The notes: a model not told the origin generated them from the letters alone. Counted from the first letter of the stretch, positions 1 to 64,000 are shown. The stretch: 64,000 nt of DNA from an uncultured Gemmatimonadaceae bacterium (GCA_963781585.1 CAWAGQ010000004.1:448001-512000), one strand, 5' to 3'. Numbers and translations: made by a program.

Positions 1-3
1 CCC

Positions 4-36
4 GCGGCGTGCGATATCGGCACGCCGCTTCATTTT
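4..36 (+). terminator. Intrinsic terminator-like hairpin upstream of pyrR (possible PyrR attenuator)
   Basis: GCGGCGTGC-GATATCG-GCACGCCGC perfect 9-bp stem followed by TTCATTTT. Confidence 0.65.
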
Positions 37-67
37 GTGCAGAGCACAGGCGATATTGGGCGCCACG

Positions 68-619
68 ATGCCCAGCAAGCAGACCGTCGTGCTCGACGCC
101 AAGGCCGTGGGGCGCGCGCTTCGCCGGATGGCCGACGAGATCGTTGAACGATTCGGCGGGACCGAAGAAGTCGTGTTGGTGGGGATCCAGCGCCGCGGCG
201 TGCAGTTGGGGGATCGACTGGCGCGGCTGATCGAGGAGCGGGAAGGGGGGCACGTTCCGCGCGGCGCGCTGGACATCACGCTGTATCGCGACGACCTCCA
301 GACGGTGGGCCCACGTCCGGTTGTGGGGAAGACCGATCTGCCGTGGAGTCTCGACGGCAAGCGGGTGGTGATCGTGGACGACGTGCTGTACACGGGGCGC
401 ACGGTGCGGGCGGCCCTGGACGAGCTGGCGGACTTCGGACGGCCGGCCCGGATCGCGCTGGCAGTGCTGGTGGACCGCGGGGGGCGCGAACTGCCCATCC
501 ATGCGGACGTCGTCGGGAAGTCGCTCGAAGTGCCGCCCGGGATGCGAATCGACGTACTCGTCGAGGAGCTCGACGGCGAGGACGCGGTGGTGATGGTGCC
601 GCGCGGGGGCGAAGTGTGA
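68..619 (+). CDS. pyrR: Pyrimidine operon regulator / uracil phosphoribosyltransferase PyrR
   Basis: LDITLYRDD and [13 protein letters not shown]ase motifs, [15 protein letters not shown] at 68. Confidence 0.95.
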
Positions 620-1581
620 GCGCGCGGCCGCTGGGCAAGGACCTGCTCGGGCTGGAGGCGCTCTCGGCCGAACAGATCGTCCTCGTTCTCGACGCGGCCG
701 AGTCGTTCAAGGAGATCAGCGAGCGGACGATCAAGAAGGTGCCGACCCTCCGCGGGATGACGATCGTCAACCTGTTCTTCGAGGCGTCCACGCGCACGCG
801 GATCTCCTTCGAGTTTGCCGAGAAGCGGTTGTCGGCGGACACGGTGAACGTGGCGACCGCCGGATCCAGCGTGCAGAAGGGGGAAACGCTGGTCGATACG
901 GCCCGGAACCTCGAGGCGATGCGGATCGACATGGTCGTGATCCGGCACGGCGCGTCGGGCGCGGCGCAGTTTCTCGCCGAACGGATCGAGTCGAACGTGA
1001 TCAACGCCGGCGACGGGACGCATGAGCATCCCACGCAGGGGCTGCTCGATCTGCTGACGCTGCGGGACCATTTCGGGTCGCTGGCCGGCCGGCGCGTCTG
1101 CATCGTGGGCGACGTGCTGCATTCGCGGGTGGCCCGGTCGAACATCTGGGGGTTGACGAAGCTCGGGGCCGACGTGGCGGTGTGCGGTCCGCGGTCGCTC
1201 CTGCCTAACGCGATCGACCAGCTGGGGGTGCGGGTGTTCGGGCGGGTCGAGGAGGCGATCGAATGGGCGGAGGCGCTGAACGTCCTCCGGCTGCAGCTCG
1301 AGCGCATGCACAGCGGCTACATTCCGTCGTTGCGGGAGTTCAACCGGGTGTTCGGCATCACGCGCGAGCGGCTGGAACGGGCGCCCCGTGACATTCTGGT
1401 GCTCCATCCGGGTCCGATGAACCGCGGCGTGGAAATCGACTCCGACGTGGCGGACGGGCCCCACAGCGTGATCCTCGACCAGGTCACCAATGGCGTGGCC
1501 GTGCGGATGGCGGTCCTCTATCTCCTCGCGGGCGGCAATCCGGAACTGGCCGAAGCGGCGAAAGGCGGGTCCGGGGCGTGA
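616..1581 (+). CDS. pyrB: Aspartate carbamoyltransferase catalytic subunit
   Basis: [14 protein letters not shown] and HPGP motifs; GTG start overlaps the pyrR stop. Confidence 0.95.
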
Positions 1582-2963
1582 CGGCCCCTGGTAAGGGACC
1601 CCTCAGTGGGGCCGATCGGAGCACCGGTGGCGCCCGGGCGTTCCACGCTGCGGCCGACGACGCGCCTGCGATGATTCTGCTCCGCGGGGGACGGGTGCTC
1701 GATCCGTCGCAGAATCTGGACGCGGTCGGCGACGTGCTCGTGGTCGACGGGGCCATCGAACATGCCGGCGCCACGTTAGGCGAGGTACGGCGGGAGCCGG
1801 GCGAATTGGAGACGATCGACTGCGAAGGGCAGATCGTGAGCCCGGGGTTCATCGACGTACACTGCCACCTGCGCGAGCCAGGACGCGAGGACGTGGAGAC
1901 GGTCGCGACCGGCGCCAGGGCGGCCGCCGCGGGCGGATTCACGGCCGTGTGCGCCATGCCCAACACCGATCCGGTCACCGACAACCAGGCCGCGGTGGGA
2001 TTCATCGTGCGACAGGCCATGCGCGCCCGCGCGGCGCGCGTCTATCCGATCGGCGCCATCTCGGTCGGGCAGAAGGGAGAGTCGCTGGCCGAGTTCGGCG
2101 AGATGGTGGGCGCCGGGGCCGTTGCCGTCAGCGACGACGGCAGACCGGTGGTGAGCGCCCAGCTCATGCGCACCGCGCTGGAGTACGCGCGCACGTTCGG
2201 GATCCCGGTCGCCGACCATTGCGAGGAGCCCACCCTCGTCAGAGCGGGGGCGATGAACGAGGGGGTGGTGTCGGCGCGCCTCGGCCTCGGCGCCATGCCC
2301 GCGGAAGCCGAGGAGATCATGGCCATCCGCGACATCCTGCTGGCGCGGCGCACCGGGGGCCACGTGCACCTCTGCCACATGAGCACCAGGGGCTCCGTGG
2401 AGCTGATCCGGTGGGGCAAGGATCGCGGCATCCGGGTGACCGCCGAGGTCTGTCCCCACCACCTCTCGCTCACCGAGGCCGACGTCGAGGGATACAACAC
2501 GAACGCGAAAATGAACCCGCCCTTGCGCACCGCCGACGACGTGGTCGCCCTGCGCGAGGCGGTGCGGGACGAGACGATCGACCTGGTGGCAACCGATCAC
2601 GCGCCGCACCACTATGACGAGAAGGAACGCGAATTCGCCGACGCGCCTAACGGGATCGTGGGCCTCGAGACGGCGCTGGCGGTGGTCACCACCTTTCTGG
2701 TGGTCCCGGGGATCATCGATTTTCCCACCCTGGTGCGCCGCATGTCCGTTTCGCCGGCCCGCGTGTTTGGCCTGCAGGGGGGGACGCTGCGGAAGGGCAG
2801 TGTGGCCGACGTCACAGTCTTCAACCCGGTCCGCGAATGGACGGTCGACCCCGAGCGCTTCCTGTCCAAGGGCCGAAACACGCCGTACAAGGGGCGCCGC
2901 CTCACCGGCCGTGCCACCTGTACCATTGTCGGCGGCCGAGTCGTCTACCGGCAGATGGATTAG
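1578..2963 (+). CDS. pyrC: Dihydroorotase
   Basis: [28 protein letters not shown]; alternative ATG start at 1671. Confidence 0.93.
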
Positions 2964-2978
2964 GGGGCCCGGCGCGCC

Positions 2979-3674
2979 ATGTCGACGACGATCGAGGTGC
3001 GGCGGGAAATCGTGGCTGTCTGCCGACGACTCTACGAGCGCGGGCTGATCGCCGGTCCCGACGGCAACGTGTCGCGGCGCCTCGCTCCCGATCGCATTCT
3101 CGTTACGCCAGCCGGGATGTCGAAAGTGGATGTTCAGGAGCACGATCTGGTGGAGGTCACACTCGACGGTGCACCCCGCCGGGGAAACCGACCTGCCTCG
3201 TCGGAGGTGGCCATGCACTTGCGCATTTATCGTCGCCGTCCCGACGTTGAGGCGGTGGTACATGCACATCCTCCGGTCGCAACAGCGTTTGCCGTGGCGG
3301 GCGAGTCGTTCGCCGACGGCATTCTGCCGGAAATGATCTTCCAGATGGGATCGGTCCCTCTGGTGCCGTATGCAACTCCGGGAAGCGAAGAACTTGTCGA
3401 TCGCCTCGAGCCGTTTCTGCAGGACCACGATGCCTTTCTGCTCGCCAATCACGGCGCAACGACCGTGGGGGCGAGTCTGCTGGAGGCGCATCAGCGGATG
3501 GAAAGCCTCGAGCACACCGCTCGCATCGTGCTTGCCGCCAGGCTGCTGGGGCGCGTGAACACGCTGAGCGCGGAGCAGGTGCGTATCCTGGTCGAGGCCC
3601 GCAAGCAGGGTGGTGCGGCCGAGGGCCACGGCCGGCGTGCGGCGTCGCCGACGTCAACAGGGAGTGAAGGATGA
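2979..3674 (+). CDS. Class II aldolase/adducin family protein (fuculose-1-phosphate aldolase-like)
   Basis: GNVS, PSSE-like ASSE, VHAHP and LANHG zinc-site motifs. Confidence 0.85.
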   Translation: MSTTIEVRREIVAVCRRLYERGLIAGPDGNVSRRLAPDRILVTPAGMSKVDVQEHDLVEVTLDGAPRRGNRPASSEVAMHLRIYRRRPDVEAVVHAHPPVATAFAVAGESFADGILPEMIFQMGSVPLVPYATPGSEELVDRLEPFLQDHDAFLLANHGATTVGASLLEAHQRMESLEHTARIVLAARLLGRVNTLSAEQVRILVEARKQGGAAEGHGRRAASPTSTGSEG

Positions 3675-4534
3675 ACAATCCGTATTCGGGTCCGCTGGAT
3701 GCCCTCAAGGGGCTCCTCGAAGAGCGCAAACGCTACGAAGGCTGGATCGGTCGCCTCGACGATCGGCGCGCCGACGCGCCCGGACATGTTCTTCAGCGCG
3801 TGCGCGGCGACTATGAGGAACGGCTCCGCGGCGTCATGGAGCAGTTGCGGAGCCGCGCTACCGAACTCGAGTCGTCGGCGACCAGCATGCGCGATCGGAT
3901 CGCGGCGCTCCTCGACGAGGAGAACGCCCGTCGCGATGAGCGGGCCGAGGCCGAGCTCCGGGCTGAAGTTGGCGAATTCAGCGCCGAGTACGCCGCCGAC
4001 CTCCTTGCTCGCTGCGACGAGGCGATCGGGCGACTGTCGGGCGAACGTGGAACCGCGGAGACAGAGCTGCGACGCGTGGAGGAGATTCTGGCGCTCGTTC
4101 GGCGTCCGACGGTCGCCGACGTCCCCGCCCACGCATCAGACGCACCTGAGGCTCCCGCTCCGGCGGCACCGGAGCCACCGCCGGCCCAACCGGCCGAAGG
4201 CGGCTCGTTCGACGAGTTGGCGTTCCTCCAGTCGGTCGTGCAGCCCCGTCCCGCCCAGCCCGCGCCGTCGTCGTCGCCCTCCGGCGCCGACTACCTGGCA
4301 CCGCCGCCCCTCGCGGGGGTGCGCCGGGCCGCGACGTCCGGTGAGCCGATGTCGGCGCGGGAAGAAGGAAGCGCCAGCCGGACCGTTTCGGCGACTCCGG
4401 AGGACGTCCCCTCGTTCCTCAAGGATGTCCCGACGGAACAGGTGAAGACGCTCAAGTGTCAGGAGTGCGGCACGATGAACTACGCCACGGAGTGGTATTG
4501 CGAGCGGTGTGGCGGTGAGTTGGCGGCGATGTAG
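3671..4534 (+). CDS. Hypothetical protein: coiled coil, Pro/Ala linker, C-terminal zinc ribbon
   Basis: Heptad-like E/R/L N-half; C-terminal CQEC...CERC; overlaps the aldolase stop. Confidence 0.8.
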   Translation: MNNPYSGPLDALKGLLEERKRYEGWIGRLDDRRADAPGHVLQRVRGDYEERLRGVMEQLRSRATELESSATSMRDRIAALLDEENARRDERAEAELRAEVGEFSAEYAADLLARCDEAIGRLSGERGTAETELRRVEEILALVRRPTVADVPAHASDAPEAPAPAAPEPPPAQPAEGGSFDELAFLQSVVQPRPAQPAPSSSPSGADYLAPPPLAGVRRAATSGEPMSAREEGSASRTVSATPEDVPSFLKDVPTEQVKTLKCQECGTMNYATEWYCERCGGELAAM

Positions 4535-4566
4535 GCATGCGCCGGTCGGAGTTCCCTGAAATGCGT

Positions 4567-4600
4567 GAGGCGCCACGGATGCTCGTGGCGCCTCGTTCTT
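4567..4600. terminator. Hairpin between convergent genes (probable terminator)
   Basis: GAGGCGCCACG-GATGCT-CGTGGCGCCTC 11-bp stem followed by GTTCTT. Confidence 0.7.
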
Positions 4601-4690
4601 CTGGATGCAGGTCCGGCGGCGAGTGCGCCTTCGCGCTCGGAGCTCCGCGCGGCGACCACGACCTGAGGGGGCGCGCGCAGCGGCGACCGA

Positions 4691-4921
4691 CTAGGCCTTC
4701 ATCAATCGACTCTTGTGTCGCGCTGCCGAATTGCGATGAATCAGTCCCTTGCGCGCCGCGCGATCGAGCAGCTGGATGGCGCGGCGCTTCTGGTCCGGGG
4801 TCGCTTCGGCAACGCCTGCCTTCTTGAGGGCTGTGCGAAGGGTCGAGCGCTGCGCCCGATTCCGGACGGCGGCGGCGCGGGACTTCCGCATATGTTTGGC
4901 AGACGACGGGATCTTGGGCAC
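4691..4921 (-). CDS. rpsT: 30S ribosomal protein S20
   Basis: SAKHMRKS...RNRAQRSTLRT...LDRAARKGLIHRNSAARHKSRL; GTG start with GGAG upstream. Confidence 0.93.
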   Translation of the reverse strand: MPKIPSSAKHMRKSRAAAVRNRAQRSTLRTALKKAGVAEATPDQKRRAIQLLDRAARKGLIHRNSAARHKSRLMKA

Positions 4922-4965
4922 GTGCACTCCACGAGACGCAAAACGCGACACTCCGCGAGCCGTAA

Positions 4966-4994
4966 AACGTACCCGGCGGTGGCACGGATGTCAA
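4966..4994 (-). promoter_or_regulatory. Sigma70-type promoter for rpsT
   Basis: TTGACA-N17-TACGTT on the minus strand. Confidence 0.6.
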
Positions 4995-5008
4995 TTAATG
5001 ACTTGGCT

Positions 5009-5037
5009 TTGACTCTCATCAGCAGCCCCGCTAGCTT
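5009..5037 (+). promoter_or_regulatory. Sigma70-type promoter for the site-2 protease/scpAB cluster
   Basis: TTGACT-N17-TAGCTT, back-to-back with the rpsT promoter. Confidence 0.55.
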
Positions 5038-5091
5038 GCCCCCGTCACCCTCCCTGTCCGCCACACGGCGCAACACTCTCATGGGTACGGC

Positions 5092-5793
5092 TTGGATAAG
5101 CTCCAGCAGTTTCTCGTCATGGCGCCCGTCATCCTTTTTTCCATGGTCGCCCACGAGTACGCCCACGGGTTTGCGGCGCTGAAACAAGGCGATCCGACCG
5201 CCTACCAGCTTGGGCGGCTCACCTGGAATCCGGTCAGACACATCGATCCGTTCATGACGATCCTCCTCCCGATTCTCACCTTTGTGGGTTCGGGTGGCAG
5301 CTTCATCTTTGGCGGAGCAAAGCCGGTCCCCGTTATCCCGCGCAACTACCGGAACTACAAGCGCGGCGACATCATCGTCTCCCTCGCGGGTATCGCGACG
5401 AACCTCGTGCTCACGGTCGTGTGCACAGTGGTCATCGTGCTGCTCGGCTCCGTTGGCCGGGCCGTTCCGACAGCGGCGTCCTCGCTGGCCATCGTCCAGC
5501 GGATGATGATTTGGGGCGTCCTGTTCAACCTGGTGCTCGCCATCTTCAACCTGCTGCCGATTCCGCCGCTCGACGGATCGCACGTCATGAAGTACCTGCT
5601 CCCACCGGCGTGGGCGCTGCGGTACCAGCAAGTCGGGCGGTTCGGCATTCTGATACTGCTGGTGCTGATCGCGACCAGCGTGGGTCGGCCGCTGTTTGCG
5701 GCCTGGATGAAGCCGGTGGAGGTGCTGTATCGGTTGGCCCTCAACACGGTGTACCCGTACCTGCTCCAATCTCCCACCGCACTGGGGCTTTGA
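5092..5793 (+). CDS. Site-2 protease family (M50) membrane metalloprotease
   Basis: HEYAH (HExxH) and FNLLPIPPLDG motifs; hydrophobic segments. Confidence 0.92.
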   Translation: MDKLQQFLVMAPVILFSMVAHEYAHGFAALKQGDPTAYQLGRLTWNPVRHIDPFMTILLPILTFVGSGGSFIFGGAKPVPVIPRNYRNYKRGDIIVSLAGIATNLVLTVVCTVVIVLLGSVGRAVPTAASSLAIVQRMMIWGVLFNLVLAIFNLLPIPPLDGSHVMKYLLPPAWALRYQQVGRFGILILLVLIATSVGRPLFAAWMKPVEVLYRLALNTVYPYLLQSPTALGL

Positions 5794-5794
5794 C

Positions 5795-6526
5795 ATGACC
5801 GCATTAGTCGGCGCCCCGGATCCGTTCGTCGTTGAGCTGCCGCGATATTCGGGTCCCCTCGATCTCCTGCTCGCCCTGATCCGCGACGAAAAGGTCGACA
5901 TCTACGACATCCCGATCGCACGCATCGCCGAGCAGTTTCTGGTTCGCATCAAGACGTTAGGCATCGATCAGGCGGCGGACTATCTGGAGATGGCGGCGCG
6001 GCTGTTGCGCATCAAGGCCCAGCTGCTCCTTCCCCGCAACCAGGACGACGAGTCGTGGGAGGACCCGCGGGCCGAGCTGGTGCGGCGACTGCTCGAGTAC
6101 CAGCAGGTGCGTGAAGTGTGCGACGTGCTCGAGGAACTGGCGGAGGACCGGCGGCTGCGGTTCGCTCGCGCGTATTTGCCGGTTCCGGGCGGCGAGCCCC
6201 CGCCGTCGCCGCTCACCCTGTCCCTGGGCGACCTCCTGGCCGCCGTGGATCGCGTACTGCGTCTCGCGCGCGAGCCGCATATTCATGATGTCGTGCCTCG
6301 CGCGCTGGATGTCGAGGGTGCGATCGCGACCGTTCGGGCCGTGCTGCAACTCCGCGATCGCGCCCGCTGGTGCGATGTGGTCCGCCCATCGGCCGAGCCG
6401 TGGGAGGTATTGTCGGCCCTCCTCGCCCTTCTCGAGCTGGCGCGGCGCGGTGAGTTGCGCCTGCGCCAGCGTTCCCCATTCGCCTCCCTCGCCATCTCCC
6501 GTGAATCCACTGGCCAAGCTGCTTGA
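5795..6526 (+). CDS. scpA: Segregation and condensation protein A (kleisin)
   Basis: GPLDLLL.LIR...DIYDIPIARI N-terminus; C-terminal LALLEL. Confidence 0.92.
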   Translation: MTALVGAPDPFVVELPRYSGPLDLLLALIRDEKVDIYDIPIARIAEQFLVRIKTLGIDQAADYLEMAARLLRIKAQLLLPRNQDDESWEDPRAELVRRLLEYQQVREVCDVLEELAEDRRLRFARAYLPVPGGEPPPSPLTLSLGDLLAAVDRVLRLAREPHIHDVVPRALDVEGAIATVRAVLQLRDRARWCDVVRPSAEPWEVLSALLALLELARRGELRLRQRSPFASLAISRESTGQAA

Positions 6527-7043
6527 GGCGGCATTGTTCGCCAGCAATCGACCAATCCCGGTCGACGAGCTGGCCGCGCTCGATCCCGACGCATCGCCCG
6601 CCGCCGTCCTGGCGGCCCTGGGGGAGATTCGCGACGCCTACAACGTGAACGGTCACGGCGTGGAGCTGACGGAGCTCGGAGACGGATGGCAGATCCTCAC
6701 CCGCGCCGAGTACACCGAGGCGATCGAGCGCGCGCAACTGGCGGTCCGACCGCATCGTCTCTCGAGCGCTGCTCTGGAGGCACTCGCCCTTGTCGCCTAC
6801 CGTCAGCCGATCGGGCGCGCCGAAATCGAGGAGATCCGCGGCGTCAACTGCGGCGCCATCCTCAAGTCGCTGCACGAACGGGGACTGATCGATGTCGTAG
6901 GCCGTGGCGAAGGACTGGGACGGCCACTGCTGTACGGGACGACGCCTCTGTTTCTGGAGAACTTCGCACTCCGCCATCTGGAAGAGCTCCCGCGGGCCGA
7001 TGAGCTCGCGGTGTCCCTTCGCTCCGAACCGCGCGCCCTCTAG
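6501..7043 (+). CDS. scpB: Segregation and condensation protein B
   Basis: LEAALF, LSSAALEALALVAYRQPI, GRPLLYGTT; GTG at 6501. Confidence 0.92.
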   Translation: MNPLAKLLEAALFASNRPIPVDELAALDPDASPAAVLAALGEIRDAYNVNGHGVELTELGDGWQILTRAEYTEAIERAQLAVRPHRLSSAALEALALVAYRQPIGRAEIEEIRGVNCGAILKSLHERGLIDVVGRGEGLGRPLLYGTTPLFLENFALRHLEELPRADELAVSLRSEPRAL

Positions 7044-7774
7044 TGACTGGCAGGATGCGGCTCCACCGCGCACTGGCGCGGGCGGGCTACGCGTCGCGCC
7101 GTCACGCCGAGTCGCTGATTGCGGAGGGGCGGGTGCAGGTCAACGGGGCCGTGGCGCGCATCGGCCAGCCGGTGAACCCCACCGTGGATCGCATCACCGT
7201 GGACGGCCAGCCCGTACCTCTTCTCACGGCGCCGAAGGTGTGGGTCGTGCTGCACAAGCCCCGGGGGGTGATGACCACTCGCGGTGATCCGCATGCGCGC
7301 CGCACGGTATTCGATCTGGTCGCGGATGTACCGGGCCTGACATACGTCGGACGTCTGGATCGCGAGACAGAAGGTGTTCTCCTGCTCACGACCGACGGCG
7401 ACGCGGTGCATTGCCTGACGCATCCGAGCCGGCAAGTCGACCGCGTCTACGTGGCCACTGTCCGCGGCGACGCTGCGGCGGCGGCTGCGCGGGCGCGTGA
7501 CGGCGTGGATCTGAGCGACGGCCCCGTGCATCCGGACGGCGTGGTGGTCCGATCCCTCGGGCAGGGCCGCTGGGAGATCGAACTTGTGCTTCGTGAGGGG
7601 CGGAAGCGAGAGGTGAGGCGTCTGTTGAAGGCTCTGGGTCTCGAGGTCGACAGGCTGGTGCGAACGCGATTCGGGCCGGTACGATTGGGGGACCTGGCAC
7701 CGGGTGCATCACGCCCGCTCACCGCGCTGGAATGTGAGGAATTGGCGGCGATCGTGGGACACGAAATCGATTGA
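7043..7774 (+). CDS. RsuA/RluB-family pseudouridine synthase
   Basis: S4 domain (RLHRALARAG.ASRR); GRLD catalytic motif; typical position after scpB. Confidence 0.9.
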   Translation: MTGRMRLHRALARAGYASRRHAESLIAEGRVQVNGAVARIGQPVNPTVDRITVDGQPVPLLTAPKVWVVLHKPRGVMTTRGDPHARRTVFDLVADVPGLTYVGRLDRETEGVLLLTTDGDAVHCLTHPSRQVDRVYVATVRGDAAAAAARARDGVDLSDGPVHPDGVVVRSLGQGRWEIELVLREGRKREVRRLLKALGLEVDRLVRTRFGPVRLGDLAPGASRPLTALECEELAAIVGHEID

Positions 7775-7778
7775 CAGC

Positions 7779-7825
7779 TGTCAGCCATCAGGCATCAGCG
7801 GCGGGCTGACCGCTGACACCTGTGG
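7779..7825. repeat. Heptamer repeats in inverted arrangement
   Basis: TGTCAGC CATCAGG CATCAGC then GCTGACC GCTGACA CCTGTGG. Confidence 0.55.
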
Positions 7826-7920
7826 CCGGATAACGGGTAGGAGTGCGGTCGGGCTCGTTGACGCCGGCACTGGCACGTCGGATGGGCAGGGAAGTGACAC
7901 CAACCCTTAGAGGAGAACGG

Positions 7921-8898
7921 GTGGCGACGACACAGGTTTCGGCAAGCGCCGACACGGAACTCGTACAGAGCGTTCTGAAACAGGTCGCGCGCCGCGTGGT
8001 GGGACAGGAGTACATGGTCGAGCGCCTCCTCATCAGCCTGCTGACGGGAGGTCATGTGCTGCTCGAGGGTGTGCCGGGATTGGCCAAGACGCTCACTGTG
8101 CGCACCCTGGCGGAGACGATCCACACCGCATTCCAGCGCATCCAGTTTACCCCGGATCTGCTTCCCGCGGACGTGCTGGGGACACAGGTCTTCGATCAAT
8201 CCACGGGATCGTTCAGCATCAAGCGGGGACCGATCTTCGCCAACATCGTCCTGGCCGATGAGATCAATCGCGCCCCCGCCAAGGTGCAGGCGGCCCTGCT
8301 CGAAGCGATGCAGGAGAAGCAGGTCACCCTGGGTGGCGAGACGTTCAAGCTGGAGGAGCCGTTTCTGGTACTCGCTACCCAGAATCCCATCGAGCAGGAA
8401 GGGACCTATCCGTTGCCCGAGGCGCAGGTGGACCGCTTCATGCTCAAGCTCCGGATCGGGTATCCCAACCGGGAGGAAGAGAAGGAGATCATGCGCCGGA
8501 TGGCGGGGGGCGAACCGATTCCCGTGCAGCAGGTCGCGTCGCCTCGTGCCATTCTCGATGCGCGGCACCGCATCGCCGACCTCTATATGGACGAACGCAT
8601 CGTCGACTACATCGTCGACATCGTCCTGGCCACGCGCGCACCGGCCGAGGCGGGCATGAAAGAGCTGGCACCGCTCATTGAATTCGGCGCCAGCCCGCGC
8701 GCGACCATCGCGCTGGCGCAGGCGTCGCGCGCCCACGCCTTCCTCCGCGGTCGCACCTACGTAACGCCCGACGACGTCAAGGCGATCGCGCCGGACGTTC
8801 TGCGGCATCGGGTGCTCACGACGTACGAGGCGGAAGCGGAAGAGGTGACGCCTGACGACATCGTGCAGAAAGTGCTGCAGACCGTCGAGACGCCATGA
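7921..8898 (+). CDS. MoxR-family AAA+ ATPase
   Basis: LEGVPGLAKT, RIQFTPDL.P.D, LADEINRAP.K.Q.ALLEAM, ATQNP.EQEGTY; AGGAG before GTG. Confidence 0.95.
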   Translation: MATTQVSASADTELVQSVLKQVARRVVGQEYMVERLLISLLTGGHVLLEGVPGLAKTLTVRTLAETIHTAFQRIQFTPDLLPADVLGTQVFDQSTGSFSIKRGPIFANIVLADEINRAPAKVQAALLEAMQEKQVTLGGETFKLEEPFLVLATQNPIEQEGTYPLPEAQVDRFMLKLRIGYPNREEEKEIMRRMAGGEPIPVQQVASPRAILDARHRIADLYMDERIVDYIVDIVLATRAPAEAGMKELAPLIEFGASPRATIALAQASRAHAFLRGRTYVTPDDVKAIAPDVLRHRVLTTYEAEAEEVTPDDIVQKVLQTVETP

Positions 8899-9842
8899 GA
8901 CCGGACGTCATCGCGGGGCACGGAACCGGCGCCGACGGCCGGCGGACAACCGTCTCCGTGCCTCCCGAAGTGCTGCGCCAGGTGAAGCTCATCGAGTTGC
9001 GGACGCGCCGGCTGGTCAACTCGGTGTTCTCGGGCGAATACCGCTCCGTCTTCAAGGGACACGGGATGGAATTCGCCGAAGTGCGCGAATACCAGCCCGG
9101 CGACGAGGTACGGTCCATCGACTGGAACGTCACCGCGCGGATGCGGCGGCCGTTCGTGAAGCGCTACATCGAGGAACGCGAGCTCACCGTGATGCTGGCG
9201 GTCGACCTCTCCGGCTCGGCGCGCTACGGTACCGTGCGGAAGTTCAAGTCCGAGATGGCCACCGAGCTCGCCGCGGTACTCACGATGTCGGCGGTCCGGA
9301 ACAACGACCGCGTGGGCGTGCTGCTGTTCACCGATCGCATCGAACATGTCGTCACGCCGGCCAAGGGGCGGCGCCACGCGCTCCGCATCATCCGCGACGT
9401 GCTGATCCACGAACCCGCGGGCGCGGGCACCGACGTCGCCGGCGCGCTCGAGTATCTCCATCGGCTGCTCCGCCACCGGGCCATCATTTTTCTCATTTCG
9501 GATCTCTACGGCGCGAACTTCGAGCGGTCCCTCAAGTTGCTGGCCCAGCGGCACGACATCGTCGTGGCGCCGGTGGAGGATCCCACCGAGTGGGAACTCC
9601 CCGACATCGGACTGGCGCGCTTCGTCGATCCCGAAACCGGCCAGGCCATGGACGTCGACACCAGCGACCAGCGCGTTCGCCAGATGTTCGCTGACCAGTC
9701 ACGCGCCGATCGCGCCGAGCGACGGCAGTTGCTGCGCCGGCTGTCGCTGGACGAAGTCGCGATGAACACGCGAGATGGATATCTCGAGCCGCTGCTGCGC
9801 TTCTTCCGGATGCGCGAGCGACGGGTCCGGAGGCGCTGGTGA
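8895..9842 (+). CDS. DUF58 family protein
   Basis: GMEFAEVREYQPGDEVRSIDWNVTAR; DLSGS. Confidence 0.93.
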   Translation: MRPDVIAGHGTGADGRRTTVSVPPEVLRQVKLIELRTRRLVNSVFSGEYRSVFKGHGMEFAEVREYQPGDEVRSIDWNVTARMRRPFVKRYIEERELTVMLAVDLSGSARYGTVRKFKSEMATELAAVLTMSAVRNNDRVGVLLFTDRIEHVVTPAKGRRHALRIIRDVLIHEPAGAGTDVAGALEYLHRLLRHRAIIFLISDLYGANFERSLKLLAQRHDIVVAPVEDPTEWELPDIGLARFVDPETGQAMDVDTSDQRVRQMFADQSRADRAERRQLLRRLSLDEVAMNTRDGYLEPLLRFFRMRERRVRRRW

Positions 9843-10738
9843 ACGTCGGCTGGCTCGCGCTGGTCGTTGTGCAGGCGATTGCGCAGAACGGTCGCGTGCA
9901 GGCCGGCGTGCAGGTGACTCCCGATACGGTGACGGTGGGCGATCCGTTCGAGGTCGTGGTGCGCGTGCGGGCTCCGCGTGGCGCGACCATCGAGTTCCCG
10001 CAGACGCCGGACTCGGGCGCGGCGGTTGAAGCGCTCGACCCCGTCCAGGTGACGCCCTCCGCCGACACGACGGTCACCGAGAACTCGGCCATGTATCGCG
10101 TGGCGGCGTGGGACGTGGGACAGCTGCGAATCCCGTTCGCGGATGCGCTGGTGCGGGAGGGCAATGCCACTCGCCGCGTGGCGCTCGCCGGCGTGACGGT
10201 GTTCGTCCGCAGCGTGCTGCCGGCTGACAGCACGCTGCGCGTTCCCAAACCGCCGCGCGACCTGTTCACGTTCGGGCCACCGTGGTGGATGTGGGTGCTG
10301 GCGGTGCTGGTTGCCGGTGCGCTCCTCTGGCTCGGGTACTGGTTGTGGAAGCGCCGCCGGCGTCGGGCGCCCGTGGCGGTGGATCCGTGGGACGAGGCCG
10401 AGCGGGACTTCGCGCGGGTGGAGGCGCTCGGTCTGGTGGCCGCCGGAGAGCGCTCGCGCCACGCGGTGCTGATGGTGGAGGTGCTGCGCGATTATCTCGC
10501 CGCGGTGATGGAGGACGCGACGCCGTCGCTCACCACGTCGGAACTGCTGGGCCGGCTGCGCGGCAGCCTCCTGCCGGCGCAGCGCCTCGCGGCACTGCTC
10601 GCCGAGGTCGACCTGGTGAAATTCGCGCGACGGCCACTCGGAGCGGACCGGGCGCTCGAGCTCGGCCGCGAGGCGAGAGCGCTGGCCGGCGCGGCGCACA
10701 ACGCCGTGGCGGGCCCCCCGTTGCAGAGGGCGGCCTGA
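9839..10738 (+). CDS. Exported/membrane protein of the MoxR-Bat operon
   Basis: Signal-like N-terminus, beta-rich domain, TM helix followed by KRRRRR, DLVKFA motif. Confidence 0.8.
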   Translation: MNVGWLALVVVQAIAQNGRVQAGVQVTPDTVTVGDPFEVVVRVRAPRGATIEFPQTPDSGAAVEALDPVQVTPSADTTVTENSAMYRVAAWDVGQLRIPFADALVREGNATRRVALAGVTVFVRSVLPADSTLRVPKPPRDLFTFGPPWWMWVLAVLVAGALLWLGYWLWKRRRRRAPVAVDPWDEAERDFARVEALGLVAAGERSRHAVLMVEVLRDYLAAVMEDATPSLTTSELLGRLRGSLLPAQRLAALLAEVDLVKFARRPLGADRALELGREARALAGAAHNAVAGPPLQRAA

Positions 10739-12408
10739 TGCGCGTTTTCGACTGGCCGTGGTTCACTCCGCTCGCGCTCATGCTCGCGGCCGGCGCAGCC
10801 GCCGTGGTGGTGTTCGGTTTCCGGCGTCGGCTGGCCCGCCTAACGCGACTTGGCGCGCGCGATCTGGTGCGCCGGCTGGTGCCGGCATCGGCGCTGGGAC
10901 GGCCCACCTGGCGGGCCACCCGGCTGGGGGGCGCGGCGCTGCTTGGACTGCTCGCCCTGGCCGGACCGCGCTGGGGTCAGGAGCGCAACGTCATGCGTGG
11001 CGAAGGCATCGACATGGTGCTGGCGCTCGATGCGTCGCTGTCCATGCTGGCGACCGATGAGCAGCCCAACCGCCTGGAACGCATGAAGCAGGAGGTGCGA
11101 CGGCTGCGAGCGCAGTCGCGCGGCGACCGCATCGCGCTCCTGGCCTTTGCCGGCCGCAGCTACATTCTCACCCCCCTCACGGTCGACGACGGTGCCCTCG
11201 ACCTCTTTCTCGACAATCTGGACCCGTCGATCGTGGGATTGGCCGGCAGCTCGCTGTCACGCACGATCGCGCAGGGCGTCGATCTCCTCCAGTCGAGCCA
11301 CAGCGCGAGCGACCGCGCCATCGTCGTGATGAGCGACGGCGAGGCCTTCGAGGACGAACAGGACATCGTCGATGCGGCCAACCGCGCGGGTCAGGCAGGC
11401 ATCGCACTGGTCACCGTGGGGTTCGGCACCACCCAGGGATCGACGATTCCCCTGCGTCAGGGGTCGCAGGTCGTTCTCAAGCGCGATGCGAACAATGAAA
11501 TCGTCGTGACCCGATACCAGCCGGGATTGCTCGAGGCGGCCGCGCGGGCGGCCGGCGGCACCTTCATATCCGCGTCGGAAACGGACAAGGCATCGCGGAT
11601 CCGTGCCGCGCTGCAATCGCTCCGCACCGCCGGCCGCTCCGTGGAGGCAGGACGCACCGAGACGCCGCGATACCAGTTCTTCCTGTTGCCGGCGCTGTTG
11701 CTGGTGCTGCTGGATCTGTGGAACGCCGAGCGCGGCGAGCGAAGACCGTCCGCCGCTGCCGCGGCCGTCACCGCCAGTCTTCTGCTCACCAGCAGCTGTG
11801 CGATGCCCGGCGGTGTGGTAACGGACGCCGCGCGTGCGTACCGCGCTGGGCACTACGCGTCGTCGGCACGCCTGTATCGGAGCGCAATCGATCGCGGCGA
11901 CCGTCGGCTTGCGGTCATGTACGATCTGGGCACCGCAATGGTCGCGGCCGACTCGAACGCAACTGCGGTCGAGCCACTGGAGCGCGTGGCCAAGGCCGAG
12001 GAGGCGGAACTGCGGTATCGCTCGCTCTTCAATCTTGGGCTCGCGCACCTGAAGCGCGGCCTGACGGGGGCAGATGGCGCCGATAGCACGCGGCAGGAGC
12101 TCGATGGAGCGCTGGATGCCTACAAGCACGCCCTGCTCATGCAGCCGGACGATCTCGACGCGAAGTGGAATTACGAGCTCGCGCTGCGGAAGCGGCAGTC
12201 CGGGGGTGGCGGAGGGGGCGGCGGTGAGTCGCAGAGCGGCGGCGCCAGCGCGCCGGAACCGTCCCAGGCAGAACGTCCGAGCGGCGGCCTGGGCCAGCAA
12301 CAGGCCGAGCAACTGCTCAACAGCGCCGCACGCGAGGAGCGCGCGGTGCAGGGCCGCAAACAGCACGACGCGAAGTCCCAAACGCCCCCGGGCGGGAAAG
12401 ACTGGTGA
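10738..12408 (+). CDS. vWA domain + TPR fusion protein (BatB/BatC-like)
   Basis: DASLS MIDAS-like motif, PLT.D, SDGE; TPR helices; ends in KDW. Confidence 0.85.
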   Translation: MRVFDWPWFTPLALMLAAGAAAVVVFGFRRRLARLTRLGARDLVRRLVPASALGRPTWRATRLGGAALLGLLALAGPRWGQERNVMRGEGIDMVLALDASLSMLATDEQPNRLERMKQEVRRLRAQSRGDRIALLAFAGRSYILTPLTVDDGALDLFLDNLDPSIVGLAGSSLSRTIAQGVDLLQSSHSASDRAIVVMSDGEAFEDEQDIVDAANRAGQAGIALVTVGFGTTQGSTIPLRQGSQVVLKRDANNEIVVTRYQPGLLEAAARAAGGTFISASETDKASRIRAALQSLRTAGRSVEAGRTETPRYQFFLLPALLLVLLDLWNAERGERRPSAAAAAVTASLLLTSSCAMPGGVVTDAARAYRAGHYASSARLYRSAIDRGDRRLAVMYDLGTAMVAADSNATAVEPLERVAKAEEAELRYRSLFNLGLAHLKRGLTGADGADSTRQELDGALDAYKHALLMQPDDLDAKWNYELALRKRQSGGGGGGGGESQSGGASAPEPSQAERPSGGLGQQQAEQLLNSAAREERAVQGRKQHDAKSQTPPGGKDW

Positions 12409-14531
12409 GCCGGCACGCGCGCATTCTCGCAGCGGTGGTATCGCTCGCGCGCCCCGCGCTCGCGATCTCGCAGGCGGTGGACAGCGTCGTACCGCGGACC
12501 GCTCCCGACATCGTTGGCCGCGCCCACGTCGATCCGCGACAGGACATCGCGTTCCAGGCGCTCGCCTTTCCCGAGACGGTGTACGTCGGACAACAGGCGA
12601 CCTACCAGGTCGGCGTGTTTCTCAGCGACGAGATTCGCGCGCGCCTCCGGCACAATCCCGAGTTCGTGCCCCCGGAAGTCCGATCCATGCTGGCCTTCGA
12701 CCTGCCGTCTCCGGCGAATGCCGCGGTGCGGGACATCGGAACGCGTCGCTACGATGTGCACGTCTTCCAGCGGGCCCTGTTTCCGCTGACGGCGGGGCGT
12801 CAGGTGATTCCCTCGGCACGTTTGAACTACGCGCTGCCCCTGAGCAACTCGTTCTTTGCACGCGAGGAGAGCCACTCCGAAGCCAGTGGGGCGGTCGTGA
12901 TCGTCGCGCGCGAGCCGCCGGCGAACGGACGCCCCGCCGACTATCGTGGTGCGGTCGGGCGCCTCACGATTTCGACGCGCGTCGACGGCAAGGGCGCGCG
13001 GGTGGGAGATCCATTCCGCTTCACGGTGTCGGTGGACGGCGTGGGCAATGTCACGCTGCTCCCGCGGCCGGATCTTCGCATCGCCTGGGCCGACGTGGTG
13101 TCGGGAGGCGAGCGCGTTCAGCTCGATACCACGGCGGTACTGCTGCGCGGACGAAAGGACTTCGACTGGGTCGTCACGCCTCGTCAGGCAGGTGGACTGT
13201 CCGTGCCCGCCGTGCGGTATCCATTCTTCAATCCGTACACCGAGCGCTACGAGGTCGCGTTCAGCCCGCCGGACACGCTCACGGTGGGACCGGGAGAGAT
13301 CGCGGTCGCGCAGTCCGCCGACAACCAGGCCGAGCCGGCGCTCCCCATCCGTCGGATCTACGGTGGCGAACAGCCGCTGCCGCTTCCATCGCACTCGGGG
13401 TTCTGGCTGCTGATGGCGCTCGCACCGCTCCCCGCGCTGGCCATCGCCAGCACGCGGCGCCCCGTGGTGCGCAAGGCCGCCCCATCCCATGCCGCCACCC
13501 TTCGCGCGCTTGCTTCGGCGGCCGGTCCGGTGGATCCGGGCGCCCTGCGACGGGCCTACGCCGCCGCCATTGCCTCACGAGTCATGACCACATCGGCGGC
13601 GATGTCCAGTCATGTCGAGCTGGTGCGGGTGCTGCGACACGCCGGCGTCTCGGAGCGCACCGCGCTCGAGGCCGAGCGCTTGCTGGCCGAGCTCGACGCG
13701 GTCGTCTTCGGTCAGACGGGGACCCTCGCTCCCGGGGCCGAGCGGCGGGCTTACGACCTGGCCCGCGCCGTGGACCTGGAAGCGAGGGCCCGCCACGACC
13801 TGGCTGTCCGCGCCGGGCGGCTGGCGACACTGCTGCTGATGGTCGTCGCGGCAGGGGCGGTGGCCGCGGGAGTCGACACGGTGGGGGCACGGATCTTCTC
13901 GGAGGGCGTGCAGCAGTACGACGCCCGGCAGTTCGCCGAGGCCCGCGGCAGCTTCTTTGATCTGGCGCGGGCCCGGCCGCGCGCCGCCGACGCCTGGATG
14001 AACTTCGGGACCGCCTCGTGGCTGGCGCACGACACGGCGGCCGCCGTGGTCGGCTGGCAGCGCGCCGCGCGTCTGCAACCCACCGCCGCCGACGTCAGGC
14101 AGGGGCTGGCCCTGGCGCCGGGCTTTCGCGACGGGTGGCTTGGCGACATTCCACCAGTCTCGCTGACGACGCTCGCGTTGGCAGGGGGGCTGGCCTGGCT
14201 GGTCGGGTGGGGGCTGATCACGCAGCGAGTCCGGCGCCGTCACCCGCATCCGCTGCGGGTGGGCGCCGGCGCGATCGCCGGGGCGGCCGTCTGTCTCGTT
14301 GCCGGCCTGGTGCAGCGCGACACCCTCGATGGACGCAACGCGGCGGTGGTGGTGAGTGCGGCGCAGTTGCGAAACGGGCCCGCGCTCGGCGCAGAAACCG
14401 GGGCCGAGACGATTGCCGGTGAATCGGTGCGCATCATCGGCCGACAGGGCGTCTGGACGCGCGTACGTCTGTCGGATGGGCGGCGCGGCTGGGTGGAATC
14501 CCAGCGCGTGCAGTCGGTTGGCGTTGAGTAG
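12405..14531 (+). CDS. BatD-like protein with TPR and C-terminal SH3b-like domain
   Basis: VYVGQQ, GAVG, PFFNP BatD motifs; C-terminal WTRVRLSDGRRGWV. Confidence 0.8.
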   Translation: MSRHARILAAVVSLARPALAISQAVDSVVPRTAPDIVGRAHVDPRQDIAFQALAFPETVYVGQQATYQVGVFLSDEIRARLRHNPEFVPPEVRSMLAFDLPSPANAAVRDIGTRRYDVHVFQRALFPLTAGRQVIPSARLNYALPLSNSFFAREESHSEASGAVVIVAREPPANGRPADYRGAVGRLTISTRVDGKGARVGDPFRFTVSVDGVGNVTLLPRPDLRIAWADVVSGGERVQLDTTAVLLRGRKDFDWVVTPRQAGGLSVPAVRYPFFNPYTERYEVAFSPPDTLTVGPGEIAVAQSADNQAEPALPIRRIYGGEQPLPLPSHSGFWLLMALAPLPALAIASTRRPVVRKAAPSHAATLRALASAAGPVDPGALRRAYAAAIASRVMTTSAAMSSHVELVRVLRHAGVSERTALEAERLLAELDAVVFGQTGTLAPGAERRAYDLARAVDLEARARHDLAVRAGRLATLLLMVVAAGAVAAGVDTVGARIFSEGVQQYDARQFAEARGSFFDLARARPRAADAWMNFGTASWLAHDTAAAVVGWQRAARLQPTAADVRQGLALAPGFRDGWLGDIPPVSLTTLALAGGLAWLVGWGLITQRVRRRHPHPLRVGAGAIAGAAVCLVAGLVQRDTLDGRNAAVVVSAAQLRNGPALGAETGAETIAGESVRIIGRQGVWTRVRLSDGRRGWVESQRVQSVGVE

Positions 14532-14605
14532 GGCGCGCGGGACGGTTACGCTTCGACGTCCTCGCATCGCCGCGTGCGTCTTCGTCCGAGTGTTTCCGGA
14601 GCTCC

Positions 14606-16345
14606 GTGTCCCGCATCGCTGTCCTGCCGAGTACCGTCGCCGACCAGATTGCCGCGGGTGAGGTGGTCGAGCGGCCGGCATCGGCGGTAAAGGAACTCCT
14701 CGAGAACGCGATCGACGCGGGCGCCACGTCCGTCGACGTGGAGATCGAGGATGGTGGGCGCGCCCTGGTGCGGGTCAGCGACGATGGATGCGGGATGGAC
14801 CGCGCCGACGCACTGCTTGCACTGGAGCGTCACGCGACATCGAAGATCCGGGCTGCGTCGGATCTGGTGGGAGTCTCCAGCTTCGGATTCCGCGGCGAAG
14901 CCCTTCCCGCGATCTGTTCGGTGTCGCGCCTCGAGTTGACGACCGCCACGGCCGACGGAGCCGGCGTGCTGGTGCGGGCGGCTGGCGGGGTCCGGGAGAG
15001 CGTGGAGACCGCGGCCCGGAGACGCGGCACGACGGTCAGTGTGGCTGACGTGTTCTACAACACGCCGGCACGCCGCAAATTCCTGCGCTCGGCCCGCTCC
15101 GAGTGGCGCTCGGTGCTGGAGACGATCACCGCGGTCGCGCTCGCGCGTTGCGATGTTCGCCTTCGCGTCACCGTCGACGGACGCGAGGCCGTGTCGCTCC
15201 CTCCCGCGCGCACGCTCCGGGAGCGCGTTGCTGCGCTTTGGGGGAACGCCTGGGCGGCTCGGTTCGTGGACGTGGATGCAGTCGTGGGTCCCGTTCGCGT
15301 CACGGGCCTGGTGGAGCGGCCCGGCGACGCCGGGACGTCCTCGCGCCGCGTGTCCGTGCTGGTGAACGGCCGGGCGGTGCGGGATTTCGGCCTGGTGCGG
15401 GGTGCCGAGGCGGCGTATCGGTCGGCGATTGCCCCCGGTGTGCGCCCGTCGCTGGTGCTCGCGATCGTGCTGCCGGGGGATGCGGTGGATGTGAACGTGC
15501 ATCCCGCCAAGGTGGAGGTTCGCTTTCACGATCGTTTCGGACTGGAGCGTGCGGTGGAGCAGGCGGTCCGTCGGGCGCTCGGCACCGCCGACAGCGTGGC
15601 CTCCCTCGGCGCGGGCATCATGACGTGGTCGCCCCGATCCTCGACGGTGGGACCGGCGGCCTCCGTCCTGTCACAGCTTCCCGCTGTCTCGGTGTCTCCG
15701 CTGTTCGCGCCGCCGGACTCGGACCCGACACCCGACGCCCGCGGACCAGGAAGCGATGCCGCAGTCAATGGGGAAGCGCCGTGGCAGCTCGTGCAGCTGC
15801 GGCGTGCGTACCTCCTGTACGAACATGAAGATGGAGTGGTGCTCATCGATCAGCACTCGGCGCACGAGCGGATCCTGTACGAGCGGTTTCTGCGGGAGCT
15901 GGAGCAGGGGAATGCACCCTCGCAGCGCTTGCTGCTCCCGGATACGCTGCATCTGTCGCCTGACGAGGCGGAAGCGCTGGATCGGCATGGCGAGGCGCTC
16001 GCACGCCTCGGGTACGAGCTGGAGCCGTTTGGCGGCCACTCGGTGATCGTGCGCGCGGTGCCGGCGCCCCATCCGCGCTTCGACGCGATCCGCTGCCTTC
16101 GCGAGACACTGCAGGGACTGAGCGGCGATCGCGGCGCCTCGGTGCACGCGCGACATGAGCGGTTGGTGGCCACCATCGCCTGCAAGGCGGCGGTGAAGGC
16201 GGGGGACGCACTCTCTCCCGAGGAGATGCGCGCGCTGTACCGGGCGCTCGCGTCCACAGCCCTGCCGGCCCACGACGTGCACGGGCGGGCGGCCATGGTC
16301 CGTCTGACCTGGGATGAGCTCGATCGACGCTTCGGGCGTCGTTAG
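14606..16345 (+). CDS. mutL: DNA mismatch repair endonuclease MutL
   Basis: QIAAGEVVERPASAVKELLENAIDAG, GFRGEAL, DQHSAHERILYE, ACK. Confidence 0.96.
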   Translation: MSRIAVLPSTVADQIAAGEVVERPASAVKELLENAIDAGATSVDVEIEDGGRALVRVSDDGCGMDRADALLALERHATSKIRAASDLVGVSSFGFRGEALPAICSVSRLELTTATADGAGVLVRAAGGVRESVETAARRRGTTVSVADVFYNTPARRKFLRSARSEWRSVLETITAVALARCDVRLRVTVDGREAVSLPPARTLRERVAALWGNAWAARFVDVDAVVGPVRVTGLVERPGDAGTSSRRVSVLVNGRAVRDFGLVRGAEAAYRSAIAPGVRPSLVLAIVLPGDAVDVNVHPAKVEVRFHDRFGLERAVEQAVRRALGTADSVASLGAGIMTWSPRSSTVGPAASVLSQLPAVSVSPLFAPPDSDPTPDARGPGSDAAVNGEAPWQLVQLRRAYLLYEHEDGVVLIDQHSAHERILYERFLRELEQGNAPSQRLLLPDTLHLSPDEAEALDRHGEALARLGYELEPFGGHSVIVRAVPAPHPRFDAIRCLRETLQGLSGDRGASVHARHERLVATIACKAAVKAGDALSPEEMRALYRALASTALPAHDVHGRAAMVRLTWDELDRRFGRR

Positions 16346-17246
16346 GCTCCGCGTCATCTGCGGCCCCACGGGCGCCGGGAAGTCGGCGCTGGCGCTGCGC
16401 CTGGCGGCGGGCCGCGGCGGGGCGATTCTGTCCGCTGATTCGCGACAGATCTACCGCGGGTTCGACATCGGGACCGCCAAGCCGTCGTCCGCCGAGCGCG
16501 CTACGGTGCCGCATTTCGGCATCGACCTGGTCGACCCGATGGCGCGCTACTCGGCGGCGGAGTGGGCGGCGGCGGTCCCCGAATGGCTCGCGGCCTGTCG
16601 CGGCCTCGGGCGCCAGCCGGTGATCGTCGGCGGCACCGGGTTCTATCTGCGCGCGCTGTTTTCGCCCCTGTTCGAGGCGCCGACGGTGGATCTGTCGCGT
16701 CGCGACGCGCTGGCGGGCCATCTGCACGGGTTCGAAACCGATGCCCTCCGTCGGTGGTGCCGGGTGCTGGACCCGCGGCGCGCCCACCTCGGTCGGGCAC
16801 AGCTGTTGCGCGCCGTCGAAACCGCGGTCCTGACGGGCCAGCGCATCAGCGATCTGCACGTCGTACGATCCCGCGCGCCGCGCTACACCGCCCGCTATCT
16901 TCTGATGGATCCGGGTCGCGCGCTCGCCGGCACGATTGCCGAGCGCACCGATCGGATGTTGGCCGCCGGCTGGCTCGATGAGGTGCGCGCCCTGGTGGCG
17001 CGGATCCGGCCCGACGCACCGGCGTGGACAGCCACCGGCTACGACGCGTTGCGTGACGTCGTGGCCGGCGTGTGCACCCTCCAGCAGGCACGGGAATCGA
17101 TCGTCATGCGGACGCACCGCTACGCCAGGCGACAACGCACCTGGTTCCGCCATCAGCTCGAGGCGTCATGGACCACGCTGCTCGAACCACACGACGAGGG
17201 CGCGCTCGCGCGGGCGTCAGACTGGTGGGACGAGGGCGCCGCCTGA
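16314..17246 (+). CDS. miaA: tRNA dimethylallyltransferase
   Basis: GPTGAGKS, DSRQIYRGFDIGTAKP, VGGTGFY, YARRQRTWF; start uncertain. Confidence 0.93.
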   Translation: MSSIDASGVVRLRVICGPTGAGKSALALRLAAGRGGAILSADSRQIYRGFDIGTAKPSSAERATVPHFGIDLVDPMARYSAAEWAAAVPEWLAACRGLGRQPVIVGGTGFYLRALFSPLFEAPTVDLSRRDALAGHLHGFETDALRRWCRVLDPRRAHLGRAQLLRAVETAVLTGQRISDLHVVRSRAPRYTARYLLMDPGRALAGTIAERTDRMLAAGWLDEVRALVARIRPDAPAWTATGYDALRDVVAGVCTLQQARESIVMRTHRYARRQRTWFRHQLEASWTTLLEPHDEGALARASDWWDEGAA

Positions 17247-18406
17247 TGCGCATCGGCATCACCTGCTATCCGACATACGGCGGATCGGGCGCCATGGCCA
17301 CCGAACTGGGCATCGCGCTGGCTCAGCGTGGGCACGAGGTGCACTTCATCACCTACAAGCAGCCCTTCCGGCTCCCCGCCTTTCTCCCCGGGGTGTTCTT
17401 CCACGAGGTGGACGTCGGGAAATATCCCCTGTTCGAGTATCCCCCGTACGACCTGGCGCTGGCGGTGCGGATGCACGAAGTGGTGCGGTCCCACGGGCTC
17501 GAGCTCCTCCACGTGCACTACGCCATTCCACACGCCACCAGTGCCTGGATCGCGCGCCAGATGCTGCGCGAGACGGGAGAGGACGTGACCCTGATGACTA
17601 CGCTGCACGGCACCGATATCACCATCGTCGGCCAGGACCACTCGTTCCACGCGATCACCAAGTTTTCCATCGAGAAGTCCGACGTCATCACCGCCGTGTC
17701 GCGGTTTCTGCGGGAAGAAACGATCTACACCTTCGGCTGCGCCGGCTGCGACGTGCACGTGGTGCACAACTTCGTCGACCCCGCCATCTACGACCGGTCG
17801 CGTTATCCACCGCTGTTGCGCGAACAGCTCGGCGGCCGGCCCATCATGATGCACGTCTCGAATTTCCGGGCGGTGAAACGGGTTCGCGACGTGGTGCGCA
17901 TCTTCGCCGCGGTCCGCGCCGAGTTGCCGAGCGCCCTGGTGATGGTCGGCGATGGCCCGGACCGGGTCGACGCCGAAGAAGAGGCGCAGACCCTCGGCGT
18001 CGCCGGCGACGTGCATTTTCTGGGGCGCATCGACGACGTCGCGCCCCTGCTGGCATCCGCAGACCTGTTCCTCCTTCCCAGCAATCGCGAATCCTTTGGT
18101 CTGAGCGCGCTCGAAGCGCTCGCAACGGGTGTCCCGGTCATCGGCAGTCTGGCCGGTGGGTTGCCGGAGGTCGTTCGGGATGGCGAGACCGGCGTGCTGC
18201 GCCCGGTGGGCGATGTGGCGGGGATGGCGGGTGCTGCTCTCGAGATGCTCGGCGACCGCGCGCGCTGGGGCGAAATGAGCCAGCGCGCGAGCGCCGACGC
18301 GAGGCGGCGGTTCTCGCGCGATGAGATCGTCTCGGAGTACGTGGCGCTCTACGAGCGAGCCGTCACCGGACGCGCCTCGGTACCTGCCTCCGCGGGGGCG
18401 TCATGA
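17246..18406 (+). CDS. bshA: N-acetyl-alpha-D-glucosaminyl L-malate synthase (GT4)
   Basis: MRIGITCYPTYGGSG, HVHYAIPHA, TTLHGTDIT, SNFRAVKR, ESFGLSALEA. Confidence 0.9.
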   Translation: MRIGITCYPTYGGSGAMATELGIALAQRGHEVHFITYKQPFRLPAFLPGVFFHEVDVGKYPLFEYPPYDLALAVRMHEVVRSHGLELLHVHYAIPHATSAWIARQMLRETGEDVTLMTTLHGTDITIVGQDHSFHAITKFSIEKSDVITAVSRFLREETIYTFGCAGCDVHVVHNFVDPAIYDRSRYPPLLREQLGGRPIMMHVSNFRAVKRVRDVVRIFAAVRAELPSALVMVGDGPDRVDAEEEAQTLGVAGDVHFLGRIDDVAPLLASADLFLLPSNRESFGLSALEALATGVPVIGSLAGGLPEVVRDGETGVLRPVGDVAGMAGAALEMLGDRARWGEMSQRASADARRRFSRDEIVSEYVALYERAVTGRASVPASAGAS

Positions 18407-19206
18407 CCCTGCTCCAGGCGCTTGCGCTCGGACTCGTGCAGGGATTGTCCGAGTTCCTCCCCATCAGCAGTTCCGCCCACCTGACGCTCGTGCCGTGGCT
18501 GTTCGGGTGGACGGATCCCGGACTCGCTTTCGACGTGGCGCTCCACGTGGGCACGCTGGTCGCCGTGCTGTGGTACTTTCGCCGGGAATGGGTTGCCCTG
18601 CTGGGATCGTTCGCACGCATCGTAACCCATCGCAGAGTGCGCTCGCCCGACGAATGGCGCGTGGTGTTCCTGGTGGTTGGAACCGTTCCGGCCGTCATCG
18701 CGGGGGTCGCTCTCGAGAACCTCGCGGAGACCCGCTTCCGGTCGCCGGCGCTCATCGCGACTACGCTGATCGTGATGGGGATCATTCTCTGGTGGAGCGA
18801 TCGCTGGTCGCCTGCGGACCGGCCGCTCAGCGGCATGCGCTGGGCGGACGCGCTAGGGATCGGGATTGCCCAGGCCCTTTCGCTGGTGCCGGGCGTCTCC
18901 CGATCCGGAGCGACGATCACCGGCGCCCGGCTGCTGCGCTTCGATCGACAGAGCGCTGCCGTATTCAGTTTTCTCCTCAGTCTTCCCGTTACGGCCGGCG
19001 CCGCTGTCCTCAAGGCGCCGGAAGCCCTCCGCACCGCCTCCGAGGTACGGCTTCTGGCGGTAGGGGTCCTGGCCGCCGCTGTCAGCAGCTGGATCGCCAT
19101 CGCGGTGCTTCTCCGATTCGTGGTGCGGCACAGCTACGGGATCTTCGCGCTGTATCGAGTGCTGCTCGGTGCGGCGGTGCTGCTGGTCGTGGCGGTGCGT
19201 GCCTGA
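18403..19206 (+). CDS. uppP: Undecaprenyl-diphosphate phosphatase
   Basis: QGLSEFLPISSSAH and PGVSRSGATI motifs. Confidence 0.95.
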   Translation: MTLLQALALGLVQGLSEFLPISSSAHLTLVPWLFGWTDPGLAFDVALHVGTLVAVLWYFRREWVALLGSFARIVTHRRVRSPDEWRVVFLVVGTVPAVIAGVALENLAETRFRSPALIATTLIVMGIILWWSDRWSPADRPLSGMRWADALGIGIAQALSLVPGVSRSGATITGARLLRFDRQSAAVFSFLLSLPVTAGAAVLKAPEALRTASEVRLLAVGVLAAAVSSWIAIAVLLRFVVRHSYGIFALYRVLLGAAVLLVVAVRA

Positions 19207-19960
19207 CCTGGTGCAGGGCGCCCTCTACGAGCGGCGCGCGCCAAACGACCTCGCCTTCCAACTCGGCGTTGCCCGGGTGGTTGTGTTCGACGAGGTCGAT
19301 TCCACGATGGACGTGGCCCACCGGCTGGCGATGGCTGGTGCCGCTCCCGGGACAGTGGTCGTGGCCGACGCTCAGACGGCAGGCCGGGGGCGTAGCGGAC
19401 GACGCTGGGTTTCGCCGCCCGGCGCGGGGATCTGGTGCACCCTGATCGAACGTCCGAACGACCCGCGCGCGGTCGACGTGCTCTCGCTTCGCGTCGGACT
19501 GCAGGCGGCCCACGCGCTCGATCGGTTTGCCGGGGCCGAGGTGGGGCTCAAGTGGCCTAACGACCTGTACCTGCACGGCGCCAAGCTTGGCGGCGTGCTG
19601 GTGGAAGGCCGATGGCGGGACGGCCGCCTCGATTGGGTGGCGGTGGGGATCGGCGTCAACTGCCTCGCGCCACCCGGTGTGGCGCACAGCGCGGTGCTGG
19701 GCGCCGGCACCGATCGCGTGGAGGTGTTGGCGGAACTCGTGCCGGCTGTGCGCGCGGCCGCAGCCGCACGCGGCCATCTCTCGGACCGTGAGCTCGCGGC
19801 GTTCGCCCGGCGGGACGTGGCTGCCGGATCACCGTGCGTGGAACCGCGGGCGGGTCGGGTCGCCGGCATCGCCGCCGACGGAGCGTTACTGGTCGTGACG
19901 GCGGCTGGCGTGGTGCGCTGCCGGGAGGGTGGACTTCGCATGGAGGGCGATCCGTCATGA
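19199..19960 (+). CDS. birA: Biotin--[acetyl-CoA carboxylase] ligase (no HTH)
   Basis: DSTM, QTAGRGR.GR.W, KWPND, KLGGVL. Confidence 0.92.
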   Translation: MPDLVQGALYERRAPNDLAFQLGVARVVVFDEVDSTMDVAHRLAMAGAAPGTVVVADAQTAGRGRSGRRWVSPPGAGIWCTLIERPNDPRAVDVLSLRVGLQAAHALDRFAGAEVGLKWPNDLYLHGAKLGGVLVEGRWRDGRLDWVAVGIGVNCLAPPGVAHSAVLGAGTDRVEVLAELVPAVRAAAAARGHLSDRELAAFARRDVAAGSPCVEPRAGRVAGIAADGALLVVTAAGVVRCREGGLRMEGDPS

Positions 19961-20736
19961 TACTCGTCTTCGACATCGGCAACACCGAGACGACGCTCGG
20001 CCTGTTTGATGGCGAGGTGCTCCGTGCCCACTGGCGCATCGTCACTGATGTCTCACGCACGCCCGACGAACTGGCGCTCGTGCTGCGAGGCCTGCTCGCG
20101 GCGCGCGACGCCGCGCCGTCCGGGGTCACCGGGTGCGCGATCGCGTCGGTCGTGCCGGCGCTGACCGAGCCCCTGTCGGAGGCGTGTCGGGCCCTCTTTG
20201 GCGGCGATCCGATTGTGGTCGATGCCAGCGCCGCGCTGCCTATCACGCTGGATGTTCTGGAGCCCCTGACGGTGGGTGCGGACCGGATCGTGAACACGCT
20301 GGCCGCCAGTCGGCTGCTGGAGCGCGACACGATCGTCGTGGATCTGGGTACGGCCACCACCTTCGATTGCATCACAGCGGATGGCGTATTCCTGGGGGGC
20401 GTGATCGCACCGGGGGTGCGTTCATCCGCCGAGACGCTGTTTCGGAGGACCTCGAAACTCCCGGCCACCGAGCTGGCGGCCCCCGACCGCGTGATCGGAC
20501 GGCGCACTGAGGACTGTATCCGCTCCGGCGTTGTTTACGGCGCCGCCGAAGCGGTCGATGGCATCGTGAGGCGGATCAAGGGCGAGTGGCCGACGCCCCG
20601 GGTACCGATCGTGGTGGCCACCGGCGGCCTCGCACACCTCATTCAGCCCCACTGTCGCGAGGTGGAGCGCCTGGAGCCCAATCTGACCCTGGTAGGGCTC
20701 CGGCTGGCCCACGAGATCATCAGCGCTTCGCGTTAG
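19957..20736 (+). CDS. coaX: Type III pantothenate kinase
   Basis: DIGNT, GADR, VDLGTATT.D, GGVIAPG, ATGG. Confidence 0.95.
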   Translation: MILVFDIGNTETTLGLFDGEVLRAHWRIVTDVSRTPDELALVLRGLLAARDAAPSGVTGCAIASVVPALTEPLSEACRALFGGDPIVVDASAALPITLDVLEPLTVGADRIVNTLAASRLLERDTIVVDLGTATTFDCITADGVFLGGVIAPGVRSSAETLFRRTSKLPATELAAPDRVIGRRTEDCIRSGVVYGAAEAVDGIVRRIKGEWPTPRVPIVVATGGLAHLIQPHCREVERLEPNLTLVGLRLAHEIISASR

Positions 20737-20750
20737 GCGCTGGAAGTACG

Positions 20751-20840
20751 TGTCGGTTGTCGGTCATCCGTTATGGCCTCTCGGGTTGCGGTCGTCAGTA
20801 TGGCGCTTTCAGCGACCAACGGACGACTGAAAACCGACGG
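20751..20840. repeat. Degenerate heptamer array with partial inverted copy
   Basis: TGTCGGT TGTCGGT CATCCGT TATGGCC TCTCGGG TTGCGGT CGTCAGT ... ACTGAAA ACCGACG. Confidence 0.5.
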
Positions 20841-21127
20841 CGGTGAGCACCTTGGTGCTGGACGCGATCGCGAAAAGCGTGGCCGTACCGACCGGATCCG
20901 GCTTCGCGGTCTCGCGAACGCCGCTTCCGGGGGCTGACCGCACCGGGCGACGAGCGTCGGACCGATCGGACCGGATCGGGGGCCACCTTGGGCCACGTAC
21001 GTACGACCGGAAGTCCATCATTTCAAAGTCGTTACCGGTCCGGCGCACGCGACCGGCACCGAGTGCATGTCTGTAAGCGGTTGATTGTCAATGGGTTAAT
21101 TAAGATGTTCGAAGCCCATTGATCCAC

Positions 21128-21156
21128 TTGACGCCCACCCAGAGAGGGGCTACCAT
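21128..21156 (+). promoter_or_regulatory. Sigma70-type promoter of groESL
   Basis: TTGACG-N17-TACCAT immediately before CIRCE. Confidence 0.75.
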
Positions 21157-21164
21157 TAGGGCTG

Positions 21165-21191
21165 CTAGCACTCTCATATGGTGAGTGCTAA
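21165..21191 (+). promoter_or_regulatory. CIRCE element (HrcA operator)
   Basis: CTAGCACTC-N9-GAGTGCTAA, one mismatch to TTAGCACTC-N9-GAGTGCTAA. Confidence 0.95.
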
Positions 21192-21236
21192 CAAGCTTGT
21201 TTCCATCACGTTCCCATTGCAGGAGGGGTGCAGCTT

Positions 21237-21545
21237 ATGGCAACCAAAAGTGCGGTAGCGACGAAGATGACGCCGCTGGCCGACCGGGTCGTCGTCAAGG
21301 CGCTCGAGGAAACCGAGACCATGCGCGGCGGTTTGTACATCCCGGACACCGCGAAGGAAAAGCCGCAGCAGGGCGAGATCGTGGCCGTTGGACCAGGACG
21401 CACCGAAGATGGCAAGCGCGTGCCCATGGAAGTGAAGGTCGGTGACAAGGTGCTCTATGGAAAGTACTCCGGCACGGAGGTCACCGTTGATGGCGATCAA
21501 TACCTCATTCTGCGCGAGAGCGACGTGCTCGCGGTGATTCTGTAG
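21237..21545 (+). CDS. groES: Co-chaperonin GroES
   Basis: [44 protein letters not shown]. Confidence 0.98.
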
Positions 21546-21651
21546 CGCCGCGCGGCGAGAGCGCTCGGCGCGTTTTGTGTCGATCGCCACGCCGGTGCCG
21601 GCAGTTCGCGCTCTGCGTCGAACCGACCCCAAACTTTTCCCGGATTACTGA

Positions 21652-23283
<1,632 letters not shown>

Positions 23284-23285
23284 TC

Positions 23286-23347
23286 GAAGGCCAAAGGCCA
23301 AAGCCATAGGTAAAAGGCCAAAGGCCAAAGGCCAAAGGCCAAAGGCT
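23286..23347 (+). repeat. Tandem heptamer repeat (AAAGGCC)n
   Basis: Five exact plus several degenerate AAAGGCC units right after the groEL stop. Confidence 0.85.
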
Positions 23348-23356
23348 CTGCAGTCC

Positions 23357-23386
23357 GAGGGGCCCCGGGAAATTCCGGGGCCCTTC
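23357..23386 (+). terminator. GC-rich hairpin after groEL
   Basis: GAGGGGCCCCGG-GAAATT-CCGGGGCCCTTC; weak U tail. Confidence 0.7.
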
Positions 23387-23444
23387 GCGTTGGCGGGAGG
23401 CCATGCGACCCAGTTGCGTCTGGAGGCCCCTTGCCTCGGGCCAT

Positions 23445-23477
23445 GGTCTCAGGACTCCGGCCTCTGGACTCCGGCCC
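23445..23477 (+). repeat. Short heptamer array (GGNCTCN)
   Basis: GGTCTCA GGACTCC GGCCTCT GGACTCC GGCCC. Confidence 0.55.
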
Positions 23478-23540
23478 ACCCTTGCCACCCCCCAACCCTT
23501 TTCCTTATTACAGACTCTAAATAGAGACTCTGGAGGTGCG

Positions 23541-23882
23541 ATGGCAGCCGCGATGTCGGTGGTGAAGGGCACGCTCGACGTGCTGGTGCTCAAGGCCCTG
23601 AGCTGGACTCCCATGCACGGGTTCGAAATCACGACCTGGCTCGAGGGGCGCTCAGACGGAGCCCTCGGGATCGAAGACTCCGCGCTCTATCAGGCCCTCT
23701 ATCGGCTGGAGGAGCGCGGATTCGTCGCAGCCGAGTGGGGTGTCACCGAGAAGAACCGCCGCGCGCGCTACTACCGGCTCACCCCCGCCGGGCGCGCGCA
23801 CCTCAAGGCGCAGACGGCGCAGTGGGTCCGCTACTCCCGGACCGTCACCGGCATTCTCACCTCAGCGGCGAGCAGCACGTGA
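23541..23882 (+). CDS. PadR-family transcriptional regulator (acidobacterial subtype)
   Basis: GTLDVLVLKAL, HGFEI, ALYQALYRLE, WG.TEKNRRARYY.LT; GGAGG RBS. Confidence 0.93.
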   Translation: MAAAMSVVKGTLDVLVLKALSWTPMHGFEITTWLEGRSDGALGIEDSALYQALYRLEERGFVAAEWGVTEKNRRARYYRLTPAGRAHLKAQTAQWVRYSRTVTGILTSAASST

Positions 23883-26617
23883 CAGAAAGGCGACCAGCGG
23901 TCAGGCCGGGCATCCGGCGCCTCTTCCGTCTTGCACTCCGACGCCGGGATCAGGTGGTTCGTGATGTCGACGAAGAGATCCGGCTGCACATCGAATTGCG
24001 GGCCGAGCAGCTCATTCAAGAAGGCGTGTCCCCAGCGGCGGCCCGCGAGGAGGCCGAGCGACGATTCGGAGCGGCGGAGAGTGCCCGTGACCACTTGCAT
24101 CGCGTCGCCCGGCGGCGCGAGCGCGCGCTGGGGGTGCGGGAACGCGTCGGCGCGATCGTCGACGATGCGCGCCACGCGGCGCGCGGACTTCGCCGCGACG
24201 GCGCGTTCAGCGCATTCGCGGTGGGCAGTCTGGCGCTCGGCATCGGTGCCAGCGCGGCGACCTACGGCATCGTGGACCGGCTCCTGCTCCGCGGTCCCGA
24301 GCATGTGCGCAACGCGGAGCGCGTGGTGCGTGTCGTGCTGACGGCGAGGCGCGAGGGCTTCGGCGAGGTCAGGACCGGCGACTTCGGATACGTCATGTAC
24401 GATCATCTTCGCCGCGCCGCGCGACTGTTCGACGGCTTCGCCGGCTACGCGATGGAATCGGAGCCAATGGGGCGGGGATCTGCCATTCGCCCCATCGCCG
24501 CGGGGTACGCCACCGCCGATTTCTTCCCGCTGCTTGGCGTGTCCCCCCAGCGCGGCCGGTTCTTCACCGCCGACGAGGACCGGTCCAGCGGGGCGCAGCG
24601 AGTGACGGTACTCGGAGATGCCTTGTGGCGTGTCCAGTTCGGCGCGGACTCGAATGTCGTCGGGAAGACGATCACGATCGGCGGCGAGCCCTTCACCGTG
24701 ATCGGGGTGGCGCCTCGCGGCTTCAGCGGGGTCGACCTCTCGCGCGTGGACGCGTGGCTTCCGATGACGCTGAAGAGCAGCAACACCACCAGCGACTGGA
24801 CCCACAGCTGGGCTGCGGAGTGGATGCGTATCGTCGGACGCGTGCGCCCGGGCGTTTCGCTCGAGGACGCGAGTCGCGACGCGACCGAGGCGCATCGGAA
24901 CACCTACGATGGCGCCTCGGCGGTGCTGGCGCAGGCGCGGCTCGCCGTGGTGCCGGTGCTCTATACGCCGCAGGGGCGCGAGTCCACCCAGAGCACCGTG
25001 GCGCGGTGGCTGATGGGCGTCACGCTCATCGTCCTGCTGATCGCCTGCGTGAACGTGGCGAATCTGCTGGTGGCGCGCACCATCCGGCGGCGGCGCGAGG
25101 TCGCGGTCCGTCTTGCGTTAGGCGTGAGTCGCTGGCGGTTGGGGCGTTTCTTCGTCATCGAGAGTCTGGTCCTGTCGGTGGCCGGCGGGGTGGCCGCGCT
25201 GGGGGTGGCGGCGCTGATCACGGTGCTGGTCCGCGCGTCCCTCCTGGCCGGAGTCGAGTGGACGTCATCCGTGGTGAGCTGGCGCGTGTTCGCGGCAGCC
25301 ATGCTGACGGCCATGGCCTCGGGGCTGGTGGTCGGCGTGGCGCCGGCGATCAGTGCTGCCCGCCGTTCGCTGCAGGGCGCTCTCAGGGCGGGGGCGCGCG
25401 ACGGTGGTGGCCGTCGCCTGCGGCTCAGTATCTGGCCCACCGTGGCGCAGTCCGCGCTCTCGGCGGCATTGCTCATCGCTGCCGGCCTGTTCGTGCGCAG
25501 CCTGGCCCGGGCGCACGCGGTTCCTCTGGGATTCGATGCCGAGCGGGTGCTGTCGGTGCAGCCGAACTTCCAGCCGGTCCCCGCCAACGCGAATGCGACC
25601 ACCAGAGCGGCGGTGCGTGAGGCGCGCATCGCCACCATGCGCCGCGCGCTCCAGAAGGTGCGCACCCTGCCGGGCGTGGAGCACGCGAGCCTGGCGGTGG
25701 GGTCGCCGTTCGGCTACGCCTTTTCGATCTCGCTCTTCCTCCCCGGTGGCGACAGCGTCGCCGCCCTGGAAGGCGGAGGGCCCTACATCAGCGCCGTATC
25801 AGATGGGTACTTCGAAACGGTGGGCACTCGCCTCATTCGCGGCCGCACGTTCGCGGCCTCGGACGGGCCTGGATCCGAGCCGGTGGCCATCGTCAACACG
25901 ACCATGGCAAAGCTGCTCTGGTCGCACGACGACCCGCTCGGCAAGTGCCTCATCGTGGGGTCGCCGACGGCACCCTGTGCGCGTGTGGTCGGCATCGTGG
26001 AAGACGCGCATCGGGAGACCCTGCATGAACCGCCCGCGATGCAGTACTACATCCCGTTCGGTCAGGAGCGCGGGTTCGGCGGCACCGTGGCGCTCGTCCG
26101 TCCGCGGGGACGTCTCAGCGCCCTCGTCATTCCGCTGCGCCGGAATCTGGCAGGTCTGGACGGGCTGCTGGAGTCGGTGAATGTCGTTCCCTTGGAGGAG
26201 CATTTCGACGCTCTGGTGCGTCCGTGGCGGCTGGGTGCGACGATGTTCAGCCTTGGCGGCGTGCTCGCCCTGCTGGTCGCGGGGCTGGGTCTGTACAGCG
26301 TGCTCTCCTACCTGGTGGTGCAGCGCACGCACGAGATCGGCGTTCGCATGGCGTTAGGCGCCAGCGGTCGTCAGATCATGGCCCTGGTGCTCGGCGAGAG
26401 CCTCGTCACCGCCTCCGTGGGCGTCGCGCTCGGCGTGGCGGCGTCGTGGTACGCGGGTCGCTATCTCGAGGGACTGCTGTTCGAGACCTCGGCGCACGAC
26501 CCCGGCGTCCTGTTTGCCGCGGCGCTGACGCTGCTCGGTGCGGCCACCGCCGCGGCGCTTCTCCCCGCGCTGCGGGCCCGGCGCGTGGATCCTGTGCGGG
26601 CGCTGTCCGCGGAGTAG
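23879..26617 (+). CDS. Duplicated MacB/FtsX-type ABC permease without ATPase (ADOP-like)
   Basis: Permease-prefix DEEIRLHIE...AERRFG; LLIAC.NVANLL, EVAVRLALG, EIGVRMALGA, RVDPVRAL. Confidence 0.92.
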   Translation: MTERRPAVRPGIRRLFRLALRRRDQVVRDVDEEIRLHIELRAEQLIQEGVSPAAAREEAERRFGAAESARDHLHRVARRRERALGVRERVGAIVDDARHAARGLRRDGAFSAFAVGSLALGIGASAATYGIVDRLLLRGPEHVRNAERVVRVVLTARREGFGEVRTGDFGYVMYDHLRRAARLFDGFAGYAMESEPMGRGSAIRPIAAGYATADFFPLLGVSPQRGRFFTADEDRSSGAQRVTVLGDALWRVQFGADSNVVGKTITIGGEPFTVIGVAPRGFSGVDLSRVDAWLPMTLKSSNTTSDWTHSWAAEWMRIVGRVRPGVSLEDASRDATEAHRNTYDGASAVLAQARLAVVPVLYTPQGRESTQSTVARWLMGVTLIVLLIACVNVANLLVARTIRRRREVAVRLALGVSRWRLGRFFVIESLVLSVAGGVAALGVAALITVLVRASLLAGVEWTSSVVSWRVFAAAMLTAMASGLVVGVAPAISAARRSLQGALRAGARDGGGRRLRLSIWPTVAQSALSAALLIAAGLFVRSLARAHAVPLGFDAERVLSVQPNFQPVPANANATTRAAVREARIATMRRALQKVRTLPGVEHASLAVGSPFGYAFSISLFLPGGDSVAALEGGGPYISAVSDGYFETVGTRLIRGRTFAASDGPGSEPVAIVNTTMAKLLWSHDDPLGKCLIVGSPTAPCARVVGIVEDAHRETLHEPPAMQYYIPFGQERGFGGTVALVRPRGRLSALVIPLRRNLAGLDGLLESVNVVPLEEHFDALVRPWRLGATMFSLGGVLALLVAGLGLYSVLSYLVVQRTHEIGVRMALGASGRQIMALVLGESLVTASVGVALGVAASWYAGRYLEGLLFETSAHDPGVLFAAALTLLGAATAAALLPALRARRVDPVRALSAE

Positions 26618-26629
26618 ACCGGGCGGCGA

Positions 26630-28342
26630 TCAGTTCCGCGATGGGAACGGTGCGCCCTGTGGAATCGCCGCTCCGTCGTGCCGCGGTTCCGACGCGCCGA
26701 AATGCACTCCGTCGGGCCGCGACAGCACCGCCTGTCCCCAGCCGAACGTGCCGCTGCGCAGCGGTACGGTGTGGACCTCGTGACCGAGTGCCATCAGCGA
26801 GTCGCGCACCGCCGCCGGGATGAGCGCTTCCACCTGCACGTCGCACCCTGAAAAGCTCCCTTTGGTGAAGCGTCCCGCCTCGAGGGCCTGCTGTATCGTC
26901 ATGCCGTAATCGGCGATGTTGGAGACGAACTGCGCATGCGCCTGGGCCTGATTCCAGCCCCCCATGATCCCGAATCCGATGCGGACGCCGTCCTTCTCCA
27001 TGAATCCGGGGATGATCGTGTGAAGAGGGCGCTTGTGGGGCGCCAGCGTGTTCGGCTGGTCCGGCTGGAGCGTGAACAGGGCACCGCGATTATGCAGCAC
27101 GAATCCGGTGCCGGGCGCAACCAGCCCGGATCCGAACGCCGAGTAGTTGCTCTGGATGAGCGACACGATATTGCCGTCCTTGTCGATCACCGTGAGATAG
27201 ATCGTGTCTCCACCGTGGACGTCCTCGAAACGGGCGATCTCACCGGGTAGCGCGGTGCAGGCCGCGCGCGTCATGTCGATCGCCGCGGCGCGTCGGTCCG
27301 CAAACGGCGCGGCCAGCATCTGCGCCGTGGGGATGGTCGAGAATCTCGGATCGCCCACGTAGTGCAGCATGTCGGAATACGCGAGCTTCTTCGCCTCGAT
27401 CATCACGTGCATCGCACGCGTGCTGTGGAAACCCCATTCGCCAAGCGGATACTTCTCCATGAGGTTGAGCATCATGAGCGCGGCGATCCCCTGGCCGTTC
27501 GGCGGCATCTCGTACACGGTCCACCCGTGATAGGTGGTGTGAATCGGGTCCTGCCACTCGGGCTGGAATCCCCGGAGGTCGGCGGCCGTCATGGTGCCGC
27601 CCAGCTTCCGCGAATAAGCCACGATCGCCTCGGCCGTCGGTCCGGTGTAGAAGCCGTCCCGACCATGTTCGGCGATCCGGCGGAGGCTCTGCGCCAGGTC
27701 GGGATTGCGAAAGACATCACCCTCGCGGGGCGGGTGTCCGCCGGGCAGGTACGTCGCCCTGGCGTTCGGGTCCCCGTTGATTGCGCGTTCTGCGTCGTGC
27801 CACTCCTTGGCGATGACCTCGGTGACCGGAAAACCTGCCTCGGCGTAGTGGATTGCCGGCGCGAGCAGTTCGCTGAATGGCTTGGTACCGAACCGTGACC
27901 GGAGCACGTCCCACCCCGCCACCGCGCCCGGCACGATGACGGAGTAGATACCGTTGTGCGGCATCCGGTCGATATGCCTTGCGGCGAGGAATTCAGGCGT
28001 CAGCCCGGTCGGTGCCCACCCGCCCGAGTTGAGACCGTAGAGTTTTCCGGTCCTCGCCTCATAGACGATGGCGAACAGATCGCCGCCGATGCCGTTCATC
28101 GCCGGTTCCATGAGGCCGATGGCGGCGTTGGCGGCGATGGCGGCATCGACCGCATTGCCTCCGCGCTCGAGAATCTGCGCGCCGGCCTGGGCTGCCAGCG
28201 GCTGACTCGCGGCCACGATGCCGAGTCTGGTGATGACCATCGAGCGGCCGGGAACCGGCAGGGGATTTCCGAGCTGGGCGGCAAGCCACATGGGCGAAAG
28301 GGCGAACGTGAGGGCAAGGGCGATAATCCGGCGACGCTGCAT
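26630..28342 (-). CDS. ggt: Gamma-glutamyltransferase (exported, Ntn-hydrolase)
   Basis: Signal peptide; GGNAVDAAIA, GIGGD, GDTIY autocleavage Thr, KRPLHTIIP, MGG. Confidence 0.93.
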   Translation of the reverse strand: MQRRRIIALALTFALSPMWLAAQLGNPLPVPGRSMVITRLGIVAASQPLAAQAGAQILERGGNAVDAAIAANAAIGLMEPAMNGIGGDLFAIVYEARTGKLYGLNSGGWAPTGLTPEFLAARHIDRMPHNGIYSVIVPGAVAGWDVLRSRFGTKPFSELLAPAIHYAEAGFPVTEVIAKEWHDAERAINGDPNARATYLPGGHPPREGDVFRNPDLAQSLRRIAEHGRDGFYTGPTAEAIVAYSRKLGGTMTAADLRGFQPEWQDPIHTTYHGWTVYEMPPNGQGIAALMMLNLMEKYPLGEWGFHSTRAMHVMIEAKKLAYSDMLHYVGDPRFSTIPTAQMLAAPFADRRAAAIDMTRAACTALPGEIARFEDVHGGDTIYLTVIDKDGNIVSLIQSNYSAFGSGLVAPGTGFVLHNRGALFTLQPDQPNTLAPHKRPLHTIIPGFMEKDGVRIGFGIMGGWNQAQAHAQFVSNIADYGMTIQQALEAGRFTKGSFSGCDVQVEALIPAAVRDSLMALGHEVHTVPLRSGTFGWGQAVLSRPDGVHFGASEPRHDGAAIPQGAPFPSRN

Positions 28343-28516
28343 CACGACCTCTCGGGGAGCGCTGTATCGCCAACGCGCGGCCGCCACTCCGTGTTGGGCG
28401 CGCGATACCAGGAAACCGGGCGCGCTCGTCGGCGTGCACGACTCCCGTGATGGCCCGAGTCGGCAATCCACGCGCTCGGGGCACAGGTCCAGGCGCAGAT
28501 CATGCGGGTGTTCGGC

Positions 28517-29326
28517 CTATAGCGCGAGACTCAATTGACGAGGGCTGCGACTCCGCGCCGAGCTCACACTGATCGGCGCGTCCTGCGCGGCGGCGACGAG
28601 CGTGCCCCGAAAGGCCGATCCGCGGAGGGCGCTCCCCATGGCGCGCAGCGCCGCGGCCGGAGTGTTGTTGTTCTCGCTGAGGTGGCAGAGCACGACATGA
28701 CGCAGCCCGCGATGGGCGCAGGCCCGCGCCATGACGCCCGCATCGGCGTTGCTGAGATGGCCGCGCGGACCAGCGATGCGCTGCTTGACCACCCACGGGT
28801 AGCGGCCGTTCCACAGCATGTCGTCGTCGTGATTGGACTCGAGCAGCAGGATGTCGAGGTCGGCAAAATGAGCCGTGAATCGCGGTGTCGCGTGCCCCAG
28901 ATCGTACACCACGCCGACGCGCACACCGCTGGAGCGCGCGGTTGCCACGAGCGCGAGCGGCTCATCGGCGTCGTGCGGTGTGCGCACGAACTGAACGACG
29001 AAGTCCTCCACCGCAAGTTCGCGGCGTGGTTCGACCGGATGCCTGACGACGCCGCGGCGGCTCGAGAGGGCGACGAGCGTCCCCGCAGACGCGTAGACGG
29101 GCCAGTTCCAGCGTCTCGCAGCGGCCGCGGCACCCGCGATATGATCGCCATGCTCGTGCGATACGATCAAGGCGGAGATTGACTCCGGGGCCACATCGAC
29201 CTGCCGCAAGCGACGCGCCAGGGTCGTCGGCGAGAAGCCGGCATCGATCAGCACGCGACATCGATCGCTCTCCAGCACGACCGCGTTGCCCTTGCTCCCG
29301 GATCCCAGGATGTGTACGCGCGTCAA
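28517..29326 (-). CDS. MBL-fold metallo-hydrolase (WalJ/YycJ-like)
   Basis: LGSGSKGN, SHEHGDH, PHDA, ESNHD, GHLSN, HLSENNN. Confidence 0.9.
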   Translation of the reverse strand: MTRVHILGSGSKGNAVVLESDRCRVLIDAGFSPTTLARRLRQVDVAPESISALIVSHEHGDHIAGAAAAARRWNWPVYASAGTLVALSSRRGVVRHPVEPRRELAVEDFVVQFVRTPHDADEPLALVATARSSGVRVGVVYDLGHATPRFTAHFADLDILLLESNHDDDMLWNGRYPWVVKQRIAGPRGHLSNADAGVMARACAHRGLRHVVLCHLSENNNTPAAALRAMGSALRGSAFRGTLVAAAQDAPISVSSARSRSPRQLSLAL

Positions 29327-29342
29327 TGGAGGATCACCCGGG

Positions 29343-30536
29343 TCAGTCGGTTCTGAGGCGGCGGGCGTAGGCCGCCGTGAGCTGCCGGCGTGTCCGGTCG
29401 CTCAGCACCACGTGCCGGCGCGACATCATGCGCTCGGCGCTTCGCAGGAATCCCTCCAGCGCGAACGTCTCACCTGTCTCCGTCCCCCACGCAAAGGGCG
29501 GCACCATCTTGGGGGTGGTTTCGCCGCCAAATACGTTGGCCCCCGCGCCGATCACGCATCCGGTCGTGAGCCGCGTGCCGATGGCCGTCTTGGCATGGTC
29601 CCCGAACATCGTGCCGAGGAACTGCATCCCCGTTTCCCGTATGCCGTGCGGCGTCCAGAGTGACACCCGGCCGTACGTGTTCTTCAGATTGCTGTTGACG
29701 GTGGAGGCGCCCAGGTTGACCCATCGCCCGAGAACCGAGTGGCCAATGAAGCCGTCATGCGCCTTGTTGGCGTGTCCCGTGAACACGGTTGTGCTCACCT
29801 CCCCGTGCACCCGGCAGTCATCGCCGATCGAGCTGCCGGTGACGATTCCGCTTTTCACGACCGAACGCTCGCCGATCACGCATGGGCCCGCGAGCCGCGT
29901 GAATGCCTGTATCGCGGCGCCACGCCGGACGAGAATCGGGCCGGCGCTCGCATCGAAGACGACGTAGGGCTCGATGCAGACGTCAGGCTCCAGATAGATC
30001 TGGTGGGTGCCTAACGGAGCGAGCGCGGTGGCGGGCTCCAGACCGAGCCGGGAGGCGAGGGCGGGGATGTCGCTCTCGAGCATGGCCCCGAGGTGTTGGA
30101 CAACGTCCCACACCGCTTCGACCCACCACCCCTCGACGTCAACCGCCGCACCGGCCGCGATCGCGTCGAGCGAGTCCGCGGCCTCGAGACTCGCGCGTGG
30201 GATGGCGTCGCGAACGCGCACGGCGGCCACTCGCCCCTGGCACCGCCAGACCGCGACGTCCCGGGGAACTGAGCGCGCGTCCAGAGAGATCGCACAGCGC
30301 GAATTCACGAGGACGCTGCCCGCTGGAATGTCATCACGCAGGATCGCGGGGGCTCCCGGCTCATCGAAATCGGCCAGGTGGTCCGCAGCCACGATCCCGT
30401 CGGTCGTGTCGTCCAGCGCGATCTCCCACCGGCGCCGAAGGACCTCCGCCCCCAGGCGCAGCTCACAGGCGGGGCGGGTGAGCGCGAAGGGCTCGAAATC
30501 GCGCGCGAGGGCGTCGTCGAAGAAGATCAGGCTCAC
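29343..30536 (-). CDS. GlmU-like sugar nucleotidyltransferase / left-handed beta-helix protein
   Basis: PFALTRP..ELR.G N-terminus; NKAHDGFIGHS.LG.WVNLGA...SNLKN; GDHAKTAIG. Confidence 0.85.
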   Translation of the reverse strand: MSLIFFDDALARDFEPFALTRPACELRLGAEVLRRRWEIALDDTTDGIVAADHLADFDEPGAPAILRDDIPAGSVLVNSRCAISLDARSVPRDVAVWRCQGRVAAVRVRDAIPRASLEAADSLDAIAAGAAVDVEGWWVEAVWDVVQHLGAMLESDIPALASRLGLEPATALAPLGTHQIYLEPDVCIEPYVVFDASAGPILVRRGAAIQAFTRLAGPCVIGERSVVKSGIVTGSSIGDDCRVHGEVSTTVFTGHANKAHDGFIGHSVLGRWVNLGASTVNSNLKNTYGRVSLWTPHGIRETGMQFLGTMFGDHAKTAIGTRLTTGCVIGAGANVFGGETTPKMVPPFAWGTETGETFALEGFLRSAERMMSRRHVVLSDRTRRQLTAAYARRLRTD

Positions 30537-31567
30537 GCGGGCCGACCCAGGTGGGAGGGCAGGGCCTCCACCAGCTCCTTCAGATCAGCCGCGCGTTCCA
30601 CCGTCGTTACCAGCGTCACGTCGCCGTGCGCCACCACAACCAGTCCCGACACCCCGAACAGTACGACCTCCGTACCACCGCAGTGCACCACGTTGCCGGT
30701 GGACTTCATCGCGTGGGCCGGGCCGAAGAGCGCGTTTCCCGATCCGTCCAGCACCCTGGTGCGGAGCAGCGCTGCCCAGGTTCCGACGTCGTCCCAGCCG
30801 AAGTCGCCGCGTACCACGGCCACCCGCGCGCTCCGTTCCAGCACGCCGACGTCGACCGACACACTCCTGACGGCGGCGAAGAAGGCTTGTGCGTCGGTGG
30901 GCGACGATGCGAGCGCTACCGCGACCTCGGGTGTACGCGCGTTGACCTCGTCCAGGAAGTCACCGACCCGCCAGACGAAAATGCCGGAATTCCACAGACA
31001 TCCCTCGGCGATCAGTGTAGCGGCGTGCGCGCGGTCTGGTTTCTCGACGAAGGCCGCCACGCGGTGCGCGCCAGCGTCCAGCCGCTCGCCGGGCCGGATG
31101 TATCCAAGGCCCGGGTCGGGCCGACGGGGAACGACGCCGACGGTCACCAACAACCCGCGCTCCGCGGCAACCGAGGCGGCGCGCCTCAGCGTCTCCCGGT
31201 ATCGCTCGGGATCGGAGACCGCCCAGTCGGCGTGCACGCTGATCATTACCGCCTCGGCGCCCTCCCGTGCCTGGATGCGGGACGCTGCCCAGGTGAGGGC
31301 GGCAGCGGTGCCCGCTGGTCGCGGTTCGGCGATCACGTTGTCGCGGGGAATCTGGGGTGCGAGTTCGCGAATCCCCGGGACCAGCGATCCGCTCGTCAGT
31401 ATCAACGTATGGTCGGGGCCCGCCAGGGGCGCCATTCGATGCACGGTGTCGACCAGCAGGGGCTGGTCGCTTACGAGGGGAAGGAATTGCTTGGGTCGCT
31501 CGGGTGTGCTCAGCGGCCAGAAGCGCGAGCCCACGCCCCCGGCCAGGATCACGACCCACACGGTCAC
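30533..31567 (-). CDS. manC: Mannose-1-phosphate guanylyltransferase
   Basis: ILAGGVGSRFWPLS...PKQFL, FVEKP, WNSGIF, WDDVGTW. Confidence 0.9.
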   Translation of the reverse strand: MTVWVVILAGGVGSRFWPLSTPERPKQFLPLVSDQPLLVDTVHRMAPLAGPDHTLILTSGSLVPGIRELAPQIPRDNVIAEPRPAGTAAALTWAASRIQAREGAEAVMISVHADWAVSDPERYRETLRRAASVAAERGLLVTVGVVPRRPDPGLGYIRPGERLDAGAHRVAAFVEKPDRAHAATLIAEGCLWNSGIFVWRVGDFLDEVNARTPEVAVALASSPTDAQAFFAAVRSVSVDVGVLERSARVAVVRGDFGWDDVGTWAALLRTRVLDGSGNALFGPAHAMKSTGNVVHCGGTEVVLFGVSGLVVVAHGDVTLVTTVERAADLKELVEALPSHLGRPA

Positions 31568-31980
31568 GGAGTCAGCCCTTCGAGCCATTCCGCGGAGACG
31601 CCGGTCAGTTCCGCCGCGCGGAGCAGCAGTTTCTTCGGACTGAATGGCTTGGTCATGAATTCGGTCGCGCCCAGCGACATGGCGCGGTCATGCTGCGATT
31701 CCTGCCCGGCGGCTGTGAGAATGACACACGGGATGTCCTTCCATCGGGCATCGTCTCGCATGCAGGCCAGCACATCGAGCCCGGAGAGCCGCGGCATCAT
31801 CAGGTCAAGCAGCACGAGCCGGATGTCCGGATGTTGCTCGAGCGCCACCAGCGCTTCGCTGCCGTCGGCGACCAGGGTGACCTCGAACGGTCCCTGCTCG
31901 AGCTTCATCTGGATGATGCGACCGATATGCCGCTCGTCTTCAGCGACCAGAATGTGGCGCCGGTCGGCGGAAGCCATCAC
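31564..31980 (-). CDS. Single-domain response regulator (receiver)
   Basis: VAEDE, LLDLMMP, ILTA, KPFSP. Confidence 0.92.
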   Translation of the reverse strand: MMASADRRHILVAEDERHIGRIIQMKLEQGPFEVTLVADGSEALVALEQHPDIRLVLLDLMMPRLSGLDVLACMRDDARWKDIPCVILTAAGQESQHDRAMSLGATEFMTKPFSPKKLLLRAAELTGVSAEWLEGLTP

Positions 31981-32330
31981 ACGATTGACGCGATGTTCGC
32001 GCGATGGCGTCGCAATTCGAACAACAGCGAGCCGACGTTGGCGTTCGGGTGTAGCATCACCAGCAACAGCGCGTCGGATGTGAGGGACGACACGAGGACC
32101 ACGCCTCGCTCGAACTCGAGTACGGCGGTGACGAAGCCGCCGCGCGACGCAGCCTGGCCGAAGGCTTCACTGGAAGCGACGATCGCCGGGGCGAGCGCCG
32201 CGAGGTGCTCCCCGTCCAGGTCCTGCGCGGTTCGTCCCTCGATGAGCAGGCCGTCGGCTCCCAATACGACGGCTGCTTCGACGCCCTCGCGTTGTGAGAT
32301 GACTCGAACAAGGTCCCGTATGGTCGGCAT
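31977..32330 (-). CDS. Roadblock/LC7 (MglB-like) domain protein
   Basis: GVEAAVVLGADGLLI, LEFERG, NVGSLLFEL. Confidence 0.85.
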   Translation of the reverse strand: MPTIRDLVRVISQREGVEAAVVLGADGLLIEGRTAQDLDGEHLAALAPAIVASSEAFGQAASRGGFVTAVLEFERGVVLVSSLTSDALLLVMLHPNANVGSLLFELRRHRANIASIV

Positions 32331-32355
32331 CCCGGATCCGGCGTCAATCGTGCGA

Positions 32356-32383
32356 AGCATAACGGGGGACAAAGTGAAGTCAA
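32356..32383 (-). promoter_or_regulatory. Sigma70-type promoter of the roadblock operon
   Basis: TTGACT-N16-TATGCT on the minus strand. Confidence 0.5.
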
Positions 32384-32430
32384 GCAAGCAATCGCTTGAA
32401 GTTACGCAGGTTAGGAGGTTACTCTACGCC

Positions 32431-33036
32431 GTGCGTTCCGCTTCCCTAGTGACCCGCCACACGCTGGCGCGCGCCCGACTTTCTCTGTTGTGTCTCGCGG
32501 TCGCCGGGCTCACCGGGGTCGCCGCCTGCAGCGATCCCTTCGCGCTCACGGCCAGTTCGGAGGTGAACACCGACACGCTCGCGGTGTTCGCCATCACGGG
32601 TACTCCGCTGGGCTTCCCGGCAGCACTCAACACCACGCTGCGCACCCTGGTTCGCGTGGATCCGACGTTCGATTTCGACATCGCCTTCGACATCGACACC
32701 CAGGGCCACACAGTTCTGATTCCAGTGCGGCTGGTTGGCGGCACGGCCACGTCGACCCGACAGGTCGGCCTGCAGAAGCTCGCGGTGCCCTTCGACGAGA
32801 TGACGCTCGCGCCCACCACGGGATATGTCTACGACTCCACCCGCGTGCTGAACGACGGAGAGGCGGTGGTGATTCAGGCCCAGAGCGACCAGTGCACGTT
32901 GTTCGCGAGCACCTTTCTGTACAGCAAACTGGCGATCGACAGCGTGAACGTCGCGAGGCGCGAGATCTTCTTCCGCCTGGTGCACGACCCCGACTGCTCT
33001 TTCCGGTCGCTCGCGCCGGGCATTCCAACCCGATAG
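32431..33036 (+). CDS. Hypothetical lipoprotein
   Basis: Basic N-region, hydrophobic core, VAA-C lipobox; start 32431 or 32449. Confidence 0.75.
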   Translation: MRSASLVTRHTLARARLSLLCLAVAGLTGVAACSDPFALTASSEVNTDTLAVFAITGTPLGFPAALNTTLRTLVRVDPTFDFDIAFDIDTQGHTVLIPVRLVGGTATSTRQVGLQKLAVPFDEMTLAPTTGYVYDSTRVLNDGEAVVIQAQSDQCTLFASTFLYSKLAIDSVNVARREIFFRLVHDPDCSFRSLAPGIPTR

Positions 33037-33038
33037 CC

Positions 33039-34313
33039 ATGCACGACATGCGCATGCTCCGCGACCAGCTCGACGTGTTGCGGAGCGGGATGCGTCGGCG
33101 CGGGAAGCTGGATGCGTACGAGGCAGTGCTCGAGCGCGCGGCGGCGCTGGATGGTGAGCGCCGCGTGACGATCCAGGCGGTCGAGGAGCGAAAGGCCGCC
33201 CGCAACAGCACGTCGCAGGAAGTGGCGCGACGCAAGCGCACCGGCGAGGACGCGGCGGTGCTGATCCAGCGCGGACGCGAGCTGGGAGAGGAGATCGCGC
33301 GCCTGGAGGAGGAGCTGGCCCGGATCGAGACCGAGTTGCGGGACATCCTGCTCGGCCTGCCGAATCTCACGCTCGAAGACGTGCCGGAAGGTGGGGAAGA
33401 GGCCGGTCGGGTGGAGAAGACGTGGGGAGAACCACGCCCCTCCGACGGGGTCCGGCCCCATTGGGAAATCGGCGAGGCGTTAGGCATCCTCGACCTGCCG
33501 CGCGGCGCGAAGATCAGCGGGTCGGGGTTCATCGTCTTCCGGGGACTCGGCGCCCGACTGACGCGCGCCCTGCTCAACCTGTTCGTTGACGTCCACGTCG
33601 GGGAGCACGGCTACGAGGAACTGTGGGTGCCGGTGATCGTGAATCGTGCCACCATGCTGGGAACCGGGCAGCTGCCCAAGTTCGAGGATGACCTGTACGC
33701 GTTGCGGGAGGAAGATCTGTTCCTAGTTCCGACCGCCGAGGTGCCGGTCACGAACCTGTACCGCGACGAGGTGATCGACGGGGCCACGCTGCCCAGAGGC
33801 TTCGTGGCGTATTCGCCGTGCTTCCGCCGCGAAGCGGGTGCAGCCGGCAGGGACACCCGCGGCCTGCTTCGCGTGCACGAGTTCGACAAGGTGGAACTCG
33901 TGCGCTACTGCGCGCCTGAGGACGGGGCCGGCGAGCACGAACGCCTCACGCGCCACGCCGAATCGCTGCTGGAGCGTCTCGGACTACCCTATCGCCGGGT
34001 GCTTCTGGCGGCTGGCGACACCGGGTTCTCCGCCGCCAAGACGTGGGACCTCGAGATCTGGGCGCCCGGAGTGGGAAGCTGGCTCGAGGTCTCCTCCTGC
34101 AGCACGTGCACCGACTTCCAGGCTCGCCGCGCCAACATCCGCTACCGTCCGGGGCCCGGCGAAAAGCCACGCTTCGTCCACACGCTCAATGGTTCGGGTC
34201 TCGCGTTTCCGCGGGTGATCGCCGGCCTGCTCGAGCACTACCAGCGGGCCGACGGCACGGTCGCTGTTCCGGACGTGCTGCGACCGTATCTGGGCGCCGA
34301 CGAACTTCGCTGA
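33039..34313 (+). CDS. serS: Serine--tRNA ligase
   Basis: Coiled-coil arm; GTGQLPKF, PTAE, FRREAG, EVSSCS, HTLNGS. Confidence 0.97.
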   Translation: MHDMRMLRDQLDVLRSGMRRRGKLDAYEAVLERAAALDGERRVTIQAVEERKAARNSTSQEVARRKRTGEDAAVLIQRGRELGEEIARLEEELARIETELRDILLGLPNLTLEDVPEGGEEAGRVEKTWGEPRPSDGVRPHWEIGEALGILDLPRGAKISGSGFIVFRGLGARLTRALLNLFVDVHVGEHGYEELWVPVIVNRATMLGTGQLPKFEDDLYALREEDLFLVPTAEVPVTNLYRDEVIDGATLPRGFVAYSPCFRREAGAAGRDTRGLLRVHEFDKVELVRYCAPEDGAGEHERLTRHAESLLERLGLPYRRVLLAAGDTGFSAAKTWDLEIWAPGVGSWLEVSSCSTCTDFQARRANIRYRPGPGEKPRFVHTLNGSGLAFPRVIAGLLEHYQRADGTVAVPDVLRPYLGADELR

Positions 34314-34314
34314 T

Positions 34315-35469
34315 ATGCGTCGCGGCGCCATCGCGCTGGTGGTGATCAGCGTCGTGCTCGTACTGACCTCGTACGTGGTGTACACCCAGCGAGTGGCCGC
34401 CGTCCTCCGCTTCGACGCCGAACTGGCGGGGCGAATGTACGCCCAGGTCTATCGCGCGCTGGCTGACACGGCTAACGAATCGCCCACCGCGACGCTGTTC
34501 GATCTGGCGCAGCACATTCGGGAGTCGGGTGTTCCGATGATTCTCACCGACCGCGAGGGGCGGCCGCAATACGCCGCCAATCTGCCGTTCGACGCCGGAA
34601 CCGACGCACGCACCGATCCGCGCGTGCAGGCCTGGGTCGCCCGCCTCGACGCCGAGAACAGGCCCGTAGTGGAGCCGAACGTTGGTACGGTGATTCATTT
34701 CGGACATACACCGCTGGTCCAGCGCCTGCGGATCATCCCGGTACTCCAGGCGGGTACGCTCGCCATCCTGCTGCTGGTTGGCGTTTACCTGTTGCGCACC
34801 CGTGCCCACGCCGAGCGCGAACGAGTGTGGGCGGGGATGGCGCGCGAGTCCGCGCACCAGCTTGGTACGCCACTGTCCAGCCTCGGGGGCTGGATCGAGC
34901 TCCTCCGTGATCGCGGCGGAGGTCCGGAAATGGAGCGCGCGTTGGGTCACATGACGGGCGACGTGGAGCGCCTGGAGCGAGTGGCGCATCGCTTCGAGCG
35001 CATCGGGCGGCCGCCGCAGCGCGAGACGTTCGATCTCACCGCCATCGTCGATCATGTGGCGCAGTACTTCGCCGTGCGACTCCCGACCCTTGCGAACAGC
35101 GTGACGATGTCGCGGCGCTACGACGACGGTCCTGTCGAGGTGCAGGGCGACGCGGTGCTGGTGGAATGGGCCGTTGAGGCGCTGGTGAAGAACGCCGTGG
35201 ATGCCCTGGCCGGGCGAGGCGGCGCCATCGAGGTTGCCTGCACCCGGCTGCCGGAAGGGGCGGCACGGGTGCGCGTTTCGGATGACGGACCGGGCATCCC
35301 ACGCGAACTGCGCCGCCGCATTTTCGAGGCGGGGTTCTCCACCAAGCAGAGTGGCTGGGGCATCGGCCTCGCGCTGACCCGACGCATCGTCGAGGAGGCG
35401 CATGCGGGTACTCTCACGCTGGTGCCCTCGGAACGCGGAGCAACGTTCGAGATTATTTTCCCCGCATGA
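34315..35469 (+). CDS. Membrane sensor histidine kinase
   Basis: Two TM helices; ESAHQLGTP H-box, KNAVDA, DDGPG, GWGIGL. Confidence 0.92.
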   Translation: MRRGAIALVVISVVLVLTSYVVYTQRVAAVLRFDAELAGRMYAQVYRALADTANESPTATLFDLAQHIRESGVPMILTDREGRPQYAANLPFDAGTDARTDPRVQAWVARLDAENRPVVEPNVGTVIHFGHTPLVQRLRIIPVLQAGTLAILLLVGVYLLRTRAHAERERVWAGMARESAHQLGTPLSSLGGWIELLRDRGGGPEMERALGHMTGDVERLERVAHRFERIGRPPQRETFDLTAIVDHVAQYFAVRLPTLANSVTMSRRYDDGPVEVQGDAVLVEWAVEALVKNAVDALAGRGGAIEVACTRLPEGAARVRVSDDGPGIPRELRRRIFEAGFSTKQSGWGIGLALTRRIVEEAHAGTLTLVPSERGATFEIIFPA

Positions 35470-37742
35470 CGTCATTGCGGCTTCACGGGGACCTGCTCGC
35501 CGGACTCAATCCTGCCCAGCGCGAGGCGGTCCTTCACGTCGAGGGACCACTGCTGGTGCTTGCCGGCGCGGGCTCCGGCAAGACACGGGTGTTGACGACC
35601 CGCATCGCGCGGCTCATCGAACACCATGACGTGCAGCCGTCGCAGATCCTCGCGGTCACCTTCACCAACAAGGCGGCGGGGGAGATGCGCGGCCGCATCG
35701 CTCGGCTGCTCGGCGACGAACCGGCCGGGATGTGGTGCGGAACTTTCCACGCCATCGGTGCGCGCCTGCTCCGCCGGCATGCGACGCTCGTGGGGCGCAC
35801 GCCGAGCTTCACGATCTACGACGAAGACGACATGCTGGCGGCGGTGAAGCACCTCATGGAGCGGCTGCGCATTTCACCGCGCGAGCACCCGCCGCAGGCC
35901 GTCATCGCATCCATTTCCGATGCCCGCAACGCCCTGGTGACGGCCGCCGAGTACGAACAACTGGCCCTCGATCCGCACAGCCGCGCCGCAGCCCAGGTCT
36001 TCGGGCAACTGGATGCTGCGATGCGCCAGGCCAATGCGGCGGGATTCGACGACCTGCTTGCGCTGCCGGTCGAGCTCTTGCGGTCCAGCGACACGGTGCT
36101 CGCCGAATACCGCCGCCGATTCCGATTCGTGCTGGTCGACGAATACCAGGACACCAACCGGGCACAGTACGAATTCGTTTCCCTCATCGGGCGCGGCTCG
36201 GGCAATGTGGCCGTGGTGGGCGACGACGACCAGTCGATCTATGGCTGGCGGGGCGCGGACATCCGGAATATCCTCGACTTCGAACGCGATTTTGCCGGGG
36301 CCCGTGTCATCCGGCTCGAGGAGAACTATCGCTCCACGCCGCAGATTCTCGACGTCGCGAACGCGGCGATCCGGGCCAACGTCGACCGTAAGGGAAAGAC
36401 GCTGCGGACCACGCGCCCGCCGGGTGACGTGGTGACCGTGGTGGCCGCCCTCGATGACCGCGACGAAGCGGACTTCGTGGTGACAGACATGCAGGCACGA
36501 CGTTTCGGGCCGCGTCCCCGCCATCCGCGGGACATGGCGGTCCTGTATCGCACCAACGCGCAGAGCCGCGCGCTGGAAGAGGCGCTCCGCCGCCACGGTG
36601 TGCCGTACCGCCTGGTGGGCGCCGTACGGTTCTACGACCGCCGGGAGATCCGCGATCTCCTGGCGTACCTGCGCCTTATCGCGAATCCGGCCGACGACGA
36701 GGCCTTCCGGCGCGCGGTGGCGGTGCCGCGCCGCGGTGTCGGCGATGGAACGATCGCGTCGCTCGGGGAAGCGGCTGAGCGATTGGGTGTGCCGATGCTG
36801 CAGGCCGCGACCCAACCCGCGATCAGCGAGGCCCTGCGTCCGGCGGCGCGCGCCGCCCTCGATGAGTTCGCGCGGTGTCTGGCCCGCCTGCGCGCGCGCG
36901 CGCAGGAAGCGCCGGTCGACGAACTCATTCGCGACCTGGTGACGGCGATCGGGTACGAGGAGCACCTTCGTGCCGAGGGTCCCGAGAGCGCGGAACGCCT
37001 GGAGAACGTGCGCGAGCTGATCACCGGCGCAGCCGAGGCGGTGCAGGAAGAAGGAGGCGAGATCGGCCTCACGCCCCTCGATCATTTCCTCCAGCGTGCC
37101 ACGCTCATCACCAGTGTGGACACGCTGGACGCCGGGGCCGACGCGGTCACGCTCATGACGCTGCACAACGCGAAGGGACTGGAATTCCCGGTGGTGTTCA
37201 TCACGGGCCTGGATGAAGGGCTGTTTCCGCTATCGCGTTCACGCGACGATCCCCGTCAGCTGGAGGAGGAGCGACGACTCTTCTACGTCGGAATTACCCG
37301 CGCCGAGGACACGCTGACGCTCTGTCATGCCCGCAGCCGGCGGCGCAACGGGGAATTGCTGCCGTCGCTGCCGTCGAGTTTCCTGGGCGGAATTCCGGAA
37401 TCGCTGGTGCGACAGCGCGCCACCGCCAGGCTGCGTGGGAGCGGACGGTGGTTCGAGCGACCGGGCGCGACGACTCGGCGTCCCGGGTTACCGGCGCCAC
37501 GGCGTCCCGGCGTGCCCGTCACGCGCTGGGAGCCGTCGCCCGTCGACGAGGATGAATCGCAGGATACGCCGCGGTTTGCGCCGGGCGAGCGGGTGAAGCA
37601 TCCGCGATTCGGAAGCGGGACGATTGTGGACCTGTCGGGCACCGGCCGCGACACCAAGGTCACGGTCGATTTTGACGATGAAGAAGTGGGGAGGAAGCGT
37701 CTCGTGGTGGCGTTCGCGGGACTGCAGGCGGGACTGGAATAG
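35466..37742 (+). CDS. pcrA: ATP-dependent DNA helicase PcrA/UvrD
   Basis: AGAGSGKT, TFTNKAA, VDEYQD, NYRS, HNAKGLEF, EERRL.YV; C-terminal Tudor-like domain. Confidence 0.93.
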   Translation: MTSLRLHGDLLAGLNPAQREAVLHVEGPLLVLAGAGSGKTRVLTTRIARLIEHHDVQPSQILAVTFTNKAAGEMRGRIARLLGDEPAGMWCGTFHAIGARLLRRHATLVGRTPSFTIYDEDDMLAAVKHLMERLRISPREHPPQAVIASISDARNALVTAAEYEQLALDPHSRAAAQVFGQLDAAMRQANAAGFDDLLALPVELLRSSDTVLAEYRRRFRFVLVDEYQDTNRAQYEFVSLIGRGSGNVAVVGDDDQSIYGWRGADIRNILDFERDFAGARVIRLEENYRSTPQILDVANAAIRANVDRKGKTLRTTRPPGDVVTVVAALDDRDEADFVVTDMQARRFGPRPRHPRDMAVLYRTNAQSRALEEALRRHGVPYRLVGAVRFYDRREIRDLLAYLRLIANPADDEAFRRAVAVPRRGVGDGTIASLGEAAERLGVPMLQAATQPAISEALRPAARAALDEFARCLARLRARAQEAPVDELIRDLVTAIGYEEHLRAEGPESAERLENVRELITGAAEAVQEEGGEIGLTPLDHFLQRATLITSVDTLDAGADAVTLMTLHNAKGLEFPVVFITGLDEGLFPLSRSRDDPRQLEEERRLFYVGITRAEDTLTLCHARSRRRNGELLPSLPSSFLGGIPESLVRQRATARLRGSGRWFERPGATTRRPGLPAPRRPGVPVTRWEPSPVDEDESQDTPRFAPGERVKHPRFGSGTIVDLSGTGRDTKVTVDFDDEEVGRKRLVVAFAGLQAGLE

Positions 37743-38059
37743 TGGCGGTCAGCGAGCGCGACGTCCGCCATGTGGCCGATCTGGCCCGGCTTGGGCTCGA
37801 CCCGGCGCGAATCGCGTCGCTGGTGCGCGAGCTCAATGGAATCCTGGCGCACATGGAAGTGCTGGCAGGCGTGAATCCGGCCGAGTATCAGCACCTGGTG
37901 GAGCAGCGCGGGTCCGCGCTGCCGATGCGGGCCGACGAGGGTCCGCAGATTCCGCTGGCGCGCCCGCGCGAAGAGCTTGCGCCGGAAATGAGGGATGGCT
38001 TCTACCTGGTTCCGCGACTCGCCACCCATGAGGATAGCGGCATGGAGGAGTCGCCATGA
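37742..38059 (+). CDS. gatC: Asp/Glu-tRNA amidotransferase subunit C
   Basis: DVRHVADLARL, MRADE, F.LVPR; precedes gatA. Confidence 0.9.
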   Translation: MAVSERDVRHVADLARLGLDPARIASLVRELNGILAHMEVLAGVNPAEYQHLVEQRGSALPMRADEGPQIPLARPREELAPEMRDGFYLVPRLATHEDSGMEESP

Positions 38060-39512
38060 CCGGTGATCTGCTGGAGCGCCCCGCCGCCGCACTCGCGGCT
38101 GCCGTCGGATCTGGCGAGGTCACGGCCGCGGCGGCTGTGCGGGCCAACTTCGCGCGCGCCGACGAAGTCGGGGTCGGTCCCGACGGCCTCAATATCGTGC
38201 TGTATCAGGACCGGGAGGCCACGGTTGCCGACGCGGCGCGGTATGACCAGCGCCTCGCGGACGGCGAAACGGCCGGACCGCTGGCCGGCGTCGGCATTGC
38301 GGTCAAGGACAACATCGCGACGCTCGATCTGCAGACCAGCTGCGGGTCGCGGATTCTCGAAGGCTACGTCAGTCCGTTCGAGGCCACCGCGGTGTCGCGC
38401 CTGCGCGCCGCCGGCGCCGTGGTCGTCGCCAAGACCAACATGGACGAATTCGCCATGGGTTCGTCCACCGAGCACAGCGCCTTCGGTCCGGCCCGGAATC
38501 CTCATGATCCCAGCCGTGTGCCGGGTGGGTCGTCCGGTGGCTCGGCGGCGGCAGTGGCCGCCGGAATAGTGCGTATCGCGTTAGGCTCGGAGACCGGAGG
38601 GTCGGTCCGCCAGCCCGCGTCGTTCTGCGGTGTGGTCGGCGTCAAACCGACCTACGGGCGCGTGAGCCGATACGGCCTGGTTGCCTTTGCGTCATCGCTC
38701 GACCATATCGGGGTGTTCGGCCGCACGGTCGACGACGCCGCGCTCGGTCTCAGCATCATCGCCGGCCGCGACTCGTACGACTCGACGAGTGCGGAGCAGC
38801 CGGTGCCCGACTACCGTGCGGCAGCCGGTGAATCGCTGCTGGGCCTGGTGGTCGGACTCCCGAAGGAATACTTCCCGCCGCACCTCGACCCCCGCGTTCG
38901 CGAGCGGTGCATCGCGGCCGCCGACACCCTCCGGTCGCTCGGCGCGGAGGTGCGCGATGTATCGCTGCCGCACACCGACCTCGCCATTCCTGTCTACTAT
39001 ATCGTGGCCCCGGCCGAAGCGTCTTCCAACCTGGCTCGCTTCGACGGCGTGCGATATGGACTGCGGGTGGGGGGCGAGGGGCTGCGCGGCATGTACGAGG
39101 CGACCCGATCGCGCGGCTTCGGACCCGAGGTCACGCGCCGCATTCTGCTCGGGACGTACGTCCTCTCGGCCGGTTACTACGACGCCTATTATCGCAAGGC
39201 GATGGGCGTACGCGCCCTGATCACCGAGGATTTTCTCCGGGTGTTCGCCACTGGGGTCCACGTGCTGCTCACGCCCACCACACCAACCCCCGCGTTCGAG
39301 ATCGGGGCTATCAGCGACCCCTACCAGATGTACCTGAGCGATATCTTCACCGCGACCGCGAATCTGGCCGGTGTGCCGGGCGTGTCGGTGCCGGTGGGGC
39401 GGGTGGATGGACTCCCCGTCGGCGCCCAGTTGATGGCGGCGCACTTCGACGAGTACCGCATGATGAGCGCGGCCTACGCCCTCGAGCGCTCCCTCGGCGC
39501 GGAGAGTGGGTC

Positions 39513-39516
<4 letters not shown>
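38056..39516 (+). CDS. gatA: Asp/Glu-tRNA amidotransferase subunit A
   Basis: [38 protein letters not shown]. Confidence 0.96.
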
Positions 39517-40958
<1,442 letters not shown>

Positions 40959-40965
40959 CGTCCGC

Positions 40966-41913
40966 TCAGGCCGCGCTCGACCGGAACGGCGGGTAGAGCG
41001 GGCGTTGCATCTGATTCGCGTAGGCGAGCGACGAGACGGGCAGGCCGAAATGCCGCGTCGCCTCCGCCACCGCCAGCGTATCGCCGCCGGCCCGGAGCGC
41101 CGCCCGGCGCACGCGCTTGGCCATCCGCAACTGCACTTCCCCCGACGGGTCGAAGCGCATCGGCTCCGCCTTGTCGAGCTGGATCAGGAGATCCATGACG
41201 TAGTCGAATGCCCGAACCAGGTACGCGGAGACCTGATCGTCGGCCAGGTCCCAGCGGCTGCGCTCGAGCATGAGTTGAAAGATGCGTTGCCAGGACTCCA
41301 GGTCGGCCGCGCGCACCATGCCCCGAAAGATGCGCCGATTCGTGGGCGTGCTGAAAATCGTCGGAGAGAGGATGCGGTCCAGGTGCGCGTCGCTGCGACT
41401 GTGGTCGAGGAGGATCAGCTCGCGGGCGCGGCGCGGCGCCCAGTCTCCCAGGTGCGTCTCGAAGCGATTCTCCCAGTAGCTGTGACCGATGCCCACCGTG
41501 CTCGATGTAACCGCGAGTTGATGCGGCACGAAGTAGTTGTGCGCCACGACATCGGCCGCCAGGTGCGCCAGGTACCCGTATGCGAACGCGCGAAGGGGCT
41601 CGTCGCGCGCACGATCCAGGATGTCGAATCCCACCGGCCAGGAGTGCGAGTGGCGACCGGCCGCAGCGTACTTCTTCGCAATGCTCGTGTCAGCGGCAAT
41701 CGACCCATACAGGAAGTCGTAGGGGAAGGCGCGCAGCAGGTCGCCGATGGCCATCGGAAGAATACCGATGATGCGCAACACGGCTTCGCCGAGGTAGACG
41801 TGCGTCCCCGGCGTGAACGCGTACGCGCACGAGGGAACGACAGCGAGCGCCGCGATGCCGGCGACGATCCAGAGCGCGAGACGCCGGGTGCGTCCCACGG
41901 CCCGGCCGCTCAC
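40966..41913 (-). CDS. Zinc-dependent phospholipase C / P1-nuclease-like family protein
   Basis: Signal-like N-terminus; mature FTPGTH, GSIAAD, GYLAHLAADVVAH, H.YWE. Confidence 0.75.
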   Translation of the reverse strand: MSGRAVGRTRRLALWIVAGIAALAVVPSCAYAFTPGTHVYLGEAVLRIIGILPMAIGDLLRAFPYDFLYGSIAADTSIAKKYAAAGRHSHSWPVGFDILDRARDEPLRAFAYGYLAHLAADVVAHNYFVPHQLAVTSSTVGIGHSYWENRFETHLGDWAPRRARELILLDHSRSDAHLDRILSPTIFSTPTNRRIFRGMVRAADLESWQRIFQLMLERSRWDLADDQVSAYLVRAFDYVMDLLIQLDKAEPMRFDPSGEVQLRMAKRVRRAALRAGGDTLAVAEATRHFGLPVSSLAYANQMQRPLYPPFRSSAA

Positions 41914-42572
41914 CTGGGCGGGTCTTCCACGGGAGTACGGATCCCCGGACGCTCTCGTCTATCCTTCTCCCGAGGGCGACGGTCCTCGTCGCGATCGCTC
42001 GAGCGGCGGCGGCGGCGCGCCCGCAGCGCGCCGTTCCCACGGATGAAGAAGAGCGAGCGACGCAGGACCTTGGCGCCTCGCCTCACACCTCGCATCGTGG
42101 ACGCCGCTGAGATCACGAAGTCCTCCGCTTCCTCCTGCGCCACGTCCACGAGTGCGCCAAACCGCCGGATCCGGTCTTCCGCGTGCGCCGCCGCCGCGCG
42201 CAAGCCGTCGTTCACGGAGTGGACGGTTTCGGTGACCTCGTCCACCTCCGTGCGCACCGAGTCGGTCACCCCCTGCACACTCTCGGCGACCTTCCGGATA
42301 CTCTGCGTCGCCAGGGAGATGTCATTCGATGAGGCCTGCAGCAGGCGCTGCACCTCTTCGATACCCTTCGCCACCTTGGCGATCGTGATCACGACCGACA
42401 CCAGGAGCGCGATGAGCAGCAGTGGGACGAGGGCCTGCTCGATCCCGACAAGCACCTGCCACCACGACCGATCGAGAATGACCTTGGTGACCGACGTATC
42501 GGTCTGAGCCGCGTTCTGCAGCAGCCACATGGACCACGGCACTGATAAGACCAGGACCATTGATGCTCCCAT
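41910..42572 (-). CDS. DUF948-like membrane-anchored helical protein
   Basis: TM helix then long amphipathic helical repeats; basic tail; start uncertain (42560-42584). Confidence 0.65.
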   Translation of the reverse strand: MGASMVLVLSVPWSMWLLQNAAQTDTSVTKVILDRSWWQVLVGIEQALVPLLLIALLVSVVITIAKVAKGIEEVQRLLQASSNDISLATQSIRKVAESVQGVTDSVRTEVDEVTETVHSVNDGLRAAAAHAEDRIRRFGALVDVAQEEAEDFVISAASTMRGVRRGAKVLRRSLFFIRGNGALRARRRRRSSDRDEDRRPREKDRRERPGIRTPVEDPPR

Positions 42573-42720
42573 GCCGACGGTCAATCAGAATGCGCGAGAC
42601 GCGACCGGTGCGGGCGCGGCTCTCGCTGCATCAAGGTATCGCCACTGCGTACCGAGTGCCGCCATCCAGATCCAGAGTGGAACGTCGGCGCTCTCCCGAC
42701 AGCATCAAAGAGGTGGTTTG

Positions 42721-42750
42721 ATCGTAACCCCCCACGAAAACCGAAGTCAA
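42721..42750 (-). promoter_or_regulatory. Sigma70-type promoter (minus strand)
   Basis: TTGACT-N18-TACGAT. Confidence 0.55.
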
Positions 42751-42809
42751 GCGACGACTTGAAGATACGCTCCCGCGCCCGACATCTTTCCTCCCCCGAT
42801 CGAACCCTC

Positions 42810-44099
42810 ATGCCATCCATTACCTATCAGGTCGAAGGCGGACACGCCCTTTCGGGCACGATCGAACCGGCCGGCAACAAGAACGCCGCCCTCCCGATCA
42901 TCGCGGCAGCGCTCCTCACCGAACACGAGGTGACGCTCAGCAACGTGCCGCGCATTCGCGATACCGAAACGCTGGTGGAACTCGTGCGCTCGGTGGGAGC
43001 AGTAGCCGAGTGGCGCGAGTCCAATGTGCTCCGCATCCACGCTGGCAAGGTCCATTCGGCCGACCTCGACCCCGAGATGTGCTCCCGGATCCGCGCGTCC
43101 ATTCTGCTGGCCGGGCCCCTCCTGGCGCGCAGCGGCCACGTGGTTCTTCCACCGCCAGGCGGCGACGTGATCGGACGTCGCCGGGTCGATACCCACTTCC
43201 TGGCTTTCGAGCAGCTGGGAGCGAAAGTCTCGGCCGGGGACCGGTACGAATTCCGTGCCGAGCGCCTCACCGGCGCCGACGTGTTTCTCGATGAGCCAAG
43301 TGTGACCGGCACGGAGAACGCACTCATGGCCGCGGTGGCGGCCAGTGGAACGACGGTGCTGCGCAACTCGGCCAGCGAGCCTCACGTGCAGGATCTGGCT
43401 CGCTTCCTGATCGCGATCGGCGCGCGAATCGACGGCGTTGGCACCAACACCATGACCGTGCACGGCGGCTCGTCCCTCGGCGGAGCGTCGTACCGCATCG
43501 GGCCCGACCACATCGAAGTGGGGTCGTTCGTGGGTCTCGCCGCGGTCACGCGCTCATCGCTGCGCATCGCCCGCGCCGGTGTGGAGCACTTGCGGTCGAT
43601 CCGCCTCGGGTTCGAGCGGCTGGGGATTCGGTGTGTGGCGGAGGGCGACGATCTGGTCGTGCCCGCAGATCAGCCGCGCGCGGTGCAGGCCGACCTCGGA
43701 GGTCACGTTCCGAAGCTCGAGGATCAGCCGTGGCCGGCATTCCCCGCGGATCTCATGTCGATCGCGATCGTGACCGCCTCGCAATGCGCGGGACTCATTC
43801 TGATGCACGAGAAGATGTTCGAGTCCCGCATGTTCTTCGTCGACAAGCTCATTGGAATGGGGGCACGGATCGTGTTGTGCGATCCCCACCGGGTCCTCGT
43901 CGCTGGGCCGTCCGCGCTTCGGGCCGGCCGCGTGGAGTCGCCGGACATACGAGCCGGAATGGCCATGCTGCTGGCCGCCATGTGCGCGCGCGGCACGAGT
44001 ACGATCAATAACGCCGGCCAGATCGAGCGAGGCTACGAACGAATCGATGCTCGACTCAACGCGCTTGGGGCGCGCATCACGAGACTCGTCGAGGGGTGA
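42810..44099 (+). CDS. murA: UDP-N-acetylglucosamine 1-carboxyvinyltransferase
   Basis: GNKNAALP, IRASILL.GPLL, PGGDVIGRR, SVTGTEN, DIRAG, IERGYE. Confidence 0.96.
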   Translation: MPSITYQVEGGHALSGTIEPAGNKNAALPIIAAALLTEHEVTLSNVPRIRDTETLVELVRSVGAVAEWRESNVLRIHAGKVHSADLDPEMCSRIRASILLAGPLLARSGHVVLPPPGGDVIGRRRVDTHFLAFEQLGAKVSAGDRYEFRAERLTGADVFLDEPSVTGTENALMAAVAASGTTVLRNSASEPHVQDLARFLIAIGARIDGVGTNTMTVHGGSSLGGASYRIGPDHIEVGSFVGLAAVTRSSLRIARAGVEHLRSIRLGFERLGIRCVAEGDDLVVPADQPRAVQADLGGHVPKLEDQPWPAFPADLMSIAIVTASQCAGLILMHEKMFESRMFFVDKLIGMGARIVLCDPHRVLVAGPSALRAGRVESPDIRAGMAMLLAAMCARGTSTINNAGQIERGYERIDARLNALGARITRLVEG

Positions 44100-44846
44100 T
44101 GGGGCGGGGCGTGCCACGCGAGCGGGTCCCGGGTTTTGCAGAGATCGGCCTGGTGGCGTTCACCACGCAGCGCGAGGCCGGGGACTTCGGACTGGGGGGC
44201 GAGGAGGCGGTGGGGGAAGTCCTGGGCCGATGGTGGGGTCTGCTGGAGGAGCTGGCGCCGATAACTGATCGCCTGGCAACGAGCCACCAGGTGCACGGCA
44301 CCCGGATCGACGTGCACGACGGCGACTGGCACGGCTGGCTCCGCGGTCTGCGCGCAGATGGTCATGCATCGTTCGCGCGCAGCACCGCAATGGCGGTCAC
44401 GCTCGCCGACTGTGTTCCGGTGTTCATCGGGCACCCGTCGGGCGCGGCGGCGTTGCTGCACTCCGGGTGGCGGGGAACTGCTGCGTCGATCGTCCGGTGC
44501 GGCGTGGCTGAATTCACGGCGCGCGGGCTTGCGCCGCGGGACCTGACGGTCCACCTCGGCCCCGCCATCTGCGGGCGGTGCTATGAGGTCGGGCCCGACG
44601 TCTACGCGCGGCTCACCGGAAGGCGAGTCGAGCGTCCCACGCCGGTGGACCTGCGCGCCATCATCGCGCGGCATGCTCGAAGACGCAGGTGTCCACAGTA
44701 TTACCGTAGCGGACACGTGCACGAAATGCAGCAACGCCCGCTTCTTCTCTCATCGTGCTGGCGATGCGGGCCGGCAGTTGGCGGTCCTCACCTCACACGT
44801 CGCGGCACCGGGCGGTTTCCTTGACTCGCTTGCCGGCGATCTCTAG
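44096..44846 (+). pseudogene. pgeF: PgeF/YfiH (laccase-like purine nucleoside phosphorylase), frameshifted near 44681
   Basis: QVHG, ADC, HSGWRG, GPAICG.CYEVG in one frame; the conserved CT.C...FFSHR...GRQ tail is in the +1 frame; could be a sequencing error. Confidence 0.75.
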
Positions 44847-44849
44847 ATT
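44821..44849 (+). promoter_or_regulatory. Sigma70-type promoter of rimP-nusA-infB
   Basis: TTGACT-N17-TAGATT. Confidence 0.7.
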
Positions 44850-44882
44850 CACCGTTGCTGCGCCACTTACGAGGTGCACTGC

Positions 44883-44913
44883 AAATGTGGGGGAAGGGTC
44901 CCCACATTTTTTT
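44883..44913 (+). terminator. Leader terminator/attenuator upstream of rimP
   Basis: AAATGTGGGG-GAAGGGT-CCCCACATTT with a T7 run, between the promoter and the rimP start. Confidence 0.8.
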
Positions 44914-44939
44914 GTTCTTAGGGGTAACCTCGACACAAC

Positions 44940-45404
44940 ATGAAGCAAGCTCTGGAAGAGCTTATAAAGCATGAAGTTGAGGCGCTCGGTTACGATCTTG
45001 TCGAGCTTCGGCGGGTCGGCACCGCGCGACGTCCGCTCGTTGACGTGCGCATCGATCGGCGGGACGGGACGAACGTGTCGGTCGACGACTGCGCAACCGT
45101 GTCTCGTCATCTCGAGCCGCGGCTCGAGGAGGCAGGACTCGGGGATCTGCACTATGTGCTGGAGGTGTCTTCGCCGGGCGTTGAACGACCGTTGCGCTCG
45201 CTGGCCGACTGGCAGCGATTCTCCGGACGTACGGCGTCAGTGCTGAGTCCCGCGCTTGGCGGGCGGGCCGAGGTTGAGGTGCTCGGCGCGGATCCGCTTA
45301 CCGAAGCGGACGTGGTAGTGATGCGCGACAAGAAGGGGTTCGAACACCGCGTTCCGCTGGCCGATGTGAAGGACGCGCGACTCGTATTCCGCTGGGGCAA
45401 GTAG
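44940..45404 (+). CDS. rimP: Ribosome maturation factor RimP
   Basis: VSVDDC..VSR, LEVSSPG.ERPL. Confidence 0.95.
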   Translation: MKQALEELIKHEVEALGYDLVELRRVGTARRPLVDVRIDRRDGTNVSVDDCATVSRHLEPRLEEAGLGDLHYVLEVSSPGVERPLRSLADWQRFSGRTASVLSPALGGRAEVEVLGADPLTEADVVVMRDKKGFEHRVPLADVKDARLVFRWGK

Positions 45405-45415
45405 AGGAACATGGA

Positions 45416-46774
45416 ATGATCGGTTCGGCTGACATACTGAGCGCCATTCGCGAGCTCTCGAATTCCAAGCAGCTCGATCGCACCGAGCTGCTCGGACTGC
45501 TGCAGGACGGCATCCACGCCGCACTGGCCAAGAAGCACGGGCCAAACGTCCAGGCGGAAGTCGACATCGATGAGCGCAGTGGCAACATCAACATCGTGTT
45601 GCTGAAGACCGTGGTCGAAGAAGTCACCGATCCCGGGCGCGAGATCTCTCTGGAGGAGGCGCGGTTCGAAGACCCCGATTTTCAGATCGGTGATCTGATG
45701 GAGATACCGGTCGACTTCGCCGAGTTCGGGCGCAGCGCCGTTCAGGCAGCCAAGCAACGCATCATTCAGCGGGTGCGAGAGGGGGAGCGGACGAAGATCC
45801 GGGACGAATTCTCGGGTCGTGTGGGCGAACTGCTCTCGGGCGAAGTTCAGCAGATCGAGCGCGGAAAGCTGGTGGTGATGCTGAACAAGTTTCGCGAAGC
45901 GGAAGCGATCATCCCGTACCGCGATCAGAATCACCGTGAGCATTTCCATCAGGGCGATCCAATCCGCGCGGTGCTGAAGCGGGTCGAGGAGACGCCGAAG
46001 GGGCCGCGGCTGATTCTGAGCCGGGGCGATCCGGCGTTCGTGCAGGCACTGTTCAAGCTGGAAGTGCCCGAGATGCAGCAGGGCATCGTGGAGATCCGGG
46101 CAGCCGCTCGAGAGGTGGGAAGCCGGACGAAGATCGCGGTCTTTTCGCGTGACGATTCCATCGATCCGGTGGGGGCGTGCGTGGGACTCAAGGGTTCGCG
46201 CGTGCAGGCGGTGGTGAACGAGCTGAACGGGGAGCGCATCGACATTGTGCCGTGGTCACCCGATCCGGAGCGTTTTGCCAAGCTGGCGCTGGCCCCGGCG
46301 CGCGTGGCGCGCGTCTTCAGCGACGCAGACAACAAGACCATCCAGGCCATCGTGGACGACGATCAGCTCTCGCTGGCGATCGGGCGCAATGGCCAGAATG
46401 TGCGACTCGCGTCTGAGCTCACCGGTTGGAAGATCGATTTGTACTCCAGCCGTGAGTGGCTGGAGCGCAGCGAAGGTCCGGTCTTTGCCCCACTGCCCGA
46501 AGAGGAGGACGTTGCGGCCGACGTCAAGCTGTCGGAAATCGAGGGACTGCCGACCGCGACGGTGGCGGTGCTCGAGGACGCCGGCTTTCAGACGCTCAAC
46601 GATATCATCGATCTGGAGCGGGATGATCTGCTCAAGTTGCCGGGCATCGCGCCGGAAGAAGCGGACCGCATCATGTCGATCATCGACGAGTTGACCGAAG
46701 AGGGCGAGCCGGAGTCGCAGGAGCAGAAGCCGGAGTCCGACGACGAGGGCGATGCGGTGGGGGCAGTTGCCTGA
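45416..46774 (+). CDS. nusA: Transcription termination factor NusA
   Basis: FGR.AVQAAKQ, S1/KH domains, DPVGACVG, SLAIGRNGQNVRLA. Confidence 0.97.
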   Translation: MIGSADILSAIRELSNSKQLDRTELLGLLQDGIHAALAKKHGPNVQAEVDIDERSGNINIVLLKTVVEEVTDPGREISLEEARFEDPDFQIGDLMEIPVDFAEFGRSAVQAAKQRIIQRVREGERTKIRDEFSGRVGELLSGEVQQIERGKLVVMLNKFREAEAIIPYRDQNHREHFHQGDPIRAVLKRVEETPKGPRLILSRGDPAFVQALFKLEVPEMQQGIVEIRAAAREVGSRTKIAVFSRDDSIDPVGACVGLKGSRVQAVVNELNGERIDIVPWSPDPERFAKLALAPARVARVFSDADNKTIQAIVDDDQLSLAIGRNGQNVRLASELTGWKIDLYSSREWLERSEGPVFAPLPEEEDVAADVKLSEIEGLPTATVAVLEDAGFQTLNDIIDLERDDLLKLPGIAPEEADRIMSIIDELTEEGEPESQEQKPESDDEGDAVGAVA

Positions 46775-46775
46775 T

Positions 46776-47129
46776 ATGGATGTGACCCTCGAGCGCCGGA
46801 TGCTGGGATTGATCGGATTGGGGCTGCGGGCGCGGAACGCCGTGATCGGCGTGGAGCGGGTGCGGGAAGCCGCGCGCCGCGGGCGTCTGGCGTTGGTGGT
46901 GGTGGCGCCCGACGCGTCTCGGCACAGTCGGGCCAAGATGCTCCCGCTGCTGGCCGCGCGCCGGGTGCGGGTGATCGAGGGTCCGTCGCTGGCCTCGTTA
47001 GGCGCGGTCGCCGGCCGCGACGCGGCGGCCGCGATCGGGATTCTCGACCCGGCGCTGGCGCGCGGGATGCGGGATCTGGTTCAGGTAGATCGGCGCCGCC
47101 ACGACGGCGACGCCGCGAAGGGCCGCTAG
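46776..47129 (+). CDS. L7Ae/L30e/YlxQ-family RNA-binding protein
   Basis: LGLIGLG.RA...IG, VVVAPDAS; between nusA and infB. Confidence 0.85.
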   Translation: MDVTLERRMLGLIGLGLRARNAVIGVERVREAARRGRLALVVVAPDASRHSRAKMLPLLAARRVRVIEGPSLASLGAVAGRDAAAAIGILDPALARGMRDLVQVDRRRHDGDAAKGR

Positions 47130-47138
47130 GAGGATCTG

Positions 47139-49829
47139 TTGAGCAAGCTTCGCGTCAACGACATGGCTGGCGAGTTCGGGATTCCGTCGGAGGACGTCAT
47201 CAACCTCCTCCGGCAGATGGACGTCGCCGTACGCAGTCACCTGACCGTCCTCACGGACGATCAGGTGGCGCGTGTGCGCGCACGCTGGGAGAAGGAGAAG
47301 CGACTGCGCCAACAGGAGAAGCCAGCGAGTGCACCGTCGCGACGACGGCGTACGGTTGCCGCGACCAGTCCGTCCCCTTCCAGCGAGGGCGCGGCTGCGC
47401 CCGCCGTTCGCCGGCGCCGCCGCCCTGCCGCGGAGGCTCCACCGGTCGAGGAGGTGGAGGCGCAGGTGTCGATCGCGACCGAGGAGCAGGAGACAGAGGC
47501 GCCCGACGCAGCGGCCGCACCGCCGGTTGCCGAGCCGGAGGCGTCCGAGGCACCCGTTGTGGCCGTACCCGAACCGCCCACCGACGTCGCGGTCGAAACC
47601 GCGGAGCCGGTTGTCCAAGCCGAGCCGCCGGCCGAAGTGCCCCGGCGGCGCCCTCCTCCGTCCGCGGGATCCCCGCGGCCACCCGCTCTGGAACGTCCAC
47701 GGCCGCGCCCGGTCGTGCCAGGCGCCCCGCGTCCCAAGCCCGTGGCCAGCGCCAGTCCCTTCCACCCACCTCGCCCCGTTGCGTCTGCGACTCCGGGTGG
47801 CGGCGTCGGCATGCCCACCCGTCGGGAAGAGCGCAAGGGCGGTGGTGGGGCGGGAACCATGCAGCCCTCCCAACGGAGGAAGAAGGGCAAGCGAGGTGCG
47901 GTCGACCAGGAAGAGGTGACCGCGAACATCAAGCGCGTTACGACATCGATGCGTGGTGCACCCACCCGGCGCGGACCGCGACGCCCGGAGGAATCGCGCG
48001 AGGATATGGAGGCGCAGCGCCTCGCCGACCAGGAGCGCGAGCGCAAGACAGTGCGGGTCAACGAATTCATCACGGTCGCGGAGCTCGCTGACATCCTGAA
48101 GGTGCCGCCTACGCAGATCGTGGCCTTCGCGTTCAAGAACCTCGGCCTGATGGTCACCATCAACCAGCGACTGGATTTCGACCAGATCGAGCTGATCGCG
48201 AGTGAATTCGGCTTCCAGGCGGTTCGGGAGGAGGAATACGCCGCCGACATGACGGAGGAGGTGGTCGAGGACCGCCCCGACGAGCTGTCGCCGCGCCCGC
48301 CGGTCGTCACCATCATGGGGCACGTCGATCACGGCAAGACGACCCTGCTCGACTACGTCCGCAAGTCGAGCGTGGTCGCCGGCGAGGCGGGTGGCATTAC
48401 CCAGCACATCGGCGCCTATCACGTCACCCTGCCTAACAACAAGCGGATCACGTTTCTCGACACCCCGGGACACGAAGCGTTCACGGCCATGCGGGCACGC
48501 GGCGCACAGGTCACCGACATCGTCGTCCTGGTGGTTGCCGCCAATGACTCGGTGATGCCGCAGACGGTCGAGGCGATTTCTCACGCCAGGAACGCCGGCG
48601 TACCCCTCATCGTCGCCGTCAACAAGATCGATCTCCCGGATGCGAATCCGACGAAGGTCATGCAGGATCTGCTGACCCAGGGCGTCGTGCTGGAGATGTT
48701 CGGCGGGCAGACACTGTCTACGCCGGTCTCGGCGAAGAAGGGCACGAACGTCTCCGAGCTGCTCGACCAGCTCCTGCTCCAGGCCGAGGTGCTCGATCTC
48801 AAGGCGAATCCGAACCGCCGCGCCGTGGGCACGGTCGTCGAGGCCCAGCTCGACGCCGGCAAGGGACCAGTGGCCACCGTGCTGGTGCAGAACGGTACCC
48901 TGCACGTCGGCGACGACTTCATCAGTGGGCTGTACTCCGGGCGTGTGCGGGCCCTGCTCGATGAACGCGGCAAGCCGGTCAAGGAGGCGGGGCCGGCGAT
49001 TCCCGTGCAGGTGCTCGGGCTGGCCGGCGTGCCAACCGCCGGCGACCAGTTCCTCGTTGTCGACGACGCCACGCAGGCGCGGGAGATCGCGCAGCGTCGC
49101 GAACGCCTGGATCGCGAGGCGAAGAGCCGGCGCACCAGCAAGAGCGCCGTCACGCTCGAAGACTTCATGTCGCAGACCGAGGCGGGTGAGACCCGCACGC
49201 TGCGCATTCTCATCAAGGCCGACCAGGGCGGTCCCGCCGAAGCCCTGGCCGATGCGCTCGCTCAGTTGTCGACCGCCGAGGTGGCGGTCGAGGTGATCCA
49301 TCGCGGTGTCGGCGCCATCACGGAGAGCGACATTCTGCTGGCGCGGGCGTCCGGCGCCGTGATCATCGGGTTCCACGTGCGACCGGACAACAACGCACGC
49401 ACGGCCGCCGAGCGTGAAGGCGTCGACATCAAGTTGTATCGCGTGATCTATGACGCCGTGAACGACGTGCGGGCCGCGCTCGAAGGACTGCTCCGTCCGG
49501 AAGAGCGCGAAGTGATTCTGGGGGAGGCCGAGGTGCGGGACACGTTCAAGGTGTCTCGCGTGGGGACAGTGGCAGGCTGCTACGTTCGCAGCGGCGTGAT
49601 CAACCGTCAGGCGCGTGCCCGGGTCATTCGAGATGGCTCGGAGGTGTACGCCGGCTCCATCGCCTCGCTGCGCCGATTCAAGGACGACGTTCGCGAAGTC
49701 AAGGAAGGGTACGAATGCGGCGTCGGGATCGAAAACTTCAACGACATCAAGGTCGGTGACGTGATCGAGTGCTACCGCAAGGAGGAGGTGGCGCGAACGC
49801 TCCAGCCGGAAGCACAGCCCGGCCGGTAG
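47139..49829 (+). CDS. infB: Translation initiation factor IF-2
   Basis: [36 protein letters not shown] before TTG. Confidence 0.98.
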
Positions 49830-49890
49830 GAGCGCCGAGCGTCCTGTTCCGTGGCCCGATCCAACTCCCCCCAGAAACTCCGGCACTGGC

Positions 49891-50274
49891 TTGTCTTCTT
49901 CCCGCCGTACTGAACGCGTGGCGGAGGTCATTCGCGAGGAAGTGGCCACGTTCCTCGCCGAAAGCGTGAAGGACCCGCGCATTCAGGGTCTCGTCACGGT
50001 CACTGCCGTGAACGTGACACGCGATCTGCGCCACGCCCGCGTCTTCGTGAGCGTGATGGGGACGGACGAGCAGCGGTCCGCCACCATGGAGGGGCTGGCT
50101 TCGGTCGCAACCCACCTGCGCGGTCGATTGGGACGCAGCATGCACTTGCGCGTCGCGCCGATGATCGATTTTGCCAGCGATCCCAGTGTGGCCCATGCGG
50201 CCCGCATCGAGTCGCTGCTGTCGCAGATCAGATCCGCCGATGCACCCGACCGAAATGCCGGCCACGAGGACTGA
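49891..50274 (+). CDS. rbfA: Ribosome-binding factor A
   Basis: RVAE.IR.E, KDPR, VT.V..TRDL..A.V, LR.AP. Confidence 0.93.
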   Translation: MSSSRRTERVAEVIREEVATFLAESVKDPRIQGLVTVTAVNVTRDLRHARVFVSVMGTDEQRSATMEGLASVATHLRGRLGRSMHLRVAPMIDFASDPSVAHAARIESLLSQIRSADAPDRNAGHED

Positions 50275-51130
50275 TGGTTTTCTGCTGGTCGACAAGCCGC
50301 GCGGACTCACGTCGCAAGGCGCAGTTACCGGCGTGCGCCGGGCGCTTGGCGCCACGCGCGCCGGACACACCGGTACGCTCGACCCGGAAGCCACCGGATT
50401 GCTCGTGATTCTGGTCGGGAGCGCGACGCGTCTGGCCCGCTTCGTTCCCTCCAGCGACAAGGTCTACGAGGCCGAGATCCGATTCGGATTCGAAACCGAC
50501 ACCGACGACGCGGCGGGGACTCCGACCGTGAGCGCCCCTCTTCCTGATGACCAGGCGGTCTACCAGGCGATACCGCGGCTTGCCGGTCGTATTCGCCAGG
50601 TACCTCCGTCGTTCTCGGCCAAGCACGTCGAGGGACGCCGTGCGTACGCGATGGCGCGAGCCGGCCAGGCCGTAACACTCGAATCCGCCGACGTGGACGT
50701 GCGCAGTTGGGACGTCCTTGCCCACCAGGGGGAGCGATGGCGCGTGCGCATCGCCTGTGGCGCTGGAACGTATGTGCGGGCGCTGGCCCGTGACCTCGGA
50801 CGCTACGCGGGGTCGGCCGCGCACCTGGCCGCGCTCCGGCGGACACGCATTGGTCCGTTCGGGCTGGAGCATGCCATTCCGCTGGATGAGGTGCACGAAG
50901 GAACCGAGCCGGAACCGCCTCTCGGGGCCCTGGTCGGCATGCCCCGCGTCGTCGTGAGTGGCGACGCAGCGGATCGGATTCGCAGCGGCGGAATGATCGA
51001 CGCGGCCGATTCTGCACCCGACGATCTCGCCGTGGTTGCCGCGCTGGTCGATGAGCACGGGGACCTGCTGGCGGTGGCGGAACGAAGCCAGGGATCGTGG
51101 CAGCCCAGAGTGGTGCTTGCGCATGTCTGA
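50240..51130 (+). CDS. truB: tRNA pseudouridine(55) synthase
   Basis: DKP.G.TS, GHTGTLDP.ATG, QVPP.FSA, GTYVRALA.D; start 50240 or 50255. Confidence 0.94.
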   Translation: MHPTEMPATRTDGFLLVDKPRGLTSQGAVTGVRRALGATRAGHTGTLDPEATGLLVILVGSATRLARFVPSSDKVYEAEIRFGFETDTDDAAGTPTVSAPLPDDQAVYQAIPRLAGRIRQVPPSFSAKHVEGRRAYAMARAGQAVTLESADVDVRSWDVLAHQGERWRVRIACGAGTYVRALARDLGRYAGSAAHLAALRRTRIGPFGLEHAIPLDEVHEGTEPEPPLGALVGMPRVVVSGDAADRIRSGGMIDAADSAPDDLAVVAALVDEHGDLLAVAERSQGSWQPRVVLAHV

Positions 51131-52064
51131 CGCCTTCGGAGATGCATCAGGTCTGCCACCTGACGTACGTCGCACCGCGCTCACGGTGGGGACGTTCGAC
51201 GGCGTCCACCTCGGGCATCAGGATGTGCTGCGACGACTCGTGGAACGGGCGCGGACGCTCGATGTCCGCAGCATTCTCGTCACGTTCGAGCCGCATCCGC
51301 TCGAAGTCGTGAATCCGGCGGCGGCGCCGCCGCTCCTGTCGGTCGGTGACGAGCGCACCGAGCTCTTCGCGGAGAGCGGCGTCGACTACGTGGCGATCGT
51401 GCCGTTCACGATGGCGCTCGCGCGGTTCGAGCCGGATCGCTTCGTCGATGAGGTTCTGTTGGGTCGGTTCCGCATGCACGATCTGCTGATCGGTTACGAT
51501 CACGGCCTCGGGCGCAATCGTGCTGGCGACGTCGATACGCTGCGCGCGCTCGGAGTGTCACGCGGCTTCGACGTCAGCGTTGTGCCGGCCGTCGCGTCGC
51601 CCGCCGGCCAACCGGTTTCGTCCACCGCGATCCGACGCGCGATTGCCGGCGGAGATCTGGAGCGCGCGGCACTCGGCCTCGGCCGGCCCTACTCGGTGGG
51701 CGGCCGGGTGACTCGCGGAGAGAGTCGCGGCCGGCTGCTTGGCTTTCCCACGATCAACGTGCCGCTCCCATCTCCGCGAAAGCTCCTTCCACCGCAAGGG
51801 GTGTACGTTGTGCGTGTGCAGACTCCTCGGGGCCCATTCGGGGGAATGATGAATCTTGGTCCGCGTCCCACCTTCTCCGACACCAACGTAGCGCTTGAAG
51901 CGCACCTGTTTGGCGCGCACGGCGAGCTGTATGGCGCTCGCGTGCGCATCGATTTCCTACGTCGCCTCCGTGACACCGTACGGTTCCACGACGCCAGGGC
52001 GCTCACCCGGCAGCTCGAGCGGGATGCGGAGATGGCGCGCGAGGTATTGTCTGCAACCGCTTGA
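51123..52064 (+). CDS. ribF: Bifunctional riboflavin kinase / FAD synthetase
   Basis: GTFDGVHLGH, SST.IR, GR.LGFPT.N, G.RPT, LEAH. Confidence 0.95.
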   Translation: MSDAFGDASGLPPDVRRTALTVGTFDGVHLGHQDVLRRLVERARTLDVRSILVTFEPHPLEVVNPAAAPPLLSVGDERTELFAESGVDYVAIVPFTMALARFEPDRFVDEVLLGRFRMHDLLIGYDHGLGRNRAGDVDTLRALGVSRGFDVSVVPAVASPAGQPVSSTAIRRAIAGGDLERAALGLGRPYSVGGRVTRGESRGRLLGFPTINVPLPSPRKLLPPQGVYVVRVQTPRGPFGGMMNLGPRPTFSDTNVALEAHLFGAHGELYGARVRIDFLRRLRDTVRFHDARALTRQLERDAEMAREVLSATA

Positions 52065-52081
52065 GCCACGGCAATTTGCGG

Positions 52082-52110
52082 TTGACTCTGTCTACCCGAA
52101 GGTCTAACGT
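52082..52110 (+). promoter_or_regulatory. Sigma70-type promoter of secDF
   Basis: TTGACT-N17-TAACGT. Confidence 0.55.
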
Positions 52111-52151
52111 TCACCGCTGGCAAATTCTCCCCGTTTTCGCGATTCGACCGC

Positions 52152-53819
52152 ATGTCCAGTTTGAAGGCCCGCATGTTCGTGATCGTCGCGCTCGTGGCGG
52201 CTTCGGTGTGGGCGCTATTCCCACGCACCGTTGTTGAGCGCGTCAAGCGCAACGGCGTATTCACCTACGACACCCTCAAGCGCGTCCCGCTGAAGCGGGG
52301 ACTCGACCTGCAGGGCGGGATGTACCTCGCTCTTGAAGTCGATGCATCGAAAATGTCCGTCGCCAACGCGAGCGACGCCCTTGATCGAGCATTGAAGGTG
52401 GTCCGCACCAGAATCGACGAGTTCGGCGTAGCGGAACCCGTCGTCCAGAAGGTCGGAAGCGACCGCCTGATCGTGGAGCTGCCCGGAGTGGACGACCCGC
52501 AGCGTGCCGAGCAGGTCGTGCAGAAGACGGCATTCCTGCAATTCATGATCACCGACAAGTCGCAGGCGCTCGACAAGACGCTTCCGCGTCTTGATCAGAT
52601 CGTGCGCGAGCAGGGAGCGGTGGCGCCCGGCACCGCCGACACCACCAAGGGCGCTCCGGCGCAGAACGCCGGACTGCAGCAGCTCTTTGCCAAGAAGGAT
52701 TCGGCGGTCGAGAAGACCGATAGCACGAAGAAGGACTCGTCGAGCCTGGCCGGACTGGAGAAGGGCGGGGGGCCGCTGTCGAAGATCATCCAGCAATCGG
52801 GGATGATGCCGGGTGAGTACCTCGTGAGCGAGCAGGATGCGCAGAAGGCGGAGTACTGGTTATCGCTGCCGGCCGTGCAGTCGGCATTGCCACCCGGGAA
52901 GGTCATCCGGTGGGGGAACGACACGCTGTCGTTCGGCGGACAGGTCTATCGCCCGTTCTACGTCGTGGATGCGCGCCCCATCATCACGGGCGATGCGCTG
53001 CAGGACGCGAAGCCGAACAACAATCCGATCGAGGGGACCATCGTCGAGTTCACGCTGAGCAACGTGGGGGGACGGAAGTTCCGGACCGAGACGTCGAAGC
53101 ATATCCAGGACTACATGGCGATTGTGCTCGACGACAAGGTCATGGGGCGGCCACCGGTGATTCAGGGTGCCATCGGGACGCATGGCCAGATCACCATGGG
53201 GCGCCGCGATCTGCAGGAAGCGCAGGACCTGGCGCTTGTGCTGCGCGCGGGGTCGCTGCCCGTGCCATTGAGGATCGCGGATCTGCGAAGCATCGGCGCG
53301 AGTCTGGGGGCGGACTCGATCGCCAAGGGCGAGCGGGCGATGCTCATCGCGGTCCTGGTGGTGATCACGATCATGCTTGTGTACTACCGGTTCTCCGGCC
53401 TTCTGGCAGTGGGCGCGCTCTCGTTGTACATGCTCTTTACCCTGGCTGTGCTGGCCGGCTTCAACGCTGTGCTCACGCTTCCGGGCATCGCGGGCCTGGT
53501 GCTGTCGGTCGGGATCGCGGTGGACGCGAACGTGCTGATCTTCGAGCGCATTCGCGAGGAACTGGACCGCGGTAAGACCGTCCGCACCTCGATCGACGAG
53601 GGATTCCGGCACGCCCTGTCCGCCATTATCGACACCAGCGTGACGACGATTCTGACTGCCGCGGTGCTGTATCAGTACGGCAGCGGTTCCGTGAAGGGAT
53701 TTGCGGTGACACTGATTGCCGGCATCTCGGCCTCGCTGTTCTGCGCGGTATTCGTGGTGCGCACGTTCTATCTCCTCTGGCTGACCCGCGCGAGCCGCGC
53801 GCAGACCCTGAGCATCTGA
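52152..53819 (+). CDS. secD: Protein translocase subunit SecD
   Basis: [46 protein letters not shown]. Confidence 0.97.
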
Positions 53820-54832
53820 TGCTGCGGATCCTTCACAACACATCGTACGATTTCATCAAGTGGTGGCGGTGGGCGGCGGGTCTCACTATCGCCTTCATTG
53901 TCATCGGCCTGAGCTCGTTCGTCGTCACCGGCAGCGTGAAGCGCAGCATCGAGTTCACCGGCGGAACGGTGGTGCAGCTCAAGTTCGACCAGCCACCCGA
54001 TCCGTCGGAACTCCGCTCGACGCTCGACCCGGTTGTGCCGGGCGCGGAGATCCAGCAGTTCGGCGATCCGCTGGACTACACCGTGCGCGCCCAGAATCTC
54101 ACCGCCGCGGACACCGTCACGTCCGCGGCTCAGGGCGTCGCGAACAGGGTCGAGACCGCGCTGCGACAGAAGTACGGAGCCGGCTTTCGGGTGGAGGGGC
54201 GCGAAGTGGTGGGACCGAAGGTCGGGAAGGAACTGACCCGCGACGCCATGATCGCGATGGTGCTGGCGGGCCTGGTGACACTCGTCTACCTGGCGTTCCG
54301 GTTCGAGTGGCGGTTCGGCGTGGCGGCCGTGCTTTCCACTCTCCACGACGTGCTCGTCACGCTCAGCTTTATCAAGCTCACCAATCTCGAAGTCTCGCTC
54401 ACCGTGGTGGCGGCGATCCTCACGCTGCTTGGTTACTCCGGGAACGACACCATCATCATCTTCGACCGGGTTCGTGAGAACCTGAAGAAGGTGCGCAAGG
54501 AACCGCTGTACGACACGCTCAATCGTTCGATCAACGAGACCCTGCCGCGGTCGATCCTCACCCACAGCACGACGCTGGCGGCCACCCTGGCCCTGCTCTT
54601 CTTCGCCGGCGAGGTGCTGCGGCCGTTTGCCGTGGTCATGACGTTCGGCGTGTTCGTGGCCACGTTCAGTTCGATCTATGTTGCGTCGCCCATCCTGCTG
54701 TACATCGAGCGACGTTTCCCCCGCGAGCCGGGGGGCAAGGCGAGCGTTTCCGCACGTAGCGCGCGCGCCGCGTCCGAGGTGGACTCACCCTCGCGCCCGC
54801 CCCGAAGCCAGAAGGAGCCCGCGACACGCTAG
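53819..54832 (+). CDS. secF: Protein translocase subunit SecF
   Basis: IEFTGGT, VGP.VG.EL, RFEW, GYS.NDTIIIFDR.REN. Confidence 0.97.
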   Translation: MLRILHNTSYDFIKWWRWAAGLTIAFIVIGLSSFVVTGSVKRSIEFTGGTVVQLKFDQPPDPSELRSTLDPVVPGAEIQQFGDPLDYTVRAQNLTAADTVTSAAQGVANRVETALRQKYGAGFRVEGREVVGPKVGKELTRDAMIAMVLAGLVTLVYLAFRFEWRFGVAAVLSTLHDVLVTLSFIKLTNLEVSLTVVAAILTLLGYSGNDTIIIFDRVRENLKKVRKEPLYDTLNRSINETLPRSILTHSTTLAATLALLFFAGEVLRPFAVVMTFGVFVATFSSIYVASPILLYIERRFPREPGGKASVSARSARAASEVDSPSRPPRSQKEPATR

Positions 54833-54859
54833 GGTGGACGCGCCGGCGACTGTACCACG

Positions 54860-55654
54860 TTGAGTCCGGTGTTCATCGACAGCCACACCCATCTCGCGGA
54901 CGCTGCCTTCGCTACCGACGTGGCGGACGTCATCGCGCGCGCACACGCCGCCGGCGCGCGGGCCCTGGTCTGCATCGGTGAGTCACCCGACGCTGCCGAT
55001 CGGTCCGTTCAACTCGTGCGCGCTTACCCTGGCCGGGTGTTTCACACCGCCGGAGTCCATCCGCACGATGCCGACCGCTTCGTAGCGGAACGTGATCTGC
55101 CCCGGCTGCGCCACCACCTTCACCTCGGCGCGGTGGCCGTCGGCGAGTGCGGGCTCGACTACTTCTACGACAGCGCGCCGCGTCAGCGACAGCGCGAGGT
55201 CCTCGCCGCTCAGGTCGCGCTGGCGGGGGAGCTGCGGCGGCCCCTGGTGGTGCACTCTCGTGAGGCAGTGAACGACACCATGGCCATGATCCGCGACGCG
55301 CAGACCGCCGGGGTACAAGGTGTTCTCCACTGCCATACGGGGCCACAGGCGCTGGCGGCCATCGCGCTGGAAGCGGGCTGGTACATCTCGTTCAGCGGGA
55401 TCGTGACGTTCGGTCGGTGGAGCGACGACGATCTCATTCGGTCGATTCCCGGTGATCGACTGCTGGTCGAGTCCGATGCGCCGTATCTCGCGCCGGTGCC
55501 GCATCGCGGGAAGCGCAACGAGCCGGCGCTCGTCACCTTCACGCTCGCGAAAGTGGCGCAGGTCCGTGGCGAAACCGTCGACGTGGTTGGGACGGCGACC
55601 ACCCAGAACACCATGCGCCTGTTTGGGCTGGCACTCGAAGGTACCTCTGCCTAG
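54860..55654 (+). CDS. tatD: TatD-family hydrolase
   Basis: DSHTH, GVHPH, VGECGLD, HSR, ESDAPYL. Confidence 0.92.
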   Translation: MSPVFIDSHTHLADAAFATDVADVIARAHAAGARALVCIGESPDAADRSVQLVRAYPGRVFHTAGVHPHDADRFVAERDLPRLRHHLHLGAVAVGECGLDYFYDSAPRQRQREVLAAQVALAGELRRPLVVHSREAVNDTMAMIRDAQTAGVQGVLHCHTGPQALAAIALEAGWYISFSGIVTFGRWSDDDLIRSIPGDRLLVESDAPYLAPVPHRGKRNEPALVTFTLAKVAQVRGETVDVVGTATTQNTMRLFGLALEGTSA

Positions 55655-55828
55655 TATCACGCGCCTGCACGACAGCCGAGAGGGCCGAGTCCGGAGTCCC
55701 GCGCGAATGCCGAGGCGCTCCGACGGGTGCAGGACGTGTGGGGGAGGGGAAGGCAGTCGCCGCGAGCGCCGGCGACCGCACCGCTCGTCATGCGAGACTC
55801 GAGACTGCGACTCCAACCCCCAAAGCGC

Positions 55829-57505
55829 GTGACTGCTGTTCCATCCGACATCGAGATCGCCCAGAAGGCGCGGCTCCGTCCTATCACTGACGTCGCCGCT
55901 GAGCTCGGACTCGCGGCCGACGACCTCGATCTCTACGGAAAGTTCAAGGCCAAGATCCCCCTTGAGGTATCGACCCGTCCGGCGCGCGGCAGGCTCGTTC
56001 TGGTCACTGCCATCAACCCCACCGCGGCCGGAGAAGGAAAGACGACGACCTCGGTGGGACTCGCACAGGCCCTCCGCCGCTCAGGCAACAACGTCGCCCT
56101 CTGTATCCGCGAACCATCGCTCGGTCCCGTGTTCGGGGTGAAGGGCGGGGCGGCGGGGGGGGGATACTCGCAGGTGCTGCCGATGGAGGACATCAACCTC
56201 CATTTCACCGGCGACTTTCACGCGATTTCCAGCGCGCACGCGCTCTTGTCGGCGATGCTGGATAATCACCTCCAGCAGGGGAATGCCCTGGGCGTCGATC
56301 CGCGCCGCATTACCTGGCCGCGTACCATCGACATGAACGACCGGGCGTTGCGAAAAGCCATCATCGGCCTGGGAGGGCCGGCCGAGGGCGTCCCGCGCGA
56401 AGAGAAGTTCGTCATCATTCCGGCCAGTGAAGTCATGGCGATCATCGCGCTGGCGACCAACTTCGCGGACCTCGAACAGCGCCTGGCCCACATCATCGTC
56501 GGCGCCACCCGCGGTGCCGAGCGAAAACCGGTGCGCGCGGGCGAGCTCAAGGCGGCCGGTGCCATGGGCCTGCTGCTGCGGGATGCGATCCGGCCGAACC
56601 TGGTGCAGACGCTCGAAGGCGGGCCGGCGTTCGTTCACGCGGGCCCGTTCGGCAACATCGCGCACGGGTGCAACTCGATTGTGGCGACGCGATCCGCGCT
56701 GGCGCTGGCTGATCTGGTCATCACCGAGGCCGGCTTCGGCTCGGACCTTGGCGCCGAGAAGTTCTTCAACATCAAATGCCGGGCGGCCGGACTCGCACCG
56801 GAAGCGGCGGTTCTCGTCGCCACGGTGCGGGCGCTCAAGCTGAACGGTGGCGCGCACAAGACCCGGCTCAGCGTCGAAGACCTGGGCGCGTTGGAACGTG
56901 GCCTGCCGAATCTCGAGCACCACATCGGCAACGTCGCCCAGTTCGGTGTCCCTGTGGTGGTCGCTGTCAATCGCTTCACGAGCGATACCGATGCGGAGCT
57001 GGCCATGGTTACGGACTGCGCGCGGCGCGCCGGGGTACGCGTCGCGCTCAACGAGACCTGGGCGCGCGGCGGCGCCGGCGGCGAAGAGCTTGCCGCGGAG
57101 GTGCTCGCCATGCTCGGCGCGGGCGGAGCGCATTTTGCGCCGCTCTACGACAGCGCCCTCCCCATTCGCGACAAGGTCCTCGCCATTGCCACACGCGTGT
57201 ATGGCGCCGACGGCGTGGACTTCATGCCGAAAGCCGATCGCAACATCGACTACCTGGAGTCCGTAGGCCTCCGTGGGACGCCGATCTGCATGGCCAAGAC
57301 GCAGTACTCGCTCACGGACGACGCGAGCAAGCTGGGCCGGCCGCGGGGCTTCCGGATCACCGTCAACGAGGTTTATCCCGCGGCCGGCGCGGGCTTCGTG
57401 GTGGCGCAGTGCGGTGACATTATGACGATGCCCGGCCTGCCCAAAGAGCCGGCCGCCGAGCGGATGTCCGTGCGCTCGGATGGCTCCATCGTCGGCCTCT
57501 TCTAG
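55829..57505 (+). CDS. fhs: Formate--tetrahydrofolate ligase
   Basis: SDIEIAQ, GEGKTT, KGGAAGGGY, GPFGNIAHG, MTMPGLP; GTG at 55829. Confidence 0.97.
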   Translation: MTAVPSDIEIAQKARLRPITDVAAELGLAADDLDLYGKFKAKIPLEVSTRPARGRLVLVTAINPTAAGEGKTTTSVGLAQALRRSGNNVALCIREPSLGPVFGVKGGAAGGGYSQVLPMEDINLHFTGDFHAISSAHALLSAMLDNHLQQGNALGVDPRRITWPRTIDMNDRALRKAIIGLGGPAEGVPREEKFVIIPASEVMAIIALATNFADLEQRLAHIIVGATRGAERKPVRAGELKAAGAMGLLLRDAIRPNLVQTLEGGPAFVHAGPFGNIAHGCNSIVATRSALALADLVITEAGFGSDLGAEKFFNIKCRAAGLAPEAAVLVATVRALKLNGGAHKTRLSVEDLGALERGLPNLEHHIGNVAQFGVPVVVAVNRFTSDTDAELAMVTDCARRAGVRVALNETWARGGAGGEELAAEVLAMLGAGGAHFAPLYDSALPIRDKVLAIATRVYGADGVDFMPKADRNIDYLESVGLRGTPICMAKTQYSLTDDASKLGRPRGFRITVNEVYPAAGAGFVVAQCGDIMTMPGLPKEPAAERMSVRSDGSIVGLF

Positions 57506-57513
57506 GAGATTGC

Positions 57514-57897
57514 GTGAGTAATCAGACGATACAGACGCCGCGAGCACCGGCCGCCATCGGCCCCTATTCGCAGGGCATCGTGGCGGGCGGCCTCCTCTTC
57601 ACCGCCGGCCAGATCGCAATCGACCCGGTGTCGGGTCAAGTGGTGCCGGGCGACGTGGTACCGCAGACGGAGCGCGTCCTCGCCAACCTCCAGGCGATCC
57701 TCGAGGCGTGCGGAGCGGACTGGTCCAGCGTGGTGAAGACTACGGTCTTTCTCGCCGATATGGCCGACTTCCCCCGCATGAACGACGTGTATGCACGTGT
57801 GCTGGGTGCCGCCCGTCCGGCGCGTTCGACGGTCCAGGTGGCCGGCCTGCCGCGTGGCGTGGCGGTGGAGATAGACGCCGTCGCGAAGGTCGCGTAG
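57514..57897 (+). CDS. ridA: RidA-family enamine/imine deaminase
   Basis: APAAIGPYSQ, VVKTTVFL, PARSTV.V..LP, VEID. Confidence 0.93.
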   Translation: MSNQTIQTPRAPAAIGPYSQGIVAGGLLFTAGQIAIDPVSGQVVPGDVVPQTERVLANLQAILEACGADWSSVVKTTVFLADMADFPRMNDVYARVLGAARPARSTVQVAGLPRGVAVEIDAVAKVA

Positions 57898-57993
57898 GCC
57901 CTCAGTAGCCGCGCCTCGCGTGGACCAGGCGCTTGCCTTCGGCCCTCGAGGGGTCTCGATGATAGGCTTGAGCGACTTGTCATGAGTGCCTAA

Positions 57994-58077
57994 CGACTTC
58001 CGACTTCCGCGCTCCGACTTCCGACTTCCGCCCTCCGCCCTCCGCCCTCCGGCTTCCCTCCTCCGACCTCCGACCTC
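57994..58077 (+). repeat. Tandem heptamer array, 12 units (CGACTTC/CGCCCTC/CGACCTC)
   Basis: Uninterrupted 7-nt phase for 84 nt, ending 2 nt before the selD start. Confidence 0.9.
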
Positions 58078-58079
58078 CC

Positions 58080-59117
58080 GTGTCCCACACTCGCGACCAG
58101 CTCTTCCGGCTCACCCAATTCGCGCGCTGCGCTGGTTGAGCGTCCAAGATGGGTCCGGGTGACCTGATGAAGGCGCTCGCGCCGCTGCCTCTGCGCGCCG
58201 ATCCCCGCATCCTCGTCGGTCGAGAGTCGTTCGACGACGCGGGAGTCTTTCGCGTGAGCGACGACCTCGCTCTGGTGCAGACGGTCGATTTCTTCGCGCC
58301 GATCGTTGATGACCCGTACGAATTCGGCCAGATCGCGGCCGCCAACGCGCTCTCCGATATCTACGCCATGGGGGGGGAACCGCTCACCGCGCTCTCGATC
58401 GTCGGCTTTCCGTCGGAGCAGCTCCCGATCGAGGTGCTCACCGCCATCCTCCGGGGCGGCCAGGAGAAGGTGCATGAGGCCGGAGCCGCCGTCATCGGCG
58501 GCCACACGGTAATCGACGAGGAACTCAAGTACGGACTCGCGGTCACTGGCCGGGTGGACCCGCGACACATGCTCACCAACGATGCGGCCGCGGTGGGAGA
58601 TCTCCTCGTGCTCACGAAGCCCCTCGGTACCGGGTTCGTCTCCACGGCCCTGAAACGCGGCACGGTGTCGCGAGATCGCGCTGACGACGCGCTCGATTCC
58701 ATGCGCCTGCTGAACGCTGCGGCGGCGCGCGCGGCGCAGGAAATCGGCGTTCGCTGCGCCACCGACGTGACCGGATTCGGACTCGCCGGCCACGCCTCAC
58801 ACGTTGCCAGGGCCAGCGGCGTCTCGCTGCAGTTCGATGCCTCCACGCTCCCGGCGTTCGATTGCGTTCGCGACGCGTGGACGGACGGGGCGACTCCCGC
58901 GGGCGCGGATCGAAACCTGGCGTACCTCGACGCCCTCGTGCATTGGGGAAGCGCCACCCCATTTGAACGCGCCCTGGTGGTCGATCCGCAGACCTCGGGT
59001 GGACTGCTGCTCGCGATCCCTCAGTCCCTCCTGGCGGAGTATCTTTCCCGCGTTCCCGCCGCGGCCACGGTCGGTGAAGTCCTGCCGCGCGGCGATCGAC
59101 TCGTGGTGCTCGCGTGA
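58080..59117 (+). CDS. selD: Selenide, water dikinase SelD, selenocysteine-containing (UGA at 58137-58139)
   Basis: GTG...RLTQFARCAG-TGA-ASKMGPGDL; DDAG, QTVDFF, ANALSDIYAMG, DVTGFGL.GH, DPQTSGGLL. Confidence 0.95.
58138..58178 (+). promoter_or_regulatory. Putative bacterial SECIS hairpin
   Basis: Lower stem GAGCGTC/GGCGCTC, upper stem GGTC/GACC, G-containing loop CGGGT, directly 3' of the UGA. Confidence 0.7.
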
Positions 59118-59124
59118 TCTTCGT

Positions 59125-59221
59125 GGGGGTGTATGGGGCCTGGTGGCTTCCGTCGTCTTCAAAACGATTGTGACCTGACTTCGTCGGGTTGGGTGGGTTC
59201 GATTCCCACACGCTCCCGCCA
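59125..59221 (+). tRNA. selC: tRNA-Sec (anticodon TCA)
   Basis: 8-bp acceptor GGGGGTGT/ACGCTCCC plus GCCA; loop CTTCAAA; long variable arm; GTGGGTTCGATTCCCAC T-arm. Confidence 0.95.
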
Positions 59222-59300
59222 CCGGGTGCTCGAGTGCGACCGGTCAGGGGACGCCGGCAATGTGCCATCCGGCGCGCCTCGAACCGGAAGTCGGTTCGGC

Positions 59301-59990
59301 GTGATGGGCGGACGCATGGCGGTCGCGGCCGCCATGCTGCTGGCAGCCGGAGACGCGCGCGCCCAACGCCCCGACTCTGCGGCGGTGCGGGCGGATTCCA
59401 TCGCGCGTGCCCGGACCGATTCCCTGGCGCGCGTCAGGGCCGATTCCGTCGCGCGCGCGACGGCCGATTCCGCGAGTCGGGCTGCGCGAACTCGTCAGGC
59501 AGTTGCCGTGCGCGCGCCGCGCGACTCGCTGAGTCCCCCCATTTCGCCTGGACGCGCCTTTCTCTATTCCTTTGCGCTGCCGGGCCTGGGCCAGGCGCGC
59601 CTCCACCGGTTCACGGGAGCAATCTACGTCACTGTCGAGGCGGTCGCGGTCGCGATGACGACAAAAGCGGCGAACGACCTTCGCATCGCGCGCGCCCACG
59701 CGCACGACGTCGTCATTGGATCCTACGCCACCGATCCCGCGACCGGCGCCCCTACCGTGGACGCGCAGGGCGCATTCGTTCGCGCCGACACGGTCGAGAA
59801 CCGCAACGCCGGCAACCGGGTGAAGGCACGACGGACGCACGTCGAGGACTGGGTGGCGGTGCTCGTGTTCAACCACCTGTTCGCGGGCGCGGACGCGTTC
59901 GTCGCCGCGCATCTCTGGGATCTTCCCGCCCGCGTGGAGATTCGGTCCACACCGCGGGGGCCGGCGCTGGGCGTCAACGTGCGATGGTAA
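59301..59990 (+). CDS. Exported/membrane hypothetical protein with RADS repeats
   Basis: Signal peptide ending ARA-Q; repeats; S..LPGLGQ and DAFV.AHL motifs; start uncertain (59262-59316). Confidence 0.7.
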   Translation: MMGGRMAVAAAMLLAAGDARAQRPDSAAVRADSIARARTDSLARVRADSVARATADSASRAARTRQAVAVRAPRDSLSPPISPGRAFLYSFALPGLGQARLHRFTGAIYVTVEAVAVAMTTKAANDLRIARAHAHDVVIGSYATDPATGAPTVDAQGAFVRADTVENRNAGNRVKARRTHVEDWVAVLVFNHLFAGADAFVAAHLWDLPARVEIRSTPRGPALGVNVRW

Positions 59991-60768
59991 CGCGAGCGGC
60001 GTTGGGCACACGCCGCGCTTCGCGCGCCAGCACTTCGTCCCCGCCGCCGGGCCTCCAGCGGCGCAACTCGACCGCCGCAGCGTCCACGCGCAGGTAGGTC
60101 GTATCGTCCATCCAGGTTCCCGCGTTGGCGTAGATGCCGCCGCCGGCCACCCGCTCCAGTTCCGCCACGTGGGAATGTCCGAACACCAGCAGGTCCAGCG
60201 ACGGATCGCCGTCGAGGGTGCGCCGGGCCACCTCGCGCAATCCCGCGCCGCCGTCGCGGGCGCGGTAGGAGCGACTGGCCTGCGAGCTGCCTAACGCCAA
60301 TCGCGTCCCGAGATCCGGATGGACCAGGCGAAAGGCGCGTACCGCCCACGGGTGGCGGAGAACCGCCCGGAGCGCGCGGTAACGCCGGTCCTCGGCACGG
60401 CGAAGACCATCGCCATGGTCGATCCGCACCGACCAGCCGGCGATGTCTCCCCGCCACGCGCCCACGTGATACTGCACCCCGACGTCGGCCCGCAGCACAT
60501 CGCCACCCCAGCAATCGTGATTCCCCGCGATCCATAGAATCGGGACTCCCCGCTCCGCCAACCGCGCCAGTTGTGCCACCACGCGAAACCCGACCCGCGG
60601 GATCACCGAGCGCCACTCGAACCAGAAGTCGAACAGGTCGCCGTTCACGATCAGCGACCCCGCCTCGTCTTCGAGCGTCTCCAGAAACCGGAGGATTCCT
60701 CGCTCCACCTCGGGCGGTGTCACGCCGAGATGGGCGTCGGAAATGAGGTAGCACGGTGGCGGGAGCAC
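59974..60768 (-). CDS. UDP-2,3-diacylglucosamine diphosphatase-like metallophosphoesterase (LpxH-like)
   Basis: ISDAHLG, GDLFDFW.E, GNHD, HGDG, FGHSH, N.G.W. Confidence 0.85.
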
Positions 60769-60796
60769 GGGCACAGTTTACCGGGCGATTCGTCTC

Positions 60797-60825
60797 TTTA
60801 CAAACTTCGCGGGAGCACCCATCTT
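60797..60825 (+). promoter_or_regulatory. Putative sigma70-type promoter of the BMC operon
   Basis: TTTACA-N17-CATCTT about 30 nt upstream of the first BMC gene. Confidence 0.45.
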
Positions 60826-60856
60826 CGCGCCCGGTGCTACACCCATAGGGGGACGG

Positions 60857-61150
60857 ATGCCAGAACGCGCGCTCGGCCTCATCGAGACCAAGGGACTCGT
60901 CGGGGCCATCGAAGCCGCAGATGCCATGGTCAAAGCGGCAAATGTCCGCTTGATCGGCAAGGAGAAGGTCGGAGGCGGCTACGTGACGGTCATGGTCCGC
61001 GGCGATGTCGGCGCGGTGAAGGCGGCGACGGACGCCGGAGCGGCGGCCGCCGAGCGGGTGGGCGAGCTGGTTTCCGTGCACGTGATTCCCAGACCGCACG
61101 CCGAGCTCGAGTTGATCATCCCGCAAGGCCCACCAGGTGAGAGCACCTGA
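60857..61150 (+). CDS. BMC-H shell hexamer (EutM/PduA-like)
   Basis: [26 protein letters not shown]...[10 protein letters not shown]...HVIPRPH. Confidence 0.96.
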
Positions 61151-61616
61151 GCGGGAGTCCAGCGGAGGGGCGCTCGGACTCATCGAGACGCGGGGATTGG
61201 TCGGCGCCCTCGAAGCGGCCGACGCCGGACTGAAGGCTGCCCTGGTGCGCCTCCTGGGTACGGAGCGCGCCGATGCCGGTCTCGTGACGGTGAAGTTCCT
61301 TGGTGACACGGCGGCCGTGAAGGCCGCCGTCGATGCGGGCGCTGCCGCCGCAGAGCGGGTCGGCCATCTCGTCTCCGTCCATGTCATCCCCCGCCCACAT
61401 GACGAGTTGTCGCTGGTCACAGCCGATGACGAGGCCGCCGGCTCCGAGCCGCCAATGATCGGCGGACGATTCGACATGGCGGCGCTGCAGCGGGCGAAGG
61501 TCGTGGATCTCCGCGCCACGGCCCGTCGCGTCCCGGGTTTCCCCATCAAGGGTCGTGATGTGGCGCGCGCGGGCCGCGAAGAACTCCTCGCCGCCTTTCA
61601 GTCGCTGCTCCGCTGA
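61137..61616 (+). CDS. BMC-H shell protein with C-terminal helical extension domain
   Basis: BMC domain (ALGLIETRG...HVIPRPH) plus about 55 aa extra C-terminal region. Confidence 0.92.
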
Positions 61617-61627
61617 CCCACGGCGCC

Positions 61628-63124
61628 ATGGACGCCGACCTGCAGAGCATCCAGGAAGCGCGCGATCTGGTAGCCCGCGCTGCGGCGGCGCAGGCGGCCT
61701 TTGCCAACGCCACGCAGGAACGCGTCGACGCGGTGGTGCGCGCCATGGCGACCGCCGCTTCAGCTGCGGCCGAGCCGCTGGCGCGCATGGCGGTCGACGA
61801 AACGCGCATGGGCGTATACGAGCACAAGATCATCAAGAATCGCTTTGCGTCCGACACCCTGGCTGCGTACATCCTGCCCATGCGCACGGTGGGCGTGCTC
61901 CATGACGACCCGGAGCGGCGAGTGCGAGAACTGGCCGTGCCAATGGGCGTCGTGGGCGCCATCGTCCCGACGACAAATCCCACCTCGACCGCGATCTACA
62001 AGGCGCTCATCTCGCTCAAGGCGCGCAATGCGATCGTGATGTCACCGCACCCGCGCGCCGTTCAGTGCACGGTCGAAGCCGCGAACGTGCTCGAGCGCGC
62101 GGCCGTCTCGGCGGGGGCGCCCCCCGGTCTCGTGAACGCCATGACGGCGCCCACGCTCGACGGGACCAGGGCCCTCATGCACCATCGCGAAACCGCCGTG
62201 CTCCTCGCCACCGGAGGCACGGACATGGTGCGTGCCGTGTATTCGTCAGGCAAACCGGCCTATGGCGTGGGTCCCGGCAACGTGCCGGCCATCATCGAAC
62301 GGACCGCGCGTGTCGACAAGGCGGTAGCGGACGTGGTGGACGGCAAGACCTTCGACGCGGGAGTGCTCTGTTCGGCGGAGAACGCGGTGGTCGTCGACGC
62401 ACCGGTCGAACGCGACGTCCGCGGGGCGTTCCAGCGGGAGCGGGCGCATTTCTGCACCCCGGAGGAGAAGCGTGCTCTCGAACGGTTGATGATCCCGCCA
62501 TCGGGGAAGGGCATCAACCCCGACGTCGTGGGCCAGCAGCCGCAGGCGATCGCGCGCATGGCCGGCTTCCCTGTTTCTCCCGACGCGAAGCTCCTGATCG
62601 TCGAGCTCACGGGCGTCGGCCGTGGCGATCCACTCAGCCGCGAGAAGCTCTGCCCGGTGCTGGCGTACTTCGTCGAGGACGGCTGGGAAGCGTGCTGTCA
62701 CCGCGCGATCGAACTGCTGCGCTACGGTGGCATCGGTCACTCGCTGAGCATTCACAGCCGCGACCAATACGTGATCGACCGGTTCTTCGAGGAGAAGCCC
62801 GCGTTTCGCATCATCGTGAACTCCAACACCGCCATCGGAGCGGTCGGCTTCACGACCGGCTTCGCGCCGGCGATGACGTTGGGTCCCGGCTCGTGGGGCG
62901 GCAGCATCACCTCGGACAACATCACCCCGCTTCACCTCATCAACGTCAAGCGGATCGGCGAGGAGATCCGGCCGTATCGTGATCCGCTGCGCGATTCCGT
63001 ACCGGCCGGCGCCGCCAAGGCACCGCGCACCGAGTCGGACTTTCCGGACGGGAGCCTTGACGAGCAGGGCGTGCAGCGGGTGGTAGCCGATTTCCTGACC
63101 GAGTTCCGGGCCTCGCATCGATGA
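61628..63124 (+). CDS. CoA-acylating aldehyde dehydrogenase (EutE/PduP-like) with C-terminal encapsulation peptide
   Basis: D.DLQSIQEAR, PTTNPTST, ATGG, GVGPGN, LCSAE catalytic Cys, EKLCP; tail DEQGVQRVVADFL. Confidence 0.92.
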   Translation: MDADLQSIQEARDLVARAAAAQAAFANATQERVDAVVRAMATAASAAAEPLARMAVDETRMGVYEHKIIKNRFASDTLAAYILPMRTVGVLHDDPERRVRELAVPMGVVGAIVPTTNPTSTAIYKALISLKARNAIVMSPHPRAVQCTVEAANVLERAAVSAGAPPGLVNAMTAPTLDGTRALMHHRETAVLLATGGTDMVRAVYSSGKPAYGVGPGNVPAIIERTARVDKAVADVVDGKTFDAGVLCSAENAVVVDAPVERDVRGAFQRERAHFCTPEEKRALERLMIPPSGKGINPDVVGQQPQAIARMAGFPVSPDAKLLIVELTGVGRGDPLSREKLCPVLAYFVEDGWEACCHRAIELLRYGGIGHSLSIHSRDQYVIDRFFEEKPAFRIIVNSNTAIGAVGFTTGFAPAMTLGPGSWGGSITSDNITPLHLINVKRIGEEIRPYRDPLRDSVPAGAAKAPRTESDFPDGSLDEQGVQRVVADFLTEFRASHR

Positions 63125-64000
63125 CCGACGACGAACTCGACCGGCTGGCGGGGCTGATCGCCGACGCCCTGCAGCGCGACCGCGACGCGGCCGCGCCGTC
63201 CCGTCCGGTTCCGTGGCTGCTGCCACCAATCCGTCCCGCCCCCCCCGACCGCGGTGGAGAGCCGGCCCCGTGGACCGGGGCCGGCCAGTCGTTAGGCGAT
63301 GTGGCGCCTGTCCGCCACCCGGTTGCGCCGCGCCACCGCGCGGATGTAGGCGAGCTGACCGCCGCCGTCCGGGGCGCGGCCGCCGGCAAGGGCATCCCCG
63401 CGGCGCCGGTCAGGCCGGAGCGTGATGCGCCCACAGGGCGCCGCGCGCGCCGCACGCTGCCGATCTCCGTCCCGATCGGCGTCTCCAATCGGCACCTGCA
63501 CCTGTCACCGGATCATGTCGCGATCCTGTTCGGGCCCGCGGGGCTCCGGTCGGGGCGCGACCTGGTACAGCCGGGTCAGTTCGCGGCGTTGGAAGCGGTT
63601 GCCGTGGTCGGACCCGCTGGCCGCCTCGACGCGGTGCGCGTCGTCGGACCGGCCAGATCCGCTACCCAGCTGGAACTGGCCCTGAGCGACGCCGTGACGC
63701 TCGGCGTGCAGCCACCGGTGGCGGCAAGCGGGGACCTCGGCGCGTCGATCGGGGGAGTGACCCTGGTCGGTCCGCACGGGCGCGTCGCCCTCGAACGCGG
63801 TGTGATCGTGGCGGCGCGCCATCTCCACCTCGCGCCGGCCGACGCCCAGCAGTGGGGCCTGCAGGACGGCGACCGCGTCGACGCGACCTGCGGCATGAGC
63901 GCCCGCGCGGTCACGCTCCACAACGTCCTGGTGCGGTCCGGACCGTCGCATGCCACCGAGCTCCACCTCGACGCCGATGAAGCGCGCGCCGCTGCCGCGC
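63121..64000 (+). CDS. pduL: PduL-type phosphate acyltransferase (3' truncated by window)
   Basis: Not in the ORF track because it has no stop; open from ATG 63121 with IGVSNRHLHLS, QPGQFAA, RVVGP.R, RHLHL, ELHLDADEA. Confidence 0.92.
   Translation, partial: MTDDELDRLAGLIADALQRDRDAAAPSRPVPWLLPPIRPAPPDRGGEPAPWTGAGQSLGDVAPVRHPVAPRHRADVGELTAAVRGAAAGKGIPAAPVRPERDAPTGRRARRTLPISVPIGVSNRHLHLSPDHVAILFGPAGLRSGRDLVQPGQFAALEAVAVVGPAGRLDAVRVVGPARSATQLELALSDAVTLGVQPPVAASGDLGASIGGVTLVGPHGRVALERGVIVAARHLHLAPADAQQWGLQDGDRVDATCGMSARAVTLHNVLVRSGPSHATELHLDADEARAAAA

Follow-up and report, generated by a model that had tools for sequence, protein, structure and literature searches.

A codon-overriding octamer dispersed through Gemmatimonadaceae DNA as a candidate self tag

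Results

The window analysed here is a 64,000-nucleotide stretch of DNA from an uncultured Gemmatimonadaceae bacterium (GCA_963781585.1 CAWAGQ010000004.1:448001-512000), whose genome we call G000. Its genes, named from NCBIfam, include pyrB, pyrC, scpA, mutL, birA, coaX, serS, gatA, gatB and lpxH, and the octamer CGTTAGGC (hereafter the word) recurs among them as follows (other G numbers denote other genomes):

1203..1210, minus strand: word in pyrB, gene strand CTG CCT AAC GCG (L-P-N-A); the position is also the word in G001, G024 and G009
1774..1781, plus strand: word in pyrC, ACG TTA GGC (T-L-G); word in G009 and G023, TTG in G001 and G024
2645..2652, minus strand: word in pyrC, GCG CCT AAC GGG (A-P-N-G); word in G001, 7/8 in G016
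5955..5962, plus strand: word in scpA, ACG TTA GGC; G001 and G024 also have the word, word-poor relatives CTC/CTG GGC
10838..10845, minus strand: word in a BatB-like VWA gene, minor frame CGC CTA ACG (R-L-T)
16340..16347, plus strand: word at the TAG stop of mutL (CGT TAG GC), with GTT AGG in the overlapping miaA start
19555..19562, minus strand: word in birA, TGG CCT AAC GAC (W-P-N-D)
20731..20738, plus strand: word at the TAG stop of coaX (type III pantothenate kinase)
25116..25123, plus strand: word in an ADOP-family permease gene, first copy, GCG TTA GGC
26352..26359, plus strand: word in the same ADOP-family permease gene, second copy, GCG TTA GGC
30009..30016, minus strand: word in a glmU-like gene on the minus strand, CCG TTA GGC
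33478..33485, plus strand: word in serS, GCG TTA GGC
38579..38586, plus strand: word in gatA, GCG TTA GGC
39617..39624, minus strand: word in gatB, CCG CCT AAC GAG (P-P-N-E)
46996..47003, plus strand: word in a ylxQ/L7Ae-like gene, TCG TTA GGC
48431..48438, minus strand: 7/8 variant TGTTAGGC, among the variants enriched genome-wide
57988..57995, minus strand: word, intergenic, with no gene called here by the gene caller used
60289..60296, minus strand: word in lpxH on the minus strand, GCG TTA GGC
63290..63297, plus strand: word in a pduL/eutD-like gene, TCG TTA GGC

A sequence-only reading of this DNA had listed 18 exact copies, and all were found where it put them, 10 on the plus strand and 8 on the minus strand, as was its 7/8 match at 48431. 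In 100 dinucleotide-preserving shuffles of the window the word occurred 0.76 times on average and 3 times at most (0/100 reached 18), so the reading's estimate of about 2 expected copies was of the right order. Matches with at most one mismatch numbered 59 against 43 expected, and the one-mismatch class as a whole was without excess. The translations bear out the rare codons that had been pointed to: 10 copies lie in the frame xCG-TTA-GGC, 4 in G-CCT-AAC-G, 1 in GC-CTA-ACG and 1 between genes, and 2 supply a TAG stop, those of mutL (16343-16345) and coaX (20734-20736), just as described.

Genome-wide, G000 contains 1442 copies against 89 expected from an order-1 and 51 from an order-3 Markov model, which makes the word its top 8-mer; about 0.6 Mb of the assembly is present twice, leaving roughly 1280 non-redundant copies. 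DUS- and USS-type systems likewise show a strong genome-wide surplus of a single short word, counted on both strands. The excess might have vanished once proteins and per-gene codon usage were held fixed, an outcome that the sequence-only reading had itself named as fatal, but CGTTAGGC stayed the top 8-mer: 780 sense copies were observed where within-gene synonymous shuffling (12 shuffles) gave 16 (48x), and 331 antisense copies where it gave 26 (12.5x). The top 25 8-mers were all shifts of the word or single-base variants of it (CGTCAGGC, TCGTCAGG, CGTTAGGT), and no unrelated TA-containing octamer behaved in this way. A genome-wide, lineage-restricted tag at the level of DNA, as had been proposed, is supported, rather than a protein or codon effect.

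The word accounts for 751 of the 1259 TTA codons of G000, which sit within CG-TTA-GGC. Leu-Gly and Pro-Asn pairs, whose preference for the word's codons had been put forward as a check, are written with them at 751/4458 [SPTA]-L-G and 269/1099 P-N-[G..] sites, the fraction of eligible sites being alike in both orientations. Word density is equal in coding and spacer DNA of G000, with no intergenic or terminator preference. Far below the main frames are V-R (29/1550) and xGC-L-T (62/925), whose wobble sites fall at word positions 1, 4 and 7 (0-based 0, 3 and 6); neither mutational distance nor codon rarity accounts for this deficit.

The flanks, described earlier as not conserved, are so only roughly: position -1 avoids C, the least favoured base directly before dispersed copies, and position +8 is a purine in every class, intergenic copies included. 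This preference is common to coding and intergenic copies, and the fuller form of the word is D-CGTTAGGC-R. Among best-possible-match variants, CGTTAGGT (16x), TGTTAGGC (6x) and CGTCAGGC (4.6x) are enriched in G000, and the same position-1 and position-4 variants also lead in Verrucomicrobia.

Absence of strand skew, another early claim, calls for qualification. Relative to genes, 779 copies read in the sense and 329 in the antisense direction, and on contig C4 61–67% fall on the leading strand, a bias fully explained by word-capable peptides and gene orientation. Once coding is controlled, no replication polarity is left, and the argument against a Chi- or KOPS-type signal stands: the word is written at the same fraction of eligible sites whether genes lie on the leading or the lagging strand (208/1187 and 119/636, 17.5% vs 18.7%; 69/271 and 51/194, 25.5% vs 26.3%). 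The word is a DNA-level feature, neutral to the direction of both replication and transcription.

Across 331 kb aligned with the congeneric G001 at 86.7% identity, retention is 61/85 for words of G000 and 61/71 for words of G001 (72–86%), against 36% for phase-matched 8-mers (about twice; binomial p about 3e-11). The written fraction rises with gene GC3, from 2.8% in the lowest-GC3 genes to 26.6% in the top quintile, and the word is rare in atypical-codon genes of G000. Like DUS and USS, it is kept in relatives and scarce in foreign DNA. Word-free gaps of 20–39 kb occur in G000, many of them with lower GC. At the other extreme, inter-word gaps below 300 bp make up 2.0% in G000 vs 7.4% expected, a deficit absent from a denser Verrucomicrobial contig.

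Among the 41 relatives surveyed the trait is patchy within one family, with word-rich and word-poor members; density is 1.2 per kb in G009. Verrucomicrobia carry a 9-mer, TCGTTAGGC, at 0.6–1.4 per kb and tolerate the same variants. A core common to two phyla would require that the reader was transferred or that an outside cause acts on both, and we know of neither for DUS or USS. Our literature search found no paper with either form of the 8-mer, and among the matches listed none tied Gemmatimonadota or Chthoniobacter to uptake sequences.

Discussion

What accounts for a word with this excess, DNA-level nature, direction neutrality, conservation, nativeness gradient and distribution across phylogeny and phages? 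Our tentative preference is that CGTTAGGC is a self tag of the DUS/USS/HIP1 type, favoured in a sequence-specific step of transformation. Ordinary point substitutions would create it wherever the protein tolerates it (TTA-GGC for Leu-Gly, CCT-AAC for Pro-Asn, stops, spacers), and a force acting on the DNA itself would then keep the copies, yielding a selected, double-strand, orientation-neutral self word. Most likely this force would be a natural-transformation step (binding, uptake or recombination) that favours word-bearing DNA, as for the DUS of Neisseria, the USS of Pasteurellaceae and, according to recent reports, the HIP1 of cyanobacteria. Copies would consequently spread and persist in the lineage's long-resident DNA and temperate phages. 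We infer a reader from among the proteins of transformation. A comparison with competence genes had been suggested; ComEC does not track the trait, being present in 40/41 relatives including G000, which also has about 12 pilin-like genes by N-terminal motif. Against the self tag we counted that no receptor was found, the word-rich phage G045 (below), the cross-phylum core, the Verrucomicrobial gap pattern and the under-written frames.

With DUS (Neisseriaceae, ComP receptor) and USS (Pasteurellaceae) the word has in common (i) a short non-palindromic sequence repeated hundreds to thousands of times over the two strands; (ii) tolerant coding frames, retention between related species and scarcity in recently acquired DNA; and (iii) lineage dialects, here D-CGTTAGGC-R and TCGTTAGGC. 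Unlike DUS and USS, the present word has one core common to Gemmatimonadota and Verrucomicrobiota, lacks intergenic or terminator preference, coincides with the local integron attC core and is patchy within a family. Hyper-abundant self words are, to our knowledge, known from very few lineages (Neisseriaceae, Pasteurellaceae, cyanobacteria), and most of what can be learned about how bacteria discriminate kin from foreign DNA comes through them. The present word occurs in two soil phyla that have received little study and in phages, with one core common to both phyla; it is written about 50-fold more often than codon usage predicts, and it coincides with an integron recombination core. It offers a precise 9–10 bp bait for locating its reader, could help to match phages and cassettes with their hosts, and gives a practical means of attempting better transformation of hard-to-engineer soil bacteria. 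USS, too, occupy tolerant coding frames, as PMC2817400 describes.

Could the word instead serve inside the cell? An abundant sequence-specific DNA-binding protein (nucleoid or segregation factor, replication helper, or a defence that spares marked DNA) might read it in cis on any resident replicon, so that host genes, phages and cassettes would all be selected to carry it; we regard this as possible, if on the doubtful side. Five bona fide phage genomes (terminase, portal, capsid and tape measure by PHROGs) carry 16–43 copies each, 0.37–1.05 per kb, on both strands and at host-like density, with only 0–4 of the reversed control word. Their copies use host codon frames and serve as TAA/TAG stops at gene boundaries. 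One of them, G045, encodes its own polymerase, primase, helicases and a 7-deazaguanine DNA-modification set, with no integrase found at 70% estimated completeness; it looks virulent, and if so lies beyond the reach of uptake-driven spread. An asymmetric 9–10 bp site with graded tolerance also fits one protein monomer, and orientation neutrality, conservation and equal coding and spacer density suit such a site. However, the analysis turned up no candidate for such a protein, the nucleoid and segregation sites known to date number tens to hundreds per genome without overriding codon usage, prophage residence could account for the copies of the 2/5 phages that have integrases, and the strong nativeness gradient suits slow drive as well as it suits selection.

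Less probable, in our view, is a methylation-centred account, in which a methyltransferase would mark the word's only adenine or, on the opposite strand, the AA, and uptake, recombination or repair would read the mark; this overlaps with the transformation tag. HIP1 (GCGATCGC), likewise a conserved 8-mer written against codon usage, was long without known function; unlike the asymmetric word, it is a palindrome with known cognate methylases. Of the Eco57I/MmeI-type class of N6-adenine methylases, which read asymmetric sites and mark one strand, G000 has three by a crude motif screen. One of them, a Type IIG-like methylase, is single-copy and its identity tracks phylogeny in 39/41 Gemmatimonadales, which is unusual for a restriction gene. 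It occurs in word-rich and word-poor genomes alike, though, and was not found in 4/5 word-rich Verrucomicrobia; the suggested methyltransferase correlate thus fails for this enzyme, whose presence does not follow the word, and the survey of it identified no cognate methylase. A very-short-patch repair drive (Dcm/Vsr type) is likewise unsupported, since Vsr, found in 5/41 (G000, G002, G007, G019, G034) and absent from the rich G001, G005, G009, G024 and G040, does not follow the trait. A role in uptake has been proposed for HIP1 (PMC13756078), and its effect of raising transformation is reported to depend on methylation (bioRxiv 10.1101/2024.09.10.611283); two methylases recognise it, and it aids transformation only if methylated (PMC13756078; bioRxiv 10.1101/2024.09.10.611283).

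Is the word an integron element? GTTAGGC is the class 1 form of the attC core, and the resemblance to GTTRRRY that the sequence-only reading had noticed is real and stronger than it claimed. The word, which contains GTTAGGC, forms the 3' end of attC in six loci (L001-L006). Word-poor members of this order have cassette arrays whose attC sites, roughly 90 nt long, read GCCTAACA...C-CGTTAGGC, ending in the full 8-mer. There are 23 such sites in 20 kb of G027:C95 and more in G025:C3, G027:C80, G027:C43 and G029:C113, recurring about every 550 bp; L001 is without any ORF of at least 400 aa. The complement of the attC 5' box is TGTTAGGC, an enriched dispersed variant. Chance identity at 8/8 positions is about 1 in 30,000 per comparison, and the match to the local attC 3' core is not predicted by an uptake model.

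An integrase or a relative binding the word as an R-box, or uptake or capture machinery tuned to the attC core, nevertheless seems improbable to us. Integron integrase above the curated cut-off occurs in 26/41 relatives and 3/5 word-rich Verrucomicrobia vs 0/14 control genomes, but also in 18/27 word-poor genomes by our tally; it is missing or broken in the word-rich G005, G013, G015, G024 and G009 and was not found in the Verrucomicrobial G047 and G050, so its presence does not track word richness. Mostly C precedes the word in attC, whereas dispersed copies favour it least, and the dispersed word of G000 does not admit the changes that GTTRRRY allows (A5G, G6A, G7A). Nor are the copies paired at 50–130 nt with an imperfect stem and arrayed by intI: inverted attC-like pairs are not enriched, and the 5.7 Mb of G000 contain about 8 loose pairs, all unlike those of arrays. 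Unlike attC sites, dispersed copies are single, lie inside housekeeping genes without partner box or stem, prefer another 5' flank and do not follow the integrase; moreover, thousands of insertion cores within essential genes would do harm. A variant that we hold still more improbable is that the word is read because it is the cassette core. The attC R' box would be recognised by a protein of uptake, capture or recombination that had passed between Gemmatimonadota and Verrucomicrobiota of soil, probably serving to promote the intake or handling of gene cassettes. Molecular drive would have added thousands of copies of that box to the genes of hosts and to resident phages, and natural transformation, integrons and genome-wide sequence drive would then be one system.

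Close to refuted is a Chi-like recombination hotspot, which would restrain a nuclease of the RecBCD/AddAB type and so label self DNA: the word is likewise an asymmetric 8-mer, frequent in core DNA, rare in islands and present in phages, with variants of partial activity and a density of about 1 per 4 kb, comparable to that of E. coli Chi, but polarity is absent once coding is controlled, in searches with the RecC and PDDEXK_1 families RecC was found in 1/41 relatives and not in G000 (where PDDEXK_1 gave two weak matches, to 557- and 576-aa frames), making a RecBCD-type reading unlikely, and the densities in G009 and Verrucomicrobia far exceed those that Chi is known to reach.

The word in the window and in the source genome

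Each of the 18 exact copies of the dispersed 8-mer (the word; flanked form named as bait oligo, TCGTTAGGCA) reported by the sequence-only reading was recovered in place, 10 on the forward and 8 on the reverse strand of the window, where dinucleotide shuffles average 0.76 and never exceed 3. The 7/8 match claimed at 48431 is TGTTAGGC on the reverse strand. Consistent with the claim that most copies lie in conserved genes and use rare codons, the hosts are housekeeping genes: pyrB, pyrC (two), scpA, a BatB-like gene, mutL/miaA, birA, coaX, an ADOP permease (two), a glmU-like gene, serS, gatA, gatB, an ylxQ-like gene, lpxH and a pduL-like gene; 14 of the 18 copies read xCG-TTA-GGC or G-CCT-AAC-G. 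The TAG stops of mutL and coaX that the word was said to supply are both there.

Contexts of the word copies in the window
xCG-TTA-GGC: 10 copies
G-CCT-AAC-G: 4 copies
GC-CTA-ACG: 1 copy
TAG stop (mutL, coaX): 2 copies
spacer: 1 copy

At 16314-16347 of the window, in a 32-base overlap of mutL and miaA, a single copy forms both the mutL stop and Val-Arg codons of miaA.

The source genome (5.72 Mb, 17 contigs, 67% GC) carries 1442 copies, 724 forward and 718 reverse, where 217 are expected from base composition, 89 under an order-1 and 51 under an order-3 Markov model; under both Markov models the word is the first-ranked 8-mer. Duplicated parts inflate these whole-genome counts by roughly a tenth: three contig pairs (C2 and C6, C5 and C8, C11 and C17; 181, 338 and 60 kb aligned, about 0.6 Mb at 88-90% identity) contain 325 copies, which leaves close to 1280 non-redundant ones. 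Probably either two related strains share the bin, or there are large duplications that have diverged; C4, the contig of the window, is absent from the pairs reported.

For coding DNA, synonymous codons were shuffled within each gene 12 times, which keeps proteins and per-gene codon usage. Genes came from a crude codon-usage caller (4007 genes, 80.5% coding), and "intergenic" copies are hence over-counted. We found 780 sense copies against 16.2 expected and 331 antisense copies against 26.4, and the top 25 8-mers were all shifts or single-base variants of the word. The next independent family, (T)CGTCAGGC(A), is itself one base from the word (474 vs 103). Loss of the excess under codon shuffling, or a similar excess of many unrelated octamers, had been named as grounds for dropping the finding; since the excess survives a protein-preserving shuffle and the top 25 all derive from the word, the finding stands. 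Part of the seeming depletion of one-mismatch neighbours is an artefact of this null, which redistributes TTA codons; of these, 751 of 1259 lie within CG-TTA-GGC, 94 within CG-TTA-GGT and 50 within TG-TTA-GGC. A second, weaker over-represented family, AGGCCAAA/TTTGGCCT and relatives (AAAGGCCA, AGGCCATA), tops the maximal-order Markov ranking (331 vs 149 expected).

Coding frames, flanks and strand

The word is a DNA-level signal. Its 1442 copies divide into 750 in xCG-TTA-GGC, 29 in C-GTT-AGG-C, 267 in G-CCT-AAC-G and 62 in GC-CTA-ACG, with 93 spanning the end of a gene, frequently as a TAG or TAA stop, and 241 outside gene calls. When we computed the share of peptide-eligible sites actually encoded by the word (the written fraction), it was 751/4458 for [SPTA]-Leu-Gly and 269/1099 for Pro-Asn-[G..]; the sense excess of the word is due to peptide supply. 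The other two open frames are written far less (29/1550 and 62/925 sites), a difference that neither mutational distance nor codon rarity accounts for. Copies are evenly distributed along gene length. None of 64 tRNA/tmRNA genes contains one, and the rRNA operon regions hold 2-3 copies each, just one of them at a position common to the regions.

The flanks had been described as not conserved. This is right in that the preference is only weak, but it recurs across all classes, spacer copies among them: position -1 disfavours C (0.11-0.13 per class, though 0.07 and 0.16 in the two rare frames), and position +8 favours a purine.

Does the word have a replication polarity? The G-rich strand carries 61% of the copies on one arm of C4 and 67% on the other; from gene orientation (71%, 83%) and the sense bias together, 58% and 63% are predicted. 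Once eligible sites were compared between leading and lagging genes, as in the replichore-skew check proposed earlier, there was no polarity, either in the sense context (208/1187 vs 119/636 written, Fisher p 0.52) or in the antisense context (69/271 vs 51/194, p 0.91).

Maintenance and accumulation

We aligned 331 kb of the source genome with a congener, G001 (86.7% identity, third-position divergence 26%). Of the copies in the source genome 61/85 were intact in the partner, as were 61/71 of those in the congener, compared to 36% of 95,357 phase-matched control 8-mers (binomial p ~3e-11 and 5e-18, respectively). Among the 34 changed copies 23 were one base off, mostly CGTCAGGC (7) or CGTTAGGT (8). 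Several word positions are common to the source genome, the congener, G024, G009 and G023, and at orthologous sites the word-poor relatives read CTC/CTG-GGC or CCG/CCC-AAC, as is usual. The written fraction rises with GC3: it is 2.8% for the lowest 5% of genes and 26.6% for the top quintile. Word-free stretches of 20-39 kb exist, many of them lower in GC. Gaps below 300 bp between copies make up 2.0%, compared to 7.4% expected. We conclude that this is a real, strong and selected DNA word of the kind of DUS, USS and HIP1, the hyper-abundant words of Neisseriaceae, Pasteurellaceae and cyanobacteria.

Distribution among bacteria and phages

Across 40 relatives, counts range from 3 to 6360 (maximum in G009, 1.25 per kb), and in most the word is rarer than its reversed control. 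In a seven-gene tree the source genome, G001, G024, G016, G009 and G023, all word-rich, form one supported clade; G014, G005, G020, G013 and the pair G040/G038 are word-rich beside word-poor sisters. This placement implies at least five transitions between rich and poor in 37 genomes. By row tally, 8 of 251 genomes in a phylum sample exceed twice the control, all in two families of the same order, and none in the other families sampled does so. Candidate dispersed words of word-poor relatives, sought as top 8-mers in ~20 kb per genome, proved to be local heptamer arrays instead. Tandem (CGTTAGG)n arrays seen in unrelated taxa among the matches listed (Thioalkalivibrio, Desulfacinum, Yersinia; loci L115, L082, L120) are likewise not the dispersed phenomenon. 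Other heptamer or 15-mer arrays form inverted clusters in Gemmatimonadales spacers (L048, L047, L042).

A scan for close direct pairs, with one genome per species, gave word-dense loci in many metagenome-assembled genomes (MAGs) titled Gemmatimonadaceae, and also in Chthoniobacterales and Verrucomicrobiae MAGs. As an indirect check of the family assignment, DNA of the source genome aligned at 67-71% identity to 8/10 loci from MAGs titled Gemmatimonadaceae or Gemmatimonadales and to 0/3 loci from other phyla. Five of these Verrucomicrobial genomes carry 2286-4633 copies of TCGTTAGGC (0.6-1.4 per kb) against ~60 of the control. Within this group T stands at -1 in 90-94% of word copies, and among one-off variants TGTTAGGC and CGTCAGGC again lead. 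T at -1 is the best-written option in the source genome too (Ser 21%, Thr 17%, Ala 16%, Pro 14%). No unusually similar gene pointing to cross-phylum transfer emerged between the source genome and 0.26 Mb of Verrucomicrobial DNA, a small sample: the best matches were a four-gene cluster at 58-76% identity, taken from gene sizes alone to be housekeeping, and rpoB and rpoC at 54%.

Two IMG/VR scans for close word pairs gave ~200 loci, most with just the pair, and five word-dense contigs.

Word-dense phage records
G041: 26 copies, 28.5 kb
G042: 35 copies, 45.6 kb
G043: 43 copies, 41.1 kb
G044: 18 copies, 49.2 kb
G045: 16 copies, 41.7 kb

The control word occurs 0-4 times in each whole record. PHROGs matches on four contigs include large terminase, portal, head protease, major capsid or tape-measure proteins, and those on the fifth a replication initiator and structural proteins. 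The frames taken by phage copies match those of the host; within genes the copies are 11- to 22-fold above the synonymous shuffle, and many sit exactly at gene boundaries as stop codons. Integrases exceed the cut-off in G042 and G044, the latter classed as a provirus; none was found on G045 (70% estimated completeness). G045 (IMGVR_UViG_3300020577_002214; L224, L413, L414) encodes its own PolA, a clamp-like factor, primase, helicases and endolysin, and its set of DpdA-like transglycosylase, QueC, QueE and FolE (GTP cyclohydrolase) is that of 7-deazaguanine DNA modification.

What is the function of the word?

Tentatively, we infer a self tag linked to transformation. HIP1 is reported to be tied to transformation (PMC13756078; bioRxiv 10.1101/2024.09.10.611283). 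Neither form of the 8-mer was found in the literature searched, and, among the matches listed, no tie of Gemmatimonadota or Chthoniobacter to uptake sequences. A correlation with competence genes or methyltransferases, proposed earlier as a check, was looked at for one gene of each kind: neither ComEC (40/41 relatives), rejected as a trait-tracking reader, nor a Type IIG-like methylase (39/41) follows the word. Alternatively, the word may be a binding site within the cell, which we consider rather unlikely. Comparing presence with richness, no reader emerged among integron integrase, ComEC, RecC, Vsr (5/41, unrelated to richness) and the methylase.

We hold a methylation-centred version of the self tag to be improbable. 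Three Eco57I/MmeI-type methylases are present in the source genome. The 1076-aa Type IIG-like adenine methylase (C2:157769-160996 and C6:144472-147699) is single-copy in 39/41 Gemmatimonadales with identity following phylogeny. Such conservation is surprising in a restriction-modification gene, and it suggests an epigenetic function of a housekeeping kind. As a reader it was rejected: it was not found in 4/5 Verrucomicrobia, with one weak match in the fifth.

An integron-linked reading is more improbable still. In the word-poor G027, G025 and G029, what copies there are lie grouped on single contigs, all pointing the same way and spaced by about 550 bp; these clusters are integron cassette arrays. 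Large chromosomal arrays occur at L001/L002 (G027:C95:1-24000), L003 (G025:C3), L004, L005 and L006, and these Gemmatimonadales are unusually integron-rich lineages. L001 lacks tandem repeats and ORFs of at least 400 aa; its attC sites, roughly 90 nt, follow the pattern GCCTAACA...GCGCCGCAGCTTAAGCGC..C-CGTTAGGC. GTTAGGC is the classic class 1 integron core. The fit to the GTTRRRY core noted earlier extends to the whole word, CGTTAGGC being identical 8/8, which is unlikely by chance; literature searches on GTTAGGC/GCCTAAC with attC gave nothing useful. Against the link, attC sites have at -1 the base that dispersed copies tend to avoid, and integrase presence does not follow richness: integron integrase exceeds the curated cut-off in 26/41 relatives, 3/5 Verrucomicrobia and 0/14 control genomes, is equally common in word-poor and word-rich genomes, and is missing or broken in several rich ones. 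The source genome has an intact intI, with no attC array beside the integrase and no excess of attC-like pairs.

A Chi-like role is scarcely credible: there is no replication polarity, and RecC occurs in 1/41 relatives while PDDEXK_1 matches in the source genome are weak, making a RecBCD-type Chi unlikely.

At C13:302001-320000 of the source genome (L421), we observed an SNF2 helicase and a Type IIG enzyme (PADLOC PDLC03628, E 7e-304). Next to them comes an open frame of 301 aa, covering the places that match the integron-integrase (tyrosine recombinase) model; the same frame, called there at 303 aa, is present at three places in this genome. Beyond the frame, a small-ORF stretch carries six same-strand words (C13:313350-316814) and may be a cassette cluster. 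A search of C13:302-320 kb found no attC-like pattern, although one word there resembles a cassette boundary.
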